Shown here: one piece after another, positions 1-64,000 of the stretch
Layout of the letters: each line of letters begins with the position of its first letter
Position numbering within the stretch: the stretch's first letter is position 1
Source: Roseiarcus sp.
GTDB taxonomy: Bacteria; Pseudomonadota; Alphaproteobacteria; Rhizobiales; Beijerinckiaceae
Direction of reading: 5' to 3'
DNA length: 64,000 bases
NCBI GenBank assembly: GCA_035606915.1
Contig: DATNDU010000008.1
Coordinates: 12,857-76,856, forward strand
Notes under the pieces: generated by a model
Told to the model about the DNA's origin: nothing
Seen by the model: the letters and a program-made list of their open reading frames with translations, nothing else
Databases searched by the model: none
Translations under genes and position numbers: made by a program

Positions 1-335
1 CCGGCGGCGAGGCGGCGATCGGAATCGGCCGCGGCGCCGGCCGCGACCCCGGCGGCGATCAGCATGACGAGCGATAGGATGGCATGGGCGTAGAATGCCC
101 AGGGCGCCGCCGCGACGAGGCCAAGCCCGCAAATCGTCACCCGCAGCCAAAGCCGGCCGCCGCCGATCAGCCGTTGCCATTCCCAGGCGACGCCGATCGC
201 CGCGAGGCCCCAGAAGATGAGAAACACCGGGCCGCCGACCCAAGTCGCCGCCAGCGCCAGTACGACCATGACGACGCCGGAGATAGCGCGCGGCTTCAGA
301 TCGTCGGCGAGGATGAAGCGGGGACGGGCGGCCAT
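1..335 (-). CDS. cdsA: Phosphatidate cytidylyltransferase, 5' part (runs off the window start)
   Basis: Manual translation from ATG at 335 gives [35 protein letters not shown]...AWEWQRL, a hydrophobic CdsA-like N-terminus. TGATG overlap with the uppS stop; canonical frr-uppS-cdsA order. Confidence 0.85.
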   Translation of the reverse strand, partial: MAARPRFILADDLKPRAISGVVMVVLALAATWVGGPVFLIFWGLAAIGVAWEWQRLIGGGRLWLRVTICGLGLVAAAPWAFYAHAILSLVMLIAAGVAAGAAADSDRRLAA

Positions 336-1099
336 CAGGAGGCCGACTTGACGGCGGCCGTCAGCCCGCGCCCGCCGTAGCGGCGCTCGCGGCTGAAATA
401 TTCGTCGAGCGCCGCTTCGAACGCGGCGCGGTCGAAATCCGGCCAATGCAGCGGCAGGAAGACGAATTCGGAATAGGCCGCCTGCCACAGCAGGAAGTTG
501 GAGAGGCGCTGCTCGCCCGAGGTGCGTATGATGAGATCGGGATCGGGAATGTCGCAACTCGACAGCGAACTGGCGAAATGCTCGACGCCGATGGCGTTGG
601 GATCGAGCTTGCCCGCCACCGCCTTGGCCGCCAGCCGACGCGCCGCCTCGACGATCTCCTGCCGGCCGCCGTAGTTGAAGGCGACCGCCAGCGTCAGGCC
701 GCCGTTGCAGCGGGTGAGTTCCTCGGCCTCCACCAGCAGGCCCGCGATATCGGCAGCCAGCCCGTCGCGGCCGCCGATCACCCGCACGCGCACGTCGTTG
801 GCGTGCAGCTCGGCGAGGTCGTTGCGGATGTAGCGCTTGAGCAGGCCCATCAGCAGCGACACCTCGTCGGGCGGGCGGCTCCAGTTCTCGGTGGAGAAAC
901 TATAAAGCGTCAGGAACGAGACGCCGATATCGCGCGCCGCGCGCACCGCCCGCCGCACCGCCTCGACGCCGCGCCGATGGCCTTCGTAGCGCGGCAGGCC
1001 GCGCGCCTGCGCCCAGCGGCCGTTGCCGTCCATGATGATGGCGACGTGGCGGGGCGCCTTGCGGGCCGGGTAGTGCAGATTGTCGATCGGCGATGCCAT
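335..1099 (-). CDS. uppS: Undecaprenyl/isoprenyl diphosphate synthase
   Basis: Motifs [57 protein letters not shown]. Start placed at ATG 1099 rather than the ORF-track start. Confidence 0.97.
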
Positions 1100-1122
1100 G
1101 GGGCCAAGACCTCGGCGCGCCG

Positions 1123-1689
1123 CTAAACTTGCATAATCTCCTTTTCCTTCGAGGCGAGCAAGAAGTCGATCTCCTTGATCGCCTCGTCGGTCGCTTTCTG
1201 CGCGTCGGTCTCCTGGCGCTTGCACTCGTCCTCGGGAATGGCGTGCTCCTTGAGCAGTTTCTTCAGCACGTCGAAACCGTCGCGACGCACATGCCGCACG
1301 GCGACGCGCGCGTCCTCGGCGTATTTATGCGCGATCTTGACCATCTCTTTGCGGCGCTGCTCGTTGAGTTCGGGGATGCGGATGCGCAGCAGCGTGCCTT
1401 CGACGGTCGGCGAAAGGCCGAGATTGGCGTCGCGAATCGCTTTGTCGACGGCGCCGACCATCGCCTTGTCCCAGACCGAAACGGAGAGCGCGCGCGGCTC
1501 CGGCACACTGATCGAGGCGACCTGGGTGAGCGGCGTGCGCTGGCCATAAGCCTCGACCTGCACGGGCTCCAGAAGCGCCGCGCTGGCGCGCCCGGTGCGC
1601 AGCCCGTTAAGCTCCGACTTCAGCGTCGAATGGGCGCCCTGCATGCGCCGCTTCAAATCGTCGAGGTCGAATTTCGGCAACGCCGCCAT
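1123..1689 (-). CDS. frr: Ribosome recycling factor
   Basis: [60 protein letters not shown]. Start ATG 1689. Confidence 0.97.
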
Positions 1690-1883
1690 GGGGATTCGTC
1701 CGGTCGCTTGGTCTGGCCGCGTGGGGCGCGGCGATTCGGCGCGCGGTAACCCGCGCCCAACTTCTCTATCACAGCTCGCCTCGGGGTACAGCGCGATTGC
1801 GGCGCCGCGGCGGCGCGTCATCCGACCGACATGAGAATCTGAACAAAGGGGGTAAAGGCCCCGTTGAGATCGGAACCGCTTTG

Positions 1884-2717
1884 ATGCCCCGCGCGCACGA
1901 AATCCACGTTGGAGCGTCGGCCGCCCACCGCTATCGCACCATCTTTATTTCCGACATGCATCTGGGTACGCGCGGCTGCCAGGCGCATCTCATCCTCGAT
2001 TTGCTGCGCCACAACGACGCTGACGCCTATTATCTCGTCGGCGACATCATCGACGGCTGGCGCATGAAGACGAGCTTCTACTGGCCGCAGGCTCATAACG
2101 ACGTCATCCAGAAGCTGTTGGGCAAGGTAAAGCGCGGCGCGCGCATGGTGTTCGTGCCTGGCAACCACGACGAATTCGCGCGCCAGTTCGTCGGCCTGAC
2201 CTTCGGCGGCGTCGAGATCGTGCGCCAGGCGAAATATGTCGCGGCCGACGGCAAGCGCTATCTCGTGCTGCATGGCGACGAATTCGACGTTGTCGTGCGC
2301 CACTCCAAATGGCTCGCCTATCTCGGCGACGGGGCCTATGATTTCGCGATTCTTCTCAACACTCATTTCAATGCGGTGCGACGCAGGCTCGGCTTCCGCT
2401 ATTGGTCGTTCTCGGCCTGGGCGAAGCTAAAGGTCAAGAATGCGGTCAGTTTCATCGGCGCCTTCGAGGCGACACTCGCCGCAGAGGCGCGCCGGCGCGG
2501 CGTCGAAGGGGTGATCTGCGGCCACATCCACCACCCCACGATCCGCGATCTCGACGGCATAACTTACGTTAATACCGGAGATTTCGTGGAATCCTGCTCC
2601 TATGTCGTCGAGCACGACGACGGTCGACTCGAACTGCTGCGCTGGTCGCGCCCGCTCGCGACGGCGGCGCCGGAGACCGAGGCGGAAGACCCCATCGGCG
2701 TGGTCGAAGCGGCCTGA
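1884..2717 (+). CDS. Metallophosphoesterase, UDP-2,3-diacylglucosamine diphosphatase-like (COG2908)
   Basis: Calcineurin-like motifs [49 protein letters not shown]. Start uncertain. Confidence 0.85.
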
Positions 2718-2813
2718 TGCGCATGCTGCCGGCCACCCGCCCCGCCGATCCCCGGCGAGGCGGCGCGGCGCGGGGAATCGCCTTCATCTGGGAGGAGCGC
2801 GCCCGCCGGCGCC

Positions 2814-3230
2814 TCAGCCGAACAGCTTGAGGCCGCCTTCGATATCCTGCTCGTCGAGCGCCACCAGTCCGGCGAAGCGCCGCTCCAACCCGCCCGCCTT
2901 GACGCTCTCGCGCCGCGTCTCGGCCTCCTCGACCAGCCGCGCCCGCAAGCGCACATCGGCCAGCGGCTGCAAATCCTTCAACACTTCCGCCAATTGTCTC
3001 ACCACCTCGGCTGCCCGCTCGCCTTCCAGGCGCTGACGCGCCCGCTCGACGTCGCTGCGAATCGCGTGCGCCTCGATGCGCTCGATGGCGTCGCGCAGGC
3101 GGCCGGCGTCCTCGGCGCGCCGGCGCCTGGCGTATTCGGCAAGAAACCGCCGCCCCCGCTCCGTGCTCATGACCACGGCCCGAATCGCCGCGAATTCGGC
3201 TTCGGAAAGGTCGGGGAGCGCCGCGGTCAA
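2814..3230 (-). CDS. Hypothetical coiled-coil protein whose N-terminus resembles that of rhizobial CheZ-like proteins
   Basis: LSEAEFAAIRAVVMSTERGRRFLAEYARRRR...AIERIE. TTG start at 3230 preceded by GAGAGGGGG. No CheZ C-terminal phosphatase region. Confidence 0.55.
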   Translation of the reverse strand: MTAALPDLSEAEFAAIRAVVMSTERGRRFLAEYARRRRAEDAGRLRDAIERIEAHAIRSDVERARQRLEGERAAEVVRQLAEVLKDLQPLADVRLRARLVEEAETRRESVKAGGLERRFAGLVALDEQDIEGGLKLFG

Positions 3231-3791
3231 ATCAGCCCCCTCTCGACCGGCGGGCCGGGACTGCCGGCGGGTTCGCGGCTGCGGCGAACGGAGACAGCGC
3301 CATTTTCGTCTACTTGCTCCAAGAGCGAAGGGCTTTCCTCCACACTGGCCCACACCTTCAAGGCCAGAACAATCGACGCACTGACGACATCCCTCGGCTT
3401 GTGGCGCAACCTCACGACGACGCGCCGCCGTCCTCTATATCTATACTGATTATCCAACGCCATAGTTAATTATATCTTTCCACAGCGGCGATGTTCTCCT
3501 TAAACCGCTTCGCGCAAGCAAACGATCGCTGCACAACCGCAGAGCTCCGCTGCCCTATATTACGTAGCGTCATTCAAAAAAGACTTCACAACGCCGGCGC
3601 CGCTCGCCTGAACTATGCCAGTCGGCGGGCATGGCTTTGCGGCGCCGCGCTCGACATCGTTGTCGATTGTCGAGCCCGCCCGCGACGCGCCCGAGCCGGG
3701 CGCGCATCTGTTTTCTCGTGCGCGTCCGAGCAAAAACCGGGTTCCCGCCGCGCCTGGGCAAGGGTAGAGGAGGAGGGATCAGGTCGGGGAC

Positions 3792-6776
3792 GTGTTGAAC
3801 ATGGCGGGCGCGATGCGCACAGGGCTGGGCGGTCGCGTAGACCGGTCGCGAGTCATCGGCTTCACTTTCGACGGCAAGCGCTATCAGGGGCTGGCGGGCG
3901 ATACGCTCGCCTCGGCGCTGATCGCCAATGGCGTCCATCTGATGGGCCGCTCGTTCAAATACCATCGCCCGCGCGGGGTATTGTCGCTTGGCTCCGAGGA
4001 GCCGAACGCGCTCGTTTCGGTCGATGCCGGCAAGGGCCGGCTGACGCCGAACCTGCGCGCCACGCAGGTCGAGATCTACGAGGGACTGAAGGCAAAGTCG
4101 CAGAACGCCTGGCCGTCGCTGGAGTTCGACGCGCTGGCGGTCAATGGCGCGCTGTCGGCGTTTTTCCCCGCCGGCTTCTATTACAAGACCTTCATCGGGC
4201 CGAAGGGCGCCTGGGAGCATGTCTACGAGCCGATGATTCGGCGCACCGCCGGCCTCGGCGTCGCCCCGAGCGAGCCGGACCCCGACCACTACGCCTACGA
4301 GCACCGCCATTGCGATGTCGCGGTCGTCGGCGGCGGCCCGGCCGGCCTCACCGCCGCACGCGCCGCAGCCAGGGCCGGCGACCGGGTGATCCTGTTTGAC
4401 GAGCAGGCGGAGTTCGGCGGTTCGCTGCTCGCCGATTCGCAACTTCGCCTCGACGGCAAGCGGGGCGCCGACTGGGTCGCCGAGGTCGTCGCCGAACTCG
4501 CCGCGCTGCCCAATGTCACGTTGCTGCCGCGCACCCAGGCATTCGGCTATTACGCGCAGAACTTCCTCGCCGCCGAGCAGCGCGTCGGCGACCATCTCGC
4601 CTACCCCGATCCGAAGCTGCCGCGGGCGCGGTTCTGGCAGGTGCGCGCCAAGCGCGTCATCGTCGCCGCCGGCGCGCATGAGCGGCCGCTGGTGTTTCCC
4701 GACAATGATCGGCCGGGGATCATGCTGGCGGATTCGGCGCGCGCGCTGGCGGTGCGCTACGGCGTGCGGCCGGGCAAAAAGATCGTCGTCGCCACCAGCC
4801 ACGACGGCGGCTATCGCGCCGCGCTCGACCTCGCCGAGGCCGGCTGCGGCATCGCCGTGATCCTCGATTCGCGCCAGGAAGCCAACGGCGCCCTGCCTCA
4901 GGCGGCGCGCGCGCGCGGTCTGCCGATCGAGACGCAGACGATGTTGCTCGGCTCGCGCGGCGGCTTGCGCGTCACCCATGCGCGCGCGGCGCGGATGGGG
5001 CCGGACGGGCAGCCGGGCAAGGCCGACGAGATCGCCTGCGACCTCATCGCCATGACCGGCGGCTGGACGCCGAGCGTGCATCTGTTCTCGCAATCGCGCG
5101 GCCGCTTACGCTTCGACGGCGCCACCCGGACCTTCGTTCCCGGCGAGGCGACGCAGGACATGGTTTCTGTCGGCGCTTCAGCCGGCGCCTTCGATTTCGC
5201 CGAGGCTTTGGGCGAAGCCGCGCGCGCCGGGGCCGAGGGGGCTGAGGCGCCGCGCGTCGAGGCGGCGGACGGCTTCGACATCGGCACGCTGGGCCTTGTC
5301 GCGCCGCTGCCGGAGCAGGCGCTGACCAAGGCCTTCGTCGATTTCCAGAACGACGTCACCGCGCGCGACATCAAGCTCGCCACCCGCGAGGGCATGCGCT
5401 CGATCGAGCATATCAAGCGCTACACCACCACCGGCATGGCGACCGATCAGGGCAAGACCTCCAACATGAACGCCCTTGCCATCGCCGCCGACGCGCTCGG
5501 GCGCGAGATCGCCGAGGTTGGGCTGACGACGTTCCGCCTGCCCTATACGCCGGTCACTTTCGGCATTTTCGGCGGGCCGTCGAAGCGCGAAATGCTCGAC
5601 CCCGTGCGCGAGACGCCGATCCATTCCTGGTATGTCGGCAGGAACGCGGTGTGGGAAGAAGCCGGCCTGTGGAAGCGCGCCACGCGCGTGCCGCTGGCGG
5701 GCGAATCGGAAGCGCAGACGGTGCGCCGCGAGTGCCTGACGACGCGCGCCAAGGCGGGGATCATGGACGCCTCGACGCTCGGAAAGATCGAGGTCGTCGG
5801 GCCGGACGCCGCCGAATTCCTCAACCGTCTCTACATCAACGCCTTCATGAAACTCGGCGTCGGGCGCTGCCGCTACGGGCTGATGCTCAACGAGATGGGC
5901 TTCATCTACGACGACGGCGTGGCGATGCGGCTCGCGCCGGATCGCTTCCACATCACGACGACAACCTCCGGCGCGGCGCATGTATTGGCGGTGATGGAGG
6001 ATTATATCCAGACCGAGTGGCCGGATCTGAAGGTCCGCTTCACCTCGATCACCGAGCAATGGGCGACCATCGCCATCAACGGGCCGCGGGCGCGGGACAT
6101 CCTCAGCCCCCTCGTCGAAGGGATCGATCTCTCCAGCGCCGCCTTCCCGCATATGAGCGTGCGCGAAGGGCGCATCGCCGGCGCGCCGACGCGGCTGGCC
6201 CGCGTCAGCTTCACCGGCGAGATGGGTTTCGAGGCCAATGTCCCCTCGGACTATGGCCTGGCCGTCCAGGAGGCGATCTGGGCCGAGGCGGAGAAGCGCG
6301 GCGCCTGCGTCTACGGGCTCGACGCGCTGCATATTCTGCGCGCCGAGAAGGGCTTCATCGTCGTCGGCCAGGACACCGACGGCACGGTGACGCCCGACGA
6401 CGTCGGCATGGGGCGGATGGCCGCGATGTCGAAGCCGGATTTCGTCGGCAAGCGCTCGCTGGCGCTCGCCGACCTCAAGCGCCCGGGCCGCAAGCAACTC
6501 GTCGGCCTGCTGCCCGAGGATTCGCATCACCTGCCCGGCGACGGCGAACAGCTCGTCGCCAGCCCGCATACGCCGCCCGGCACACAGGCGCTGGGCCACG
6601 TCACGTCGTCTTACCTCAGCCCGACGCTGGAGCGCCCGTTCTGCATGGCGTTGCTCGCCGACGGGCGCGCCAAGATGGGCCAGACAGTCTATACGATCGG
6701 CCTCCACGGCGCCCATGCCGCCAAGGTGGTCGAGCCGGTGTTCTACGACAAAGAGGGGACGCGTCTTGACGCTTAA
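3792..6776 (+). CDS. soxA: Sarcosine oxidase subunit alpha family protein
   Basis: GDTLASALIANG, SFKYHRPRG, VVGGGPAGL, KRYTTTGMATDQGKTSN, C-terminal GcvT-like region (DASTLGKIEV, RVSFTGEMGFE, LRAEKG). Confidence 0.95.
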   Translation: MLNMAGAMRTGLGGRVDRSRVIGFTFDGKRYQGLAGDTLASALIANGVHLMGRSFKYHRPRGVLSLGSEEPNALVSVDAGKGRLTPNLRATQVEIYEGLKAKSQNAWPSLEFDALAVNGALSAFFPAGFYYKTFIGPKGAWEHVYEPMIRRTAGLGVAPSEPDPDHYAYEHRHCDVAVVGGGPAGLTAARAAARAGDRVILFDEQAEFGGSLLADSQLRLDGKRGADWVAEVVAELAALPNVTLLPRTQAFGYYAQNFLAAEQRVGDHLAYPDPKLPRARFWQVRAKRVIVAAGAHERPLVFPDNDRPGIMLADSARALAVRYGVRPGKKIVVATSHDGGYRAALDLAEAGCGIAVILDSRQEANGALPQAARARGLPIETQTMLLGSRGGLRVTHARAARMGPDGQPGKADEIACDLIAMTGGWTPSVHLFSQSRGRLRFDGATRTFVPGEATQDMVSVGASAGAFDFAEALGEAARAGAEGAEAPRVEAADGFDIGTLGLVAPLPEQALTKAFVDFQNDVTARDIKLATREGMRSIEHIKRYTTTGMATDQGKTSNMNALAIAADALGREIAEVGLTTFRLPYTPVTFGIFGGPSKREMLDPVRETPIHSWYVGRNAVWEEAGLWKRATRVPLAGESEAQTVRRECLTTRAKAGIMDASTLGKIEVVGPDAAEFLNRLYINAFMKLGVGRCRYGLMLNEMGFIYDDGVAMRLAPDRFHITTTTSGAAHVLAVMEDYIQTEWPDLKVRFTSITEQWATIAINGPRARDILSPLVEGIDLSSAAFPHMSVREGRIAGAPTRLARVSFTGEMGFEANVPSDYGLAVQEAIWAEAEKRGACVYGLDALHILRAEKGFIVVGQDTDGTVTPDDVGMGRMAAMSKPDFVGKRSLALADLKRPGRKQLVGLLPEDSHHLPGDGEQLVASPHTPPGTQALGHVTSSYLSPTLERPFCMALLADGRAKMGQTVYTIGLHGAHAAKVVEPVFYDKEGTRLDA

Positions 6777-7323
6777 TGCCGTCCGCCGCTCGGTTCTCGA
6801 CGGCCGCGCCTTGCCTGCCAACGCGCGCGTCAAGGCGACGCCGCTGCCCTTCGCGACGCGGCTCAACCTGCGCGGCGGGGCGGATATCGTCGCCCCCGTG
6901 GCGCAGGCGTTCGGCGTCGCGCCGCCGCTGAAGCCGCTGGGCTCGGCGGCCTCGGGCGAGCGCGCGGCGCTTTGGCTCGGGCCGGACGAATGGCTGCTAC
7001 TGGCCGAAGAGAGCGCGACCGGCCTGATGGACGATCTCGACAAGGCGCTCGGCGGCGTGTTCCACGGCCTCGTCGATATCTCGCACCGTCAGGTCGGCAT
7101 CGCGGTCGAAGGGCCCGGCGCGGCGCGGCTGCTCGCCGCCGGTTGCCCGCTTGATCTCGATCTCAGCGCCTTTCCGGTCGGCATGTCGACGCGCACGCTG
7201 CTGGTGAAGGCGGAAATCGGCCTATGGCGGCGCGAGGACAACGCTTTTCGCATTGAGGTGCTGCGTTCGTTCGCGCCCTATGTGGCGCGCATCCTCAACG
7301 AAGCCGCCAGAGATCAGGGCTGA
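6766..7323 (+). CDS. soxG: Sarcosine oxidase subunit gamma family protein
   Basis: ALWLGPDEWLL, VDISH, LAAGCPLDLDL, RTLLVKAEI, RSFAPY. TTG start overlaps the soxA end. Confidence 0.9.
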   Translation: MTLNAVRRSVLDGRALPANARVKATPLPFATRLNLRGGADIVAPVAQAFGVAPPLKPLGSAASGERAALWLGPDEWLLLAEESATGLMDDLDKALGGVFHGLVDISHRQVGIAVEGPGAARLLAAGCPLDLDLSAFPVGMSTRTLLVKAEIGLWRREDNAFRIEVLRSFAPYVARILNEAARDQG

Positions 7324-7539
7324 TTTTCCTCGACGCTCCGCCGAACGACACCGGCCCTGGGTTCCCGAACGTCACTTTCACCAATACCGGGACCATCGAC
7401 GCCATTTTTCCGACACCGCGCTGACCATCGCCACCAACGAGCGCTTCATCAACAATTGCATGTTGGGAGGCGAGCGGCGGTCCACGGGGCGACGCTAACG
7501 CGCCTTGTCGCGGCGCCCGTTTCCCGCTAACCCCGGCGC

Positions 7540-8400
7540 ATGACGGGCGCGGGAACGGACAGATCGAGGGCGTTGATCGGCGGCGGGCCAGCGGTGGTGC
7601 TGGTGCGCCCGCAACTGGCGGTCAATATCGGCACCTGCGCGCGCGCCATGGCCAATTTCGGCCTCGACGATCTGCGCCTCGTCAACCCCAAGGCCGGCTG
7701 GCCGCGCCAAGACGAATACGCCGAAATCGCTTATGCCGCCGCCGCCGGCGCCACGCATATCCTCGACGCGGCGCGGGTGTTCGAGACCGCGCGGGCCGCC
7801 ATAGCCGACCTCAACTATGTCTACGCGACGACGGCGCGCACGCGCGAACAGGTCAAGCCGGTGCTGACGCCCGCTGCCGCGCTGCCGCAGGCGGCCGCCG
7901 CTACGGACCAGAAGCGCGGCGTAATGTTCGGCCCCGAGCGCACCGGGCTCGACAACGACGAGGTGGCGCTCGCCGACGCGATCCTCACCTTTCCCGCCAA
8001 TCCCGCCTATTCCTCGCTCAATCTCGCCCAGGCGGTGTTGCTCGTCGGCTACGAATGGTTCAAGGCCGCCCACGGCGACGCCCCGCCGCCGACGCTCGAG
8101 CGCCAGCGCTCGCTGCCCGCCAAGCGCGAGACGACGCTCTCCTTCTTCGAATATCTGGAGGACAAGCTCGACGCCGCCGGCTTCTACAAGCCCGAGGGCA
8201 AAATGCCCGGCATGAAGCGCAACCTGCGCAACATCTTCCACCGTCTCGAAATGACGGAGCAGGATGTGCGCACGCTATGGGGCGTCGTCGTGCGGCTCGT
8301 CGAAGGCCCGCGCGAGAGCGTGCAGACCCGCAAGCGCCACCGGCCGCTAAGAACGAACGGCGAAAAAAGACTGAACGGCGACCAAGAGCCTCAACCGTAG
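7540..8400 (+). CDS. trmJ: tRNA/rRNA methyltransferase, SpoU family (TrmJ/LasT type)
   Basis: [51 protein letters not shown]. Convergent with purU, overlapping by 10 bp. Confidence 0.88.
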
Positions 8401-9254
8401 AACACCACGGTCTTGCGGCCGTTCAACAGCACGCGGTCTTCGAGATGCATGCTCAGCGCCCGCGACAGCACGCGCCGCTCGATGTCGCGGCCCTTGCGCA
8501 CGAGATCCTCGGGCGTGTCGCGATGGCTGATGCGCTCGACGTCCTGCTCGATGATCGGCCCCTCGTCGAGCGCGGAGGTGACGAAATGCGCTGTCGCGCC
8601 GATCAGTTTCACGCCGCGCTCGTGCGCTTGGTGATAGGGCTTGGCGCCCTTGAAGCCCGGCAAGAATGAGTGGTGAATGTTGATGCAATTGCCGCTGAGC
8701 TTGGCGGCGAGGCCGTCCGACAGGATCTGCATGTAGCGGGCGAGCACGACGACGTCCGCCTTCGATTCGCGCACCGTCTCCCACAGCTTGGTCTCCTGCT
8801 CCATCTTTGTTTGTTTGGTGATGGGCAGATAATGAAAAGGGATATCTCCAAAATCGATGTGCTCATAAGTTTCGCGCGGGTAATTGGCGATGACGGCGAC
8901 CGGCTCCATCGGTAGTTCGCCGCTGCGCCAGCGATAGATCAGATCGACCAGGCAATGGTCGAAGCGTGATGCCAGCAGCGCCACGCGCTTCTTTTGGTCG
9001 GAAGCCCGCAACGTCCAGTTCATGCCGAATGGCGCCGCCGTCTCGGCGAAGCGGGCGCGCAAGGCGGCGGCATCCGCCGTCCCGCCGGCGGCGTTGAAAG
9101 CGACGCGCATAAAAAAATTGCCTGTCTCTATGTCGTCGAACTGCTGCGCATCCAAAATATTGAAGCCGCCTTCGAACAATGTGGCGGAGACGGCTGCGAC
9201 AATGCCCGGACGGTTGGGACAGGAGAGTGTGACAACGAAGCGCGCGCCAGACAT
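8391..9254 (-). CDS. purU: Formyltetrahydrofolate deformylase
   Basis: ACT domain ([13 protein letters not shown]), [55 protein letters not shown]. Confidence 0.96.
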
Positions 9255-9494
9255 GATGAGATCGCCCCCGGTAACTTCGGCTTCGGGGTCGCCGAGCGCG
9301 AGGCGATTGTCAAGCGCTGATGTCAGACGCTGAGGCTGGCCGCGCGGCGGCCGCATGGCGTCTCACCTACGCCCCAACCTTGCCTGACCGTCTTCAACCC
9401 GACGACGGCTCCCGCTATCCAGGTTTGTCAGCTAAACGCAGCCGCCCGCCGACCGGCCCGTGTTTGCGGCTGACGGCGGCGGGTTTTCAATCCG

Positions 9495-9734
9495 CTAATA
9501 CCGGTAGCCGCCATTCTGCAGCGCGCAACGAACGCCGTTCCCGGACGGGAAAGGCTCGGGAATCTCGCCGGGGCCGCAGAATTGATTGACGCCGCCGAAC
9601 GCTTCGGGACTGTCGGGGCCAGAAAAACGGCCGTAGGAATCCTGCCCATTGTGGCCGGGCATGTCCTGCTGCGCGACGGCGCCGCTGGCGCCCAGCATCA
9701 GCAACGAGGCGGCGATCAAGCAGATTTTCAACAT
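9495..9734 (-). CDS. Small exported protein (79 aa)
   Basis: Signal-peptide-like MLKICLIAASLLMLGASGAVA/QQ, GGAGAG-type RBS upstream, two Cys in the mature part. Confidence 0.6.
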   Translation of the reverse strand: MLKICLIAASLLMLGASGAVAQQDMPGHNGQDSYGRFSGPDSPEAFGGVNQFCGPGEIPEPFPSGNGVRCALQNGGYRY

Positions 9735-9854
9735 CTCGCGCTCTCCTTCCAGATCGGCGACCGAAGACGGCGGCCCATGTCATGTAGAAAGAGTACGCAG
9801 TTCGTCAGCGGTTGGATTTCTGAAATCGCCTTCACATTGCCGATAGGCGCAGCC

Positions 9855-9904
9855 TCAGTCCTCGAAACGCTCGGAGGTTTCAGTCCTCGAAACGCTCGGA
9901 GGTT
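9855..9904. repeat. 25-bp perfect tandem duplication covering the nadE stop codon
   Basis: tcagtcctcgaaacgctcggaggtt at 9855-9879 and 9880-9904. Confidence 0.9.
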
Positions 9905-11619
9905 CCAGCCTTTCCCTTCGGCGCAATCGTCGCGTCCGGCGGGCGCGCCGCCTCGCCGGGGTCGCGGAAGCGGTTGAGGATCGGATAGCGGCGGTCGCGG
10001 CCGAAATTCTTCGGCCCCACCTTCACCCCCGGCGCCGATTGCCGGCGCTTGTATTCGGCCAGATACAGCAGCCGCTCGACGCGCTTGACGGTCTCGATGG
10101 CGTAGCCCTGCGCGACGATGTCGGCGACCCGCATCTCCTGCTCGACGAGGCCGTTAAGAATGGCGTCGAGCACCGGATAGGGCGGCAGCGAGTCCTCGTC
10201 CTTCTGGTCCTCGCGCAATTCCGCCGACGGCGGCTTGCTGATGATGTCGGGGGGAATGACAACGCCGTCGGGGCCTAGCGCGCCCTGCGGCTTCCAGCGG
10301 TTGCGCAGCGCCGATAGGCGGAATGCCTCCATCTTGTAGAGGTCTTTGATCGGGTTGAAACCGCCGTTCATGTCGCCGTAGAGCGTGGCGTAGCCGACCG
10401 ACATCTCCGACTTGTTGCCGGTGGTGACGACCATGGCGCCGAACTTGTTGGAGATCGACATCAGGATCAGGCCGCGCGTGCGGCTCTGAATGTTCTCCTC
10501 GGTGATATCGCGGGCGCGGCCAGCGAACAACGGCGCCAGCGCGCGCTCCGTCGCTTCGACGGGTCCGGCGATCGGAACAATATCGTAGCGCAGCCCGAGC
10601 GCCTTGGCGCAGGCGGCGGCGTCGCTGAGCGAAGCGGCGCTGGTGTATTTATAGGGCAGCATCACCGCCTGCACGCGATCGCTGCCCAGCGCATCCACCG
10701 CCATCGCCGCGCAGAGCGCGGAATCGATGCCGCCGGATAGGCCGAGCACCACGCCGGGGAAACGGTTGCGTTCGACGTAATCGCGCAAGCCCAGCACGCA
10801 GGCGGCGTAATCGCCCTCGTCGCCCTGATCGACGCTCTCGCGCGGCCCCTCGACGCAGGCCCAGCCACCGTCCCGGCGCTCGAACGCCACGCGCCCCACG
10901 CTCTCGCGGAAGCCCGGCAGTTGCGCGGCCAGCGAGCCGTCGGCGTTGACAACGAAGGAGCCGCCCTCGAACACCAATTCGTCCTGGCCGCCGACGGCGT
11001 TGAGATAGACCAGCGGCAGGCCGGATTCGGCCACCCGCGCCCGCGCAATTTTGCGCCGCAGCGCCAGCTTGTCGCGCTCGTAGGGGCTGGCGTTGGGCAC
11101 GAGCAGGATTTCGCCGCCGGTCTCGGCGATGCATTCCACCGTGTCCGGCCCCCAGATGTCCTCGCAGATCGGAACGCCGATGCGCACGCCGTTGAAGGTG
11201 AGGGGACCGGGATGCGGGCCGGGGCGGAACACGCGCTTCTCGTCGAACACGCCGTAGTTCGGCAGTTCGACCTTGAAGCGCACCGCCTCGATGCGGCCGC
11301 CGTTCAGCAACGCGGCGGCGTTGTAGAGCGCGCCGTCCTCGACCCACGGCAGGCCGACGAGCACGGCCGGGCCGCCGTCGCCGGTGTCGCGCGCCAGCGT
11401 CTCGCAGGCGGCGCGGCAGGCTTCCTGGAAGGCGGGCTTCAGCACCAGATCCTCGGGCGGGTAGCCGGCGAGGAACAACTCCGGCGCCAGCATGAGATCG
11501 GCGCCGAAGGCCGCCGCCTCGGCGCGCGCGGCGCGCAGTTTGGCAAGATTGCCGTCGATGTCGCCGACAACAGGGGAAATCTGCGCAAGCGCGAGGATGA
11601 GACGGTCGGCGGCAAGCAT
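9880..11619 (-). CDS. nadE: Glutamine-dependent NAD+ synthetase
   Basis: N-terminal nitrilase-type domain (PELFLAGYPPEDL, ICEDIW) plus GLSGGIDS, NIQSRTRG, TGNKSE, GYATLYGD, EYKRRQ. Confidence 0.97.
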   Translation of the reverse strand: MLAADRLILALAQISPVVGDIDGNLAKLRAARAEAAAFGADLMLAPELFLAGYPPEDLVLKPAFQEACRAACETLARDTGDGGPAVLVGLPWVEDGALYNAAALLNGGRIEAVRFKVELPNYGVFDEKRVFRPGPHPGPLTFNGVRIGVPICEDIWGPDTVECIAETGGEILLVPNASPYERDKLALRRKIARARVAESGLPLVYLNAVGGQDELVFEGGSFVVNADGSLAAQLPGFRESVGRVAFERRDGGWACVEGPRESVDQGDEGDYAACVLGLRDYVERNRFPGVVLGLSGGIDSALCAAMAVDALGSDRVQAVMLPYKYTSAASLSDAAACAKALGLRYDIVPIAGPVEATERALAPLFAGRARDITEENIQSRTRGLILMSISNKFGAMVVTTGNKSEMSVGYATLYGDMNGGFNPIKDLYKMEAFRLSALRNRWKPQGALGPDGVVIPPDIISKPPSAELREDQKDEDSLPPYPVLDAILNGLVEQEMRVADIVAQGYAIETVKRVERLLYLAEYKRRQSAPGVKVGPKNFGRDRRYPILNRFRDPGEAARPPDATIAPKGKAGTSERFED

Positions 11620-11737
11620 GGCGTCAGCGTTTAGCGCGGGCGGGCGGCAAGCGTCCAGCGCCGTCGCGGCGCAAGCGACCGGCTCCCGCCGCCGAAAATT
11701 GTGCTAAGCTCAACAGAATACAGACCAAGGGCGTCGA

Positions 11738-13984
11738 TTGTCGGAACGTTCGAACAAGTCGCGGCTGCTGCGCGCGGTGCGCTGGACCCTGCTCGCCTTC
11801 GATGCCTTCATCGATTCCTCGATGTTCGACGCGGGTCGGCGCGCGCTCGGCGCGCTCTCGGCGGCGCAGGCGGCCTCGGAGCGGCTGCGGCTGCGCGGCT
11901 TCGCCAGGGCCGTGCTCGACCTCGCCTGCGAAGGCGCCAATATGGGGCTCGTCGGGCTCGTCGTCGCGCTGGTGCTGGCCCAGCCCGCCTTCAAGGCGAC
12001 CGCCGACGACGACTGGCTCAAGCGCACCGATTTCGCCGTCACCTTCCTCGACCGTTACGGGGTCGAGATCGGCCGGCGCGGCATCAAGCACGACGAGACG
12101 GTGCCGTTCGACGAATTGCCGGAGAATTTCGTCAAGGCGGTGCTCGCCACCGAGGACCGGCGCTTCTTCCACCATTTCGGCGTCGACGTGATCGGCACTT
12201 TGCGCGCCCTCACCGTCAACGCCCACGCCGGCGGCGTCGTGCAGGGCGGCTCGACGATCACCCAGCAGCTCGCCAAGAACGTCTTCCTCAGCAACGAGCG
12301 CTCGATCTCGCGCAAGATCACCGAGGCGTTCCTGGCGCTGTGGCTCGAACACCAACTCACCAAGAAGCAGATCCTCAGCCTCTATCTCGACCGCGTCTAC
12401 ATGGGCGCCGGCACGTTCGGCGTCGAGGCGGCGGCGCGCCATTACTTCGGCAAATCGATCCGCGACGTCAATCTCGCGCAAGCCGCGATGCTGGCGGGGC
12501 TGTTCAAGGCGCCGACGAAGTTCTCGCCCGGCGTCAACCTGCCGGCCGCCCGCGCCCGCGCCAACGACGTGTTGAGCAACCTCGTCGAGGCCGGCTTCAT
12601 GACCGAGGCGCAGGTCTACTCGGCCCGCCGCAACCCGGCGACGCCCGTCGAGCATACCGACGAGCAGAGCCCCGACTGGTATCTCGATTTCGCCTTCAAC
12701 GAGGTCAAGCAACTCGCCGCCAACGGCAAACTCGGGGCCGACCGCGTGCTGACGGTGCGCACCGGCCTCGACGAGGCCATCCAGCAGAAGGCCGAGGACG
12801 TGCTGGAAGAGAAGCTGCGCGTCGACGCACCCGCCTATCACGCCCATCAGGCCGCGGCGGTGGTCGCCGATCCCGACGGGCTGGTGCGCGCCATGGTCGG
12901 CGGCCGCGATTACGGCGCCAGCCAGTTCAACCGCGCCACCGACGCGCTGCGCCAGCCCGGCTCCTCGTTCAAGGTGCTCGTCTACCTCACCGCGCTGCTG
13001 ACCAACAAGTTTCACCCCAACACGCTGGTCGATTCCTCGCCGATCTGCATTGGCAATTACTGTGTCCACAACTACCACAACGAGCGCGGCGGCCGCATGC
13101 CGATGTATACGGCGCTGGCGCTGTCCTACAACACCGCAGCGATCTGGCTGTCATGGAAGATCGGCGAGGCCTATTGGCCGAAGGGCAAGCCGTTTCACTT
13201 GGCCCGGATGGCGGCGCTCGGCCGCTCGAAGATCATCGACACGGCGCGCCTGCTCGGCATAACGACGCCGCTGCCCGACACCGTGTCGCTGCCCGTCGGC
13301 GCCGACGAGGTGAAGATGATCGACATGGTCGGCGTCAACGCCACCCTCGCCAACGGCGGCCATCGCACCGTCGCCCATGCGGCAACCGAAATCCGCAACG
13401 CCCAGGGGCAGGTGATCTACAGCTTCGATCGCGACGGCCCGAAGCCCGTGCAGATCGTACCGGCCGACAAGGTCGCGGAAATGAATAACATCATGATCCA
13501 TGTCGTGACCGAGGGCACCGGGCGGGCGGCGCAAATCCCCGGCCGCGCCATCGCCGGCAAGACCGGCACCACCAACAACTCCACCAACGCCTGGTTCAAC
13601 GCCTTCACCGGCAATCTCGTCGGCAGCGTGTGGTTTGGCAACGATGACGGCTCGTCGATGGGCGACCTCACCGGCGGCGTGTTGCCAGCGCAGAGCTGGC
13701 ACGACATCATGGCCTTCGCGCTGCGCAATCTGCCGCCGAAGCCGCCGTTCGGCGTGGCCGCGCCGCCGCCGGACGCTGCGGCCGCGGCGGCAGCCAAGGC
13801 GGCCGGCGCGGGCGCGGCCGGGGCGCCGGCGCGCGCTGCGACGCTGCCGCAGAATACCAGCCGCGCCCTGCTGGAAATCGCCGGGTTCGTCCACGATGCG
13901 GCAGCGCGGGCGGCGGCGGCGCCGGCGACGCAAGAGACCGGCTTCGCCAAAGCCGCCACGACCCCGCGCGTGGCCTCGCCGTGA
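11738..13984 (+). CDS. Class A penicillin-binding protein (PBP1A family)
   Basis: Transglycosylase EDRRF, GGSTITQQLAKN, RKITEA; transpeptidase PGSSFK, SYN, GKTGT. Confidence 0.93.
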   Translation: MSERSNKSRLLRAVRWTLLAFDAFIDSSMFDAGRRALGALSAAQAASERLRLRGFARAVLDLACEGANMGLVGLVVALVLAQPAFKATADDDWLKRTDFAVTFLDRYGVEIGRRGIKHDETVPFDELPENFVKAVLATEDRRFFHHFGVDVIGTLRALTVNAHAGGVVQGGSTITQQLAKNVFLSNERSISRKITEAFLALWLEHQLTKKQILSLYLDRVYMGAGTFGVEAAARHYFGKSIRDVNLAQAAMLAGLFKAPTKFSPGVNLPAARARANDVLSNLVEAGFMTEAQVYSARRNPATPVEHTDEQSPDWYLDFAFNEVKQLAANGKLGADRVLTVRTGLDEAIQQKAEDVLEEKLRVDAPAYHAHQAAAVVADPDGLVRAMVGGRDYGASQFNRATDALRQPGSSFKVLVYLTALLTNKFHPNTLVDSSPICIGNYCVHNYHNERGGRMPMYTALALSYNTAAIWLSWKIGEAYWPKGKPFHLARMAALGRSKIIDTARLLGITTPLPDTVSLPVGADEVKMIDMVGVNATLANGGHRTVAHAATEIRNAQGQVIYSFDRDGPKPVQIVPADKVAEMNNIMIHVVTEGTGRAAQIPGRAIAGKTGTTNNSTNAWFNAFTGNLVGSVWFGNDDGSSMGDLTGGVLPAQSWHDIMAFALRNLPPKPPFGVAAPPPDAAAAAAAKAAGAGAAGAPARAATLPQNTSRALLEIAGFVHDAAARAAAAPATQETGFAKAATTPRVASP

Positions 13985-14000
13985 CCTCGCGGCGCCGCTC

Positions 14001-14579
14001 ATGATCGGGCTCATCAAAGCCCTGGCCGTCGCCGTCGCCGGCCTCGCGCTTGGCTTGTGGGCGACGCGCGCGGCGCTGACCGGGGCGTTGCCGATCGCGG
14101 TCGACAGCCTCGGCCAGTGGCGCGTCGAGGCGCGCGCCGGGGCGGCCGACGCCGACCCCTATACGCGCGCCCGCATTGAGCGCAGCGGCGAAATCGCACT
14201 GGCGCTGGGCGAGGGGCTGCGCCTGACGACGCGCCTCGACAGCGAAGGGCGGACGCTCGACGGCGCCTGCGTCTACAAGCTCGGCCGGCAAGCGCCGACG
14301 GCGCGCTACTGGACGCTGGAGGCGATCGACGGCTCCGGCTTCCCGCTGGAGAACGCCGCCGGCCGCTACGTGCTGCGCTCGACCGAGTTGCTACGCGACC
14401 CCGACGGCGGCTTCGCGATCTGGATTTCGCCGAGCCCGCACGCCGGCAACTGGTTGCCCGTCGCCGCGCGCGGCCGCTTCGGGCTGGCGTTGCGGCTCTA
14501 CGACCCCGCGCTCAGCGACGCCGCCGTCGGCTTCGAGCGCGCCACGGCGCCGAGCGTCGTCAGGACGGCCTGCGGATGA
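14001..14579 (+). CDS. DUF1214-like membrane-anchored protein
   Basis: N-terminal TM, DPYTRA, LDGACVY, ARYWTL, GNWLPV, LRLYD. Typical position after PBP1A in Hyphomicrobiales. Confidence 0.7.
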   Translation: MIGLIKALAVAVAGLALGLWATRAALTGALPIAVDSLGQWRVEARAGAADADPYTRARIERSGEIALALGEGLRLTTRLDSEGRTLDGACVYKLGRQAPTARYWTLEAIDGSGFPLENAAGRYVLRSTELLRDPDGGFAIWISPSPHAGNWLPVAARGRFGLALRLYDPALSDAAVGFERATAPSVVRTACG

Positions 14580-15160
14580 GCGGGCGCCTCATCGGGCGGG
14601 CGCTCTATTACGCCGCGCTCGTCGCCGTCGTCGCCGGGCTCACGCATCTGGTGGCGCTGCTGATCGCGCCGAGCCTGGCCGAACACGACGCTTATGCGCG
14701 CGTCGAGACGCTGGGGCCGCCGTTCAAGACCATCGCGCTGCCACAGGCCTCGCCGACGCAGCGCGTCTTCCCCTACGCCGACCCGGCCGTGGCGGCGGCG
14801 ATCTGCCGCTACGACCTCACGGACGGCCCGGTGCGCGCTCGCGCGCCGCTCGGCCGGCCGGGGTTCTCGTCGCTGTCGTTCCATTCCCGGCGCGGCGTGG
14901 TGTTTTACGCGCTGACCGACCGGGCGGCCAACAAGGGGCGGATGGAGGCGCTGATCGTCACGCCTGAGCAATTGCGCAAGCTCGTCGCCCATGACGACGA
15001 GGACAACCCGAGCGACGACCTGCGCATCGTCTCGCCGACCCTGGCGGGCTTCGTGATGACGCGGGTGTTGAGCCAGAGCCCCGACGATGCGCCCTCCGCC
15101 GCCGCTCAAGCCGCGGCGATGACCTGCGCCCCCGAGCCGATCGCGGAAGCCGAGAGATAG
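14576..15160 (+). CDS. DUF1254-like membrane-anchored protein
   Basis: N-terminal TM, PYADP...AICRYDLTDGPV. ATGA overlap with the upstream gene. Confidence 0.65.
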   Translation: MSGRLIGRALYYAALVAVVAGLTHLVALLIAPSLAEHDAYARVETLGPPFKTIALPQASPTQRVFPYADPAVAAAICRYDLTDGPVRARAPLGRPGFSSLSFHSRRGVVFYALTDRAANKGRMEALIVTPEQLRKLVAHDDEDNPSDDLRIVSPTLAGFVMTRVLSQSPDDAPSAAAQAAAMTCAPEPIAEAER

Positions 15161-15225
15161 CCGGCGATGGACAAAGCGACGCATCGGCGCGATGTTTGCG
15201 CCCAACGCCTAGCCTTGGGGGAACC

Positions 15226-16155
<930 letters not shown>

Positions 16156-16263
16156 GCGACTTAACCGAATCCTCGATAACTCGATTAGGACTTGTTTATC
16201 TTTTGCCCGCAACTCTGGGGTGAAGCCATCGCCGGCTGAAGGCGGACCTTACGCGGACGAAAG

Positions 16264-16527
16264 ATGATTGAGAACAGCGATCGGCGCAGCCGCAAACGCA
16301 AGGCGATCAATTCGCTTGCCTGGGCCGACCCCGGCGGCATTCTGCCGGTCATCGATTGCCGCCTCGTCGACTTCACCGAGGAGGGCGCGCGCGTCGTCGC
16401 CCCGCCGGGCGTCGAAATGCCTGACATCTTCCAGTTGCAGGTCGATTCCTCGCGCATTCTGGGCGCCGCCGAAGTGATCTGGCGCGAGCAAAACCATGTC
16501 GGCGTCAGGTTCCTGACCCGCCTCTGA
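16264..16527 (+). CDS. Single-domain PilZ protein
   Basis: RRSRKR (RxxxR) and DFTEEG (D/NxSxxG-like) motifs, C-terminal VIWREQNHVGVRF. Confidence 0.75.
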   Translation: MIENSDRRSRKRKAINSLAWADPGGILPVIDCRLVDFTEEGARVVAPPGVEMPDIFQLQVDSSRILGAAEVIWREQNHVGVRFLTRL

Positions 16528-16628
16528 TGCGGGTTCGGCGCCTTTCGCGCAAGCTTGGCGTCGTAGAGGGAGATGAACGCACGAGGGCAGGCGGGGGACC
16601 GCCCGTCACGGCTCATCACGAGGCGGTC

Positions 16629-17489
16629 ATGACCAATACGACGACGGCATTTCTCGCCATTCAAAACAATCTCGCGCGCTACCAGAAGCTCACCGCCGAG
16701 CAGCCTTCGGTGAAGACGGCGACCGCCTATTACCAGGCCAATATCGGCAAGGTGAGCACCATCGGCGAGTTCGTCGGCAACTATCGCCTGCTGTCCTATG
16801 CCTTGAACGCCTACGGTCTCGGCGATCAGATCAACAACAAGGCGCTCATCGCCAAGGTGCTCGAACAGGGTACGTCGAGCCCCAGGGCGCTCGCCAACAC
16901 CCTCGAAAACGCCCACTGGAAGGCTTTTGCCGACGCCTTCAACTTTTCCGCTGCCGGCAGCGCCGCGCCCGCGTCCGCAACCGCTGTGGCGACGACGACA
17001 AGCGATTATGTCGAGCAGAAACTCGAAGAGAACCAGGGCCAGAGCGATCCCGGCGTGCAACTGGCGCTCTATTTCGCGCGCGTCGCGCCGACGATCACCA
17101 ACAGCCTGCAAATGCTCGCCGACACTAATCTCACGCAAGTCGTGCAGACGATTTTCAATCTGCCGGCGGGCACAAGCGAGACCCAGATCAACAACGAAGC
17201 GGCGGCGCTACAGAAGCTGATGCCGGTCTCGGAACTGAAGGGCCCGGCGACCGTCAAATCCCTCACCGAGCGCTTCACGGCCGCCTACGACGCCAAATAT
17301 GGCGTCGGCGGAACAGATCCCGGCGGCTCGCTTTCCGTCAGCGACGGCAATGCGGCATCGCCCGTGTCGGCCGCTTCCAGCATCCTGTCGCAGGTGATTT
17401 CCAGCAATTCCGAGGCGCTGGCGAGCCGTTCCTCCTATACGCCGCTCATCAGCCCGAGTCTGCTCGCCAGCCTCGCGCTCGGCGGTTGA
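16629..17489 (+). CDS. DUF1217-like (flagellum-associated) protein
   Basis: AYYQANIGKVSTIGEFVGNYRLLSYALNAYGL, DPGVQLALYF, SVKSLTERFTAAYD-type tail. ATG 16629 follows GAGG. Confidence 0.7.
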   Translation: MTNTTTAFLAIQNNLARYQKLTAEQPSVKTATAYYQANIGKVSTIGEFVGNYRLLSYALNAYGLGDQINNKALIAKVLEQGTSSPRALANTLENAHWKAFADAFNFSAAGSAAPASATAVATTTSDYVEQKLEENQGQSDPGVQLALYFARVAPTITNSLQMLADTNLTQVVQTIFNLPAGTSETQINNEAAALQKLMPVSELKGPATVKSLTERFTAAYDAKYGVGGTDPGGSLSVSDGNAASPVSAASSILSQVISSNSEALASRSSYTPLISPSLLASLALGG

Positions 17490-19510
<2,021 letters not shown>

Positions 19511-19540
19511 GCGTCCCGCACGGCTTACAGGGGCGAGATC

Positions 19541-19615
19541 GGGCGATTAGCTCAGCGGTAGAGCACTCCCTTCACACGGGAGGGGCCACAGGTTCGATCC
19601 CTGTATCGCCCACCA
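19541..19615 (+). tRNA. tRNA-Val(CAC)
   Basis: Cloverleaf: acceptor GGGCGAT/ATCGCCC, D arm GCTC/GAGC, anticodon stem CTCCC-TTCACAC-GGGAG, T arm ACAGG-TTCGATC-CCTGT, encoded CCA. Confidence 0.97.
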
Positions 19616-19798
19616 CGAGACCACTGGAATCGCTGACGATTTCCTGCCTAGACCTTCTGCACGACCAATCAAGGGTTTGTGGGCTCGGAATACGGCCTGC
19701 GAACTGAAATCGGGCCGATTTCTCCGTCACTGACGCCTGCTTTTGCAGAAAGTCTCTGTCGACAAAAATCGGTTTCCCGGAATGGAAGGCGTCCGTAG

Positions 19799-19816
19799 GT
19801 CGACATAGATCATTTC
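19799..19816. promoter_or_regulatory. Putative operator upstream of the MFS gene
   Basis: gtcgacatagatcatttc; 17/18 match to the reverse complement of 22504-22521. Confidence 0.55.
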
Positions 19817-20007
19817 CATTTCGTCGCTCAAACTTCGCGCTGAGAGCGCTAAAAAATCAGCTTGCGCCGCGATTGACGAAAGGATTTCATTCTGCATACA
19901 ATTTTCAATTGAGGCTCATTCCGAGCTTCGTAAACCGGAGGCTCTCCGCCTTGGCCATCGCAGCCCCAGCTTCGCCCCTCGTTCAGCGCTCCGCGGCGCC
20001 CAGCGAA

Positions 20008-21306
20008 ATGACGGACACCTCGCCGTTGACCAAAGGCCAGGTGAGCTACACCGCCGTCGTCGCCCTCTTCGCCTGGACCTTCGCGGTCTACGATCTCATC
20101 ACTTTCGGCAATCTGTTGCCGAAAATTCAGCAAGAGTTCGGCTGGTCGAACGCCGTCGCCTCCTATGTCGCGACGTTCGTCGGCCTGTCCTCGCTCGTCG
20201 TCGCTCTCGCCGTCGGTCCGGTGATCGATCGTTTGGGGCGGCGCTTCGCGCTCGTGCTGACGACGGGCGGCGCGGCGGTCAGTTCCGGCCTCGCCGCTTT
20301 TGCTATCGGCCCGGTGTCGCTCGTGCTGTTCCGCGCGCTCTCGGGCTTCGGCATGTCGGAGCAGGCGGTCAACGCGGCCTATCTCAACGAAGTGTTCGGC
20401 GCGCGCGCCAAGGGCCTGCTCTACGGCATCGTGCAAGCCGGATGGCCGCTCGGCGTGATGCTGTCCTCGGGGCTGGCCGCCTGGCTTTTGCCTGAGATCG
20501 GCTGGCGCGGCGTGTTCCTCGTCGCGACGTTCCCGCTGGTCGTGATTTTGCTGTTTCGCTTCGGCCTGCGCGAATCCCCCTATTTCGCCAAGCTCAAGCA
20601 TATCCGCGGGCTGCGCGCGCAAGGCGACGTCGCGGGTTCGCAGGAGTTGGCGAAGCGCTGGAGCCTGGACGTCTCCAACGACGACCGCGCCAACACCTAT
20701 GCCGAGTTGTTCACTCCGGCCTTGCGCCGTCAGTCGATCGCGCTCGGCGCCATGTTCTTCTTCAAGATCATCTCCGACTCGCAATTGACCGTGCTCGCCA
20801 CCTCCGTGCTTGGCCAAGCCAAGGGCATCGACCTGACGAGCGCGCTGTGGACGATCTTCTTCGGCAACGGCGTCGCGGTGCTCGGTTATCTGTTCCTGGG
20901 CTGGCTCGGCGACCGCATCGGCCGCCGCGAGACTGTGATCGTCGCCCAGACGCTGGCGGCGGTGATGATCTTTGTGCTGTTGTTCGTCGCCCAGAGCCTG
21001 ACGGCCGTCGTCATCGGCTATGCGCTGGTGCTGTTCTTCGCACAGGGCGCCGCGGCGCCGTTCTTCGCCTATGTCGGCGAATCGTTTCCGACCCGCGTGC
21101 GCGGCACTGGCGCGGCCTTCATCAACATCACCGGCCCGATCGGCGGCATTTTCGGACCGCTCGTCTATGGCGCCTTGCAGCAGGCGGGCGCAAGCCCGAC
21201 GGTCGCGGCGGCCTCAAGCGGCGTGGCGGCCCTCGTCGCCGCCGGCTGCATGTTGGCGGCCCGCTCCATCCGCCCCGGGCAGGAACTGACTGCGATCTCG
21301 CACTGA
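20008..21306 (+). CDS. MFS transporter
   Basis: About 12 hydrophobic segments, motif A GPVIDRLGRR repeated as GWLGDRIGRR, ESFPTRVRGTG. ATG 20008 chosen. Confidence 0.9.
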   Translation: MTDTSPLTKGQVSYTAVVALFAWTFAVYDLITFGNLLPKIQQEFGWSNAVASYVATFVGLSSLVVALAVGPVIDRLGRRFALVLTTGGAAVSSGLAAFAIGPVSLVLFRALSGFGMSEQAVNAAYLNEVFGARAKGLLYGIVQAGWPLGVMLSSGLAAWLLPEIGWRGVFLVATFPLVVILLFRFGLRESPYFAKLKHIRGLRAQGDVAGSQELAKRWSLDVSNDDRANTYAELFTPALRRQSIALGAMFFFKIISDSQLTVLATSVLGQAKGIDLTSALWTIFFGNGVAVLGYLFLGWLGDRIGRRETVIVAQTLAAVMIFVLLFVAQSLTAVVIGYALVLFFAQGAAAPFFAYVGESFPTRVRGTGAAFINITGPIGGIFGPLVYGALQQAGASPTVAAASSGVAALVAAGCMLAARSIRPGQELTAISH

Positions 21307-21427
21307 ACGCCTCGCCGGCGCGCTTCATCCGGTTTTCGAGCGAAGGGCCCGAAAACGATCGCGCGAAATTCTGGCGCAGAAAGAAAATCCCGCGCGAACG
21401 GAATACGGCTTTCTGCCGAAAGCCGTA

Positions 21428-22474
21428 TCACTTGCGCGCCGGCAGGCGCCCCTGATGACCCGTCAAATGCCCGTTCATCAATTCCCCCGCGCCCTTGGCG
21501 TCGCCCGCCGCGATGAGATCGATGAGCGCTGTGTGCTCCTCGATCGCGCAGGCGGGCGGCGCTCCGTCGTAGAGCAGCACCGCCAGCGACGTTTTGGCCG
21601 CAAGCTGCTGCACGAAGCCTTCGAGCAGGCGGTTTTCGCCGAGCGAGGCGAGAACCGAGTGAAACTCCGTCAGCAGATGCACGTAACGGCCGCGGTCGCC
21701 CGAGGCGCGCGCCGCTTGCTGCCGCTCGACATGCCGGCGCAGCGCGCGGATGTCGTGCGCCGTGCAATGGCGGCAGAGATCGCCGACGATCTCGCCTTCG
21801 ATCAGCCGCCGCGCCGCATAGGCCTGCTGCACCTCGGCGAGCGAGGGATTGGCGACGAAAGCGCCGCGGTTGCGATGCAGCGTGACGATGCCGGCGAAGG
21901 CGAGCCGGCGCAGCGCCTCGCGCACCAGCGTGCGGCCCGTGCCGAGCTTCTCGGCGATATGCGCCTCGCTCAGCTTCTGCCCGGGCTTGTAGCGCTCGGC
22001 GACGATCAGCGTCGCGATGGCGTTCGCCGCTGCGTCGTCGGAAGCCAAGCCGTGGAAGAGCCCGCCGCGGCCGAACTGGCGCGCTTCGCTCGGCAGCGCG
22101 CGCTCCCGCACAGGCGGCGGCTCGGCGCGGATCTTCATCGGCTCTCCGGCGCGCTTCAGCGCCTTGAGAATGGTTTCGGCCGACAGCGCCAGACCGTGAC
22201 GGCGCTCCAGTTCGGATTTCAGCCGGTGGACGCCAAGCCCCTCGTTCTGCCTGAGTTCGAGAATCAGGGCTTGCTCGCGCGCGAACACTTTCTGGTTCGG
22301 CGACGACGACGGTCTGCGGCTCGTGTCGGCCAGACCTTCCGGCCCCGCCTCCTGGTAGCGCCGCCACCATTTGCGCAAAGTTGGACGCGAAATGCCGAAG
22401 CGCGCGCACACGCGCCCGGCGCTGCCCGTCGCCTCGTAGGCTTCGATCCAGCGCAAGCGTTCCTCGATCGGCAT
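21428..22474 (-). CDS. Fusion of an IS481-type transposase HTH domain to a GntR wHTH + FCD regulator
   Basis: N-terminus ERLRWIEAY...VCARFGISRPTLRKWWRRYQEAGPEGLADTSRRPSSSPNQ; C-terminus YKPGQKLSEAHIAEKLGTGRTLVREALRRL...RNRGAFV plus FCD (FHSVL, EEHTALIDLI). No DDE domain. Confidence 0.85.
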   Translation of the reverse strand: MPIEERLRWIEAYEATGSAGRVCARFGISRPTLRKWWRRYQEAGPEGLADTSRRPSSSPNQKVFAREQALILELRQNEGLGVHRLKSELERRHGLALSAETILKALKRAGEPMKIRAEPPPVRERALPSEARQFGRGGLFHGLASDDAAANAIATLIVAERYKPGQKLSEAHIAEKLGTGRTLVREALRRLAFAGIVTLHRNRGAFVANPSLAEVQQAYAARRLIEGEIVGDLCRHCTAHDIRALRRHVERQQAARASGDRGRYVHLLTEFHSVLASLGENRLLEGFVQQLAAKTSLAVLLYDGAPPACAIEEHTALIDLIAAGDAKGAGELMNGHLTGHQGRLPARK

Positions 22475-22503
22475 CGGTTAGACTCGGGGCATAGGTTCGA
22501 CGC

Positions 22504-22521
22504 GAAATGATCTATGTAGAC
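22504..22521. promoter_or_regulatory. Putative operator in the divergent regulator/puuE promoter
   Basis: gaaatgatctatgtagac, inverted near-copy of 19799-19816. Confidence 0.55.
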
Positions 22522-22544
22522 TGTTTAATGACGGAGACCTCGCA

Positions 22545-23444
22545 ATGACAAGCGCCCCCGCCCGGGATTTCCGCGGCTATGGCGGCCACCCGCCCGATGT
22601 GGCCTGGCCCGGGCAGGCCCGGGTCGCCGTCTCCTTCGTCGTCAATTTCGAGGAGGGGGCGGAACTGTCCGTCACCGACGGCGACGAGCGCAACGAAGGC
22701 GCCTATGAGGCGGTCGAGGAAATCGTCGGTTCGCCGGATTTCTGCCAGGACTCGCATTTCGAATACGGCCCCCGCGCCGGCTGGCGGCGCGTCGCCGGCC
22801 TGCTCGCCGCGCACGGCGCACAGGCGACGCTCAACGCCTGCGGCCGCGCCGTCGAGCGCTCGCCCTGGCTCGCGCGCGAGGCGGTGAGCCAAGGCCATGA
22901 GGTGTCCTGCCACGGCTGGCGCTGGGAGCGACACGCGGGCATGAGCGAAGCCGTCGAGCGGCGCGCCATCGCGCTCACGGTAGAGGCGATCCGCGCTGCG
23001 ACGGGCGTCGCGCCGGTCGGCTGGCACACGCGCTCCGCGGCCTCGCTCAACACGCGCCGGCTGCTCAAGCAGCACGGCGGTTTCCTCTACGATAGCGACG
23101 CCTACAGCGACGATCTGCCATTCTTCGTCGAGGTCGAGGGCGAAAGCAGGCTCGTGCTGCCCTACGCCTTCGACACCAACGACATGAATTTTTTCCGCAC
23201 GCCGCGTTTCGTCACCGGACAGGATTTCGCCGATTACGTGATCGCCGCTTTCGACCGGCTCTGGCGCGAGGGCGCGAGCGCGCCGCGCATGTTGTCGATC
23301 GGCCTGCATTTGCGGATGATCGGCCGCCCGGGCCGCATCGGCGGGTTGGAGACGATCCTGGCGCATATGCGCCAGCGCGGCGGCGCCTGGATGGCCCGGC
23401 GCGACGCCATCGCCCGCCACTGGTTGGCCAATGTTGAGGCGTGA
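22545..23444 (+). CDS. Polysaccharide-deacetylase-fold hydrolase, PuuE-like allantoinase
   Basis: RDFRGYG...WPGQARVAVSFVVNFEEGAE, FEYGPRAG, HEVSCHGWRW, LPYAFDTND, SIGLHLRMIGRPGR. Confidence 0.85.
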   Translation: MTSAPARDFRGYGGHPPDVAWPGQARVAVSFVVNFEEGAELSVTDGDERNEGAYEAVEEIVGSPDFCQDSHFEYGPRAGWRRVAGLLAAHGAQATLNACGRAVERSPWLAREAVSQGHEVSCHGWRWERHAGMSEAVERRAIALTVEAIRAATGVAPVGWHTRSAASLNTRRLLKQHGGFLYDSDAYSDDLPFFVEVEGESRLVLPYAFDTNDMNFFRTPRFVTGQDFADYVIAAFDRLWREGASAPRMLSIGLHLRMIGRPGRIGGLETILAHMRQRGGAWMARRDAIARHWLANVEA

Positions 23445-23451
23445 GGCGTCC

Positions 23452-24147
23452 GTGCGCCGCCTCCTCATCATCAATCCCAACACCACCGAGGCGATGACGC
23501 AGCGTATCGCCGCCCAGGCGCGGCGCTTTGCGGCCCCCGATATGCGCATTGAGACGCGCACGGCGGCCTTCGGACATTCGGTGATCGCCAGCCGCGCGGC
23601 CTACGCCATCGCCGCTCACGCGGCGCTGGAGGCCTACGCGAGGGCGGGCGGCGGCTTCGACGCCGTCATCCTCGCCTGCTTCGGCGATCCCGGCCTGGAA
23701 GCGCTTCGCGAGGTCGCGAGCGAGCCGGTGTTCGGGCTTGCGGAAGCCTCGATCCGGGACGCCGACGGCTACGGCGAACCCTTCGCGATTCTGACTTTGG
23801 GCCGGGCCTGGATCGGAATGCTCGAAGAGCGCGTTCTGCTGGCGCGCGTTGGCGCGCCCTTCCTCGGCGTCTTCGCCGGCGAGGGAACCGGGCTCGACGC
23901 CGCGCACGACGCCGGCGCGGTCGTCGCGCGCCTTCAGGGGCTCGCCGACGCGGCGGTGCGCGCCGGCGCCGGGGCGCTCATCCTCGGCGGCGCCGCGCTC
24001 GCGGGCCTCACGGCGGAGTTGCGGTGCGAGGCGCGCCTCGTCGATTGCGTTGAGGCGACAATGCGCGCGGTGGCCGGCGCGCTCGCGAGCCAGGCCGGAT
24101 CCGTCGCGCCGCCGGGCTCCACCTGCCTCGCGCCGCCGTCGGAGTGA
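23452..24147 (+). CDS. Asp/Glu/hydantoin (allantoin) racemase family protein
   Basis: LIINPNTTEAMT, ILACFGDPGL, LILGGAAL (second catalytic Cys apparently replaced by Gly). GTG start 23452. Confidence 0.85.
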   Translation: MRRLLIINPNTTEAMTQRIAAQARRFAAPDMRIETRTAAFGHSVIASRAAYAIAAHAALEAYARAGGGFDAVILACFGDPGLEALREVASEPVFGLAEASIRDADGYGEPFAILTLGRAWIGMLEERVLLARVGAPFLGVFAGEGTGLDAAHDAGAVVARLQGLADAAVRAGAGALILGGAALAGLTAELRCEARLVDCVEATMRAVAGALASQAGSVAPPGSTCLAPPSE

Positions 24148-24234
24148 GCGCGGCAATGGCGAGGTCCGGTTGGCGGTCGGGCGCAACGACGGCGCCAAGC
24201 GCTTCCCCAATGTCAGCGGCGGCGGAAAAAGCGC

Positions 24235-24572
24235 CAGACGGCGGTGTGAAAGTGCGCCAGTCGGGTTGAGACAAAAGGGCCGCAGTCTCAGGCAGTCGAC
24301 TGCAAGCCAGCTTGAACGCGGGATCGCTTGCGCAAAAGTCGAGTTCGTCGGCGTCCTCATAGCCGCAGCCGATGGCGTGCATCGAAAGCGGCTGCGACTT
24401 TCTTCGATCCAACGGCTGAAAAGAAGAGCGACAGAAGATTACGTCGCTCATGGCGAGCGGAGCGTTGCGAGGCGCCGGCCCGGATGAGCGTAAGCAACCA
24501 AGCCCTACGCTATATCAGCGCCATACGCCACGCTCGCCACCCAAAACTCGCACCCATCATGAATAAGATGGG
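24235..24572 (-). pseudogene. Internally deleted, frameshifted IS1380-family transposase remnant
   Basis: After ATG 24451 a shifted frame reads AVGSKKVAAAFD, joined directly to AIGCGYEDADELD...DPAFKLACSRLPE...SQP; both are hallmark IS1380-family segments. Confidence 0.8.
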
Positions 24573-25256
24573 CTAGGCCACGCCATGGTTTGTAAAGAGG
24601 TTGCGGCTGACGGAGTCTATGTGGGTTCGCATGGCGCTTGCCGCCGCCTCGGCGTCGCGCCGCAACAGCGCCTCGACTATCGCTTTGTGCTCCTCGCAAT
24701 AAGTTTGCCGCCGCTGCGGGCTGAAGGATCGTCGTTTGATATCGCGCCATAGGTCTTGGCTTCGGATCAGGCGTAGGATCTCGTGTAGATGATTGAGCAA
24801 ATCGTTGCGTGACGCCGAGAAAATTCGTTGATGCAGCTCGGCGTCCCAATGCTCGAACGTTTCCATATCGACGGCTTCGACCGCGGCGGCGTGCGAGAGG
24901 GCGACTTCGTGAATGTCGTTGGCGCTGGCGTTTGTCGCGGCAAGGGCGGCGGCGCGCGGTTCGAAGATCTGCCGCACCGCCATCATGTCGATTGGACTCA
25001 CGCCCGTCAGTTTCTGAACAACGCTCATGAAATCGGGGCTGCCGCCATGGCGCAGAAAAGTGCCGCGTCCCACCTCACGGGTCAGCGAACCATCGGCGGC
25101 GATCTTGTCGATGGCGCCGCGCACGGTGTTTCTCGCCACCTTGTATTCCGCCGCCAGGTCGCGCTCGTTGGGAAGGCGGCGGCTATCGCTCCACTCGCCG
25201 GACTCTATGCGCCGGCGAAGCGATTGCTCGATTTCCGCGGCGATTAGTTTCGGCAT
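24573..25256 (-). CDS. GntR/FadR-family transcriptional regulator
   Basis: RLPNERDLAAEYKVARNTVRGAI...GRGTF plus FCD (DAELHQRIFSASRN, EEHKAIVEAL). Divergent from the FAH operon. Confidence 0.93.
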   Translation of the reverse strand: MPKLIAAEIEQSLRRRIESGEWSDSRRLPNERDLAAEYKVARNTVRGAIDKIAADGSLTREVGRGTFLRHGGSPDFMSVVQKLTGVSPIDMMAVRQIFEPRAAALAATNASANDIHEVALSHAAAVEAVDMETFEHWDAELHQRIFSASRNDLLNHLHEILRLIRSQDLWRDIKRRSFSPQRRQTYCEEHKAIVEALLRRDAEAAASAMRTHIDSVSRNLFTNHGVA

Positions 25257-25501
25257 CGCTCTGCGCCAACATGCACCAATGCTAGACCAATTAGCACAAG
25301 CCAGACTCCCTGTCGAGCGCTGTCTTGATGCTTATTTGCCATAACAAAAGCGTTATGTGATAAGTATGTACGTCGCCGCTACGGGGAGATTCGGCGCGCC
25401 GAGCGCAAATTTCGGGCGAGTCGAAAGCGTTTTTCGATTTCTCGCTTGCGTTTTAAACCAAGGAGCATTTCAATGGCTCAGAATACGAGGGAGCGGCCGA
25501 G

Positions 25502-26374
25502 ATGAAGATAGCGACTTATCGCGTCGGCGCCGAGCGTCGGGTCGGCCTGATCGATGAGGCGCGCCAGACGGTTTCACCATTCGATATCCCGGAAGCCGAA
25601 GCGCGGCAGGGCGTTCTCGCCCTCATCGACCGAGCGACCCTGCCGCGCCTGCTTTCGCCCATGCCCTTGAAGGAAGCTGTCCTCGAAGCGCCGATCCCCC
25701 GACCCCGGCGCAACATCTACTGCGTCGGCAAGAACTATCACGAACACGCAAAGGAATTCGCGTCGAGCGGCTTCGATTCCGGCGCCAGCGCCGGCGCGGT
25801 GCCGAAGCATCCGATCATTTTTTCGAAAGTGCCGGAATGCGTGATCGCGCATCGCCATCCGGTTTCGATCGACCGCAATGTCTCGAACGCCATCGACTAC
25901 GAAGCCGAACTCGGCGTAATCATCGGCAAGGGCGGGCGGGGCATCCGGCCGTCCAACGCGCTCGACCATATCTGGGGCTATACGATCATCAACGACGTGA
26001 CCGCCCGCGATCTGCAAGGCCTCTATAGTCAATGGTTGATCGGCAAATCCCAGGACACATTCTGTCCGATGGGCCCCTGGGCCGTTACGAAAGACGAGAT
26101 CGATCTCGGCGATACAAAAATAAAGTGCTGGATCAACGGTGAACTGCGCCAGAACGCCAACGTCCGCGACCTCATTTTCGACGTCCCGACAATCATCGCG
26201 ACGATTTCCGCCGGCGTTACGCTGATGCCGGGCGACGTGATCGCCACCGGCACTCCCGTGGGGGTTGGCATCGGCTTCAAACCACCGAAATACCTTGCCC
26301 CCGGCGACGTCGCGCGTATCGAGATTTCCGGCATCGGCGTATTGGAAAACGAAATCCAGGAGTATCGGGCGTGA
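25502..26374 (+). CDS. Fumarylacetoacetate hydrolase family protein
   Basis: CVGKNYHEH, IFSKVP, DYEAELGVIIGK, INDVTARDLQ, GKSQDTFCPMGP, GDVIATGTP. Confidence 0.93.
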   Translation: MKIATYRVGAERRVGLIDEARQTVSPFDIPEAEARQGVLALIDRATLPRLLSPMPLKEAVLEAPIPRPRRNIYCVGKNYHEHAKEFASSGFDSGASAGAVPKHPIIFSKVPECVIAHRHPVSIDRNVSNAIDYEAELGVIIGKGGRGIRPSNALDHIWGYTIINDVTARDLQGLYSQWLIGKSQDTFCPMGPWAVTKDEIDLGDTKIKCWINGELRQNANVRDLIFDVPTIIATISAGVTLMPGDVIATGTPVGVGIGFKPPKYLAPGDVARIEISGIGVLENEIQEYRA

Positions 26375-27153
26375 CAGGCGCAGCGGTCGGTCAAACCCAG
26401 ATCGAGATCGACGGCTCGGGCTCGGCGATCGTTTTCGTGCACGGTCTCGGCGGCGACTCGAACTCGTTCCAAATGTTGCTGGACGCGCTTTCCGGGTTTC
26501 GCTGCATCCGCCTCGACCTGCCGGGTTCCGGTCGTTCGCCGCGCCCGTTCGAGGCGCTCTCGATCGATCTGTTCACGCAGAGCGTGGCTGAGGTCGTCGA
26601 CAAGGTCGGCGGCGGCGCCGTTCACCTCGTCAGTCATTCCATGGGCACGCTCGTGTGCCAGCATGTCGCCGCGCGCTTTCCCGAGTCCGTCAAGAGCCTG
26701 ACGCTGTTTGGACCGATCGTGGAACCGTCCGACGCGTCGCGGCAGCGTCTGCGCGATCGCGCGCTCGCGGCGCGGCGGGGCGGATTGATAGACATCGCGG
26801 ACGCGGTCGCGCTCGGCGGAACATCGTCGACCTCGCGCAACGCAAACCCGCTGCTTGCTCCGTTCGTGCGCGAGAGCCACATGCGGCAGGACCCGGAAGG
26901 ATTTGCGCAAACCTGCGAAGCGCTCGCCGCCGGCGTCGCCGCGGACCTGAGGCTCCTGCGGCGCCCAATGCTGATCGTGACCGGCGACGAGGACGCGGTC
27001 GCGCCGCCGAGCGCCGCGCGGGCGCTTGCCGACAAGGTCAAAGGGGCTAAGCTGAAAATCCTGGAGCATTGCGGGCATTGGACGCCCTTCGAGCGTCCGC
27101 AAGACTGCGCGCGACTGCTTTCGGAGCACGTAAGGGCGCACGAAATGGCCTGA
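26371..27153 (+). CDS. Alpha/beta-fold hydrolase (PcaD-like)
   Basis: VHGLGG, DLPGSGRS, nucleophile elbow SHSMG, GDED, CGHW. GTGA overlap with FAH. Confidence 0.88.
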   Translation: MTGAAVGQTQIEIDGSGSAIVFVHGLGGDSNSFQMLLDALSGFRCIRLDLPGSGRSPRPFEALSIDLFTQSVAEVVDKVGGGAVHLVSHSMGTLVCQHVAARFPESVKSLTLFGPIVEPSDASRQRLRDRALAARRGGLIDIADAVALGGTSSTSRNANPLLAPFVRESHMRQDPEGFAQTCEALAAGVAADLRLLRRPMLIVTGDEDAVAPPSAARALADKVKGAKLKILEHCGHWTPFERPQDCARLLSEHVRAHEMA

Positions 27154-27207
27154 CGGGCTGCGCGCATTGGCTGCGCCTGCAAAGGGCCGGCATGACGATG
27201 AGGAGGA

Positions 27208-28533
27208 ATGACCATGGCGGACGAGTATAACGGAACCAACGGCTCGGGCGGCGTCATCTTCACGAACGTCCGGATTCTCGACGGCACCGGCGAGTATCCC
27301 TACACCGGCGAAGTCACGGTGCAGGGCAACCGCATCAAACAGGTGACCAAGGGCTCCTCGCGGCTGAACGGCGGCGGCGGCATGGGCGGGCAGACGGTGA
27401 TTGACGGCATGGGTGCGACGCTCATGCCCGGCCTCTGCGATGCGCATCTGCATCTTTCCTGGAACAACGCGCCGGGCATCGACCCCATCCAGATGATGCC
27501 GCCCGAGGAGCATACGCTCGTCACCGCCCAGATGGCCAAGCTGGTGCTGGACGCCGGTTTCACCATGGGCTGCGGCGCCGCGGCGGCCAAGCCTCGCCTC
27601 GACGTCGTGGTTCGCAACGCGATCAACAAAGGCATGATCCCCGGCCCGCGCTACCGCGCCGCCGGCCCGGAAATCACCACCGTCGGCGGTCTCGGCGATT
27701 CCGCGCCCTCGCATATCCCGCATGAAGGGCTGAACCTCGGCATCGTCGTTTCCGGTCCTGAGGAGGTGCGCCGCACCGTGCGCACGCTGATTAAATACGG
27801 CGTCGATTCCATCAAGCTCAATCTGTCCGGCGAAGAAATCACCGGCATGGGGGCCGAAGAGACGCCGATGGCGGAAGAGGAAGTTGCGATGGCGGTGCGC
27901 GAGGCCAAGGCGCGAGGCCTCGTACTCGCCGCTCACGCGCGCTCGTCAGGTTCCGTCATTCAGTGCGTGCGGCACGGCATTCAAAATATCTATCACGCCT
28001 CCTTCGCCAACGAGGAAGCGCTGGATATGCTGGAGGCCAACAAGGACAAACACTTTGTCGCGCCCGGTCTTGCGTGGCTTATCAACACGGCGCGCCACGC
28101 CGGGGAATGGGGGATCAAGCCGGGCTCGCCGCTCACCATCGCCTACGAGCGCGAACTCGAGCACGCCGTGGAGAGTTGCAAGAAGATGCATAAGCGTGGC
28201 ATTCGCGTCCTCATCGGCGGCGACTATGGTTTTGCCTGGACGCCGCAGGGCACCAACGCCAAGGACCTTGAGATCTTCGTCGACATGCTCGGCTTCTCGC
28301 CGATGGAAGCCATCATCGCCGCCACCAAACTCGGGGGTCAGATCATGATGCGCGGCGACGAACTCGGGATGATCAAGCCGGGCTATCTCGCCGACATGCT
28401 GCTCGTCGACGGCGACCCGATCGCCAACATTCGCGTCTTACAGGACAAGGCGCGGCTCATCGCCATCATGAAAGACGGCCAGTTCCACAAAGCGCCAAAG
28501 ATGAATGAACAACGCCGACGGATGACCGCGTGA
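27208..28533 (+). CDS. Metal-dependent amidohydrolase (prolidase/ochratoxinase-like subgroup)
   Basis: PGLCDAHLH, GVDSIKL, AHARS, IYHASF, GGDYG, GYLADMLLVDGDP. Confidence 0.88.
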   Translation: MTMADEYNGTNGSGGVIFTNVRILDGTGEYPYTGEVTVQGNRIKQVTKGSSRLNGGGGMGGQTVIDGMGATLMPGLCDAHLHLSWNNAPGIDPIQMMPPEEHTLVTAQMAKLVLDAGFTMGCGAAAAKPRLDVVVRNAINKGMIPGPRYRAAGPEITTVGGLGDSAPSHIPHEGLNLGIVVSGPEEVRRTVRTLIKYGVDSIKLNLSGEEITGMGAEETPMAEEEVAMAVREAKARGLVLAAHARSSGSVIQCVRHGIQNIYHASFANEEALDMLEANKDKHFVAPGLAWLINTARHAGEWGIKPGSPLTIAYERELEHAVESCKKMHKRGIRVLIGGDYGFAWTPQGTNAKDLEIFVDMLGFSPMEAIIAATKLGGQIMMRGDELGMIKPGYLADMLLVDGDPIANIRVLQDKARLIAIMKDGQFHKAPKMNEQRRRMTA

Positions 28534-30587
28534 GCCTTACTAGCGCCAGACCCGCTGAAGGCGTCACGGCTCGTCAGGCCTGGACGGGACTTGCCCTGCT
28601 CGCCGGGGCGATCTTCCTTTGGATGGTGTTTGGCGTCTGGCCGGATTGGCTGGATTGGCTGCTCATCGGTAAAAAGGCCTTCGTCAGCGCAGTGCTCAAC
28701 GGCGTTACGCTGGCGGGCCTTTATTTCCTCGTCGCTAGCGGTTTCACGCTGGTTTTCGGATTGATGCGCAACGTCAATCTCGCGCACGGCTCGCTCTACC
28801 TGCTCGGCGCCTATATCGGTTACGACGTGACGCAATGGACCAATAATTGGTTCACGGGCGTCCTCGCCGGCGCGCTGGCCGTAGGCGTCGTCGGCGCCCT
28901 GTTGCAAATCCTCGTGTTCCAACGCCTCGCCGGCGACGAACTGCGGCAGACGCTGGTGACGCTCGGCATCTCCATTGTCGCGGCCGATCTCATGCTGGCG
29001 ATCTGGGGCGGCAAGACCTACCAGTTCACAATTCCGGACTGGCTCGACGGCGCCGTCAACACGCCGATCATCACCGCGATCAGGTCAAACGGCCAGATCG
29101 TGACCATGCGCTATCCCTTCTATCGCCTCGTCGTGCTCGCCGCCTCGATCGTCATCGGCGTTGGCCTGTGGCTGGCGCTCAACAAGAGCAAAGTCGGCAT
29201 GATGATCCGCGCCGGCGTTGACGATCGCGCCATGCTTTCGATGACGGGCGTCAATGTTCGCCTGCTGTTCGTCGGCGTTTTCGCGATCGGCGGCATGCTC
29301 GCCGGCTTTTCCGGCGTTATTGGCGGCTCTGCGCTGTCGGTAGCCCCGGGCGAAGACATCCGCTATTTGCTGGCGTCGCTGGTCGTTGTGATCGTCGGCG
29401 GCATGGGCTCAATCACTGGCGCCGCTATCGGCGCGTTGCTGATTGGCCTGGCCGAGCAGATCGGGCTGGTCTATTTCCCCACCTATGGCATCGTCCTTAC
29501 CTTCGTCATCATGGTCGTGACCCTGGCGTTGCGTCCGCAGGGGATCATGGGCAACGCCCGCACGCGCGATGCCGATCCGCTGCGGGCGGCTTCGCCCGGC
29601 GATATCGTCTCGCCCGAATTCACGCCGGCGACCGCCTGGCTCGGGCTCGCGCTCATCTTATTCCCGCTCGTCGTATCGCCATTCGTCGCCTTCCAGATTG
29701 GCGCGCAGACCTTGATCTTCGGCATGATCGCGCTCTCGCTGATGCTGCTTGCGGGCTATGGCGGGATGGTTTCTCTCGCCCAACTGACGGTAGCGGGCGT
29801 CGCCGGTTACAGCGTCGCTATTCTCGGCCCTAACGGAACCGGCGTACTCGGCTTCGGCTGGCCCTGGTGGCTTTACGTGCCGGCGGCGATCCTGATCGCG
29901 GGCGGCGTTTCGGCGTTGATTGGCATGATCGCCGTGCGCACTGCCGGCATCTACACGATCATGATCACGCTGGCGGTCGCGACGGCGTTCTACTATTTCG
30001 TGCAGCAGAACTACTCCCTGTTCAACGGACACTCAGGCTTTCGCGGCGTCGCGCCGCCGACGGTGTTCGGCGTCGAATGGCATCGGCAGATTCCCTTCTA
30101 CTATCTGAGCCTTGGCATTGCCGCGCTCGCCTATAGCGCCGTCATCTATTGTGCTCGATCCACGTTTGGGCGGGCGCTGATGGCGACGCGCGACAACGCG
30201 CGCCGAGCGAGCGCGGTCGGCTACGATGTCACGTTGCATCGGGTGGTCGCCTATTTCTTCGCCGGAATCATCGCCGGCGCCGCGGGCGTACTGTACGTCT
30301 GGTTCAACGGCCGCATTTCTCCGGGCTCGGTGGGAGTTGGCCAGGTGATAGGCATCCTCGTCATCGCCGTGATCGGCGGTCTGCGCCATCCCATCGGGCC
30401 TTTCATCGGCGCGGCGGTCTATGTCTTCCTGAACACCTTCGCGATCAACATCGTTGGCGCCGACCGCTTCAACACGCTTATCGGACTGGTCTTTCTCGTG
30501 ATTGTTTTCGCGTCGCCTGATGGCCTGCTCGGCCTCTGGCGTCGGCTCGCGCCGTACTTGGCCGCAAAACCTCTGCGCGAATCCTAG
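28530..30587 (+). CDS. Branched-chain-amino-acid-type ABC permease, LivH-LivM fusion
   Basis: First half SGFTLVFGLMRNVNLAHG...IVGGMGS; second half LAGYGGMVSLAQ, RDNARRASAVG, VIGGLRHPIGP; 685 aa. Confidence 0.9.
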   Translation: MSLTSARPAEGVTARQAWTGLALLAGAIFLWMVFGVWPDWLDWLLIGKKAFVSAVLNGVTLAGLYFLVASGFTLVFGLMRNVNLAHGSLYLLGAYIGYDVTQWTNNWFTGVLAGALAVGVVGALLQILVFQRLAGDELRQTLVTLGISIVAADLMLAIWGGKTYQFTIPDWLDGAVNTPIITAIRSNGQIVTMRYPFYRLVVLAASIVIGVGLWLALNKSKVGMMIRAGVDDRAMLSMTGVNVRLLFVGVFAIGGMLAGFSGVIGGSALSVAPGEDIRYLLASLVVVIVGGMGSITGAAIGALLIGLAEQIGLVYFPTYGIVLTFVIMVVTLALRPQGIMGNARTRDADPLRAASPGDIVSPEFTPATAWLGLALILFPLVVSPFVAFQIGAQTLIFGMIALSLMLLAGYGGMVSLAQLTVAGVAGYSVAILGPNGTGVLGFGWPWWLYVPAAILIAGGVSALIGMIAVRTAGIYTIMITLAVATAFYYFVQQNYSLFNGHSGFRGVAPPTVFGVEWHRQIPFYYLSLGIAALAYSAVIYCARSTFGRALMATRDNARRASAVGYDVTLHRVVAYFFAGIIAGAAGVLYVWFNGRISPGSVGVGQVIGILVIAVIGGLRHPIGPFIGAAVYVFLNTFAINIVGADRFNTLIGLVFLVIVFASPDGLLGLWRRLAPYLAAKPLRES

Positions 30588-30637
30588 GGGTTGGCTTCAC
30601 GTTCAACAAAGCCCAACATGGGCGTTCAAGGGAGGGA

Positions 30638-31891
30638 ATGATGAAGGGTACTGCGAAGACTTTGCTGATGGCGGCTTTGTTGGGCGGTGTGGCGCTTATG
30701 CCGCACGCGGCTCTCGCCGACGGGACGATCAAGGTTGGCCTGTTGGCGACGCTGGAGGGCGCGTTCACCGTGCTCGGCCAGGACAGCATGCGCGGCGCGG
30801 AACTGGCGCTGAAAGAACACAATTACATGGCTGGCGGCAAGAAGATCGAAATCATCAAAGGCTCGTCCGACGCTTCACCGGACAGCGCCGTCAAAGCCGC
30901 GCGAAAGCTAGTCGAGCAGGACGGCGTGGCAATCCTGATCGGGCCGCTGTCCGGCGATGAAGGGTTGGCCATTAAAGACTACGCCAAGACCCAGCCGAAC
31001 GTGACCTTTGTCAATGGCGTCTCTGCGGCGCAGGACACGACGCTTCGCGATCCCGCTCCCAACTTCTTCCGCTTCAACACCGATGGCGCTCAGTGGATGG
31101 CTGGGCTCGGCGACTACGTCTACAACGTGAAGAAATACAAGACGGTGGTCACCGTCGCCGAGGATTATTCCTTTCCTTATAGCCAGGTGTTTGGCTTCAT
31201 GGCGTCGTTCTGCCGCGATGGCGGCCATGTGCCGAAGAAGTTCTGGGTGCCGATTGGCAACAAGGACTTCTCCTCGGTCATCGCCGCAATTCCAGACAAT
31301 GTCGACGCGATTTATGTTGCGCTTGGCGGCGCCGATGGCGTGAATTTCCTCACGCAATACCAGCAGGCTGGCGGGACCGCGCCGCTGATTGGCGGTTCGA
31401 TCACCGTCGATCAGACGGTGCTCAGCACCAAAGGCAAGCAGCGCGATTACATCGTCGGCACGCCGTCAGCCGGGCCGATCGCCGACAACGACCCTGGCGC
31501 GGCTTGGAAGAAGTTCGTCGCCGACTACAAGGCCGCCTTCAAGGACGGTTTCCCGTCGCCGTCGCTGTTTGCGCAAGGCTATTACATCAATACCGAGGCG
31601 GTGCTGCTCGCGCTCGACAAGATCCACGGCGACCTCTCCGGCGGCGAAAAGAAATTGCGCGATGCGCTCAGCACTCTCCAGTTCGAGACGCCGACCGGGC
31701 TCGTCAAGCTGGACAAGAACCGTCAGGCGATCGCCGACAATTATCTGACCGAAGTCGCCAAGGCCGACGATGGGCATCTCTACAACAGGGTCATCAAGGT
31801 GGTGCACAACGTCAACCAAACTTTGGGCATTCCCGAGGCGGACTTCCTCAAGCTCGGCAAAGCGAGCCGCGACAACCCCGACTGCAAGTAA
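30638..31891 (+). CDS. ABC substrate-binding protein, Liv/aromatic-compound-binding type
   Basis: Signal peptide, IKVGLLATLEG, IGPLSGDEG, EDYSFP, DFSSVI. Confidence 0.9.
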   Translation: MMKGTAKTLLMAALLGGVALMPHAALADGTIKVGLLATLEGAFTVLGQDSMRGAELALKEHNYMAGGKKIEIIKGSSDASPDSAVKAARKLVEQDGVAILIGPLSGDEGLAIKDYAKTQPNVTFVNGVSAAQDTTLRDPAPNFFRFNTDGAQWMAGLGDYVYNVKKYKTVVTVAEDYSFPYSQVFGFMASFCRDGGHVPKKFWVPIGNKDFSSVIAAIPDNVDAIYVALGGADGVNFLTQYQQAGGTAPLIGGSITVDQTVLSTKGKQRDYIVGTPSAGPIADNDPGAAWKKFVADYKAAFKDGFPSPSLFAQGYYINTEAVLLALDKIHGDLSGGEKKLRDALSTLQFETPTGLVKLDKNRQAIADNYLTEVAKADDGHLYNRVIKVVHNVNQTLGIPEADFLKLGKASRDNPDCK

Positions 31892-31911
31892 GCCCCGCGC
31901 GAGATCCCACC

Positions 31912-32697
31912 ATGGCAGGCGACAAAGCCGCTGAACGTCTTTCCTCCAACAGCGTTCATGCGCTGGAGTTGGCGGGCGTCGGGCATCAATTTGGGGCGCT
32001 TGTCGCGCTCGCCGACATCAACCTCCGGGTTGCCGCCGGCGAGCGGCGGGCTATTCTCGGCTCGAACGGCGCCGGCAAGACGACGCTGTTCAATGCCGTG
32101 ACAGGAGATTTTCCGCCGACGTCGGGGCGGATTCGCTTCTTCGGCGAGGACATCACCGCTTTTCCGGTTCAGGAACGGATCCGGCGCGGACTGCGCCGGA
32201 CCTATCAAATCAGCCAGTTGTTCGGCGGACTGACGGTGCTCGACAGCATCTTCGTCGCCTGCCGCGGCGTATCGCATCGCCGCCTCTCGCTTCTGCGCCC
32301 GTCGGCGAACGACGTCACCATGGCGCAAGCACGCTCGATCGCCCATTCCGTCCAACTCGACGACATTTTAGAGACGCCGGTTTCCGTTCTCAGCCATGGA
32401 CAGCAGCGCCAGCTTGAGATCGCGCTGGCGCTGGCTGGCGCGCCGCGCTTCATCCTGTTTGACGAACCGGCGGCCGGCCTATCGCCTTCCGAGCGGCGCG
32501 ACCTGGTCGCGATCCTCAACGCGCTGCCGGCCTATATCGGCTATATTATTATTGAGCACGATCTCGACGTGGCGCTGCGCGTATCGACCTACGTCACTAT
32601 GATGCACAATGGGCGTATTTTCACAGAAGGCACGCCCGAGCAGATCGAGAACGACCGCCAAGTGCAGGAGATCTATCTCGGAGCGGGTCATGGCTAA
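31912..32697 (+). CDS. ABC ATP-binding protein (LivG-like)
   Basis: GSNGAGKTT, LSHGQQRQLEIALAL, FDEPAAGL, IEHD. Confidence 0.92.
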   Translation: MAGDKAAERLSSNSVHALELAGVGHQFGALVALADINLRVAAGERRAILGSNGAGKTTLFNAVTGDFPPTSGRIRFFGEDITAFPVQERIRRGLRRTYQISQLFGGLTVLDSIFVACRGVSHRRLSLLRPSANDVTMAQARSIAHSVQLDDILETPVSVLSHGQQRQLEIALALAGAPRFILFDEPAAGLSPSERRDLVAILNALPAYIGYIIIEHDLDVALRVSTYVTMMHNGRIFTEGTPEQIENDRQVQEIYLGAGHG

Positions 32698-34906
32698 GCG
32701 ACCCGCTTCCGCATCGGCGGCTCTGAAGCCGATCCTGCAAGTGCAGGATTTGCAAGTTTACTACGGCGAGTCGCACGCCTTGCAGGGCGTCTCGTTGACG
32801 CTTGAGCGCGGCGTGCTGTCGGTTGTCGGCCGCAATGGCATGGGCAAGACGACGCTTTGCAATACGATCGTCGGCCTGATGCACGCGCGCTCGGGCGGCG
32901 TGCGCTTCGATGGACGCGACATATCCAATCTGGAGCCATACCAGATCGTGCGCGCCGGCGTCGGCTTCGTGCCGCAGGGCCGTCGCCTGTGGCCAAGCCT
33001 CTCCGTCGACGAGACGCTTCGTCTCAGCGAACGGGACGGAGCGGCCGGACATTCCTGGACGGTTGAGCGCGTCTATTCCACCTTTCCGCGCCTAGCCGAG
33101 CGGCGAAGCAACGGCGGCGGGCAGCTATCCGGGGGCGAGCAGCAGATGCTGGCGATTTCGCGCGCCCTGCTGAGCAATCCGCGCCTCCTGGTCATGGACG
33201 AACCCACCGAAGGCTTGGCGCCTGTAATCGTTACGCAGGTCCGAGACCTGCTGCTTCGCCTCTCCAGCGAAGAGGACCTGTCGGTTCTCGTCGTCGAGCA
33301 GAATATCGGCGTCGCCACCTCCGTTTCCGACTCCGTCGCCATCATGGTCAATGGCCGCATCAACCGGATCATGGATGCGGGGGACCTGGCGCGAGACCGC
33401 GATCTCCAGCAGCGATTGCTCGGCGTCGGCCGCTTCGGCGAAGAGGCGGCGTCGACGCACGAAGCGGCGCCCGAGGCAATCGCGGGAGAGGCCAAGGTCT
33501 TCCGGGTGGCGCGCACAGGCGCCGCGAGCGCAGACGGCGCCTCGCCCGTCTACCGGGCCGACCGATTGCCCAATCGCTGGGGCGTGCGCAGCGCCTCCGC
33601 CAAGCCGATCACCGCCGAAACCGAGGTGAGCGCCGCCTCACCGCCGGCGTTCACGATTCCCTTTGCTGAACGCGTTGGACGGATCGCGCTGGTTGCTGGC
33701 ACGTTCGACACCAAGAGCGCCGAGTTGCGCTTCATCGGCGACCGGTTGCGCGCGCTGAACATTGCCGTGCGCACCGTCGATCTCTCGACGTCGGGAAAGA
33801 TTTCGCGCGCCGATGTGACGCCGGTGCAGGTCGCAGCGATGCATCCGCGCGGCTCCAGCGCAGTGTTTTCGGGCGATCGCGGCGCTTCCGTCACCGCCAT
33901 GGCGGAAGCTTTCGGCCGCTGGATCGAGCGCGAGCGCGGTATTGGCGGCGTCATATCCGCAGGCGGCTCCGGGGGCACTTCGCTGGCGACGGCGGGCATG
34001 CGCAGGTTGCCGCTCGGCATTCCCAAGATCATGATCTCGACCGTCGCCTCGGGCGAAGTCGGCCGCTACGTGGGCGCCGCCGACATCTTGATGATGCATT
34101 CGGTCGCCGACGTTCAGGGCTTGAATGTCATCACCGAACAAATCCTCGGCAACGCCGCCAACGCGCTCGCCGGCATGATCTCGGGCCTGCCCACGGCCGA
34201 GGCGCGGGAGGCGCGGCGGCGCTTGGCGCGGCCCGCCGTTGGCATCACCATGTTCGGCGTGACGACGCCGGCAGTGCAGGCGATCACCAAGCGCCTCGAA
34301 GGCGACTTTGACTGTCTCGTGTTCCATGCGACCGGGACGGGCGGGCGTTCGATGGAGGCCCTCGGCGACTCCGGGCTGCTCGCCGGCTTCATCGACCTCA
34401 CGACGACGGAGGTCGCTGATATGGTCGTCGGCGGCGTCTTCGCCGCCGATGCCGATCGCTTCGGCGCGCCGATCCGGACCGGCTTGCCTTATGTCGGATC
34501 GGTCGGCGCGATGGATATGGTCAATTTCGGACCGCGCGACACGATGCCCGAGCGTTTCCGCAACCGCCGCCTCGTTGTCCATAACGCAAACGTCACCCTC
34601 ATGCGCACGACGCGCGACGAAAACAGGGCGATCGGCGAGTGGATGGGATCGCGCCTCAACCTGATGGACGGCCCTGTGCGGCTTCTGCTGCCGCTGGGCG
34701 GCGTGTCTGCGCTGGATGCCGCCGGCCAGCCGTTTCACGATCCGGAGGCCGATAGCGCGCTCTTCGAGGCGCTCGAAAGGACGGTGCGCCAAAACGCGCG
34801 GCGCAGCATCGAGCGCGTCGAGGCCAACATCAACGACGACAAATTCGTCGCGGCCGTCGTGGGTGCCTTCGCGGCGATCTCGCCGCGCCGCGAAAGGAGA
34901 GCTTGA
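32690..34906 (+). CDS. LivF-like ABC ATPase fused to a Tm-1-like/UPF0261 ATP-binding domain
   Basis: N-terminus [24 protein letters not shown]; C-terminus [86 protein letters not shown]. Confidence 0.88.
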
Positions 34907-35748
34907 TGCCCAGGATCGAGCGCGAGGCCATCCTCGCCAAATTGCAGGCGATGAAGCGCCAGCGCATTCCGATCATCGGCGGCGGCGCCGGCACAGGTCT
35001 GTCGGCCAAATGCGAAGAAGCCGGCGGCATCGACCTCATCGTCATTTACAATTCGGGGCGCTACCGGATGGCGGGTCGCGGGTCGCTCGCCGGCCTCCTC
35101 GCCTATGGCAACGCCAATGAAATCGTCCGCGAGATGGCCTATGAGGTGCTGCCCGTCGTCATCCGCACGCCGGTGCTCGCCGGCGTCAACGGCACCGATC
35201 CGTTCTGCCTCTTCGACTCCTTTCTCGACGATTTGAAACGCCTGGGCTTCTCCGGCGTGCAGAATTTCCCGACCGTGGGCCTCATCGACGGATTGTTTCG
35301 CGCCAACCTCGAAGAGACCGGCATGTCCTATGCCCTGGAGGTCGAGATGATCGCGTGCGCCCATGCCAAGGCCATGCTGACAACCCCTTACGTATTTTGC
35401 GCCGCAGACGCCGCAGCGATGGCGAGAGCCGGCGCCGACATCATTGTCTGCCACCTCGGCCTGACGACCGGCGGAACCATCGGCGCGCAGACCGGCCGCA
35501 AGCTTGCTGAGTGTCCCGCCCTTGTCGATGAATGGGCGGCAGCGGCGCTGGCGGTGAACCCCGAGGCGATCGTCCTGGTTCACGGCGGTCCGGTCGCGCA
35601 GCCGAGCGATGCGGAATTCATCCTTCGCAACACCAAGCATTGCCACGGCTTCTATGGCGCCTCCTCGATGGAGCGCCTGCCGACCGAACTGGCGATGACG
35701 GACCAGACAAAGAAGTTCAAGGCGATCGCCTTCGGGCGATCGGCCTAA
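34903..35748 (+). CDS. TIM-barrel signal transduction / PEP-hydrolase-family protein (homologue of the Tm-1 C-terminal domain)
   Basis: [74 protein letters not shown]. Confidence 0.88.
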
Positions 35749-35763
35749 TCAGGAGCAAGGACC

Positions 35764-37959
35764 ATGGTTGCGCAGACCTTGGGATCACTGATCCTTTGGC
35801 TCATCATTCTGGCGATCGCCATTGTAATCGCCGTTTATCTCTTGCGCTGGCTGTATCAGCGCTCGACGAAGGAAACGGCGTTCGTTCGCACCGGCTTCGG
35901 CGGCGAGAAAGTCGTCGTCAGCGGCGGCGCGTTCGTCATTCCGGTGCTGCACGACATTACGCCGGTCAACATGTCCGTGACGCGCATCGAGGTGGCGCGG
36001 CGCGAGACCCAGGCGCTCATCACCAAAAACCGAATGCGCGTCGACATCATCGCCGAGTTCTTCGTCAAGGTCGATTCGTCGAGGGAAGCCGTCAGCTTCG
36101 CCGCGCAAACGCTGGGGCGTCGCACTTTGCAGGCGGACGGCACGCGCGATCTTCTGGAAGGGCGCTTCGCCTCGGCGCTGCGGACGGTGGCGGCGCAAAT
36201 GACGCTGGAGCAGATGCACGAGCAGCGGCAGGAATACGCGCAGCGCGTCAAGACCGTGGCGCTGGAGGGCCTCTCGCAGAACGGACTCCACCTGGAGAGC
36301 GTCGCGATTGTCGACCTCGACCAGACCCATCTCGAATTCTTCGACAGTTCGAACGCCTTCGACGCGGAAGGACTGACGCAGCTTACCGAGACCATCGAGT
36401 CGCGTCGCCGCATGCGCAACGAGATCGAACAGCGCACCCAAATCGAAATCCGCACCCAGAATCTCGACGCCCAGCGGAAGTCGCTCGAAATCGATCGCGA
36501 GGGGGAATATGCGCGGCTGGCGCAGGAACAGGACATCGAGGTGCGGCGCACGGCGCAACGCGTCGAACTCGCCCGCGACCGCGCCGTTCGCGATCAGGAA
36601 AGCGAACAGGCCCTGCTCGCCGCGCGCGAGGAGGTCGAAAAGTCAAAATTCGTCCAGGAACGCAATCTCGCCGAGGCGCGAATACAGAACCAGGAGGACA
36701 TCGAGCAGCGCGAGATCGCCCGCCGTCGCCATGTCGACGAAGTCGAGATGAAGACGCGCGAGCTTACGGAGCGCGAGCAGATCGTTTTGGAACTGGCGCT
36801 GGAAAAGGCGCGGATTCAGCGTGAACGCGAGCAGAGCGAACTGGAGCTGGATCGCCGCCGCGTGCTGGAACTTGCGGAGATCAACCGCCAGATCGTCGTC
36901 GCCGCGAAGAACGCGGAACTGGCGCAGGCCGAATCCGAACGCAAGCGCACAGAGATCGTCGCCAACCAAGACGTGGAGTCGACCCGGATCGCGCAGGAGC
37001 GTGTTCTGGATCAAGCCCGCATAGAACGCGAACGGTTGCTCGACGCTCTCAATATCGCCAAACGTCAGGCTTTTGAGGAGGCCGAAATCAGCTCCGGCGA
37101 GGAAATCGAGCGGGCGCGGATCGCCACCGAACGCGGCCTCGCCGAAGCGCGCGTGGCGCGCGACGGCGACCTTCGTAAACTCGAAGTCGAGCGCGACAAA
37201 TCGGTACAAGTGGCCGAAATCGATAGCGTCATCGAAATCGCCAAAAAGTCGGCGGAGCGTTCGGCGGCGATCGCGATTGCGGAAACGGCGCGAGCCCAAG
37301 CTGTCGCTGCCGAGGAACAAGCGTTCACCGTGCGGGAAACCGAGATCGCTCACCGCCGCAAAGCGACGGATCTCATCGCGGCGGCGCGGGAAACGGAGCG
37401 AGACGCGCTGCGTCTCACGGGCAAGGCGGAGGCCGAGAGGGCCGCGGCGACAAGCTTCGCTGACGCCGTCAGGATCGCCGCTCAGGGCGAAGCCGAGGCC
37501 GAAAAGATCAAAGCTCTCGCGGCGGCCGAACGTTACGAGGTTGACGCCAAGGGCGCGATGCAACTCAACGAGGCCGAGAACACACTTTCCGAATCCGCCC
37601 GTCTCTCGCGATTCCGCGGTAAGCTTCTGGAGCGCATCGAGGGCATCGTGCGCGAGAGCGTGCGGCCGATGGAGAAGATCGAAGGGATCAAAATATTGCA
37701 TATCGACGGGGCCAACGGCGCGCCCGGCGCAAACCGCAATGTCACCGACGAAGTGATCGACTCCGCCCTGCGCTACCGCGTCCAGGCGCCGATGATCGAC
37801 AGCCTGATGAAAGAGATCGGCATCGAGGGCGGCAGTCTTGGGCGCATGACTGAGGTGTTGCGCGACGCCAAGGACATCGAAAGCCTGGCCTCGAAGCGCA
37901 CGAAGCCCGCGCATGGCGCCACGCCGGCGAACGGTAGCGACCGCGATGACGAACGCTGA
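35764..37959 (+). CDS. Long flotillin/SPFH (band 7) family protein
   Basis: N-terminal TM, AFVRTGFGGEKVV...PVLHDITPVNM, SPFH core, FDAEGLT, long E/R/A coiled coil, C-terminal RYEVDAKG...EAEN, KIEGIKIL, LRYRVQAP. Confidence 0.88.
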   Translation: MVAQTLGSLILWLIILAIAIVIAVYLLRWLYQRSTKETAFVRTGFGGEKVVVSGGAFVIPVLHDITPVNMSVTRIEVARRETQALITKNRMRVDIIAEFFVKVDSSREAVSFAAQTLGRRTLQADGTRDLLEGRFASALRTVAAQMTLEQMHEQRQEYAQRVKTVALEGLSQNGLHLESVAIVDLDQTHLEFFDSSNAFDAEGLTQLTETIESRRRMRNEIEQRTQIEIRTQNLDAQRKSLEIDREGEYARLAQEQDIEVRRTAQRVELARDRAVRDQESEQALLAAREEVEKSKFVQERNLAEARIQNQEDIEQREIARRRHVDEVEMKTRELTEREQIVLELALEKARIQREREQSELELDRRRVLELAEINRQIVVAAKNAELAQAESERKRTEIVANQDVESTRIAQERVLDQARIERERLLDALNIAKRQAFEEAEISSGEEIERARIATERGLAEARVARDGDLRKLEVERDKSVQVAEIDSVIEIAKKSAERSAAIAIAETARAQAVAAEEQAFTVRETEIAHRRKATDLIAAARETERDALRLTGKAEAERAAATSFADAVRIAAQGEAEAEKIKALAAAERYEVDAKGAMQLNEAENTLSESARLSRFRGKLLERIEGIVRESVRPMEKIEGIKILHIDGANGAPGANRNVTDEVIDSALRYRVQAPMIDSLMKEIGIEGGSLGRMTEVLRDAKDIESLASKRTKPAHGATPANGSDRDDER

Positions 37960-37972
37960 GGGGCGGGGCTGA

Positions 37973-38410
37973 ATGGCGAAGGTCTACGCCTCCATTGTAG
38001 TTCCGGCCAACGCCAGCGCCGTCTGGGACGTTATCCGGGATTTCAATGCGCTGCCAAAATGGACGCCGTTCGTCGCCGAGAGCCGCATCGAGCAGAATGC
38101 GGCCTCCGACAGAGTCGGCTGCATCCGCAACTTTCGCTTGAAGAACGGCGGCCGCGTCCGCGAGCGGCTGCTGGCGCTGTCCGACTACGAAATGTCCTGT
38201 ACCTACACGATCCTCGAAAGCCCGATGGGCGTGGAGAATTATCTGGCGACACTGCGTTTGATTCCGGTGACGGAAAGCGACCACACGTTCGCGGAGTGGA
38301 GCGCCGAATTCGACGCGGCGCCTGAGCGCGAGGATATCTTGGTTGAGGATGTCGGGCGCAACGTGTTCGCAGCCGGGCTGAGTGCGCTGAAGTCGCGGTT
38401 CTCGCGCTGA
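37973..38410 (+). CDS. SRPBCC/START-like ligand-binding protein (polyketide cyclase 2 / MxaD-like)
   Basis: VWDVIRDFNALPKWTP, VGCIRNFRL, RERLLALSD, YTILESP, WSAEFD. Confidence 0.88.
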   Translation: MAKVYASIVVPANASAVWDVIRDFNALPKWTPFVAESRIEQNAASDRVGCIRNFRLKNGGRVRERLLALSDYEMSCTYTILESPMGVENYLATLRLIPVTESDHTFAEWSAEFDAAPEREDILVEDVGRNVFAAGLSALKSRFSR

Positions 38411-38413
38411 GCC

Positions 38414-39886
38414 ATGGTCGATATTCGCCGCAGTACGATCGTCAATGCGCCTCTCGATGAGGTCTGGGCGATCCTGCGCGATTTCAACGGCCACGAGCGT
38501 TGGCACCCCAGCGTCACGTCGAGCGTCATCGAGGATGACGCCGATGCCGACCGCATCGGCGCGGTGCGCAATTTCCGGCTCAGCGACGGCGGGCGAATTC
38601 GCGAGCAGCTTTTAGCGCTCTCCGACGTCGCCAAGAGCTTTTCCTATTGCATCCTCGAAGCGCCGGTTTCGTTACGCAACTACGTCGCCCATGTGCGCCT
38701 TCGCGCGGTTACTGAGAACGATACCTGCCTTTGGCAATGGTCCGCCTCGTTCGACCCGCTGCCGGCCGAAAGAGAGCGACTCACGCGGTTTGTCGCGCAA
38801 GACATCATGGCCGCTGGCTTTCGCGCCGTGTCCGGCTTGTTAGTTGGCGAAACCGGAGCGTCATCGCCGCCCGCCGACGCGCCGAAAGCGCTGTCGGCGC
38901 CCTCGGGCCTGGAGGCGACAGCGATCATTCTGACGCGCTACGGCGGCCCCGACGCGCTGGTTGCACAGAAAATCCTCGTCGCCAGCCCAGGTCCCGGCGA
39001 GGCCCGGATTCGACAGACCGCGATTGGCGTCAATTTTATTGACGTCTACTGCCGTCGGGGCAGCTTCCAGATAGTCGCGCCTCCCGGCATTATCGGCATG
39101 GAGGCCGCGGGCGTTGTCGAAAGCGTCGGTCCCGGCGTCACCAACGTGAAGCCTGGCGATCGCGTTGGCTATGCCTGCGCGCCGCCGGGATCCTATACAT
39201 CGATCCGCACCATGCGAACCGATCTTCTTGTCCAACTGCCGGCCCTGCTGACCGACAACGCCGCGGCGTCGATGCTGTTGAAGGGAATAACGGCGGGGTT
39301 TCTCCTGCATGACGTCTATGCTGTGAGGCCGGGCGATGTCGTTGTCGTGCATGCGGCGGCAGGCGGCGTCGGGCAACTGCTCTGCCGCTGGGCGAAGGCG
39401 CTCGGCGCGACGGTGATTGGCGCAACATCGAGCGACGCAAAGGCCGAGCAGGCGAAGCGGGTTGGTTGCGATCACGTGATTATCACCACGCGGCAGGACA
39501 TCGCGGAAGCGGTGATGCGGTTGACCGACGAGCGCGGCGCCGAAGTTGTCTACGATGCCGTCGGCAGAGACACGTTCGAGGCCTCGATCAACTGCCTTTC
39601 GCCTCGCGGTCATCTCGTCAGCTTCGGTCAGGCCTCGGGCGATGTCGGCGCCTATTCCATCGACAAGCTCGCCAACCGTTCCGTCACCCTCTCCCGACCC
39701 AATTACGTGCATTACACAGACACGCCGTCGAAACTCAAACAGCAAGCCGAAAGGCTATTTGGCGCCCTCGAGTCCGGTATTCTCGTAGCCGAGCGGCCAC
39801 GCCCTTACGCTCTTGCCAACGTCTGCGACGCCCACGCCGACTTGGAAAGTCGGAAAACGACGGGCGCATTAGTGCTGATTCCGTAG
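38414..39886 (+). CDS. SRPBCC domain fused to a zinc-free MDR quinone oxidoreductase
   Basis: N-terminal paralogue of the upstream SRPBCC, then YGGPDAL, GVNFIDVYCRRG, GMEAAGVV, HAAAGGVG, YDAVG, HADLESRKTTG. Confidence 0.88.
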   Translation: MVDIRRSTIVNAPLDEVWAILRDFNGHERWHPSVTSSVIEDDADADRIGAVRNFRLSDGGRIREQLLALSDVAKSFSYCILEAPVSLRNYVAHVRLRAVTENDTCLWQWSASFDPLPAERERLTRFVAQDIMAAGFRAVSGLLVGETGASSPPADAPKALSAPSGLEATAIILTRYGGPDALVAQKILVASPGPGEARIRQTAIGVNFIDVYCRRGSFQIVAPPGIIGMEAAGVVESVGPGVTNVKPGDRVGYACAPPGSYTSIRTMRTDLLVQLPALLTDNAAASMLLKGITAGFLLHDVYAVRPGDVVVVHAAAGGVGQLLCRWAKALGATVIGATSSDAKAEQAKRVGCDHVIITTRQDIAEAVMRLTDERGAEVVYDAVGRDTFEASINCLSPRGHLVSFGQASGDVGAYSIDKLANRSVTLSRPNYVHYTDTPSKLKQQAERLFGALESGILVAERPRPYALANVCDAHADLESRKTTGALVLIP

Positions 39887-40008
39887 CATACCCCGCCGAC
39901 CTGCTGACAATGTTTGACGATCGCGTCCGTCGCCACATTCCTGAACCCCTGCGGGCGCGGGGTTTCGCCGTGGCTTTGCCACATGTCTCAGGTCGTCCGG
40001 CGAGCGCC

Positions 40009-41040
40009 TCAATCAGCAATGGACCACACGATCCCGGTCGCGCCTAGGAGGGCGACTATCCGTTCGCGAGCCGACAGGAACCCGTCGAGGATGAGCACGA
40101 GGCGCGAACGGCGGTCCTCGTTTGGCCAGACGGCGAGGTGGTCAATAGGATAGATAATGTGGTGGACGCCGTGGATGACGACGGGCTCAGCGACTCCGGC
40201 GACATGGAGAATGCCTTTGAGGCGCAGCAGGTCCGCGCCGAAGATGTCAACGATACTGGCAACGCAGCGTTCGAAGGCGCGCCAGTTTAACGCTGCATCG
40301 GCAAACAGCGACAAGGCGCCGATGACGGTAGATCCGTGGATACGGGGCGGTGAATGTGAAGGCAGCCGGTGGTCGAACCTGCTTTGGGTCGCCGACTGCC
40401 AACCAACGCCGGCGCCAATCCAGCGATCGGGATTGAGTACGCCGGCCGTGACCTCGATCACCTCTGCGGCAGCGTTAACCTGTGGGATCGAGCAACGAAG
40501 GTCGCGCGTCGCATCTTGCGCGGCGACATCCGTCTTCGTAAGCAAAATACGATCGGCGCAGGCGATCTGGCGGCGCGCTTCAGGCCGAGCCTCTAGCTGG
40601 GCCGCACCGTACTGCGCATCCGCCGTTACGGCCACCGATTCGAGCGGGAAATCTGCCGCGATCAGCGGATTTCCCGCGAGCTGCATTAGGATCGGCCCAG
40701 GCTCCGCGAGTCCAGTCGTCTCAATCACGACGCGTCGCAAATCGAGCGTTTCGTCTGCCAACCAGCGACGGCGCAACGCATTTAACGTCTGCGGTAAATC
40801 TGCCCGCAAACTGCAACAGAGGCAGCCGCCGCGCAGAAGGACGGTTTCGCCGTCAATTCGCTCGATCAGGTCATGGTCGATGCCAATCTCTCCGATTTCA
40901 TTGATTAGGAGAGCGGTTCCGCGCATAGATTCTTGCTTGATGGCATAACGCAGCACCGTAGTCTTGCCGCTGCCTAACATGCCACTGAGCAGCGTCACCG
41001 GCCAGCGCGGCGGCCCTACAAGATTGCGAGGGTCGGTCAT
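40009..41040 (-). CDS. COG0523/CobW-family G3E GTPase metallochaperone
   Basis: SGMLGSGKTT, INEIGEIGID, GGCLCC, IETTG, LLTKTD, CobW C-terminal LLRLKG. Confidence 0.9.
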   Translation of the reverse strand: MTDPRNLVGPPRWPVTLLSGMLGSGKTTVLRYAIKQESMRGTALLINEIGEIGIDHDLIERIDGETVLLRGGCLCCSLRADLPQTLNALRRRWLADETLDLRRVVIETTGLAEPGPILMQLAGNPLIAADFPLESVAVTADAQYGAAQLEARPEARRQIACADRILLTKTDVAAQDATRDLRCSIPQVNAAAEVIEVTAGVLNPDRWIGAGVGWQSATQSRFDHRLPSHSPPRIHGSTVIGALSLFADAALNWRAFERCVASIVDIFGADLLRLKGILHVAGVAEPVVIHGVHHIIYPIDHLAVWPNEDRRSRLVLILDGFLSARERIVALLGATGIVWSIAD

Positions 41041-42050
41041 GTTGCGCGGATCACGAGGCGCGGCGGCAGGATGATCCGCTCGGTCCGGATCGTTGGATGC
41101 GCGATGCGCTGCAACAGGCGATCCGCTGCGACCTCGCCGATGTGCCGCGTGCCGACCGCCACGGTCGTCAGCGGCGGTCGACTGATTGCCGATTCCGCGA
41201 CATTGTCAAAACCGACCACCGCCACCTCGCGCCCCGCTTCAATGCCCAGTTGATCGAGTGCGCTCAGGGCGCCATGCGCGACCATATCATTGTGGCACAG
41301 AAGTGCGGTGGGGCGGTTCTCGTGCGCCATCATCGTAATCACGGCTTCCGCAGCCTCGATGCGCGAGGAGGAGCAAGGAATCATGTGGTTAGCTGTGAGG
41401 CCGTGGCGGTCGAGTACGCTCTGAAAACCCAGAAGGCGCTCGGCCGATGCGGAGGTCCGACGCGCCGCGCCGATGAAGGCGATCTTGACATGTCCCCTTT
41501 CAATGAGATGTTCTGTAGCCAATTCTGTGCCTAATCTATAATCGGCGCTGACATAATCCGTCACCGAACCCGGCACGTGGCGCAGAATCTGCACCACTGG
41601 CACCCCCGAACGCTGAAGGCTTTCGATTGTGGCGCGCTGGGTGCCCTCGGCAGGGCTGAGGACTATGCCATCTGCACCCTGTTCGCGCATTCGCTGGATA
41701 AAGCGGCTTTGACGGACGACATCGTCGTTGGTGTTGGCAAGAAATGTCAGCAGGCCCGCCTCTTCGAGAACCCGCTCGATGCCTGAGGTCAGTTCGGCGT
41801 AGAATGGATTGGTAATCTCCGAAATTACGAGGCCCACGGTTTGAGAGCGTCCGGAGCGCATTGACGCCGCGCCGCGATTGTAGACATAGCCAAGCTCATC
41901 GATCGCCGCGAGGACGCGCGCGCGCGTCTTTTGAGCAACGAGTGGGCTGTCGCGCAACACGAGCGACACGGTTGAACGAGATATGTTCGCGCGATCTGCG
42001 ATGTCAGTCAAAGTTGCGCGAGGCCGCTCAGCCGCCAGCGTTCCGGTCAT
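41037..42050 (-). CDS. LacI-family transcriptional regulator
   Basis: TLTDIADRANISRSTVSLVL, YVYNRGA, NPFYAEL, VVGFDN, PPLTTV. ATGA overlap with the CobW gene. Confidence 0.94.
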   Translation of the reverse strand: MTGTLAAERPRATLTDIADRANISRSTVSLVLRDSPLVAQKTRARVLAAIDELGYVYNRGAASMRSGRSQTVGLVISEITNPFYAELTSGIERVLEEAGLLTFLANTNDDVVRQSRFIQRMREQGADGIVLSPAEGTQRATIESLQRSGVPVVQILRHVPGSVTDYVSADYRLGTELATEHLIERGHVKIAFIGAARRTSASAERLLGFQSVLDRHGLTANHMIPCSSSRIEAAEAVITMMAHENRPTALLCHNDMVAHGALSALDQLGIEAGREVAVVGFDNVAESAISRPPLTTVAVGTRHIGEVAADRLLQRIAHPTIRTERIILPPRLVIRAT

Positions 42051-42069
42051 GGTGATAAGGCCTCATTTA

Positions 42070-42165
42070 TTTTGCATCGATCTATATTTCTATCGCATTC
42101 CCTCCGCATTCCGTCAATGCACGGGCAGTAAATACTGGGTGCTATACATTTAGATCGATGCAAAA
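42070..42165. promoter_or_regulatory. Pair of putative LacI operators in the divergent promoter
   Basis: ttttgcatcgatcta (42070-42084) and its exact reverse complement tagatcgatgcaaaa (42151-42165), each with a central CG. Confidence 0.6.
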
Positions 42166-42266
42166 AACAATTGCCAGAATCTGACGGATGTGCGAGCCTC
42201 GATATGCCTGTGCGTGCAAGGCGCTGAAACACATCGCGGCCAATGTCGGGCGCAAGGGAGGACAAT

Positions 42267-43388
42267 ATGAAGAAACGCTGTGAAATGGCAGGTTCGGCAT
42301 TGCGGTTCGGGGCGGCAAGCCTATTGGCGCTGTGCGTCGTAGCGTCCACCACCGGCGCCCATGCTGACGACGCGGTCGCGGCAGCCAAGGCGGCCGTCGC
42401 GCGCTATGCGGGACCGCAGACCAAGTGGGAAGGGCCCGCCAGCGCTCCCAAGGTCGAAAAGGGAATGAAGGTCGTCTACCTGTCGGGCGACGAACAGAAC
42501 GACATCTCGCACGAATACGGCGAGTACATGAAGCAAGCTGGCGCCAAGATCGGTTGGAATGTTACGGTAATCGACGGGAAGGGCAGTCCGACATCCTGGC
42601 TTGCGGCGTTCAATCAGGCTATTGCGCTGAAACCACAGGGCATTGCGATCTTTGCCGACGCGGCGAGCCTCAAGGATCGGATCGCCGCCGCTAATGCTCA
42701 GGGCATCAGCGTAGTGGGCTTGCATGCCGCAGGGCTTCCCGGCCCAGCGCCCGATCTGGGGCTCTTTGTCAACATCCAAGAGGATCCGCGCCAGATCGGC
42801 GCTGCGCAGGCTGACTGGGCTATCGCACACAGTGATGGCAAGGCAAGAGTGGTCGTGTTGACCCACAACGAATACAAGATTGCGGAAGTGAAATCCGACG
42901 CGACGCGCGACCAGATCTTGAAGTGCACAACCTGCAAGCTGCTCGATTACGCCAATTCACCGGCCTCGGAAGCCGCTCAGCGCATGCCGCAACTGACGAC
43001 GAGTTGGGTGCAACGCTTTGGTGTGCCGCTCTACGTCACCTCGGTCGGTGATAACGATTTCGACTTCGCGGTGCCAGTCCTGCGAACCGGTGGCGTCAAA
43101 AAGACGGATGTGATGTTGATCGGCGCCGACGGAAACCGCTCCGCCTATGACCGCATCCGCAAAGGAGAGTATCAGACGGTCACCGTTTCGGAACCCATCG
43201 AACTTCAATCTTACCAAGCGATCGACGAGTTGAATCGCGCGTTCCACAAGTTGCCGCCAAGCGGCTTCGTTCAGGCTCCCTACCTCGTGACCAAAGAGAA
43301 CGTGGACAAGGAAGGCGGGAGCAAGAACATGTTCGTCCCGTCGAACGACTACAAGGCCCACTATCTGAGCATCTGGGGCGTGAAGTAA
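42267..43388 (+). CDS. Sugar-type (RbsB-like) ABC substrate-binding protein
   Basis: Signal peptide after GGAGG RBS, GWNVTVIDGKG, AIALKPQGI, LIGADG. Confidence 0.88.
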   Translation: MKKRCEMAGSALRFGAASLLALCVVASTTGAHADDAVAAAKAAVARYAGPQTKWEGPASAPKVEKGMKVVYLSGDEQNDISHEYGEYMKQAGAKIGWNVTVIDGKGSPTSWLAAFNQAIALKPQGIAIFADAASLKDRIAAANAQGISVVGLHAAGLPGPAPDLGLFVNIQEDPRQIGAAQADWAIAHSDGKARVVVLTHNEYKIAEVKSDATRDQILKCTTCKLLDYANSPASEAAQRMPQLTTSWVQRFGVPLYVTSVGDNDFDFAVPVLRTGGVKKTDVMLIGADGNRSAYDRIRKGEYQTVTVSEPIELQSYQAIDELNRAFHKLPPSGFVQAPYLVTKENVDKEGGSKNMFVPSNDYKAHYLSIWGVK

Positions 43389-43404
43389 CGCTGCGCGCGT
43401 CGCG

Positions 43405-43429
43405 AGGCGCTGCCCATGAGGCAGCGCCT
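43405..43429 (+). other. Intergenic stem-loop after the substrate-binding protein gene
   Basis: aggcgctgcc-catga-ggcagcgcct perfect 10-bp stem; could be an mRNA-stabilising hairpin. Confidence 0.45.
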
Positions 43430-43492
43430 TGAAACCAACCCCGGCACGGGTAGACAAGACGCCTCACCGGGCCTGAAGCGGAGCACCGCGCC

Positions 43493-45019
43493 ATGAAACA
43501 AACGTCTCGAACGGGCCCCTCGGGCGACACTACAGTCCTTTCGATTGCTCATCTCTCCAAGGCGTTCACTGGAACGCTTGCACTGGACAAGGTCGACTTC
43601 GACCTGAAAGGCGGGGAAATCCATGCCCTGCTTGGCCAGAACGGGGCCGGAAAATCGACCCTAATCAAGGTTCTTGCCGGCGTTTATAAGCCCGACTCCG
43701 GCGACATCTATCTGCACGGAGCCCGGGTGCGCCCGTCCGTTGACAAGCTGCCGATCAACTTCATTCATCAGGATCTCGGCCTGGTCGACACGATGAGCGT
43801 CGCCGAGAACGTTGGCATTGTCACCGGCTACGCGCGACGCGGCGGATTAATCGACTGGCGCGAAACCTATCGCGCCGCAGGACGCGCGCTTCAATCTATG
43901 GGCTGCGACATCGACCCCGACACCCCGACGCAGGCGCTGACGTCAGCGGAAAAATCCATTGTCGCCATCGCGCGCGCACTTACGACGAAATGCAGCATTC
44001 TCGTGCTCGATGAACCAACCGCTGCGCTACCCGAGGCGGATGTCGGGCGGCTTTTTGCGGCGTTGGAGCATTTGCGGGGACGCGGGCTAGGGATCATCTA
44101 TGTCTCACACAGGCTGGACGAAGTCTTCCGCCTGGCCGACCGCGTCACCGTACTGCGTGATGGGCGCAAGATCGCCACCACCTGCGTCGAGTCGACGGCG
44201 CCCGACGGTTTGGTTGCAATGATCGTAGGCCATGACCTGCTCGAATCCCAACTCGCCGATCTCCGGCAGGGTGAAACTCCTGCGCTTGTCGTCGACAAGC
44301 TCCGATCCGGCTCCGTCGGGCCGGTTTCTTTTTCGGTTCTTCCCGGCGAAACGCTGGGGTTGGTCGGATTGCGCGGCGCCGGGCACGACATAGTTGCACG
44401 CGCGCTCTTCGGCGACAGACCGATTGACGCAGGCGCGATCACGCTGCACGGAAGCGAGCTTTCACCCCGCACGCCAGAGCAGGCGATGGCGGCAGGCATC
44501 GGCTTCATCTCCAGCAAACGCGGCGAGGAAAGCATGGCCGCCGCCCTGAGCGTTCGGGAAAACCTCTATCTCAATCCGACGCTGACCGGAGCCAAATTGA
44601 CCCACTGGATAGGAGTCGCTGCCGAGCGGCAGCGCTGCTTGGATGTTCTGGCGCAGTATTCGGTGCGCCCGCGGGATCCCGATCGCCCTATTGCCACACT
44701 GAGTGGCGGCAACCAGCAGAAGGTAGTTGTTGCACGCTGGTTAGAGGGAACGGTGCGGCTTTTGGTTCTCGAAGAGCCAACGACGGGGGTCGATGTCGGC
44801 TCAAAAGCTGAGATCTACGCGCTAATGCGACAATCGCAGGCTAATGGCCTTGCCGTACTGCTGGTGTCGAGCGACTTCGAGGAGGTGGCCACGGTGTGTC
44901 ACCGCGCAATCGTTTTCGATCGCGGCCATGCCGTAGCTGAAATCCCCCGAACCGAACTCACTGTTTCGCGTCTGACCGCACTCGCGTCAGGTGGCGACGA
45001 TGTGGAGAGCGCCGCATGA
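43493..45019 (+). CDS. Sugar ABC transporter ATP-binding protein (RbsA-like, two NBDs)
   Basis: GQNGAGKST, LDEPTAAL, VSHRLDEV, LSGGNQQKVV, EEPTTGVDVG. Confidence 0.93.
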   Translation: MKQTSRTGPSGDTTVLSIAHLSKAFTGTLALDKVDFDLKGGEIHALLGQNGAGKSTLIKVLAGVYKPDSGDIYLHGARVRPSVDKLPINFIHQDLGLVDTMSVAENVGIVTGYARRGGLIDWRETYRAAGRALQSMGCDIDPDTPTQALTSAEKSIVAIARALTTKCSILVLDEPTAALPEADVGRLFAALEHLRGRGLGIIYVSHRLDEVFRLADRVTVLRDGRKIATTCVESTAPDGLVAMIVGHDLLESQLADLRQGETPALVVDKLRSGSVGPVSFSVLPGETLGLVGLRGAGHDIVARALFGDRPIDAGAITLHGSELSPRTPEQAMAAGIGFISSKRGEESMAAALSVRENLYLNPTLTGAKLTHWIGVAAERQRCLDVLAQYSVRPRDPDRPIATLSGGNQQKVVVARWLEGTVRLLVLEEPTTGVDVGSKAEIYALMRQSQANGLAVLLVSSDFEEVATVCHRAIVFDRGHAVAEIPRTELTVSRLTALASGGDDVESAA

Positions 45020-46071
45020 GCTTCAATAGCCGCCCGCGATCAAACATTGCCGGGCGCGTCACCCGATTTGTGTCCGTTTGGGGATTGTTGGTCGTACTGG
45101 TGGCGCTGATCCTGCTCTTTTCGGTCCTCAAGCCCGATACCTTCCCGACCTATTTCAATTTTCAGGCTATTGTCGGGAGTAAATCGATTCAGGCGATCGT
45201 AGCTTTGGCCATCATGATCCCAATGGCGGCCAATCGCTTTGACCTATCGGTCGCCTTCGTTCTCGGGATCAGCCAGGTTCTGGCGATTGGACTTCAAGGC
45301 CTGGGACTTGCTTGGCCGCTTGTTGTCGTGCTGATCCTCGCACTCGGGGCTCTGGTTGGATTTATCAACGGTATTTTGGTGACGGTGGTTGGCATTGACA
45401 GCTTCATCGCGACTTTGGGGACGGGGACGGTCCTTCTTGGATTTAATCAATGGTACACCGGAGGGCAACAGGTGCTTGCCAATCTACCCGAGTCCTTCAT
45501 TGCATTGTCTGCGGTCGTGGGTGGCGTTCCAATGCCCGCGGTCTATGTGTTCGTGATCGCGGTTGTGCTGTGGGTTGTCCTCGAATATCTGCCGGTCGGT
45601 CGTTTCGTCTACGTCCTCGGAATCAATCCGCGCGCCGCGCAACTGAACGGGATCTCGGAGCGAAAGTACGTCACCGGCGCGCTTATCGCCTCGGGGACGT
45701 TGTCGGCATGGGCCGGGATCGTGCTTGAGTCGCAGCTTCAGGTCGGACAAAGCTCGGTTGGAATGGAGTATCTTCTGCCCGCGTTCACAGCAGCTCTGCT
45801 TGGCGCGACGACCATAAAACCGGGACGGGTCAACGTATGGGGAACCGTGCTTGCGGTGGCGGTTTTGGCGGTGACGGTCGCCGGCCTCAACCAACTCGGC
45901 GCTCCGTTTTTCGTCGAGTCTTTGTTCAACGGCGCGACCCTTATTATTGCGGTCGGCCTCGCAGTGACGGCGAGCAAACGCCAGGTCAGGGCGGGGTCAG
46001 CCGCCGACGCGGCAGCCAGGGCAGGCGGGCCTGCCAACGCAGCTATGAGTGAGGAAGGCATATCCAAATGA
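45016..46071 (+). CDS. Sugar ABC transporter permease (RbsC-like)
   Basis: FDLSVA, GIDSFIATLG, GRFVYVLGINPRAAQLNGI, AALLGAT. Confidence 0.92.
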   Translation: MSFNSRPRSNIAGRVTRFVSVWGLLVVLVALILLFSVLKPDTFPTYFNFQAIVGSKSIQAIVALAIMIPMAANRFDLSVAFVLGISQVLAIGLQGLGLAWPLVVVLILALGALVGFINGILVTVVGIDSFIATLGTGTVLLGFNQWYTGGQQVLANLPESFIALSAVVGGVPMPAVYVFVIAVVLWVVLEYLPVGRFVYVLGINPRAAQLNGISERKYVTGALIASGTLSAWAGIVLESQLQVGQSSVGMEYLLPAFTAALLGATTIKPGRVNVWGTVLAVAVLAVTVAGLNQLGAPFFVESLFNGATLIIAVGLAVTASKRQVRAGSAADAAARAGGPANAAMSEEGISK

Positions 46072-47027
46072 GTGATGCAAACGAGGTCAAACCCGGCGGC
46101 GATAATAGCCCGGCTCTGGCCCAGGATTGGACACGCTCGCGCTGGGGCGAGGACGATCAACGCGGCAATGGCAATTTGCAGGGCCCGGCCAAAGTGCTTC
46201 AAGCGCTTGCGCTGGTGCGCAGTGGAGAGATCATCTCGCTTGGCCATCGCTATGACGCGCATATTCCTCTCGCCCCCGGGCGGCTGTTTGGGCTGCGCAT
46301 GCCGGGCGGCCCGACCGGCGGCCCCTATGGCGCCCGCAGCCGCACCGTCTGGAACGACGAGTTCCTGACCACCGAGATTGGTCAGATTGGCACCCACATG
46401 GATGCGCTCGGCCATCTCGGTCGTCAGGTTGGCGCGGCGTCGGATCACGCGAGCACTTTGTTTTACAACGGTACGCCGCTGTCCGACATTTGGTCGCCCT
46501 ACGGATTACGCCGGCTCGGCATCGAGAATGCGCCCGTCTTCTTTACGCGCGGAATTCTGCTTGATGTCCAGGGGCTCAAGGGTCGGGTGCTCGACCCCGG
46601 AGAAGAGATCACCGTTGCCGACCTGCGCGCCTGCCTTGAGCGACAATGCCTGACTGAGGCCGCCTTCACTCCGGGCGACGCCATCCTGGTACGCACCGGG
46701 CACGGTAGCCGTTTCCACACAGAGGCGGCAACGTTCTATGATGGTGCGCCCGGGCTCGGACTTGCCGCGGCAGAATGGCTGGCTCCGTTTGAACCCTCGG
46801 TGGTCGGCGCCGACAACTTTGCTGTCGATGTGGTGCCGCCGATCGATGCGGAAGTATTCCATCCCTGCCATCAGCATCTTATCATGCAGCATGGGATTCA
46901 CCTGCACGAAGGCATGGCGCTCGACGAAATTGCCGCGACGGGGCGCAGCGAATTCGCTTATGTTTTTGCCCCTCTGCAGATCGTTGGCGCGACGGGCTCT
47001 CCGGGAACGCCGCTCGCAATTCTCTGA
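46068..47027 (+). CDS. Cyclase-family (kynurenine formamidase/isatin hydrolase-like) metal-dependent hydrolase
   Basis: RWGEDDQRG, QIGTHMDALGH, GDAILVRTG, VGADN, HLHE, GATGSP. Confidence 0.88.
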   Translation: MSDANEVKPGGDNSPALAQDWTRSRWGEDDQRGNGNLQGPAKVLQALALVRSGEIISLGHRYDAHIPLAPGRLFGLRMPGGPTGGPYGARSRTVWNDEFLTTEIGQIGTHMDALGHLGRQVGAASDHASTLFYNGTPLSDIWSPYGLRRLGIENAPVFFTRGILLDVQGLKGRVLDPGEEITVADLRACLERQCLTEAAFTPGDAILVRTGHGSRFHTEAATFYDGAPGLGLAAAEWLAPFEPSVVGADNFAVDVVPPIDAEVFHPCHQHLIMQHGIHLHEGMALDEIAATGRSEFAYVFAPLQIVGATGSPGTPLAIL

Positions 47028-47142
47028 TCTTAGCCTCGACGATAGGCCACGTTAGGCGTCTGTCAGGCAGCCACTCGTCAACCGAGGGTGGAAGCAGATA
47101 CCTCTGTCTCTCGGTCGATTGTACGAAAATTGTCCATGCGAA

Positions 47143-47179
47143 CCGCTTCAGCTAGTTGGTGCAATCTAGCGTGAAGCGG
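47143..47179. other. Strong hairpin between the convergent cyclase and recG genes (possible terminator or element end)
   Basis: ccgcttcagctagttg / caatctagcgtgaagcgg imperfect inverted repeat. Confidence 0.5.
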
Positions 47180-47266
47180 CTGTGCGGTCTTCGGATCGAC
47201 CAATCACGCGCTCTCGACTATGACCTCAACCTGCTCTCCAAGCTTAAATTCGCGCCGTTGGCTGTC

Positions 47267-49375
47267 CTACCCCGCCTCCATCAACTTCACCGCTGCGTCG
47301 CGCTCGAACAGCCACAGCAACAGCCGCAGCGGCCGGTTCGCCCCCTGAGCCAGCCTTTCGTCCTCGCCGACGATGGCCTCAGCCGCCGCGCGCGCCGCGC
47401 GCAACAAGTCGCCGTGCAGTTCGGCGCGGGCGACGCGAAAACCCGGCGCGCCGGCCTGCCGGGCGCCGAGCACATCGCCCTCGCCGCGCAGCCTCAGATC
47501 CTCTTCGGCGATGCGGAAGCCGTCCTCGGTCTCGCGCAAAATCTCCAGCCGCGCCCGTCCGGCGAGGCCAAGCGGCCCCTTGTAGAGCAACAGGCAAGTC
47601 GAGCGCCCGGCGCCGCGGCCGACGCGGCCGCGCAACTGGTGAAGCTGAGCGAGGCCGAAGCGCTCGGCGTGCTCGATCACCATGATCGTCGCCTCCGGCA
47701 CGTCGACGCCGACCTCGATGACGGTGGTGGCGACCAGCACCTGGGTGTCGCCGCGCTGAAAGCTCTCCATCGCCGCGTCTTTCTCCGGCCCCTTCATGCG
47801 CCCGTGAACGAGGCCGACGCTGGCGCCGAAGAATTCGCGCAGACGCTCGGCGCGCGCCTCGGCCGCCGCCAGATCGACCTCCTCGCTGTCCTCAACCAGC
47901 GGGCAGACCCAATAGGCGCGTGCGCCGCCCGCCGTCGCCCGGCCGATGGCGGCCACCACTTCCTCCAGCCGCTCCAGCGGCAACACGCGCGTGGCAATCG
48001 GCGCGCGTCCCGGCGGCTTCTCGTCGAGCACCGAGACGTCCATGTCGCCGAAATAGGTCAGCGCCAGCGATCGCGGAATCGGCGTCGCGGTCATCACCAA
48101 CAGATCGGCGGCCTCGCCCTTGCCCGACAGCGCCAATCGCTGATGCACGCCGAAACGGTGCTGCTCGTCGACCACGGCGAGGCCGAGATCGCGGAAGACG
48201 GCGCTCTCCTGGAACAGCGCGTGGGTGCCGATGGCGATGTCGATCTCGCCGGCCGCCAGCCGGCCGAGCTTGTCGCGCCGCTGCGCCTGCGTATCGCGCC
48301 CGGTGAACAGTTCCAGCCGCAGGCCGGCGGCGGCGGCCAGCGGCGTCATGCGCTCGATGTGCTGGCGGGCGAGGATTTCCGTCGGCGCCATCATCGCCGC
48401 CTGCCGCCCGGCCTCGACCGCGTGACACATGGCGATCAACGCAACGATGGTTTTCCCCGAGCCGACATCGCCCTGAAGCAGCCGGATCATGCGCCTGGGG
48501 GCTGCGAGATCGGCGCCGATCTCGGCGATGGCGCGCGCCTGCGCCCCGGTCAGCGCATAGGGCAGCGCCGCCAGCACGCGCTGCGCCAATCGTCCCTGGC
48601 TCGGGCTTTGCCGCCCCGTCGCCACGCGCTGGCGCGCGCGCACCATCAGCAACGCCAGTTGGTTGGCCAGCAGTTCGTCGTAGGCGAGGCGGCGCCAGGC
48701 GGCGCTCGTCGGTTCGACGTCGCCCGGCGTCTCCGGCGCATGCAGCCGGCGCAGCGCCGCCGCGAAACTGAGACCCTCGAAGCCAAGGCTCTTTAAGCCC
48801 CCCGGCGCCGGCTCGGCGATCCACTCCGGCAGCGCCGGCAGACGGGCGAGCGCCGTCTGCGCGGCTTTCTGCACGGTGCGCGAATAGAGCCCCTCGGTCA
48901 GGCCATAGACGGGCTCGACCGACGCCATGCGGGCAAGCTCGGCCTCATCCATCACCCGGTCGGGATGCACCATCTGCAAGTGCCCGTCCCACAATTCGAG
49001 CTTGCCGGAGACCCAGCGCACGGCGCCGAGCGGCAGCTTTTGCCGCACCCATTCGAAATTGTTGAGGAAGAACACCAGTTCGACATCGCCGGTATCGTCC
49101 TCGACCAGCACGCGCAGCGGCCCCTTGCGGCCGGGCGCCGGCGGGCGGTGCTCGGTGACGCGCACATGCAGGGTCGCGATGGCGTCGACCTCGGCATCGC
49201 GAATTTTCGGCCGGGCGCGGCGGTCGAGCGCGCCGACGGGCAGATGGAACAACAAGTCGAGCGCCCGCGCCTCGGCGCGCCCGAGCAGGCGGTCGAAGGC
49301 GCGGGCGTGCTTCGGGCCGACGCCGGGCAGCGCGCTCAACGGCGCGAACAAGGGATCAAGCAGCGCGGGACGCAT
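47267..49375 (-). CDS. recG: ATP-dependent DNA helicase RecG
   Basis: QGDVGSGKT, APTEILARQH, VVDEQHRFGV, MTATPIPRSL, QLHQLRGRVGRG, EDGFRIAEEDLRLRG. Confidence 0.97.
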   Translation of the reverse strand: MRPALLDPLFAPLSALPGVGPKHARAFDRLLGRAEARALDLLFHLPVGALDRRARPKIRDAEVDAIATLHVRVTEHRPPAPGRKGPLRVLVEDDTGDVELVFFLNNFEWVRQKLPLGAVRWVSGKLELWDGHLQMVHPDRVMDEAELARMASVEPVYGLTEGLYSRTVQKAAQTALARLPALPEWIAEPAPGGLKSLGFEGLSFAAALRRLHAPETPGDVEPTSAAWRRLAYDELLANQLALLMVRARQRVATGRQSPSQGRLAQRVLAALPYALTGAQARAIAEIGADLAAPRRMIRLLQGDVGSGKTIVALIAMCHAVEAGRQAAMMAPTEILARQHIERMTPLAAAAGLRLELFTGRDTQAQRRDKLGRLAAGEIDIAIGTHALFQESAVFRDLGLAVVDEQHRFGVHQRLALSGKGEAADLLVMTATPIPRSLALTYFGDMDVSVLDEKPPGRAPIATRVLPLERLEEVVAAIGRATAGGARAYWVCPLVEDSEEVDLAAAEARAERLREFFGASVGLVHGRMKGPEKDAAMESFQRGDTQVLVATTVIEVGVDVPEATIMVIEHAERFGLAQLHQLRGRVGRGAGRSTCLLLYKGPLGLAGRARLEILRETEDGFRIAEEDLRLRGEGDVLGARQAGAPGFRVARAELHGDLLRAARAAAEAIVGEDERLAQGANRPLRLLLWLFERDAAVKLMEAG

Positions 49376-49472
49376 GGCGGCGAGCCTATCACGGCCGCTC
49401 GCTGCTTCCGAACGCCGCCGCAACCTTGCCTAAACTTGATCCGTGGGCGCCGGAACGGCGAGCAAGATTAAC

Positions 49473-50336
49473 TCAGGCGCGCCGCGACCAGCGCCACAGC
49501 GCCCATTGCCGCCGCCAGGCGGCGACCTCGACCGGGGTCACGAAGCTTTGCGCGACATGGCGCTCCGCCGACGCGAGCCATAAAGGCGCCGTAGCCAAGC
49601 CCGCGTAAGCCGGCGCCAGCGCCGGCGAAAGCCCGGCGCGCTCGCGCTCCGCCTCGCCGAGCCGGCGCTGCGCCAGCGCCATCAACTCGCGCAACACCGC
49701 CGCCAGTTCCGGCGTCATCCGACGCTCGCGAAAGTCCTGTGGCGCCGCATGGCGCGCGCCGAGCAGGTCACTTGGGGCGAGCAGCGGCGGACGCGGCCCC
49801 GACAGGCTGGTCAACCAGTCGATCAGTCCGAGCGCCACGCCGGCGAGCCCGCTGGCCTGCGCCGCGCCGAGATCGCGGCCTTCGCTCAAAGCCAGCGCGG
49901 CGATCTGAATGAGACCGGAGCGCGTCTCGCCGAGATAGGCTTCAAGGTCGACTACCGCTGGAAAGGGATCGTCGTAGAAGTCGAACTGCCGCCCGGCGAT
50001 GGCGTTGATGATGAGATGCGGCGGCGGACAGGCCTGCGCCAAGGTGTCGAGCATGGCGGCGGCGACCGGGTTCGCCAGCGCCTCGCCGCCGCGCTCGCCG
50101 GTCAGCGCCTCGCGCCACCAGGCCAGGCGGATCTCGCCCGCCCGCGGATCGCGCACGCTGGGACGCAACCGCGCCATCTCCAGTTCAAAAGCGATCAGCG
50201 CGTGCAGATGGCGGCGGCGCGGCGGCGGGGCGAACAGCGCCCCGAGCCAGCGATCCCGCGCGCCGGCGCGCGCCTGCGTCTCACAATAAGCGTAAGCCGC
50301 TGCAAGACCCGCCGCGCCGGCCTGATCGAGGCTCAC
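49473..50336 (-). CDS. Squalene/phytoene-synthase-fold protein (NDUFAF6-like)
   Basis: LHALIAFELEMAR, GEIRLAWWRE, DLEAY. GTG start overlaps the Mth938-like gene; conserved position after secF. Confidence 0.8.
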   Translation of the reverse strand: MSLDQAGAAGLAAAYAYCETQARAGARDRWLGALFAPPPRRRHLHALIAFELEMARLRPSVRDPRAGEIRLAWWREALTGERGGEALANPVAAAMLDTLAQACPPPHLIINAIAGRQFDFYDDPFPAVVDLEAYLGETRSGLIQIAALALSEGRDLGAAQASGLAGVALGLIDWLTSLSGPRPPLLAPSDLLGARHAAPQDFRERRMTPELAAVLRELMALAQRRLGEAERERAGLSPALAPAYAGLATAPLWLASAERHVAQSFVTPVEVAAWRRQWALWRWSRRA

Positions 50337-50716
50337 GGGGCGGCCAGCAGCAGCGCCGCGACGCGGCGATTCTCCCCCAACAGCACGTTGTAAATGCGCG
50401 CCGCCGGCCCCGTCGCCATCACTTCGAGCCGCAGGCCCGCGCCGCGCAGCCTCGTCGCCAGCGGCGCCGGCAGCCGCGCCATCTTCTCGCCGAGGCCGAT
50501 CACCAGCAGTTCGGTCGAGCCGGGGTTTGCCGCGAGTTCGGCCAGCAGCGGGCCGAAGCTCTCCACCCGCAATTCCAAGACGTCGCGCGCGGCGACGGCG
50601 TGGACGCCGCCGGAGGTCGCCAGGATCGAGCCGACATGGCTCATCCCGGCGAAGCGGAAGCCGCCGGCGCCATAAGCGTCGATGGCGTGCCGGCCGGGGA
50701 CGAAGCCGTCGCTCAC
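50333..50716 (-). CDS. Mth938-like domain protein (NDUFAF3-like)
   Basis: IDAYGAGGFRFAG, ELLVIGLG, EVMATGPAARIYNVLLGENRRVAALL. Confidence 0.88.
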   Translation of the reverse strand: MSDGFVPGRHAIDAYGAGGFRFAGMSHVGSILATSGGVHAVAARDVLELRVESFGPLLAELAANPGSTELLVIGLGEKMARLPAPLATRLRGAGLRLEVMATGPAARIYNVLLGENRRVAALLLAAP

Positions 50717-51669
50717 GCCGGCGCTTTGGCGGCGACATTGGCCGCCTTGGCGGCGTCGCCCGGCCTGTCGAAGGCATCGGTGCGCACGCCCATGTAGATC
50801 AGCATCGGCGAGCAGATGAACACCGAGGAATAGGTGGCGACGCAGATGCCCCAGATCATCGCCGCGGAGAACGAGCGGATGACGTCGCCGCCAAGGAAGA
50901 ACAGCGCCAGCAGCGCCAGAAACACCGTCGTCGCGGTCATGATCGTGCGCGGCAGCACGGCGTTGATCGACATGTCGATGATCTCGGGCGTCGACAGCTT
51001 CTTGTACTTGCGCATCACCTCGCGGATACGATCGAGCACGACGACGGTCTCGTTAAGGGAATAGCCGACAATGGTGAGGATCGCGGCGATCGAGGTCTGG
51101 TTGAATTCAATCTGCGTGAAGGCGAAGAAGCCGACCGTCAGCAGCAGATCGTGCATCGTGCCGATGATGGCGCCGACCGCGAACTGCCATTCGAAGCGGA
51201 ACCACAGATAGGTCAGCACCGCCAGGATGGCGATGACGACGCCGAGCGTGCCGGATTGCACGAGTTCGCCCGAGACGCGCGGCCCGACCGCCTCGACGCT
51301 GCGGAAGTCGTACTCCTTCTCGAAGGCGCCGCGCAGCTTCTTGACCGCCAGCGACTGCTTGGCCTCGCCGCCCGGTTGCACCTGGACGCGCAGCGTCACA
51401 TCGGACTCGGCGCCGATGCGCTGCGCCTCGACCGGCCCGAGGCCGAGACTATCGGCTTTGGTGCGCAACGCCGCGATATCGGCCTTGCCGGAATGGGCGC
51501 GCAACTCGACCTGCGTGCCGCCGGCGAAGTCGATGCCGTAGTTCATGCCGACGCTGAGGAACAGCACGACGGCGAAGATCGAGAGCACCGCCGACAGCGG
51601 ATAACTCACGCGGCGGAACCGCATGAAGCTGATCTTGGTGTTCTCGGGCGCGAGACGAAGCAGTTTCAT
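50713..51669 (-). CDS. secF: Protein translocase subunit SecF
   Basis: GMNYGIDFAGG, VGPRVSGEL, HDLLLTVG, GYSLNETVVVLDRIRE, TYSSVF. ATG 51669. Confidence 0.96.
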   Translation of the reverse strand: MKLLRLAPENTKISFMRFRRVSYPLSAVLSIFAVVLFLSVGMNYGIDFAGGTQVELRAHSGKADIAALRTKADSLGLGPVEAQRIGAESDVTLRVQVQPGGEAKQSLAVKKLRGAFEKEYDFRSVEAVGPRVSGELVQSGTLGVVIAILAVLTYLWFRFEWQFAVGAIIGTMHDLLLTVGFFAFTQIEFNQTSIAAILTIVGYSLNETVVVLDRIREVMRKYKKLSTPEIIDMSINAVLPRTIMTATTVFLALLALFFLGGDVIRSFSAAMIWGICVATYSSVFICSPMLIYMGVRTDAFDRPGDAAKAANVAAKAPA

Positions 51670-51697
51670 TTTGCGCGATCCAGCGAAAGGCGAAGCG

Positions 51698-51840
51698 CCG
51701 TCATGCCCGGGCTTATCCCGGGCATCCACGTCGGCGGGAGCAGCAACATTTGGAGCTTGGCCGCCGCAAGTCGCGCCTCTTCTGACGACGCCCGTTGCGC
51801 GCAACGGCGTAGATGGCGGGGACAAGCCCGGCCAAGACGG
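51698..51840. repeat. REP/MITE-like palindromic element between secD and secF
   Basis: 33-bp imperfect inverted arms ccgtcatgcccgggcttatcccgggcatccacg (51698-51730) and cgtagatggcggggacaagcccggccaagacgg (51808-51840); resembles the GTCATG-CCGGGC repeats common in Hyphomicrobiales. Confidence 0.75.
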
Positions 51841-51862
51841 AGAAGGCGGCCGCTAACTATCC

Positions 51863-53449
51863 TCATATGGGTATCTTCTGCGGCCGATTGCGGCGATACC
51901 ACAGCGCGATCATCATGCGCGTCATCGTCACCGCGGTAACGACCGAAGTGAGAATGCCGAGTCCCAGCGACACCGCAAAGCCGCGCACCGCCCCGGAACC
52001 GAAGAGATAGAGGATCGTCGCCGCCACGAACATGGTGACGTTGGAATCGATGATGGTGGCGAAGGCGCGGTGGTAGCCGGCATCGAGCGACGAGATGACG
52101 CTACGCCCCATGTGGTTTTCTTCGCGGATGCGCTCGTAGATCAGCACGTTGGAATCGACCGCCATGCCGATCGTGAACACGATGCCAGCGATGCCGGGCA
52201 GCGTCAGCGTCGCCCCGATCAGCACCATCGAGGCGAAGATGAACAGCACATGCACGCCCAGCGCGAGATCGGCGAACACGCCGAACACGCCGTAAGTGGT
52301 CAGCATGTAGACGACAACCAGCAGGCCGCCGACGAGCGCGGCGCGCTTGCCGGCGTCGATGGAATCCTGGCCGAGGCCGGGGCCGACGGTGCGTTCCTCG
52401 ACCGTCGTCAACTTCGCCGGCAGCGCACCGGAGCGCAGCAGCACCGCGAGCTGGTCGGCCTCCTCAACCGTGAAATTGCCGGTGATCTGGCCGGAACCGC
52501 CGGTGATCGGGCCGAGGATGCGCGGCGCGGAGATGACGACATTGTCGAGCACGATGGCGAACGGCCGGCCGACGTTGTTGCTCGTCACTTGCCCGAAACG
52601 CTGGCCGCCGCGCAGGTTGAAGCGGAAGCTGACGTCCGGCTCGCCGCTGCGGGAATCAAAGCCGGGCTGGGCGTCGGTCAAGTCCTCGCCGGCCACCATC
52701 ACCTGCTTTTCGACCTGAATGTCGCCGCCCTGCTGCATCTTCAGCGTCTCGACCTCGCTCGGCGGGTCGCTGGAGTCGGCGACGAGGCGGAAGGTCAGCT
52801 TGGCGGTGGTGCCGACGAGTTTCTTCAGCTGCGTCGTGTCTTGCAGTCCCGGCACCTCGATCAGCACGCGATCGGCGCCCTGGCGCTGGACGTTGGTTTC
52901 CTTGGTGCCCGAGGCGTTGAGGCGACGGTTGAGCACCTCGATAGACTGCGCGACGGCGCGCCGCACCTTGTCGTTGATGGCCGCGTCGGTCAGCGTCATC
53001 CTTATGACGCCGTTATTGTCGGCGATACTCAGCAACCGGCCGCCCGCGCCCCCTATCGAGCTGCTGATCGGTTGATTGAGGGTCTGGAGCAGTTGCAGCG
53101 ACTTGGCGCGCTCGGCGGCTTCGGCGATGCGCACGACAACGCCGCGTGGCTGCACGCCGACGCCGCCGGTCAGCGGGATCTTGGCCTCGCGCAGCTTGGC
53201 GCGCACGTCGTCGCGCAATTGCTCGACCTGGCCCTTGATGAGCTGGTTCTTGTCGACCTCCATCAGCAGATGCGCTCCGCCTTGCAGGTCCAGGCCGAGG
53301 GTGATGGGCCGCGCCGGCAGCCACGACGGCAACGTGCGTTCCAGCGCCGCGACGGCGGCTGGCTCCAGGAAGCTCGGAACGACGAGCAGGACGGCGACGG
53401 CGACCATCGCGAATATGGCGACGATCTGCCAAGTGGCGATGCGCAACAT
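51863..53449 (-). CDS. secD: Protein translocase subunit SecD
   Basis: LGLDLQGG, RVLIEVPG, FAIVLDN, TVGPGLGQDSI, TLPGIAG, GMAVDSNVLIYERIREE. Confidence 0.97.
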   Translation of the reverse strand: MLRIATWQIVAIFAMVAVAVLLVVPSFLEPAAVAALERTLPSWLPARPITLGLDLQGGAHLLMEVDKNQLIKGQVEQLRDDVRAKLREAKIPLTGGVGVQPRGVVVRIAEAAERAKSLQLLQTLNQPISSSIGGAGGRLLSIADNNGVIRMTLTDAAINDKVRRAVAQSIEVLNRRLNASGTKETNVQRQGADRVLIEVPGLQDTTQLKKLVGTTAKLTFRLVADSSDPPSEVETLKMQQGGDIQVEKQVMVAGEDLTDAQPGFDSRSGEPDVSFRFNLRGGQRFGQVTSNNVGRPFAIVLDNVVISAPRILGPITGGSGQITGNFTVEEADQLAVLLRSGALPAKLTTVEERTVGPGLGQDSIDAGKRAALVGGLLVVVYMLTTYGVFGVFADLALGVHVLFIFASMVLIGATLTLPGIAGIVFTIGMAVDSNVLIYERIREENHMGRSVISSLDAGYHRAFATIIDSNVTMFVAATILYLFGSGAVRGFAVSLGLGILTSVVTAVTMTRMMIALWYRRNRPQKIPI

Positions 53450-53818
53450 TTACTTCGCAGCTTTGGCGGGCGGAGCGGGTGGCGCATCCTTGCCGGCCTC
53501 GCCGCGCGAACGCACATCGGCGATGCCGGAGCGGACGAGGCGGACGCGCAGGTTGGGCGCGAGTTCCAGCTCGACCTCGCTGTCGTCGACGGATTTGGTG
53601 ACCTTGCCGATGAGGCCGCCGCTCGTCACCACGATGTCGCCGCGCTTGGCCGCTTGCACCATCAGACGCTGCTGCTTGGCGCGCTGCTGCTGCGGCCGCA
53701 AAATGAGAAAGTACATGATGATGAAGATGACGACGAAGGGCGCGAACTGAATCAGCATGTCGGTCGACCCCAGCGGGGCCGCGCCGCTGGCTTGCGCGAA
53801 GGCGGGCGTAATAAACAA
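53450..53818 (-). CDS. yajC: Preprotein translocase subunit YajC
   Basis: IMYFLILRPQQQR, GDIVVTSGGLIGKV. Confidence 0.95.
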   Translation of the reverse strand: MFITPAFAQASGAAPLGSTDMLIQFAPFVVIFIIMYFLILRPQQQRAKQQRLMVQAAKRGDIVVTSGGLIGKVTKSVDDSEVELELAPNLRVRLVRSGIADVRSRGEAGKDAPPAPPAKAAK

Positions 53819-54057
53819 GGGGACAGGCTCCGAAAAGCCGGCCGAATTGAGGGCCGGCGCGGCGCGGCCGGTCTATATACCGGGGCGCGCGGCGAAGGCA
53901 ATGCGGTATGCGCGCTTCCCGTTGCGGCGAAGCCACGGCTGTCGTAATCTTGCCCCGCAGGGCAGACACCGGGCTGGCATTGTCGAAATGTTTGCGTTAA
54001 TGAAACTTAAAGGCCGATGCGCCACCCTGTGTGAACATGGAGTAGCGGCGTAAACGT

Positions 54058-55209
54058 ATGACCCATTGGACCGACGCGGCCGAACTTATCGGCGACCGTG
54101 ATTGTGGCGCGCAGCGTATGGGCGCGCAAGGGTTGGCAGCTCGCTACGCGCCGGGCGCGCTCGCTTTCGCGCTGAGCGCCGCGCTGGGGGTCTATCTCGT
54201 CTACCTGCGGCCCTTCCTGCATGCGCCGGCGCCGATGACGTCGCCGGCGGCCGAAGCTTCGCCGTTCGGCAGCCTCGTGGCGCTTGCTCCGCCGTTCGGC
54301 AGCCTCGTGGCGCTTGCGCCGCCGCCGTCTCCGGTCGCCGCCACTCCTGCTGCCGTAAACAAGCCGGCCGTCGCTGAGCCCGCGCCGCAAGCGGTCGCCA
54401 ATCCCTTTGGCGCGCTGGTGATTAAGGGTTTCGGCTCGGCCGCTCGTTTTGACATCGCCGAGGCGCCGGTGCCCCTGCCCCCGGCGCCGCCGGCCGATTT
54501 ACGCCCCATCGAGGAAGCAGCGGCGCCGCTGCCGCCGCGTCGGCCGACGGTGCTTGCGAGCCTCGAAGCGCCCGAGGCTGACGCGCGGTCGCGGCCTTCG
54601 GCGACGCCTGAAGCGCCCAAACCCGCCGCGACTCCCGGGATTTTCGAGAAATTGTTCGGCGACGCGGGCTCGCGCGCGGCCAAGACGCCGGCGCTCGCCT
54701 ATGCCGCGCCGCCCCCGGTAAGCGGCAGCGGCAGTGTTGCGCTCGCCGGGCGTTCAGGCATGAGTGGTTCGAGCGGCGGGTTCGGCAATTTCCTGCGCGG
54801 GCTGTCTTTCGGCTCCAACCCGACTTCGCGCTTCGGCGATCACGTCGCCGTCTACGACATCTCCGCCCGCGCCGTTTACCTGCCCGACGGCACTCGGCTC
54901 GAAGCCCATTCCGGCCTCGGCGTCGCGCGCGACGACCCGTCCAAAGTCAGCGAGCGCATGCGCGGCGCGACGCCGCCGGCAACCTATGCGCTGTCGCCGC
55001 GCGAAGAACTGTTCCATGGCGTCGCCGCGCTGCGGCTGACGCCGATCGGCAGCAATATCTACGGCCGCGCCGGCCTGCTCGCCCATACTTATATGCTGGG
55101 GCCGGACGGCGATTCCAACGGCTGCGTCTCCTTCCGCAACTATGACGCGTTCCTTCGCGCCTTCCGCAACGGGGCGATCACCAAGCTCGTCGTGGTGTCG
55201 CGGCTCTGA
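54058..55209 (+). CDS. Membrane-anchored DUF2778 (Tlde1-like L,D-transpeptidase fold) protein
   Basis: TM near the N-terminus, Pro/Ala-rich linker, C-terminal AVYDISA...LEAHSGLG...GATPP...LAHTYMLGPDGDSNGCVSF. Confidence 0.8.
   Translation: MTHWTDAAELIGDRDCGAQRMGAQGLAARYAPGALAFALSAALGVYLVYLRPFLHAPAPMTSPAAEASPFGSLVALAPPFGSLVALAPPPSPVAATPAAVNKPAVAEPAPQAVANPFGALVIKGFGSAARFDIAEAPVPLPPAPPADLRPIEEAAAPLPPRRPTVLASLEAPEADARSRPSATPEAPKPAATPGIFEKLFGDAGSRAAKTPALAYAAPPPVSGSGSVALAGRSGMSGSSGGFGNFLRGLSFGSNPTSRFGDHVAVYDISARAVYLPDGTRLEAHSGLGVARDDPSKVSERMRGATPPATYALSPREELFHGVAALRLTPIGSNIYGRAGLLAHTYMLGPDGDSNGCVSFRNYDAFLRAFRNGAITKLVVVSRL
54260..54319. repeat. 30-bp in-frame tandem duplication (PFGSLVALA x2)
   Basis: cgccgttcggcagcctcgtggcgcttgc(t/g)c twice. 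Confidence 0.85.
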
Positions 55210-55868
55210 CGGCCGCCATCCGCGACCGCCGCGCCTTCATCCTGCAAAACACCCGCCTGCTGGCGCCGCCGTTGACGCCGGAGCTTTGCCTGCATCTGGC
55301 CGACGAAGCTGTTCCCCTGTGGCTGAAGACGGAGGAGGAGCTTGGCGAAATCGGCCTGCCGCCGCCGTTCTGGGCCTTCGCCTGGGCCGGCGGGCAGGCG
55401 CTCGCCCGCCATATCGGCGACCATCCCGAATGCGTGCGCGCTCGGCGCACGCTCGATTTCGCCAGCGGCTCCGGCCTCGTGGCGATCGCGGCGGCGCGCG
55501 CCGGGACGTTGCGGATCGAGGCCAGCGAGATCGACCCGTTCGCGCTCGCCGCGATCGCGCTCAACGCCGAGGCCAACGGCGTCGAAATTTTTGTGCGGCC
55601 CGACGATCTGGTCGGCCAGGACGAGGGCTGGGAGGTCGTGCTCGCCGGCGACGTCTCCTATGAGCGCGACATGGCCGCCGCCGTCGCCGACTGGCTGGAG
55701 CGGCTGGCGCTTCGCGGCGCCGAGGTGCTTGTCGGCGATCCCGGACGCGCCTATCTGCCGCGCCAACGGCTCGAAAAGATAGCTGAATACAGCGTGCCGG
55801 TGACGCGCGAACTCGAAGACTGCGAGATCAAGCGCACCGGCGTCTACCGCTTCCGCATCGCCTGCTGA
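55206..55868 (+). CDS. Class I SAM-dependent methyltransferase (protein-lysine MTase, ETFBKMT/PrmA-like)
   Basis: PPPFWAFAWAGGQALARH, LDFASGSGL, AGDVSYE, GDPGRAYLP. Start may be CTG 55206 (overlapping the upstream TGA) or TTG 55272. Confidence 0.8.
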   Translation: MTAAIRDRRAFILQNTRLLAPPLTPELCLHLADEAVPLWLKTEEELGEIGLPPPFWAFAWAGGQALARHIGDHPECVRARRTLDFASGSGLVAIAAARAGTLRIEASEIDPFALAAIALNAEANGVEIFVRPDDLVGQDEGWEVVLAGDVSYERDMAAAVADWLERLALRGAEVLVGDPGRAYLPRQRLEKIAEYSVPVTRELEDCEIKRTGVYRFRIAC

Positions 55869-55892
55869 CAGAATCTGACGCTGGCCGCAGCC

Positions 55893-56283
55893 ATGACGCT
55901 CCCGCTGCATAAAGAGAGCGCCATGTCGGACATCACTTTCATCTTGCTCTATGTCGAGGACGTCGCCCGCAGCGCGGCGTTCTACGCGCGCCTGCTCGCC
56001 AAGCCGATTTCGGAATCCTCGGCCAATTTCGCGCTTATCCCCGCCGCGCCGGGGCTGATGCCGGGCTTGGGGCGGCGCAGCGAGGTTGCGCCCGCCGGCA
56101 GCGCCCCCGGCGCCGGCGAGATCGCGGTGAGGCTCGCCGACGAAGCCGCCGTGGAGGCCGAGCCCACGCGCTGGCGCCGCGGGCGTGCGCATCGCCCAGC
56201 CGCCGACGCTCATGGACTTCGGCTTCACCTGCGTCGGCCTCGATCCCGACGGCCATCGCATCCGCGCCCTCGCGCCGGCCTGG
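55893..56283 (+). pseudogene. Frameshifted VOC/glyoxalase-bleomycin-resistance family gene
   Basis: ILLYVEDVARSAAFYARLL in one frame and VRIAQPPTLMDFGFTCVGLDPDGHRIR in another; shift near 56170-56185; probable TGA stop reads TGG. Confidence 0.72.
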
Positions 56284-56497
56284 CGGGGTTTTCGGCGCAA
56301 GTTTATTCGGCGCCCATCGCTCGCGAACCGCATGACGCCGAAATGCTGGGATCGCCGCCGATCCTCGCCCTATGACGGAGCGCGAGGGGTCTTTAGCCTC
56401 GGCACGCCGAGGGATGAGGCGAGCCCGCGCTGGACAGACCCCGGCTTCGCCCTATATTCGCCGCCGCGTGTCTCGCGCGGGGCGATGTCTCGACCAC

Positions 56498-56947
56498 ATG
56501 ACCGACGCCATCATCGACCATTTCAGGGGCCTTGCCGCCGCCTATACCGACGCCATTCGCGCCAGCGACTTCAAGGCCAATATCGTTATGTTCTTTTTGT
56601 CGCTGACGATGGGGCCGGTCGTCTTCAATCACGAGAATTTCCCCGGCTTCCTGACTCTGCCGACGCTCCTCGCGCCGTTCATCCTCATATTCTTCTGCTT
56701 GTTCGTCGCCTTGTTGCCGCGCTACCCGCGTCGCGGGCGGGCGAGCTTTTTCATTTCCGGCAAAGCGACGCCGGCCGATTTCGCCTATCGCGGCCCGAAC
56801 CCCAACGAGGCGCAGGAATTGCAGTTGCGCGTGGCGATTCTGTCCGACATTCTCTACTGGAAGACGCTGTGCCTGCGCGTCGCCTTCTTCATCTGCATCG
56901 CTTGCGTCCTCGTCGCGGCGCCGCTGCTGGCGATTTACGCGCGATGA
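56498..56947 (+). CDS. Pycsar-effector-like (PycTM/DUF5706) membrane protein A
   Basis: IRASDFKAN + TM, TM + LLPRY, AILSDILYWKTLCLRVAF + TM; this D-x-K-A / L-x-P-R / K-before-last-TM layout matches what I recall of PycTM. No HMM was run. Confidence 0.72.
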   Translation: MTDAIIDHFRGLAAAYTDAIRASDFKANIVMFFLSLTMGPVVFNHENFPGFLTLPTLLAPFILIFFCLFVALLPRYPRRGRASFFISGKATPADFAYRGPNPNEAQELQLRVAILSDILYWKTLCLRVAFFICIACVLVAAPLLAIYAR

Positions 56948-57450
56948 TCGAGGAACTCGACGGCCACACGCTGCCCCGACGGCAAGTTTCGGCGCAGGAC
57001 GCGATGGCGCACTATCGCAACATCATTGGCGGCTTCACCGAGACCATCCGGCTCAGCGATTTCAAGGCCAATGTCGCCATCGTGTTCACCGGCATCATGA
57101 TGGGACCGGTGGTGTCGTTCAGGGCCAAGCTGCCGCACTACCTGCCGCTCGATGTCGCGCTGGCGCCGTTCCTCATCGTCTTCCTGTGCCTGCTGATCTG
57201 CCTCTATCCGCGCTATGGGCGCCAGGGGCGGGTGCATTTCGTCATCGCCCGTAACGCTGCGCCACATCTGTTCCCGGGGCCGGAGAGCGAAGACATCGAG
57301 ATCGAAAAGATGCAGACGTTGTGCGCGATCTTGTCGCGCATCCTCTACTGGAAAACGCTGATGCTGCTCATCAGCTTCTACACCTGCATCTTAACCGTCG
57401 CCGCCATCGCGCTGATGGTGGTTTTCGAAAGCTTGCCGCATCTGCAGTGA
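56944..57450 (+). CDS. Pycsar-effector-like (PycTM/DUF5706) membrane protein B, paralogue of A
   Basis: IRLSDFKAN, MGPVV, LAPF, LYPRY, AILSRILYWKTL. ATGA overlap with gene A. Confidence 0.72.
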   Translation: MIEELDGHTLPRRQVSAQDAMAHYRNIIGGFTETIRLSDFKANVAIVFTGIMMGPVVSFRAKLPHYLPLDVALAPFLIVFLCLLICLYPRYGRQGRVHFVIARNAAPHLFPGPESEDIEIEKMQTLCAILSRILYWKTLMLLISFYTCILTVAAIALMVVFESLPHLQ

Positions 57451-57528
57451 ATAGGTGAACCCGCATTAACTTTGCGGAAAGGACGCAGCCCTAGCTTCGC
57501 GCCTCGTTGCAAGCATCATGAGGCGCGT

Positions 57529-57795
57529 ATGTCGGACACGGATGGAATCGCCGGCTCCCGGATTCTCTCGATCATCGAGCGGATCGAGCAGCTCGAAGAG
57601 GAGATCAAGGCGCTCAACGAGGGCAAGAAGGAGGTCTTCGCCGAGGCCAAGGGCGAAGGTTACGACCTCAAGGTTTTGCGGGAAATCCTCAAGATCCGCA
57701 AGCTCGACCGCGACGAGCGCGACGAGCAGGAATCGCTGATCGACCTCTATATGCGCGCGATGAGCGAGGCCGAGCCGCAGAAGCAAGCCGCCTGA
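57529..57795 (+). CDS. gapR: Nucleoid-associated protein GapR (DUF2312/UPF0335)
   Basis: LSIIERIEQLEEEIKAL...KEVFAEAKGEGYDLKVLREILKIRK...EQESLIDLY. Confidence 0.9.
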   Translation: MSDTDGIAGSRILSIIERIEQLEEEIKALNEGKKEVFAEAKGEGYDLKVLREILKIRKLDRDERDEQESLIDLYMRAMSEAEPQKQAA

Positions 57796-57802
57796 GCGGG
57801 CG

Positions 57803-57834
57803 GCCGCGCGGTCCTGACGGGCCGCGCGGCTTTT
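57803..57834 (+). terminator. Rho-independent terminator after gapR
   Basis: gccgcgcggtcc-tgac-gggccgcgcggc followed by tttt. Confidence 0.8.
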
Positions 57835-58054
57835 CCGTCTCTAGCGCGACCGCCGCCGCCGATCCGGTCTTGGAAAGGCGGGTGCAACGGGCGAAGGGTC
57901 GGTTACAGATGACATAAAATGTCACTTAAAGCGCAAAGAAATACATCGAAGGTATCTCCGCTCTGCATTTGTTATACATTTATCATGCTGTTTGTGAAAA
58001 CTTTTCATCAGCACGCCTCTCATCCTCGTGGCGCAAATCCGTCTCCTCGGATGA

Positions 58055-59107
<1,053 letters not shown>

Positions 59108-59153
59108 TGCGTGACGCTTCTGCCCAGTCGGGCCGCATGACAGGAATTTTGCG

Positions 59154-60350
59154 ATGAACATCCACGAATATCAGGCCAAGGCGGTGCTACGGGCTTTCGC
59201 AGCGCCAGTCTCCGACGGTCGCCCGGCGTTCACGCCGCAAGAGGCGGCGGCGGCGGCGCGCGAATTGCCGGGGCCGCTCTATGTCGTCAAGTCGCAGATC
59301 CACGCCGGCGGCCGCGGCAAGGGCAAGTTCAAAGAGGCTTCCGCCGGGAGCGCCGGCGGCGTGCGCCTCGCCCGCTCCATCGACGAGGTGAAGGCCTTCG
59401 CCGACGAGATGCTGGGCGCGACGCTGGTCACCGTGCAGACCGGCCCGGCCGGCAAGCAGGTCAACCGGCTCTATATCGAGGACGGCTCCGACATCGCCAA
59501 GGAGCTTTACCTTTCGATGCTGGTCGACCGCAGCGCCGCGCGCATCGCCTTCGTCGTCTCCACCGAAGGCGGCGTCAATATCGAGGACGTCGCGCACAAT
59601 TCGCCGGAGAAGATCGTCAGCTTCGCCATCGATCCCGCCACCGGCATCATGCCGCATCACGGCCGCACGGCGGCGAAGGCGCTGGGCCTCACCGGCGATC
59701 TCGCCAAGCAATGCGAGGCGCTGACCGCCAAGCTGTACGCCGCCTTCGTCGCCAAGGACATGGCGATGCTGGAGATCAATCCGCTGGTCGTCACCAAACA
59801 GGGCCAGTTGAAGGTGCTCGACGCCAAAGTGTCGTTCGACGACAACGCGCTCTATCGCCACGCCGACATCCTGGCGCTGCGCGACGAAACCGAGGAGGAC
59901 GCCAAGGAGATCGAGGCGTCGAAATACGACCTCAACTATGTCACGCTCGACGGCACGATCGGTTGCATGGTCAACGGCGCCGGGCTGGCGATGGCGACGA
60001 TGGACATCATCAAGCTTTATGGCGAGTCGCCGGCCAATTTCCTCGACGTCGGCGGCGGCGCGACCAAAGAGAAGGTGACGGCGGCGTTCAAGATCATCAC
60101 CGCTGACCCCAACGTGAAGGGCATCTTGGTCAACATCTTCGGCGGCATCATGCGCTGCGACGTGATCGCGGAGGGCGTGATCGCGGCGGTGAAGGAAGTC
60201 GGCCTGAAGGTTCCGCTGGTGGTGCGGCTGGAGGGGACGAACGTCGAGCTGGGCAAGAAGATCATCCGCGAGTCGGGGTTGAACGTGATCCCGGCCGACG
60301 ATTTGGACGATGCGGCGCAGAAGGTGGTGAGCGCAGTGAAGAAGGGGTGA
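59154..60350 (+). CDS. sucC: Succinyl-CoA synthetase beta subunit
   Basis: [58 protein letters not shown]. Confidence 0.98.
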
Positions 60351-60515
60351 GCGGATATAGTGGCGCTTCGTTGGGGTTTCCGCCGTTGTGCGACGAGGAG
60401 TCCGATGCGCAACTCGACGAGAGTTTGCGTCCCGAAGAGAGGCTCGCCGCCGAAATCGAAGCTCAGAGTTAAGCGCAGAGGGAAGCTAGAGGTTCGGAGC
60501 AGCGAGCGATTGACA

Positions 60516-60863
60516 ATGCCAAAGATCACCATCGACCTGGATGACCGCCTCGCGGAGCGACTCGCCACCGTGTCATGCGCACGCAACCTCACGGTCGAGG
60601 AGTGGTTGCGGGTGCAAGCGGAACAAGCGGCCCCGCCAGAGGCGGATTTCCCTATCGAGAATTCCTCGCACCGCGCCGTCCTCGCTTCCCTCGACCGGCC
60701 TGAGGGCTATTACGAGTCGCCCTGTGATGAAATTCACGACCGTGAACTCGCCCGTGCCGAGGCTTATATCGCCGCCCGAGAAGTTCTGCTTGAACTGATC
60801 GACAACACACAAGGCGACATGGGCGCACAGGTCTGGAACAGAGGAAAGCTCTATGAGCCCTGA
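60516..60863 (+). CDS. Putative antitoxin with an RHH/CopG-like N-terminus
   Basis: [16 protein letters not shown]; ends WNRGKLYEP like VapB-type partners; overlaps a PIN remnant by 11 bp. Confidence 0.6.
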
Positions 60864-60990
60864 CTGTTTCCTCGACACCAACGTGTTGTTCTACGCCGCG
60901 ATGGGGCGCTTCTCCGCTCCGGAGAAATACCTCAACGACGGGCAAGCCTACGGTTTCGTCCGCGCCCTCAACCCTTTCAAGCCACACTGA
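60853..60990 (+). pseudogene. Internally deleted PIN-domain (VapC-like) toxin, 45 aa
   Basis: Manual translation [45 protein letters not shown]: a PIN N-terminal FLDTN motif joined to a PIN C-terminal tail (LxxGQxYG..NPF). Confidence 0.75.
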
Positions 60991-61009
60991 GTTCAACCCG
61001 GAACCGCCC

Positions 61010-61897
61010 ATGTCTATCCTCATCGATGCACAAACCAAAGTCATCACCCAGGGCTTCACCGGCAAGAACGGCACGTTCCATTCGGAGCAGGCAGTCAAAT
61101 ACGGCACCAAGGTGGTCGGCGGCGTCTCGCCCGGCAAGGGCGGCGCGCGGCATCTCGGCTTGCCGGTGTTCGATACTGTGGCGCAAGCGCGCGCCGAGAC
61201 CCAAGCCGACGCCTCGGTGATCTATGTGCCGCCGCCAGGCGCGGCGGATGCGATCTGCGAGGCGATCGTCGCGGAGACGCCGCTCATCGTCTGCATCACC
61301 GAGGGCATCCCAGTCCTCGACATGGTGCGCGTCAAGCGGGCGCTGAGCGGTTCGAAATCACTGCTCGTCGGCCCCAATTGCCCCGGCGTGATGACGGCGG
61401 GCGCGTGCAAGATCGGCATCATGCCCGGCAACATCTTCGCCAAGGGCAGCGTCGGCATTGTTTCGCGCTCCGGCACGCTTACCTATGAGGCCGTGTTCCA
61501 GACAACCCGCGTGGGGCTTGGCCAGACCACCGCCGTCGGCATCGGCGGCGATCCCGTCAAGGGCATGGATTTCATCGACGTGCTCGAACTTTTCCTCGCC
61601 GACGACGACACCAAATCGATCGTCATGATCGGCGAGATCGGCGGCAGCGCCGAAGAAGACGCCGCGCAATTCCTGAAGGACGAGGCGAAAAAGGGCCGCG
61701 CCAAGCCGGTCGTCGGCTTCATCGCCGGCCGCACCGCGCCGCCGGGCCGCCGCATGGGCCATGCCGGGGCGATCATCGCCGGCGGCAAGGGCGGCGCCGA
61801 GGACAAGATCGCCGCCATGGAAGCGGCCGGCATCCGCGTCTCGCCCTCGCCGGCAAGGCTCGGCAAGACGCTCGTCGACATGCTGAACGGCAAATAG
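61010..61897 (+). CDS. sucD: Succinyl-CoA synthetase alpha subunit
   Basis: [46 protein letters not shown]. Confidence 0.98.
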
Positions 61898-61907
61898 GGA
61901 GGCCGTC

Positions 61908-64000
<2,093 letters not shown>

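What the first reader, a model, noticed from the sequence alone, without database searches (positions are those of the whole stretch)
21428..22474. Transposase DNA-binding domain apparently domesticated: IS481-type HTH fused in frame to a GntR/FCD regulator
Seen: the first ~110 aa (ERLRWIEAY...RFGISRPTLRKWWRRYQEAGPEGLADTSRRPSSSPNQ...ETILKALKR) read like an IS481-family transposase N-terminus. A Pro-rich linker then leads to an intact GntR wHTH and FCD domain. There is no DDE domain and no frameshift or stop at the junction. Inference: a regulator with two DNA-binding heads, possibly looping the two matching sites at 19799 and 22504, or an insertion scar that became fixed.
Basis: partly seen in the sequence, partly recalled or inferred. 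Interest (0 to 1): 0.7.

Follow-up and report, generated by a model that had tools for sequence, protein, structure and literature searches.

The report
Transposase DNA-binding head domesticated into GntR regulator
A rare but conserved alphaproteobacterial regulator has kept the DNA-binding head of an IS481 transposase in front of a normal GntR/FCD sensor, and the two promoters it sits between still carry sequences that look like that transposon's terminal repeats, so protein and binding sites seem to have been domesticated together.

Summary
ORF 21428-22474 (-) encodes 348 aa in four parts. Residues 1-~116 are an IS481-type bipartite HTH with no DDE domain. Residues 116-145 are a disordered linker. 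A complete GntR wHTH and an FCD domain follow.

It is not a strain-specific scar. About 75 protein clusters (44-92% identity) from several alphaproteobacterial orders share the architecture. Their N-domains form one group apart from true transposases, and dN/dS of the N-domain (0.08-0.16) is as low as for the GntR and FCD parts. The junction is clean: transposase residues 1-~117 join residue 2 of a free-standing GntR whose closest relatives already sit beside PuuE-like and racemase genes.

They occur nowhere else in the 4.8-Mb genome. They match the inner part of IS481 terminal inverted repeats (ISEc18 and others), lack the TGT tip, and point inward like IRL and IRR. A separate GntR-type operator (TTGCATACAA) overlaps the -10 of the MFS promoter.

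Best reading: a ligand-sensing repressor with two DNA-binding heads, using co-opted IR sites plus its ancestral operator. All evidence is computational, and I found no publication on it. Interest 0.62.

The parts
21428..22474 (-). Fusion regulator gene, 348 aa: IS481-type HTH + linker + GntR wHTH + FCD
   Evidence: ORF; Pfam and NCBIfam domains; about 75 full-length homologue clusters; AF2 model
22127..22474 (-). Transposase-derived N-domain (aa 1-~116): bipartite HTH_28 + HTH_32, paired-domain-like
   Evidence: NF033577 positions 2-117, E 1.1e-24. 45-61% identical to N-termini of real IS481 transposases. Recognition helix ISRPTLRKWWRRY is identical to theirs. Foldseek hits to Pax5/6 paired domain (TM 0.62-0.69), TnsB, Tc3 and the SETMAR DNA-binding domain. 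dN/dS 0.08-0.16
22040..22126 (-). Fusion junction and flexible linker (aa ~117-145)
   Evidence: pLDDT below 50 for residues 116-145. The free-standing GntR homologue of L025 aligns from its residue 2 to fusion residue 119; the ISEc18 transposase alignment ends near residue 118
21854..22030 (-). GntR winged helix-turn-helix (aa 149-207)
   Evidence: PF00392, E 7e-18; Foldseek to GntR/FCD crystal structures
21461..21823 (-). FCD effector-binding and dimerisation domain (aa 218-338)
   Evidence: PF07729, E 1.3e-24. Invariant H248, H272, D303, H314 and H336 across 34 homologues. TM 0.8 to 2hs5, 4p9f and 9isw
22504..22521 (-). IS481-IR-like site ('IRL position'). It lies 29 nt upstream of the regulator ATG and 23 nt upstream of the PuuE-like ATG, in the centre of the 70-bp divergent intergenic region
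   Evidence: Top hit in the 64-kb window of a PWM built only from IS481 IRs (14.1 bits). The orthologous site is conserved in relatives as GTCTATATAGATYRTTTC, 11-29 nt before the start codon. This is the same position and orientation as IRL relative to the tnp ATG in IS481 elements
19799..19816 (+). IS481-IR-like site ('IRR orientation'), centred about 89 bp upstream of the centre of the GntR-type operator at the MFS promoter
   Evidence: Second-best PWM hit in the window (12.9 bits). The orthologous sites in relatives score 17-33.5 bits, against a maximum of 16.5 in 50 control loci. The L002 copy shares 16/16 nt with an IS481 IRR
19873..19902 (+). Sigma-70-type promoter of the MFS gene (TTGACG-18-TACAAT)
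   Evidence: The only promoter-like hit in 19600-22700; conserved in all relatives
19893..19903 (+). GntR/FadR-type operator-like decamer CTGCATACAAT (relatives: TTGCATACAA) overlapping the -10 box
   Evidence: Exactly one copy per 13-kb fusion locus, always at this promoter. The closest non-fusion relatives carry two TTGTATACAA palindromes upstream of their GntR gene
19951..21306 (+). MFS transporter. The likely start is TTG at 19951 with a GGAGG RBS; the mechanical ORF begins at 19873, inside the promoter
   Evidence: PF07690, 7e-50; 72-86% identical syntenic orthologues; 450-aa gene call in L096
22545..23444 (+). PuuE-like polysaccharide-deacetylase-fold amidohydrolase, divergent from the regulator
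   Evidence: PF01522; TIGR03212 allantoinase PuuE at 296 bits, below the 425-bit cut-off; syntenic in most fusion loci
23431..24147 (+). Asp/Glu/hydantoin racemase, overlapping the PuuE-like gene by 14 nt
   Evidence: PF01177, 3.9e-39; syntenic
21387..21442 (.). Hairpin/terminator between the convergent MFS and regulator genes
   Evidence: Inverted repeat I7; terminator-like hit at 21404-21387

Best explanation
The gene encodes a one-component, ligand-sensing regulator with two different DNA-binding heads.

Likely history (inferred): an IS481-family insertion sequence landed just upstream of, and in the same direction as, the GntR/FCD regulator gene of a PuuE-like amidohydrolase/racemase catabolic cluster. 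A deletion then removed the DDE catalytic domain and the right end of the IS. This joined transposase residues 1-~117 in frame to residue 2 of the regulator.

The transposase head is a bipartite, paired-domain-like HTH. It kept its specificity for the inner, non-catalytic part of the IS terminal repeat. Two such repeat-derived sites, which lack the TGT cleavage tip, now act as operators. One is the former IRL in the 70-bp regulator/PuuE divergent promoter region. The other lies about 89 bp upstream of the MFS promoter.

The GntR head keeps the ancestral TTGTATACAA-type operator, which overlaps the -10 box of the MFS promoter.

Inferred working: without ligand, the FCD-mediated dimer occupies these sites and represses the transporter gene, the PuuE-like/racemase operon and its own gene. 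A hydantoin- or allantoin-like or related small acid would bind the FCD domain and relieve repression.

Shown here: the architecture, its conservation, selection on it, the junction, and the identity and conservation of both site types. Inferred: which head binds which site, repression as opposed to activation, and the ligand.
For: Architecture and intactness.

Conservation: about 75 full-length clusters at 44-92% identity, including Labrys, Acidimangrovimonas, Acidocella, Roseomonas/Neoroseomonas, and Roseiarcus and Phyllobacteriaceae MAGs.

Single origin not rejected: the 34 fusion N-domains form one side of a branch (86/85) against 20 transposases.

Purifying selection: N-domain dN/dS 0.08-0.16, GntR 0.15-0.26, FCD 0.09-0.17. 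There are 13 invariant N-domain residues in 34 sequences. The HTH recognition helix is identical to that of real IS481 transposases.

Junction.

Synteny: racemase <- PuuE-like <- | -> REG <- MFS in L002-L014, L019 and L096-L098. The closest non-fusion GntRs (46-48% identity) also sit next to racemase and PuuE paralogues.

IR identity of the sites: five independent IS481 elements, ISEc18 among them, have IRs of the form TGTGYGATTCAYAGACATCGTTTCAA. A PWM of their inner 19 nt gives the two window sites as the top two of about 128,000 positions. It places the top hit at the MFS-upstream or regulator-upstream site in all 12 loci of the window's clade, at 17.4-33.5 bits. In 50 control loci the per-locus maximum averages 10.2 and reaches 16.5; real IRs score 28-37.

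Geometry: position and orientation relative to the start codon match IRL in real ISs.

GntR operator.

Spacing between the IR-like site and the operator is 86-90 bp in 14 of 16 loci. The two exceptions are 77 and 110 bp, about -1 and +2 helical turns.

The genome holds no other copy of the N-domain at E<=1e-3, so there is no resident IS481 for it to regulate.
Against: The window's own two sites score only 12.9-14.1 bits, and chance hits of up to 18.6 bits exist elsewhere in the genome. Their IR identity therefore rests on orthology with the much better copies in relatives.

In the more distant fusion clades (L013-L015, L018-L023, L028, L031) the IR PWM is not significant.

The core of the regulator-upstream site is a palindrome (TCTATATAGA), which a GntR dimer could also bind.

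TTGCATACAA doubles as an extended -10 box, so its conservation could be promoter conservation alone. One further copy lies at an unrelated promoter (C84:12019).

The origin of the second, MFS-side IR-like site is unexplained by the simple insertion-plus-deletion scenario.

dS is near saturation (1.1-1.9), so the dN/dS values are rough.
Confidence: 0.6

Rival explanations
1. The fusion is real and selected, but the conserved 18-mers are ordinary GntR-family palindromic operators bound by the wHTH head. Their likeness to IS481 repeats is coincidence. The N-domain would then do something else, such as binding other DNA, dimerisation, or contact with another protein.
For: The regulator-upstream site contains a perfect palindrome in relatives (TCTATATAGA; GTCTATAGAC in L006). 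Distant clades have GATGTCnnGACATC-type palindromes typical of FadR-like operators. The window's own PWM scores are modest.
Against: The match to IS481 IRs extends through the non-palindromic ATCGTTTCAA part, with 16/16 nt in L002 and up to 33.5 bits, the range of genuine IRs. The closest non-fusion relatives have a near-identical GntR recognition helix (RTLVRQAL against RTLVREAL) but use TTGTATACAA operators and have no such site. The fusion loci keep a TTGCATACAA as well. Position and orientation copy IRL.
Confidence: 0.17
2. The N-domain mainly serves as an anti-transposon device. A catalytically dead IR-binding protein would occupy the ends of incoming IS481 elements and block their transposition, like truncated transposase inhibitors. 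The two local sites would be only historical leftovers.
For: The recognition helix is identical to that of active IS481 transposases. The genome has no IS481 copy detectable with the N-domain. N-terminal transposase fragments are known transposition inhibitors in other IS families (established knowledge for IS1 InsA and IS911 OrfA).
Against: Leftover sites would decay, yet both are conserved in sequence, position and spacing across loci whose synonymous sites are saturated. The domain is always tied to one catabolic cluster and a ligand sensor, which an immunity function does not need. The family is rare (2 of 201 genomes of the order) although IS481 elements are common.
Confidence: 0.08
3. 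The N-terminal part is not translated in vivo, or is dispensable. The working product would be a GntR-only protein from an internal start (M113, preceded by GGAGAG), and the upstream frame stays open by chance or recent origin.
For: An ATG at codon 113 with a Shine-Dalgarno-like GGAGAG 3-5 nt upstream is conserved in the closest clade.
Against: The frame is open, and dN/dS is 0.08-0.16 across lineages with dS above 1. The N-domain is kept in clades that lack M113. Invariant HTH residues are preserved.
Confidence: 0.05

Closest known systems
GntR-family regulators of the FadR/FCD subfamily (e.g. VanR/Atu1419, McbR/YncC, TM0439, PmiR, NanR)
   Same: Residues 146-348 form a complete wHTH + FCD module. 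Foldseek gives TM 0.7-0.8 and E about 1e-8 to these structures. A TTGTATACAA-like palindromic operator sits at a target promoter. The gene lies beside the catabolic and transport genes it should control.
   Different: The wHTH is not at the N-terminus. A 116-residue second DNA-binding domain of transposase origin and a 30-residue flexible linker precede it. A second, non-GntR-type site class is conserved at its promoters.
IS481-family insertion sequences (ISEc18, IS481) and their transposases
   Same: The N-terminal bipartite HTH is 45-61% identical, with an identical recognition helix. The two flanking sites match the inner 18-19 nt of the IRs and point inward like IRL and IRR. The IRL-like site keeps its distance to the start codon.
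   Different: There is no DDE/rve domain. The TGT tips of the repeats are gone. No target duplication was found by eye. It is single copy in the genome. Synteny is stable across genera. It is therefore not a mobile element.
Eukaryotic transposase-derived DNA-binding proteins: SETMAR (binds dispersed Hsmar1 TIRs), Pax paired domain, CENP-B
   Same: A transposase end-binding domain is reused as a host DNA-binding module, and for SETMAR the old terminal repeats serve as the binding sites. The N-domain model superposes on the Pax5/Pax6 paired domains (TM 0.62-0.69) and on the SETMAR, Tc3 and Mos1 DNA-binding domains (TM 0.52-0.55).
   Different: This case is bacterial, from a different transposon family (IS481, not Tc1/mariner or pogo). 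The domain is fused to a small-molecule sensor and controls only two local promoters. The likeness is of fold and logic; no sequence homology was detectable.
N-terminal transposase-derived regulators encoded inside ISs (IS1 InsA, IS911 OrfA, IS2 InsA)
   Same: An HTH-only product binds the IR, which overlaps the element's own promoter, and represses it. This could be the pre-adaptation behind autoregulation at the regulator-upstream site (established knowledge, not tested here).
   Different: Those proteins stay part of a mobile element and regulate transposition. Here the domain is fixed in a chromosomal catabolic cluster and coupled to a ligand sensor.

Membership tests
GntR family, FadR/FCD subfamily | GntR-type winged HTH (PF00392) | tested here: met
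   PF00392 at residues 149-207, E 7e-18, 64.5 bits against a cut-off of 27
GntR family, FadR/FCD subfamily | All-helical FCD effector/dimerisation domain C-terminal to the wHTH | tested here: met
   PF07729 at residues 218-338, E 1.3e-24. The AF2 model has six helices. Foldseek TM(target) is 0.77-0.81 to 2hs5, 4p9f, 9isw and 3ihu
GntR family, FadR/FCD subfamily | wHTH located at the N-terminus of the protein | tested here: not met
   The wHTH starts at residue 149, and 116 residues of a different DNA-binding domain precede it
GntR family, FadR/FCD subfamily | Palindromic operator of the T-GT-N-AC-A type near regulated genes | tested here: inconclusive
   TTGCATACAA (window: CTGCATACAAT, 19893-19903) occurs once per locus at the MFS -10 box. 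Non-fusion relatives have 2 x TTGTATACAA. The site also serves as a -10 box, and binding was not tested
GntR family, FadR/FCD subfamily | Metal/ligand-binding His/Asp residues of the FCD pocket | tested here: inconclusive
   H248, H272, D303, H314 and H336 are invariant in 34 homologues. Their geometry in the model was not examined and the ligand is unknown
IS481-family transposase / insertion sequence | N-terminal HTH (HTH_28/HTH_32) end-binding domain | tested here: met
   NF033577 positions 2-117, E 1.1e-24; Pfam; alignment with six real transposases
IS481-family transposase / insertion sequence | DDE (rve) catalytic domain | tested here: not met
   No PF00665/PF13683 hit. The NCBIfam match stops at model position 117 of 284
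IS481-family transposase / insertion sequence | Terminal inverted repeats beginning with TGT | tested here: not met
   The inner 18-19 nt match, but the outer 7 nt (TGTGYGA) are replaced by unrelated sequence at both sites
IS481-family transposase / insertion sequence | Multiple copies / mobility | tested here: not met
   There is a single copy of the N-domain and of the site pair in the genome. Synteny is conserved across genera
Domesticated transposase-derived DNA-binding proteins (SETMAR/Pax-like logic) | Transposase-derived domain kept under purifying selection without catalytic function | tested here: met
   dN/dS 0.08-0.16; one group apart from the transposases; no DDE domain
Domesticated transposase-derived DNA-binding proteins (SETMAR/Pax-like logic) | Binding to former transposon ends used as cis-regulatory sites | not testable with these tools
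   The sites are IR-like and conserved. Actual binding needs EMSA or ChIP

The most novel reading that the evidence does not exclude
The whole 2.7-kb module, [IR-like site]-regulator-MFS-[IR-like site], is a fossil transposon whose 'transposase' swapped its catalytic domain for a ligand sensor. The FCD dimer would bring the two former ends together in a paired-end-complex-like loop that silences both flanking promoters at once. At the MFS promoter it would also be tied to the GntR operator through helically phased spacing. Ligand binding would open the loop. That would be transposon synapsis reused as a small-molecule-controlled repression loop.
Probability: 0.12. Interest if true: 0.85.

Novelty: new variant of a known kind. 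Interest (0 to 1): 0.62.

Why it matters
Reuse of transposase DNA-binding domains together with their terminal repeats as gene-regulatory parts is a textbook theme in eukaryotes (Pax, SETMAR, CENP-B, FHY3). I found no published bacterial example of this kind in five literature searches.

Here both halves of such an event can be read from sequence: the protein junction, to within a few residues, and the repeat-derived operators. Living relatives of both parents, the free-standing GntR and active IS481 elements such as ISEc18, are available for comparison.

This makes an open question directly testable: how does a new DNA-binding specificity get wired into an existing one-component regulator? 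The family also offers a natural two-headed repressor for studying cooperative or looping control. On the practical side, it corrects annotation: these genes are labelled 'FCD domain-containing protein' or 'regulator/transposase' and could be mistaken for IS debris.

Tried and rejected
1. A lead from memory was rejected. I recalled that rc(TGCATACAA) = TTGTATGCA lies near the IS481 left end, which would have made the -10 region the IR relic. The closest non-fusion relatives use TTGTATACAA palindromes as operators, and real IS481 IRs of the relevant subgroup look different. The GntR-operator reading explains the element better.

2. The first PWM, built from four IRs with a uniform background, ranked the window's sites only 3rd and 8th, one of them in the wrong register. 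It was replaced by a 10-IR, GC-corrected PWM.

4. The all-against-all representative search with the N-domain, followed by Pfam on the longer hits, found fragments and multi-HTH repeat proteins. No other clear effector-domain fusion appeared.

5. A sequence search of the PDB with the N-domain gave no hit.

6. GC-rich IS481 elements (L086-L090) gave no clean IR pairs with the ungapped scan, and L093 gave none either. They were left out of the PWM.

8. The earlier notes of this scan hold nothing on this locus.

9. The reading 'recent scar or pseudogene' was rejected on conservation and dN/dS.
Full report
**1. The observation**

The minus-strand ORF 21428..22474 is uninterrupted and encodes 348 aa. 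Pfam finds HTH_28 (5-55), HTH_32 (32-104), GntR (149-207) and FCD (218-338), all well above their cut-offs, and no integrase/DDE domain. NCBIfam aligns residues 6-121 with positions 2-117 of the 284-position IS481 transposase model at E 1.1e-24.

An AlphaFold2 model built on 34 homologues (pLDDT 83) shows four elements:
- two three-helix bundles (3-48 and 65-108) joined by a flexible loop;
- a disordered stretch at 116-145;
- a winged HTH;
- a six-helix FCD domain.

The C-terminal two thirds superpose on solved GntR/FCD regulators such as 2hs5, 4p9f, 9isw and 7u5q.

**2. Not a private accident**

A search of 5.8 billion proteins returned about 75 clusters with the same full architecture at 44-92% identity. 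They include proteins from Labrys monachus, Acidimangrovimonas sediminis, Acidocella aminolytica and a Rhizobiaceae MAG. A scan of 185,579 species genomes gave about 22 full-length loci, mostly Roseiarcus-like and other alphaproteobacterial MAGs, plus Neoroseomonas and Roseomonas.

The family is nevertheless rare and patchy. Only 2 of 201 genomes sampled from the window's order carry it, and four other genera of the same family lack it.

In a maximum-likelihood tree of the N-domain, the 34 fusion proteins form one side of a branch (support 86/85) against 20 genuine IS481 transposases. A single origin is therefore not rejected.

Pairwise Nei-Gojobori estimates against nine relatives give these dN/dS ranges:

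| Region | dN/dS |
|---|---|
| N-domain | 0.08-0.16 |
| GntR wHTH | 0.15-0.26 |
| FCD | 0.09-0.17 |

dS is near saturation (1.1-1.9), so the numbers are rough. Even so, the N-domain is at least as constrained as the canonical domains. Thirteen N-domain residues are invariant in 34 sequences. The first recognition helix, ISRPTLRKWWRRY, is letter-for-letter that of active IS481 transposases.

**3. The junction**

The closest free-standing relative, a 232-aa GntR/FCD protein from a Stellaceae MAG (L025), aligns from its residue 2 to fusion residue 119 and runs to the end at 46% identity. The ISEc18 transposase aligns with fusion residues 3 to about 118, after which it continues into its catalytic domain.

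The chimera is therefore tnp(1-~117)::gntR(2-end). The simplest history is an IS inserted just upstream of, and co-directional with, the regulator gene. A deletion then ran from within tnp to the regulator's start codon and removed the DDE domain and IRR.

**4. Context**

Beside the regulator lie a divergent PuuE-like polysaccharide-deacetylase-fold gene (22545-23444), an overlapping Asp/Glu/hydantoin racemase gene (23431-24147) and a convergent MFS transporter gene. This order is kept, with 70-88% protein identity for the PuuE-like enzyme and MFS and 49-62% for the racemase, in L002-L014 and L019; L096-L098 have the same gene order by gene calls and Pfam.

In the Roseomonas-type clade an ABC importer replaces the MFS. 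In Acidocella the neighbours differ.

The nearest non-fusion GntRs (L025-L029) sit directly upstream of a racemase and two PuuE paralogues. The sensor half was therefore already the regulator of this kind of pathway.

The PuuE-like enzyme scores 296 bits against a 425-bit cut-off for true allantoinase PuuE. The substrate is probably a related cyclic amide or ureide but remains unknown.

**5. The two matching sites are transposon ends**

The 18-mers at 19799 (+) and 22504 (-) are 17/18 identical. They are the only matches in the window, with 0 of 100 shuffles giving two, and the only copies in the 4.82-Mb genome.

I recovered the ends of real IS481-family elements whose transposases are closest to the N-domain: two cyanobacterial ISs (L083, L085), ISEc18 from E. 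coli plasmids, and ISs from Halioglobus, Mycetohabitans and Paraburkholderia plasmids. Their repeats share TGTGYGATTCAYAGACATCGTTTCAA.

The site conserved upstream of the MFS gene in the fusion loci reads GTCCAYAGACATCATTTCAA. The L002 copy shares 16 consecutive nucleotides with the IRR of L085.

A weight matrix built only from the inner 19 nt of ten such repeats gave these results:

| Target scanned | Score (bits) |
|---|---|
| Window site at 22502 (-), best of about 128,000 positions | 14.1 |
| Window site at 19800 (+), second best | 12.9 |
| Top hit in each of the 12 loci of the window's clade, always at the MFS-upstream or regulator-upstream site | 17.4-33.5 |
| Per-locus maximum in 50 control loci of equal size | mean 10.2, SD 3.0, highest 16.5 |
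| Genuine repeats scored against the matrix | 28-37 |

The outer seven nucleotides, with the TGT tip needed for cleavage in this family (PMC10045372 for TGT...ACA termini), are not conserved.

Both sites read 'inward', as IRL and IRR do. The regulator-side site lies 11-29 nt before the start codon, where IRL lies in real elements.

Two caveats apply. The window's own copies are diverged, and on a genome-wide scale their scores would not stand out, since chance hits reach 18.6 bits. The more distant fusion clades give no significant match.

**6. A second site type for the second head**

Upstream of the non-fusion GntR genes are two TTGTATACAA palindromes 19 bp apart, a classical FadR/GntR-type operator pair. 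In the fusion loci a one-mismatch version, TTGCATACAA, occurs exactly once per 13 kb. It always overlaps the -10 box of the strong MFS promoter. In the window this is TTGACG-18-TACAAT at 19873-19902, with CTGCATACAAT at 19893-19903.

The GntR recognition helix is nearly unchanged between fusion and non-fusion proteins. The centre-to-centre distance between the IR-like site and this operator is 86-90 bp in 14 of 16 loci. The two exceptions, 77 and 110 bp, differ by roughly one and two helical turns. This hints at a phased, cooperative arrangement but does not prove it.

**7. Fold of the N-domain**

Modelled alone (pLDDT 85), the N-domain superposes best on several bipartite HTH DNA-binding domains:
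- the Pax5 and Pax6 paired domains (TM 0.62-0.69);
- the end-binding domains of TnsB, Tc3, Mos1 and IstA;
- the SETMAR domain bound to its Hsmar1 terminal repeat.

Foldseek E-values are weak (about 1e-2) and the PDB holds no sequence relative. In such transposases this module reads the inner part of the terminal repeat (established knowledge for Tc3, Mos1 and IS911). That is the part conserved here.

**8. Mechanism proposed**

Shown: a conserved, selected protein with two intact DNA-binding modules of different origin, and two conserved site classes, each matching the natural target of one module, placed at the only two promoter regions of the cluster.

Inferred:
- The N-head binds the repeat-derived sites and the wHTH binds TTGCATACAA.
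- The dimer represses the MFS gene, the PuuE-like/racemase operon and itself.
- Ligand binding to the FCD domain relieves this.

The IS insertion would have displaced the ancestral autoregulatory operators. Keeping the transposase head and IRL would then have restored autoregulation at once, because IS-encoded N-terminal proteins commonly repress the promoter in IRL (known for IS1, IS2 and IS911; not tested for IS481).

The origin of the MFS-side site is unexplained. A second IS end, a once-larger element, or selection de novo are all possible.

**9. Rivals**

- (a) The 18-mers are plain GntR operators and the IS likeness is chance. The non-palindromic match, the different operators of the non-fusion relatives and the IRL-like geometry argue against this.
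- (b) The head is an anti-IS481 immunity factor. The conserved local sites and the strict link to one catabolic cluster argue against this.
- (c) Only an internal-start product is made. Selection on the N-domain, and clades lacking M113, argue against this.

**10. Novelty**

Public databases hold these proteins under generic names ('FCD domain-containing protein', 'GntR family transcriptional regulator/transposase'). Five full-text searches found no paper describing the architecture or a bacterial regulator using co-opted IS repeats in this way (also 81).

I rate it a new variant of a known kind: a GntR/FCD regulator with an added, domesticated transposase head. It parallels eukaryotic cases such as SETMAR.

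Noticed in passing
window 19541-19615: A tRNA-Val(CAC) gene lies 184 bp upstream of the MFS-side IR-like site, at the edge of the conserved cluster. Sequence upstream of the site is not conserved between loci, so the cluster may sit in a variable, island-like position.
   Followed up: partly
window 19873-19953: The mechanical ORF for the MFS gene starts at TTG 19873, inside its own promoter. A TTG at 19951 preceded by GGAGG fits the 450-aa gene call of the 92%-identity relative L096.
   Followed up: partly
window 24573-25256 (-): A second, ordinary 227-aa GntR/FadR-type regulator lies right after the racemase gene, facing the long operon that starts at 25502. Two GntR-family regulators of different build are therefore neighbours.
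   Followed up: no
genome contig C84:12019 (outside the window): The only exact TTGCATACAA in the genome sits in a TTGACA-type promoter between an AraC-like gene and a 485-aa gene (MSETDDKIRCDACPVMC...). It may be a further target of the GntR head or simply a similar -10 region.
   Followed up: partly
L012:6001-8478: In this MAG the regulator frame has no stop at the usual place and reads on for 825 codons. This is either an assembly error or a lost stop codon.
   Followed up: no
P0220 (761 aa) and P0259 (608 aa): These are proteins made of 7-8 tandem transposase-type HTH_28/HTH_23 units with no other domain, an odd multi-HTH architecture.
   Followed up: partly
L006:5964-5984: In this relative the regulator-side site is a perfect palindrome core (GTCTATAGAC) and scores best on the opposite strand. 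The site can therefore flip or symmetrise during evolution.
   Followed up: no
L096:5417-5700 and L008:2530-2625: The distance between the IR-like site and the -10 operator departs from the usual 86-90 bp only in these two loci: 110 bp in L096 and 77 bp in L008.
   Followed up: partly
L085:355-400 and 1375-1420: The cyanobacterial IS481 element is flanked by CCTAGG on both sides. From my own knowledge, this fits the NCTAGN target duplication described for IS481 and supports its use as a genuine reference element.
   Followed up: no

What the first reader, a model, noticed from the sequence alone, without database searches (positions are those of the whole stretch)
24573..39886. FadR-linked 11-gene, 14.4 kb operon joining catabolic hydrolases, an ABC importer, Tm-1 homologues, a flotillin and SRPBCC proteins
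Seen: 25502-39886 is one co-directional run with overlapping or short junctions (GTGA at 26371 and 28530, 8-bp overlap at 32690, TTGA at 34903, gaps of 15, 13 and 3 bp in the distal part), divergent from a FadR regulator. Established: FAH, PcaD-like hydrolases, amidohydrolases and Liv-type transporters typify aromatic or heterocycle catabolism, while flotillins organise membrane microdomains; I know of no assigned metabolic role for bacterial Tm-1-type domains. Inference: an uncharacterised pathway in which uptake, ligand capture and first enzymatic steps are scaffolded at a membrane microdomain.
Basis: partly seen in the sequence, partly recalled or inferred. Interest (0 to 1): 0.75.

Follow-up and report, generated by a model that had tools for sequence, protein, structure and literature searches.

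The report
Importer-kinase-flotillin catabolic operon, substrate unknown
This is a real 11-gene operon, conserved as a set in many soil and water bacteria, in which a nutrient importer is fused to a Tm-1-type kinase-like enzyme and always travels with its own flotillin, two ligand-binding proteins, a reductase and three hydrolases; its substrate is unknown and no paper found describes it.

Summary

Two features were not stated. Gene 7 is a LivF ABC ATPase fused through a disordered ~75-residue tether to a complete UPF0261 (Tm-1 N-half) domain. Gene 11 is an SRPBCC domain fused to a quinone-oxidoreductase-type reductase.

Comparative genomics supports one functional unit:
- In 80 species-level loci, a flotillin follows the fusion in 71 of 71 loci with enough flank, and two SRPBCC genes follow in 58 of 61.
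- In an even sample of 301 alphaproteobacterial genomes, 13 of 13 fused-clade copies are flotillin-linked, against 0 of 9 unfused paralogues.
- The window's gene set recurs in two different orders, with the three hydrolases either first or last.
- A sister architecture replaces the hydrolases and reductase with a CoxMSL-type molybdenum hydroxylase.

My best reading is uptake coupled to phosphorylation at the importer, followed by SRPBCC-assisted reduction and hydrolytic breakdown. Scaffolding by the flotillin is inferred, not shown.

The parts
24573..25256 (-). GntR/FCD (FadR-subfamily) transcriptional regulator, divergent from the operon
   Evidence: Pfam GntR 60 bits and FCD 79 bits. A divergent homologue (37-81% identity) is present in most type-A1 loci.
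25257..25501 (.). Divergent control region with an A+T-rich island (CATAAC-N6-GTTATG)
   Evidence: Read from the sequence. No operator was shown, and the repeat finder returned nothing.
25502..26374 (+). Fumarylacetoacetate-hydrolase-family enzyme (FAHD/HpaG-like)
   Evidence: PF01557 237 bits. No NCBIfam equivalog reached its cut-off.
26371..27153 (+). Alpha/beta-fold hydrolase, PcaD-like (enol-lactonase-like)
   Evidence: Abhydrolase_1 108 bits. TIGR02427 pcaD scores 122 bits against a cut-off of 256.
27208..28533 (+). Metal-dependent amidohydrolase of the carboxypeptidase/prolidase/ochratoxinase-like group
   Evidence: Amidohydro_1. Best solved relatives are Cc2672 Arg carboxypeptidase 3MTW, prolidases and ochratoxin-type amidohydrolases. 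Orthologues lie within about 8 kb of the fusion, on the same contig, in 12 of the 13 fused-clade genomes of the class sample; in the fragmentary G217 the orthologue is on another contig.
28530..30587 (+). Fused LivH+LivM-type permease (two BPD_transp_2 domains)
   Evidence: PF02653, two stretches, 217 bits; UrtB/UrtC-like halves.
30638..31891 (+). Periplasmic substrate-binding protein (Peripla_BP_6) with a Sec signal peptide
   Evidence: PF13458 196 bits. The signal peptide ends ...AALA|DG. Best solved relatives are 4ZPJ and the R. palustris binding proteins 4EY3/4EVQ, which bind benzoate derivatives (ligands from memory).
31912..32697 (+). LivG-type ABC ATPase
   Evidence: ABC_tran plus BCA_ABC_TP_C. 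The start was fixed from the sequence.
32690..33424 (+). LivF-type ABC ATPase domain of the fusion protein (residues 1-245)
   Evidence: ABC_tran; UrtE 228 bits and LivF 169 bits. Walker A, signature and Walker B are invariant in 20 orthologues. AF2 pLDDT is about 85.
33425..33652 (+). Disordered tether (residues 246-321) carrying an invariant P294-x-R296-W297 motif (33569-33580)
   Evidence: pLDDT 25-33. The sequence is variable except for the invariant P, R and W.
33653..34906 (+). UPF0261 domain (Tm-1 N-half; MarK family) of the fusion protein
   Evidence: PF06792 184 bits and PF23189 290 bits. It scores 322 bits to tomato Tm-1 3WRY and 182 bits to MarK 9MPY. MarK K16, G195, H219 and H304 are conserved.
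34903..35748 (+). PEP-hydrolase-like TIM barrel (TBST; Tm-1 C-half homologue)
   Evidence: PF09370 415 bits; 398 bits to Mll9387, PDB 2P10. It lies between the fusion and the flotillin in 51 of 71 loci.
35764..37959 (+). Long flotillin: N-terminal membrane anchor, SPFH domain, extended E/R/A-rich coiled coil, C-terminal Flot domain; no NfeD partner
   Evidence: Band_7 plus Flot; sequence. It is downstream of the fusion in 71 of 71 loci and in 13 of 13 fused-clade genomes.
37973..38410 (+). Free-standing SRPBCC (Polyketide_cyc2) ligand-binding protein
   Evidence: PF10604 97 bits. Best solved relatives are XoxI 3CNW, 3F08 and 2LE1.
38414..39886 (+). SRPBCC domain fused to an MDR-family NAD(P)H:quinone-oxidoreductase-type reductase
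   Evidence: PF10604, ADH_N and ADH_zinc_N. NF008024 scores 275 bits against a cut-off of 348. The fusion is kept in type-A loci.
39946..39962 (+). Candidate terminator hairpin (CCCCTGCGGGCGCGGGG followed by TTTC) before the convergent cobW-like gene
   Evidence: Fold and coordinates. The U tract is weak and the element was not tested.

Best explanation
The 11 genes are one conserved functional unit for the uptake and breakdown of an unidentified small molecule.

Shown:
- A complete binding-protein-dependent Liv-type (HAAT) ABC importer is present.
- Its LivF ATPase carries a full UPF0261 domain on a disordered ~75-residue tether.
- The domain keeps the ATP-contacting lysine and the hydroxyl-contacting Gly/His positions of the characterised UPF0261 kinase MarK.
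- The unit always includes a membrane-anchored long flotillin and two SRPBCC proteins.

Inferred mechanism:
1. The binding protein delivers a compound that carries a phenolic or enolic hydroxyl.
2. The kinase domain, tethered at the cytoplasmic exit of the transporter, phosphorylates the compound as it arrives. It acts with the TIM-barrel partner where that is present. This traps and activates the compound.
3. The SRPBCC proteins hold the hydrophobic substrate or intermediate.
4. The SRPBCC-fused reductase reduces a quinone or enone function.
5. The amidohydrolase, the PcaD-like lactonase-type hydrolase and the FAH-family enzyme cleave amide, lactone/ester and diketo-acid bonds.
6. The flotillin keeps the importer and these soluble enzymes together at the membrane.
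7. The FCD-type GntR protein is the local regulator, probably responding to a carboxylate.

Because the conserved set has no oxygenase, the substrate is more likely a lactone- or amide-bearing quinonoid or enolic compound than a plain benzene ring.
For: - Domain content.
- Tight junctions.
- The fusion is real and old. It is found in 11 of 40 relatives, in thousands of metagenome proteins and in 571 stretches of species genomes. All fused domains form one clade with SH-aLRT 98.
- Linkage in 80 loci: flotillin 71/71, two SRPBCC 58/61, permease 64/64, binding protein 60/64.
- Unbiased class sample: 13/13 fused-clade copies are flotillin-linked, against 0/9 unfused paralogues.
- The same gene set occurs in two orders, A1 and A2.
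- A sister type B has SRPBCC x2 plus CoxMSL, CoxD and CoxE.
- UPF0261 has a demonstrated ATP-dependent kinase activity on phenolic aromatics (MarK, PMC12624787), and MarK K16, G195, H219 and H304 are conserved here.
- Experimental analogue: in the 3hpd cluster of Ensifer adhaerens, a phenol-type kinase pair and a separate SRPBCC subunit are both essential for a Mo hydroxylase, next to ABC and GntR genes (bioRxiv 10.1101/2020.01.08.898148).
- AF2 gives two folded domains joined by a disordered tether.
Against:
- MarK is a distant relative: 182 bits and a long branch outside the clade. Four of its seven pocket residues differ here (T196V, F283M, I285N, H348L).
- The nearest solved relative, tomato Tm-1, is known only as an ATP-binding inhibitor protein.
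- The TIM-barrel partner is missing from 20 of 71 loci, although it is encoded elsewhere in those genomes.
- Nothing shows that the flotillin touches the transporter or the enzymes.
- The substrate is unknown. The binding protein's similarity to aromatic-acid binders is weak (E 1e-28 to 1e-24).
- The 80 loci were chosen by similarity to the fusion, so their linkage counts are not an unbiased sample. The class sample is unbiased but small.
Confidence: 0.5

Rival explanations
1. The UPF0261 domain is a regulatory or sensor appendage of the ABC ATPase. It would bind ATP or a metabolite and gate transport, as the C-terminal regulatory domains of MalK, MetN or ModC do. It would not be a kinase acting on the cargo.
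For: The closest solved relative, Tm-1, is known as a nucleotide-binding inhibitor protein and not as an enzyme. The fusion is to the C-terminus of the NBD, where regulatory domains of other importers sit (established knowledge). An invariant PxRW motif in the tether suggests docking rather than free diffusion.
Against: The residues that contact ATP and the substrate hydroxyl in MarK are conserved. The tether is long and disordered rather than a compact regulatory dimer interface. Unfused members of the same clade exist as stand-alone proteins, usually paired with a TIM-barrel enzyme-like partner (PMC5028733).
Confidence: 0.2
2. The flotillin is not a metabolic scaffold. It would be an assembly or quality-control factor for this particular membrane complex, in the way HflK/C and FloT act with FtsH. 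The SRPBCC and reductase proteins would protect the membrane from a reactive quinone-like cargo.
For: SPFH proteins are established partners of membrane proteases and assembly factors (established knowledge). The reductase is a quinone-oxidoreductase type. Linkage data cannot tell scaffolding from assembly.
Against: No protease or NfeD gene accompanies the flotillin in any of the loci read. In type B the SRPBCC pair sits directly before a Mo hydroxylase, as in systems where SRPBCC is an enzyme subunit.
Confidence: 0.15
3. The unit is not catabolic. It would take up and modify a signal or a scarce cofactor-like compound (for example a plant- or humus-derived quinone or phenolic) for salvage or sensing.
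For: No oxygenase or central-pathway funnel is in the conserved set. The SRPBCC fold includes hormone receptors, with weak PYR/PYL hits.
Against: Three hydrolases of catabolic types, and in type B a Mo hydroxylase with aldehyde and alcohol dehydrogenases, are fixed members. A divergent FCD/GntR repressor-type regulator is typical of catabolic operons.
Confidence: 0.1
4. Two unrelated units (catabolic/ABC genes, and flotillin/SRPBCC genes) merely lie next to each other and are transcribed separately.
For: Transcription was not measured. Gaps of 15 and 13 bp do not exclude internal promoters inside upstream genes.
Against: Linkage is strict in 71/71 and 13/13 cases and absent for the 9 unfused paralogues. 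It persists across alpha- and gammaproteobacterial hosts and survives rearrangement of the gene order.
Confidence: 0.05

Closest known systems
MarK (Saro_1862) of Novosphingobium aromaticivorans, PDB 9MPY: a UPF0261 ATP-dependent multiple aromatic kinase (PMC12624787)
   Same: Same two Pfam domains (PF06792 + PF23189). The ATP-site lysine (GTFDTK) and MarK G195, H219 and H304 are conserved.
   Different: MarK is a free-standing homodimer, not fused to a transporter and not flotillin-linked. It shares only about 182 bits and sits on a long branch outside the fused clade. Four pocket residues differ, so acetovanillone is unlikely to be the substrate here.
Tomato Tm-1 and plant Tm-1-like proteins (PDB 3WRV-3WRY)
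   Same: Nearest solved relative of the UPF0261 domain (322 bits). The plant protein joins UPF0261 to the same PF09370 TIM barrel that is encoded here by the next gene. Tm-1 falls in the same 99%-supported clade as the fused domains and their nearest unfused relatives.
   Different: In plants UPF0261 is fused to the TIM barrel, here to an ABC ATPase. Tm-1 is known as a viral-replicase inhibitor, and no catalysis is described for it.
3-hydroxypyridine dehydrogenase system (3hpd cluster, HpdA1-4 plus PEP-utilising/PPDK-type kinase pair) of Ensifer adhaerens HP1 (bioRxiv 10.1101/2020.01.08.898148)
   Same: Same logic: ABC transporter genes, a GntR regulator, a hydroxyl-group kinase essential for the first redox step, and a separate SRPBCC protein essential for the redox enzyme.
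   Different: The kinase there is a PPDK-type dikinase, not UPF0261, and it is not fused to the transporter. No flotillin is reported. The redox enzyme is a Mo hydroxylase, as in type B. The window (type A) instead has an SRPBCC-fused MDR reductase.
Liv/Urt-type (HAAT family) binding-protein-dependent ABC importers
   Same: All five functions are present: Peripla_BP_6 binding protein with signal peptide, LivH- and LivM-type permease domains, and LivG and LivF ATPases.
   Different: LivH and LivM are fused in one chain, and LivF carries a 490-residue C-terminal extension (tether plus UPF0261). NCBI names relatives 'ABC transporter permease', which is a misnomer.
Bacterial flotillins FloT/YqiK, usually paired with an NfeD gene
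   Same: N-terminal membrane anchor, SPFH/Band_7 domain, coiled coil and C-terminal Flot domain.
   Different: It is much longer (731 aa here, about 1,000 aa in type B). It has no NfeD partner and is a fixed member of a transporter/enzyme operon. It scores only 54 bits to the FloT model against a cut-off of 700.

Membership tests
UPF0261 / Tm-1 N-half family (PF06792 + PF23189) | Both Pfam domains above their gathering scores | tested here: met
   184 and 290 bits against cut-offs of 27. NF002673 scores 539 bits against a cut-off of 520.
UPF0261 / Tm-1 N-half family (PF06792 + PF23189) | ATP-contacting lysine (Tm-1 K20 = MarK K16) in the G-T-x-D-T-K loop | tested here: met
   GTFDTK aligns with GTADTK (Tm-1) and CTQDTK (MarK E16K). 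It is invariant in 20 orthologues (D340, T341, K342).
MarK-type aromatic (acetovanillone) kinase | Substrate-pocket residues G195, T196, H219, F283, I285, H304, H348 of MarK | tested here: not met
   G195, H219 and H304 are kept. T196 becomes V, F283 becomes M, I285 becomes N and H348 becomes L. The hydroxyl-binding positions are kept and the specificity positions are changed.
MarK-type aromatic (acetovanillone) kinase | ATP-dependent phosphorylation of a phenolic substrate | not testable with these tools
   Needs a biochemical assay.
HAAT (Liv/Urt-type) ABC importer | Periplasmic Peripla_BP_6 binding protein, two BPD_transp_2 permease domains, LivG-type and LivF-type ATPases | tested here: met
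   Walker A, signature and Walker B are invariant.
Flotillin (SPFH superfamily) | Band_7/SPFH domain plus C-terminal Flot domain plus N-terminal membrane anchor | tested here: met
   PF01145 58 bits and PF15975 115 bits. A hydrophobic segment spans residues about 8-27.
Flotillin (SPFH superfamily) | Adjacent NfeD partner gene (usual for bacterial FloT/FloA/YqiK) | tested here: not met
   All 11 operon genes and both flanks are assigned to other families.
SRPBCC (Polyketide_cyc2) | PF10604 above its gathering score | tested here: met
   97 bits (free protein) and 74 bits (fused domain) against a cut-off of 27.4.
NADPH:quinone reductase (MDR family) | ADH_N plus ADH_zinc_N domains; NCBIfam NF008024 cut-off | tested here: inconclusive
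   The Pfam domains are met. NF008024 scores 275 bits, below its cut-off of 348, so family level only.
FadR (fatty-acid regulator) proper | TIGR02812 / NF003444 equivalog score | tested here: not met
   29 bits against cut-offs of 249 and 189. It is a GntR/FCD (FadR-subfamily) regulator, not FadR.
3-oxoadipate enol-lactonase PcaD | TIGR02427 equivalog score | tested here: not met
   122 bits against a cut-off of 256.
Xaa-Pro dipeptidase / Cc2672-type carboxypeptidase amidohydrolases | NF051886 equivalog score | tested here: not met
   217 bits against a cut-off of 500. It is related at E 4e-40 to 3MTW.
3hpd-like kinase + SRPBCC + Mo-hydroxylase system | CoxL/M/S-type molybdenum hydroxylase subunits next to the SRPBCC gene | tested here: not met
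   Absent from the window. Present in the sister type-B loci.

The most novel reading that the evidence does not exclude
A binding-protein-dependent ABC importer that performs vectorial phosphorylation. The kinase tethered to its ATPase would phosphorylate the cargo as it leaves the permease, giving group translocation without a PTS. The whole uptake-and-first-steps machine would be held inside a dedicated flotillin assembly, docked through the invariant PxRW motif of the tether. That would give both a general biochemical role for the Tm-1/UPF0261 family and the first defined client set for a bacterial flotillin.
Probability: 0.2. Interest if true: 0.9.

Novelty: new variant of a known kind. 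Interest (0 to 1): 0.7.

Why it matters
Bacterial flotillins have few defined clients. Here a flotillin is a fixed member of an operon that names its likely partners.

The UPF0261/Tm-1 family is widespread in bacteria, archaea, fungi and plants, yet it has one characterised enzyme (MarK, 2025). A clade fused to an ABC ATPase places that chemistry at a transporter. It also suggests substrate trapping by phosphorylation at an ABC importer, which has not been described.

The module is common in soil, peat, rhizosphere and marine Alphaproteobacteria (Roseiarcus, Mesorhizobium, Roseibium and the roseobacter group), so its unknown substrate is probably an abundant natural compound.

Several cultured hosts make it directly testable: Mesorhizobium sp. 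L-8-3, M. qingshengii, Fodinicurvata fenggangensis DSM 21160, Rhizobium sp. LjRoot30 and Metarhizobium album.

Tried and rejected
- Consensus promoter/terminator scan: hits were no more frequent than in shuffled sequence and all lay inside genes.
- Inverted-repeat search of the control region: nothing found. Only a hand-read CATAAC-N6-GTTATG is noted.
- phmmer of the flotillin against PDB: no hit at E <= 0.001.
- Literature searches for UPF0261, COG5441/COG5564/PF06792/PF09370, flotillin+SRPBCC+ABC and flotillin+Tm-1 found nothing on this cluster.
- Upstream genes: the polysaccharide-deacetylase-like gene (22545-23444) and the Asp/Glu/hydantoin-racemase gene (23431-24147) were tested as possible members. 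They are not conserved next to the cluster in any other locus, so I excluded them. A maleamate-pathway reading based on them was dropped.
- My first crude ORF clustering produced many antisense shadow ORFs in this high-G+C DNA. Only families confirmed by Pfam were used.
- The first script found no locus files because all loci are stored in one FASTA.
- One genome search failed on a bad handle.
- Substrates considered and left open for lack of any test: ochratoxin-like amide-lactones, 3-oxo-acyl-homoserine lactones, abscisic-acid-like enones, hydroxypyridines.

Full report
**1. What is in the window**

The ORF list, Pfam scans and NCBIfam scan give eleven co-directional genes on the + strand from 25502 to 39886, a total of 14,385 bp:

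| Gene | Coordinates | Product |
|---|---|---|
| 1 | 25502-26374 | FAH-family enzyme |
| 2 | 26371-27153 | PcaD-like alpha/beta hydrolase |
| 3 | 27208-28533 | metal amidohydrolase |
| 4 | 28530-30587 | single-chain LivH+LivM permease |
| 5 | 30638-31891 | Peripla_BP_6 binding protein with a Sec signal peptide |
| 6 | 31912-32697 | LivG |
| 7 | 32690-34906 | LivF fused to UPF0261 |
| 8 | 34903-35748 | PEP-hydrolase-like TIM barrel ('TBST') |
| 9 | 35764-37959 | 731-residue flotillin |
| 10 | 37973-38410 | SRPBCC protein |
| 11 | 38414-39886 | SRPBCC domain fused to an MDR quinone-oxidoreductase-type reductase |

The other gaps are 54, 50 and 20 bp. LivG starts at 31912.

The divergent regulator 24573-25256(-) has GntR and FCD domains. 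It belongs to the FadR subfamily but is not a FadR orthologue: it scores 29 bits against a cut-off of 249.

Downstream genes are convergent (cobW-like and LacI). A G+C hairpin followed by TTTC lies at 39946-39962. The consensus terminator scan inside the run is at background level.

**2. The fusion**

Gene 7 encodes 738 residues. Residues 1-245 are a LivF-type nucleotide-binding domain. Residues 322-734 are a complete UPF0261 domain (PF06792 + PF23189).

AlphaFold2, run on a 20-sequence alignment, folds both domains well (mean pLDDT 77). It leaves residues 246-321 disordered, with pLDDT of 25-33.

The tether is variable in sequence and length, but it carries an invariant P294-x-R296-W297 motif. 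This motif is seen in 65 orthologues by eye and is invariant in the 20-sequence alignment A1.

The fusion is not an assembly artefact:
- It is present at 57-78% identity in 11 of 40 relatives.
- It occurs in thousands of metagenome proteins with the same domain string.
- It occurs in at least 571 stretches of species-representative genomes.

Named hosts include Roseiarcus (the window's likely genus), Mesorhizobium, Aestuariivirga, Roseibium, Roseobacter, Fodinicurvata, Roseomonas, Rhizobium, Phyllobacterium and Paracoccaceae. There is also a gammaproteobacterial Ectothiorhodospiraceae MAG.

A tree of UPF0261 domains puts all fused domains in one clade (SH-aLRT 98). The nearest unfused proteins are sister to that clade. 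Tomato Tm-1 lies inside the next wider clade (SH-aLRT 99), and MarK lies far outside on a long branch.

**3. Is the flotillin/SRPBCC half really tied to the transporter half?**

I ran tblastn of the window's proteins on 80 species-level loci:
- The fusion is followed on the same strand by a flotillin in 71 of 71 loci with at least 3.5 kb of downstream sequence.
- It is followed by an SRPBCC gene in 59 of 61 loci, and by two SRPBCC genes in 58 of 61.
- It is preceded by Liv permease genes in 64 of 64 loci and by the binding protein in 60 of 64.
- The median gap from TIM barrel to flotillin is 35 bp (range 16-112).

Those loci were picked by similarity to the fusion, so I also used an even sample of 301 alphaproteobacterial genomes. 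Thirty-three of them hold a UPF0261 gene:
- The 13 copies of the fused clade (at least 56% identity) all have the flotillin within about 2 kb downstream on the same strand.
- None of 9 unfused paralogues is flotillin-linked.
- Four of those genomes have no such flotillin at all.

**4. Architectures**

Three layouts share one core: binding protein, permease, LivG, LivF::UPF0261, flotillin and two SRPBCC.

- **Type A1** is the window's order: GntR(-), then FAH, hydrolase, amidohydrolase, importer, fusion, (TBST), flotillin, SRPBCC, SRPBCC::QOR. It is found from Roseiarcus to Mesorhizobium, Roseobacter, Fodinicurvata and the gammaproteobacterial MAG.
- **Type A2** has the same families, but the three hydrolase genes lie after SRPBCC::QOR instead of before the permease. 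It occurs in G079, G113, G137, G167 and G321.
- **Type B** has an AraC regulator, a flotillin of about 1,000 residues, two free SRPBCC genes, and then CoxM-CoxS-CoxL with CoxD-like AAA and CoxE-like VWA genes. It has no A-type hydrolases within 15 kb.

The same gene set survives a rearrangement of order, and that is stronger evidence for a functional unit than inherited synteny alone. The fused-domain tree splits cleanly into A and B subclades.

The TIM barrel is the least constant member. It is absent from 20 of 71 loci, mainly Mesorhizobium type A. Those genomes encode a 63-72% identical copy elsewhere.

**5. What the parts say about function**

- **UPF0261.** MarK of Novosphingobium aromaticivorans is an ATP-dependent kinase of acetovanillone and other phenolics. 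Its authors report it as the first catalytic activity for the family (PMC12624787). In the alignment to MarK (9MPY), the ATP-site lysine and G195, H219 and H304 are conserved. T196, F283, I285 and H348 are replaced. That fits an active kinase with a different substrate. The domain is closer to tomato Tm-1 (322 bits) than to MarK (182 bits).
- **TIM barrel.** It scores 398 bits to Mll9387, PDB 2P10.
- **Binding protein.** Its best solved relatives are 4ZPJ and then the Rhodopseudomonas palustris proteins 4EY3 and 4EVQ. I recall these as benzoate-derivative binders. This is a weak lead only.
- **Amidohydrolase.** It groups with Cc2672 arginine carboxypeptidase, prolidases and ochratoxin-type amidohydrolases. 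These enzymes release a C-terminal amino acid from an acyl group.
- **SRPBCC proteins.** They resemble XoxI-type proteins of unknown ligand.
- **No oxygenase.** None belongs to the conserved type-A set.

**6. Closest experimental analogue for the logic**

The closest analogue is the 3hpd cluster of Ensifer adhaerens HP1. There, ABC-transporter genes and a GntR gene accompany a Mo hydroxylase. That hydroxylase needs a separate SRPBCC subunit and a PPDK-type kinase pair related to cresol and phenol phosphorylating enzymes.

MarK itself is a non-homologous replacement for such dikinases in acetovanillone catabolism. Type B therefore reads as kinase + SRPBCC + Mo hydroxylase. The window's type A reads as kinase + SRPBCC + SRPBCC-fused reductase + hydrolases.

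**7. Best explanation and its limits**

I conclude that the 11 genes are one unit (about 0.9). It most likely imports a hydroxylated (phenolic or enolic) compound and phosphorylates it at the transporter through the tethered UPF0261 domain. It then reduces and hydrolyses the product with SRPBCC-assisted enzymes. The flotillin would hold the assembly at the membrane. I put the whole chain at about 0.5.

- Shown: gene content, the fusion, the conserved catalytic-looking residues, the linkage statistics and the rearranged but preserved gene set.
- Inferred: kinase activity on the cargo, the role of the TIM barrel, SRPBCC ligand handling and flotillin scaffolding.

Rival explanations are listed separately. 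They are a regulatory UPF0261 appendage, a flotillin acting as an assembly factor, a non-catabolic role, and chance adjacency.

**8. Novelty**

No paper in the searched library describes the cluster, the fusion or a flotillin linked to Tm-1-type genes. NCBI labels relatives of the fusion 'ABC transporter permease'.

Earlier notes of this scan describe the same module in other genomes and reach similar readings. They are not independent evidence. I re-derived the linkage here and added four points:
- the A1/A2 permutation;
- the single origin of the fusion with an A/B split;
- the off-cluster TIM barrel;
- the absence of an oxygenase from the type-A set.

I class the finding as a new variant of a known kind: a catabolic ABC-importer operon with two undescribed fixed features, a kinase-fused ATPase and a dedicated flotillin.

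Noticed in passing
window 33569-33580 (residues P294-W297 of the fusion): An invariant P-x-R-W motif sits in the otherwise variable, AF2-disordered tether between the ABC ATPase and the UPF0261 domain. It is conserved in both type-A and type-B clusters and looks like a short docking motif for an unknown partner.
   Followed up: partly
window 21428-22474 (-): A 348-residue protein combines transposase-type HTH domains (HTH_28, HTH_32, HTH_Tnp_1) at the N-terminus with a GntR wHTH and an FCD domain. Pfam confirms the composition, and no DDE domain is present.
   Followed up: partly
window 22545-24147 (+): A polysaccharide-deacetylase-like gene and an Asp/Glu/hydantoin-racemase-family gene overlap by 14 bp between the two GntR genes. 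They are not found next to the cluster in any other locus examined.
   Followed up: yes
L132 (G137:C77) 282-2808: Directly after a type-A2 cluster lies an unfused UPF0261 gene (39% identity) flanked on both sides by PEP-hydrolase-like TIM-barrel genes. This is a second, free-standing Tm-1-like module beside the fused one.
   Followed up: no
L028 (G027:C3:1-14000): A second copy of the type-B core in the same genome looks degraded. The LivF and UPF0261 parts are in separate short frames.
   Followed up: no
G287:C11:86797-88806: The flotillin downstream of a type-A fusion matches only in fragments with in-frame TGA stops. It may be a pseudogene or an assembly error, and it is the one sampled case where the flotillin may be decaying.
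   Followed up: no
P0027, P0069, P0096: NCBI records name relatives of the LivF::UPF0261 fusion 'ABC transporter permease'. The protein has no permease domain.
   Followed up: yes
G000:C124:2050-3231: The window's own genome has a second, unfused UPF0261 gene (34% identity). It belongs to a separate, strongly supported clade.
   Followed up: partly
L013-L028 (same-genus genomes): Within the window's own genus some species carry type A (75-78% identity to the fusion) and others type B (57-63%). The two architectures are therefore exchanged or lost independently of host phylogeny.
   Followed up: partly

What the first reader, a model, noticed from the sequence alone, without database searches (positions are those of the whole stretch)
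56498..57450. Orphan tandem pair of Pycsar-effector-like membrane proteins: a possible two-subunit nucleotide-gated system without its cyclase
Seen: two translationally coupled genes (ATGA overlap at 56944-56947) encode ~150-170 aa paralogues sharing H[FY]R, IRxSDFKAN, MGPVV, LAPF, LxPRY, RxGR and AILSxILYWKTL, each with about 3 hydrophobic segments. The ORF track hides gene B inside a 421-aa read-through frame. Established: PycTM/DUF5706 effectors normally appear as single genes beside a pyrimidine cyclase (Pycsar) or another nucleotide-signalling enzyme and cause membrane impairment on activation. Here no cyclase, CD-NTase, HD-domain or retron gene is visible in the 64 kb, and the pair sits among core genes (methyltransferase, gapR, mdh). 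Inference: a hetero-oligomeric channel that is activated in trans, senses a stress directly, or has been domesticated for a non-defence role.
Basis: partly seen in the sequence, partly recalled or inferred. Interest (0 to 1): 0.82.

Follow-up and report, generated by a model that had tools for sequence, protein, structure and literature searches.

The report
Orphan paired PycTM-like membrane genes
Two overlapping genes encode an anciently duplicated pair of small three-helix membrane proteins, distant relatives of the pore-forming effector of the Pycsar/Pucsar phage-defence systems; here they lack any signal-making enzyme, while sister copies in related soil bacteria sit with cyclic-nucleotide genes, so this is probably a two-subunit channel cut loose from its signalling module.

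Summary
Gene A (56498-56947, 149 aa) and gene B (56944-57450, 168 aa) overlap by ATGA, are 44% identical and each have three hydrophobic helices.

Both are real but distant PycTM relatives. They hit the PADLOC PycTM model, but fall below the Pfam PF18967.5 cut-off.

The family is small and was found in one genus of 53 sampled (Roseiarcus-like Hyphomicrobiales). It always occurs as a same-strand A-type plus B-type pair. The duplication predates all paralogous loci, and both genes are under purifying selection (dN/dS 0.10-0.30). The eight loci of the window type share an invariant sigma-70-like promoter.

The window type has no cyclase, no HD gene and no cNMP-binding neighbour. The HD gene is absent from all nine genomes of this type. 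Sister types do carry such genes:
- A-HD-B, often beside a divergent cyclase-TPR gene.
- A-B-HD flanked by two other cyclases.
- A stand-alone cNMP-binding protein upstream.

Best reading: a hetero-oligomeric PycTM-type membrane channel that has lost its private cyclic-nucleotide module. It may be gated in trans or by another cue. It is a new variant of a known kind, of moderate interest, and untested biochemically.

The parts
56431..56458 (+). Sigma-70-like promoter TGGACA-16 nt-TATATT, about 40 nt upstream of the gene A start
   Evidence: It matches 10 of 12 consensus positions. It is the only promoter-like site in 55800-57900, where shuffles give a mean of 0.3. The block GCTGGACAG...TATATT is invariant in all eight class I loci while the flanking intergenic DNA varies. 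No transcript data were available.
56498..56947 (+). Gene A: 149-aa three-helix membrane protein, the upstream or 'A-type' paralogue
   Evidence: ORF and translation. PADLOC PycTM PDLC02364 E 2e-4, residues 17-143 against model positions 17-151 of 160. Hydrophobic segments at about 25-43, 47-77 and 118-149. It groups with all other upstream copies in the tree. dN/dS is 0.10-0.20 against orthologues. The start at 56498 is supported by loss of frame conservation upstream.
56944..56947 (+). ATGA overlap: the stop of A and the start of B share four bases, which suggests translational coupling
   Evidence: Read directly from the sequence. The same 4-nt overlap is annotated in the orthologous loci L016-L021. 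The N-terminus MIEELDG of B is conserved in orthologues.
56944..57450 (+). Gene B: 168-aa three-helix membrane protein, the downstream or 'B-type' paralogue
   Evidence: ORF and translation. PADLOC PycTM PDLC02364 E 4.9e-6, residues 23-161 against model positions 8-152 of 160. AlphaFold2 model pLDDT 81 with helices 17-58, 69-87, 92-98 and 116-167. It groups with all other downstream copies. dN/dS is 0.10-0.30.

Best explanation
Genes A and B encode the two subunit types of a lineage-specific hetero-oligomeric three-helix inner-membrane complex. The complex is homologous to the PycTM/PucTM ('pJV1-SpdB3-like 3TM') effectors.

By analogy with the homo-hexameric EcPucTM cylinder, the likely assembly is a mixed ring, for example A3B3, with TM2 lining a pore. 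The residues conserved in both paralogues sit where the three helices meet the cytoplasmic face of the membrane: I-R-x-x-D-x-K-A-N before TM1, P-R after TM2 and L-x-W-K-T before TM3. This cluster would form the gating or ligand site.

In sister loci the pair is part of a cyclic-nucleotide module with an HD-superfamily phosphohydrolase, class III cyclases or a cNMP-binding protein. The window's version has lost, or never had, those partners. It is kept as a two-gene operon with its own conserved promoter.

It would then open in response to a cyclic nucleotide made in trans by one of the genome's eight class III cyclases, or to another cytoplasmic cue, and change membrane permeability.

Shown here: homology, obligatory pairing, ancient A/B split, purifying selection, orphan status, and cNMP-gene neighbours in sister types.

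Inferred: hetero-oligomer, pore, ligand, and physiological versus defensive role.
For: Homology to PycTM:
- PADLOC PycTM hits A and B over the full length.
- 27 of 31 family members hit PDLC02364, best E 1.1e-9, and no other of 5027 models.
- More distant family members bridge to PycTM at 5e-13 to 7e-10 and to Pfam PF18967 at 6e-5. They share the IRxxDxKxN / PR / K motifs.

Two subunits:
- The family appears as a same-strand pair in all 46 species loci with enough DNA.
- Upstream and downstream copies need only 2 label changes on the tree, against 27.8 in shuffles. The two halves have parallel topologies.
- Both paralogues keep the same 20 conserved positions, so neither is a degenerate copy.
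- dN/dS is 0.10-0.30 for both.
- The ATGA coupling is conserved and the promoter block is invariant.

Pore precedent:
- EcPucTM is a six-fold cylinder with TM2 lining a pore of about 15 A (bioRxiv 10.64898/2026.08.12.744502).
- Induction of SpdB3 expression was highly toxic to E. coli (PMC4447253). That SpdB3 belongs to the same superfamily rests on the preprint's family name and was not tested here.

Link to cyclic nucleotides:
- Class II loci are A-HD-B in 9 of 9 cases. A divergent PF00211+TPR cyclase is adjacent in 5 of 8 genome-contig loci with enough flank, and in L068 and L070-L072.
- L113 has the order A-B-HD, flanked by two cyclases of a different architecture.
- 9 of 13 class IIIa loci have a PF00027 cNMP-binding protein 1-6.5 kb upstream.
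- The HD family is also translationally coupled to a cyclase beside CNBD transporters in L112, without any PycTM gene.

Orphan status:
- The HD gene is absent from all 9 class I genomes and present in 3 of 3 class II controls.
- The window genome has no cyclase-TPR gene.
- It does have 8 other PF00211 genes. One of them (C159) is 57-59% identical to a pair-linked cyclase of L113.
Against: - No biochemical or structural evidence exists for a heteromer. Linked genes would show parallel trees whether or not the proteins touch.
- The local Pfam-A model PF18967.5 does not match the pair at E<=1. The family is therefore outside the curated PycTM boundary.
- Foldseek finds nothing significant in PDB or BFVD.
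- Each cNMP-gene association lies within closely related genomes. Together they amount to about three or four independent observations.
- The cyclase-TPR family has 5-36 copies in the relatives searched, which weakens the meaning of adjacency.
- Most paralogous loci have no nucleotide-signalling neighbour at all. This covers class I and the class IIIb-like loci such as the hdaA-pgsA / purM-purN site.
- A constitutive-looking promoter on a pore-forming effector is odd unless the complex is tightly closed at rest.
- The genome is a 94%-complete MAG, so absence claims are not absolute.
Confidence: 0.5

Rival explanations
1. The pair is a housekeeping two-subunit membrane complex with no link to nucleotide signalling. 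It could be a lineage-specific ion or small-solute channel, or a membrane-homeostasis factor. It would have been recruited long ago from the PycTM fold and would now work without any second messenger.
For: - The genus carries 1-6 pairs per genome in ordinary chromosomal sites: glyoxalase/gapR/mdh, hdaA-pgsA/purM-purN, and the cfa-DUF1365-amine oxidase cluster.
- Synteny is conserved across eight species.
- Both genes are under purifying selection.
- The promoter is constitutive-looking and invariant.
- Most loci have no cyclase, HD or CNBD gene.
- There are no mobile-element or defence genes within 10 kb.
Against: - HD, cyclase and CNBD neighbours recur in three differently organised sister loci.
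- The cytoplasmic-face motifs shared with PycTM-like bridge proteins are retained.
- The family is restricted to one genus of 53 sampled, which is unusual for a housekeeping function.
Confidence: 0.25
2. The pair is an orphan abortive-infection effector. It would be a PycTM-type pore freed from cyclase signalling that senses phage infection directly, for example through a phage protein or membrane perturbation. Paralogue expansion would then reflect an arms race.
For: - Its homologues are PycTM/PucTM defence effectors.
- The family is multi-copy, genus-restricted and variable in copy number, with 2-12 matches per genome.
- Induction of SpdB3 expression was highly toxic to E. coli.
Against: - dN/dS of 0.10-0.30 gives no sign of diversifying selection.
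- The chromosomal positions are stable and syntenic, not islands.
- There are no neighbouring defence genes.
- Each paralogous locus type is inherited vertically, with parallel A and B trees.
Confidence: 0.12
3. The pair is a toxin-antitoxin-like arrangement of paralogues. One paralogue would be the pore-former. The other would be a dominant-negative regulator that keeps it closed.
For: The pairing is obligatory and the genes are translationally coupled. Induction of SpdB3, the protein after which the preprint names the 3TM family, was highly toxic to E. coli.
Against: Both paralogues keep the same conserved positions and similar overall conservation, 0.67 against 0.67 mean column frequency. 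No position is fixed differently between the two types. This argues for two equivalent structural subunits, not an active and a degenerate one.
Confidence: 0.06

Closest known systems
PycTM / PucTM, the transmembrane effectors of Pycsar and Pucsar (Pfam PF18967, PADLOC PycTM; called the 'pJV1-SpdB3 family 3TM' in bioRxiv 10.64898/2026.08.12.744502)
   Same: The proteins are about 150-170 aa with three TM helices and a helical cytoplasmic part. They match the PADLOC PycTM model over its full length. The motifs at the cytoplasmic membrane face are shared with bridge sequences that score better to PycTM. Sister loci lie next to class III cyclases.
   Different: - Here there are always two diverged paralogues (44% identity) instead of one gene.
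- There is no adjacent cyclase in this locus type.
- The proteins fall below the Pfam PF18967.5 gathering score.
- The site is chromosomal, syntenic and vertically inherited, not a defence island.
- The family is confined to one genus of 53 sampled.
- EcPucTM is a homo-hexamer, whereas a heteromer is inferred here.
HD-PycTM fusion proteins linked to GAF-cyclases in Bacteroidota
   Same: The combination of an HD-superfamily hydrolase, a PycTM-type membrane module and a class III cyclase occurs in core-genome settings. The class II (A-HD-B plus cyclase-TPR) and L113 (A-B-HD plus two cyclases) relatives of the window pair show the same three components.
   Different: In this family the HD protein is a separate gene of the COG4339-like type. 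It has no Pfam HD hit. It is missing altogether from the window's locus type and genome. The membrane part is split into two paralogous genes.
SpdB3 spread protein of Streptomyces conjugative plasmids (pJV1/pSVH1)
   Same: The preprint names the 3TM superfamily after it. It is a small integral membrane protein that works within a multi-protein membrane complex. Induction of its expression was highly toxic to E. coli (PMC4447253).
   Different: SpdB3 is plasmid-borne and serves intramycelial DNA spreading alongside TraB and SpdB2. No sequence comparison with SpdB3 was made here, and there are no conjugation genes near the window pair.

Membership tests
PycTM protein family (Pfam PF18967 / PADLOC PycTM) | Significant match to a PycTM profile over most of its length | tested here: met
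   PADLOC PDLC02364 gives B 4.9e-6 (model positions 8-152 of 160) and A 2e-4 (17-151 of 160). 27 of 31 family members match it, best E 1.1e-9, and no other PADLOC family appears. Bridge relatives reach 5e-13.
PycTM protein family (Pfam PF18967 / PADLOC PycTM) | Score above Pfam's curated gathering threshold (27.2 bits for PF18967.5) | tested here: not met
   There is no PF18967.5 hit at E<=1 for A or B. A genome-wide six-frame search does not hit the pair. Bridge relatives reach at most 23.8 bits. A precomputed annotation with the newer PF18967.6 does list both genes, so the result depends on the model version.
PycTM protein family (Pfam PF18967 / PADLOC PycTM) | Three transmembrane helices with a helical cytoplasmic region | tested here: met
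   Hydropathy gives three segments in each protein. The AlphaFold2 model of B, pLDDT 81, has long helices 17-58, 69-87 and 116-167.
PycTM protein family (Pfam PF18967 / PADLOC PycTM) | Homo-hexameric cylinder with TM2 lining the pore (EcPucTM cryo-EM) | not testable with these tools
   No multimer prediction is available. No PycTM/PucTM structure is in the PDB copy.
Pycsar / Pucsar defence system (cyclase plus effector) | Effector gene adjacent to a dedicated class III cyclase (PycC/PucC) | tested here: not met
   There is no PF00211 gene on contig C30. Eight lie on other contigs. None is a short stand-alone PycC type. PADLOC PycC models match them only over the generic cyclase domain. All eight class I loci lack an adjacent cyclase.
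Pycsar / Pucsar defence system (cyclase plus effector) | Single effector gene per system | tested here: not met
   There are two paralogous effector-like genes in every locus. The A/B split is ancient.
Pycsar / Pucsar defence system (cyclase plus effector) | Patchy, island-like or mobile genomic context typical of defence systems | tested here: not met
   The flanks are yajC-secDF, a Tlde1-domain gene, a methyltransferase and a glyoxalase upstream, and gapR, mdh and sucCDAB downstream. They are syntenic in eight species. No defence or mobile-element genes were seen within 10 kb.
Pycsar / Pucsar defence system (cyclase plus effector) | cCMP/cUMP/cGMP-dependent activation and anti-phage activity | not testable with these tools
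   This needs binding assays and phage challenge.

The most novel reading that the evidence does not exclude
The Roseiarcus-like lineage holds an undescribed, physiological (non-defence) cyclic-nucleotide circuit. Its output would be a heteromeric A/B PycTM-type membrane channel.

The full form is cyclase | A - HD phosphodiesterase - B, or A-B-HD with two cyclases, or CNBD protein plus A-B. The window shows the minimal form. There the channel has been uncoupled from any private cyclase and HD enzyme and is wired to the cell's general cNMP pool or to a different cue.

This would be the first hetero-oligomeric member of the PycTM/PucTM superfamily. It would also be an example of a defence-type pore reused for normal physiology.
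Probability: 0.3. Interest if true: 0.75.

Novelty: new variant of a known kind. Interest (0 to 1): 0.55.

Why it matters
PycTM/PucTM effectors are known as single-gene, homo-oligomeric pores. They are switched on by a neighbouring cyclase during phage infection.

This family shows the same fold in a different setting. It is an obligatory, anciently duplicated gene pair. It is inherited vertically in ordinary chromosomal sites. It occurs with a graded series of partners, from a full cyclase + HD + pair module down to the bare pair seen here.

If the heteromer and the cNMP link hold, the series offers three things:
- A natural set of constructs for asking how these pores are gated.
- A case of a defence-type effector used outside defence.
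- A candidate function, cNMP phosphodiesterase, for a COG4339-like HD family that has no Pfam model hit.

If they do not hold, the pair is simply a lineage-specific membrane complex of unknown role.

Tried and rejected
Searches that gave nothing useful:
- Pfam-A hmmscan of A and B gave no PF18967 hit. NCBIfam gave nothing.
- PF18967.5 against the whole genome did not hit the pair.
- The PDB sequence/profile search gave nothing.
- Foldseek of the B model against PDB and BFVD gave nothing below E 0.001, only generic long-helix proteins.
- The middle gene of class II loci (P0123) had no Pfam, NCBIfam, PADLOC or PDB-sequence hit. Its AlphaFold2 model was poor (pLDDT 67), and Foldseek gave only weak, scattered hits, with the HD-domain protein PhnZ far down the list. 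The HD assignment therefore rests on the invariant H..H / HD / H / D pattern and on the names JGI and UniRef give its homologues.
- PADLOC PycC models match all eight cyclases of the genome through the generic catalytic domain. They cannot tell a Pycsar cyclase from a housekeeping one.

Readings rejected:
- The 191-aa version of gene A, because the upstream frame is not conserved.
- The 421-aa read-through ORF.
- Coupling of A to the glyoxalase gene in this window. An intergenic region with its own promoter lies between them.
- The idea that the extra DNA of roughly 130-150 bp at about 56283-56430 is a repeat element. It is a single copy in the genome.
- The idea that GapR adjacency is functional. 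GapR-like genes in other genus members are not next to pairs.

Full report
**What is in the window**

Gene A runs from the ATG at 56498 to 56947 (149 aa). Gene B runs from the ATG at 56944 to 57450 (168 aa). They share the four bases ATGA. Each has three hydrophobic segments. The AlphaFold2 model of B (31-sequence alignment, pLDDT 81) has three long helices: 17-58, 69-87 and 116-167.

The 421-aa frame that hides gene B is an artefact. Upstream of B it runs through non-coding DNA and the displaced C-terminus of a glyoxalase gene. The longer 191-aa form of A is also rejected, because the frame upstream of 56498 is not kept in the orthologous locus L020.

A sigma-70-like site, TGGACA-16-TATATT, lies at 56431-56458 and is the only such match in the 2.1 kb scanned. 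The same block is invariant in all eight loci of this synteny type, while the surrounding intergenic DNA varies. The pair therefore looks like its own two-gene transcription unit.

**Relation to PycTM**

- The PADLOC PycTM model PDLC02364 matches B (E 4.9e-6) and A (E 2e-4) over nearly its full length.
- Of 31 diverse family members, 27 hit that model, best E 1.1e-9. No other of the 5027 PADLOC models appears.
- The local Pfam-A model PF18967.5 gives no match at E<=1. The protein database's precomputed annotation with PF18967.6 lists every member. The result depends on the model version.
- A profile of the family, searched against 1.84 billion representative proteins, finds only 157 clusters at E<=0.001, many of them fragments.
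- The most distant full-length hits (P0167, P0175, P0193) score better to PADLOC PycTM (5e-13 to 7e-10). They reach sub-threshold Pfam PF18967 scores of up to 23.8 bits, against a cut-off of 27.2.
- These bridge proteins share the motifs IRxxDxKxN, PR and a conserved K with the pair.

I read this as real but distant homology. The family is a small, divergent branch outside the curated Pfam boundary.

Structure searches in PDB and BFVD found nothing significant. No PycTM structure is in the PDB copy. A 2026 preprint describes PycTM/PucTM as 'pJV1-SpdB3 family 3TM' proteins. It reports EcPucTM as a six-fold cylinder with TM2 lining a pore of about 15 A.

**The pair is obligatory and old**

The organism is a Roseiarcus-like member of the Hyphomicrobiales, known from soil and peat MAGs. 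In 46 species-level loci from genome contigs, the family always appears as two same-strand genes. They are either adjacent or separated by one gene.

In a maximum-likelihood tree of 82 copies, upstream and downstream copies separate almost perfectly. The tree needs 2 label changes, against 27.8 in shuffles, and the two halves have parallel topologies. The A/B duplication therefore predates the spread of the pair to several chromosomal sites, and the two genes have been inherited together since.

Both paralogues keep the same 20 highly conserved positions. No position is fixed differently between the two types, so neither is a degenerate copy. Against seven orthologous loci, dN/dS is 0.10-0.20 for A and 0.10-0.30 for B.

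Within the GTDB family, the pair was found in one genus of 53 sampled. Within that genus, 21 of the 24 other genomes searched have 2-12 copies. The window's genome has only this one pair.

**Locus types**

| Type | Loci | Layout |
|---|---|---|
| Class I (the window) | window, L020, L022-L029 | Tlde1-domain gene, PrmA-like methyltransferase, glyoxalase, A, B, GapR-like gene, mdh, sucC |
| Class II | L030-L038, L068-L072 | A, a 223-226-aa gene, B |
| Single metagenome locus | L113 | A-type, B-type, then the HD gene, flanked by two cyclases |
| Class IIIa | L054-L067 | adjacent pair beside a cfa-DUF1365-amine oxidase cluster |
| Class IIIb | L041, L044, L045, L051 | hdaA, pgsA, A, B, DUF3307, purM, purN, with no signalling neighbour |

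Class I was found in 3 of 41 genus genomes sampled.

Class II details:
- The middle gene has invariant H39, H43, H76-D77, H122 and D145/D147.
- JGI and UniRef name its homologues 'metal-dependent HD superfamily phosphohydrolase'.
- No Pfam, NCBIfam or fold match confirmed this.
- A divergently transcribed PF00211 cyclase with TPR repeats (586 aa) is adjacent in 5 of the 8 genome-contig loci with enough flank. It is also adjacent in L068 and L070-L072.

L113 details: the flanking cyclases have a different architecture, an N-terminal domain plus the cyclase domain. One of them is split.

Class IIIa details: a stand-alone cNMP-binding protein (PF00027, E 1.5e-22) lies 1-6.5 kb upstream in 9 of 13 loci.

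Separately, a homologue of the HD gene is translationally coupled to a cyclase. It sits beside two SulP-STAS-CNBD transporters in L112, with no PycTM gene present.

In both halves of the tree, class I groups with class II (support 97 for the A copies, 93 for the B copies). The most economical reading is that the window's type descends from an HD-bearing form and lost the HD gene. The polytomy does not prove this.

**Orphan status**

- The HD gene is absent from the window genome and from all nine class I genomes. It is present once in each of three class II controls.
- The cyclase-TPR family has 5-36 copies in the other genomes searched. It has no member in the window genome.
- The window genome does have eight other class III cyclase genes, none on the window's contig.
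- One of them (contig C159) is 57-59% identical over its full length to the split cyclase next to the pair in L113.
- PADLOC PycC models match all eight through the generic domain only, so they do not discriminate.
- The genome is a 94%-complete MAG.

**Interpretation**

Shown:
- Distant PycTM homology.
- Three-helix topology.
- Obligatory pairing and an ancient A/B split.
- Purifying selection.
- A conserved promoter.
- Absence of cyclase, HD and CNBD partners in this locus type.
- Presence of such partners in three differently organised sister types.

Inferred:
- A and B form a mixed ring or pore. The analogy is the EcPucTM hexamer.
- The conserved charged cluster at the cytoplasmic ends of the three helices is the gating or ligand site.
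- The ancestral module was a cyclic-nucleotide circuit, with the HD protein as a likely phosphodiesterase.
- The window's pair is a reduced form, gated in trans or by another cue.

I put about 0.5 on the hetero-oligomeric PycTM-type channel reading. I put less on cNMP being the ligand in this genome.

Rivals:

| Rival | Confidence |
|---|---|
| Messenger-independent housekeeping membrane complex | 0.25 |
| Orphan abortive-infection effector | 0.12 |
| Toxin/regulator pair of paralogues | 0.06 |

A further reading, a decaying remnant, is excluded by dN/dS and conservation.

**Novelty**

PycTM appears in only 11 papers of the library. None of the passages I read in three of them describes a paired or heteromeric form. 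The terms DUF5706 and PF18967 return no paper.

My analysis agrees with it. It adds the A/B phylogeny, the promoter, and the HD, cyclase and CNBD-bearing sister types.

This is a new variant of a known kind, of moderate interest.

Noticed in passing
window 55923-56285 (+): The glyoxalase/VOC-family gene just upstream of the pair is disrupted relative to the intact 121-aa orthologue in L020. It has a 2-bp deletion near 56175, and the stop codon is replaced by TGG. Its C-terminus (IAQPPTLMDFGFTCVGLDPDGHRIRALAPA) therefore reads in another frame and runs into the 421-aa read-through ORF. The same 160-aa truncated call appears in three independent metagenome assemblies (L016, L017, L019), so it is probably a real pseudogene and not an assembly error.
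   Followed up: partly
window about 56283-56430: Roughly 130-150 bp lie between the glyoxalase remnant and the conserved promoter block and have no counterpart in L020. The stretch is a single copy in the genome (blastn), so it is not a repeat element. Its origin is unknown.
   Followed up: partly
window 57529-57795 (+); also G000 contig C83:21441-21686: The GapR-like (PF10073) gene next to the pair is a second paralogue. It is found at 66% identity or more in only a minority of genus genomes. The copy shared by nearly all genus members (45-55% identical to it) lies on contig C83. Two GapR-type nucleoid proteins in one genome may deserve a look.
   Followed up: partly
L068:9202-9882, L113:5001-5696, L112:5001-5666 (related loci, not the window): A family of about 220 aa, named 'HD superfamily phosphohydrolase' by its sources (COG4339-like), has no Pfam or NCBIfam model hit. 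It is repeatedly linked to class III cyclases, CNBD transporters and PycTM-like pairs. It is a candidate undescribed cNMP phosphodiesterase.
   Followed up: partly
genomes G256-G262 versus G000: The cyclase-TPR architecture (PF00211 plus TolB-like/TPR, about 600 aa) has 5-36 copies in the other genomes searched. It has no member at E<=1e-20 in the window's own 94%-complete genome.
   Followed up: no
window 54058-55209 (+): The Tlde1-domain (L,D-transpeptidase-like) protein has a long Pro/Ala-rich N-terminal region that contains a perfect tandem duplication, PFGSLVALAP PFGSLVALAP.
   Followed up: no
L020:14301-14949 (relative), compare the window between sucC (ends 60350) and sucD: In the 90%-identical relative, a small ORF plus a PIN-domain gene (a toxin-antitoxin-like pair) is inserted between sucC and sucD. 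In the near-identical assembly L016, the sucC-sucD gap holds two small unannotated ORFs (115 and 45 aa); the window itself was not read there.
   Followed up: no
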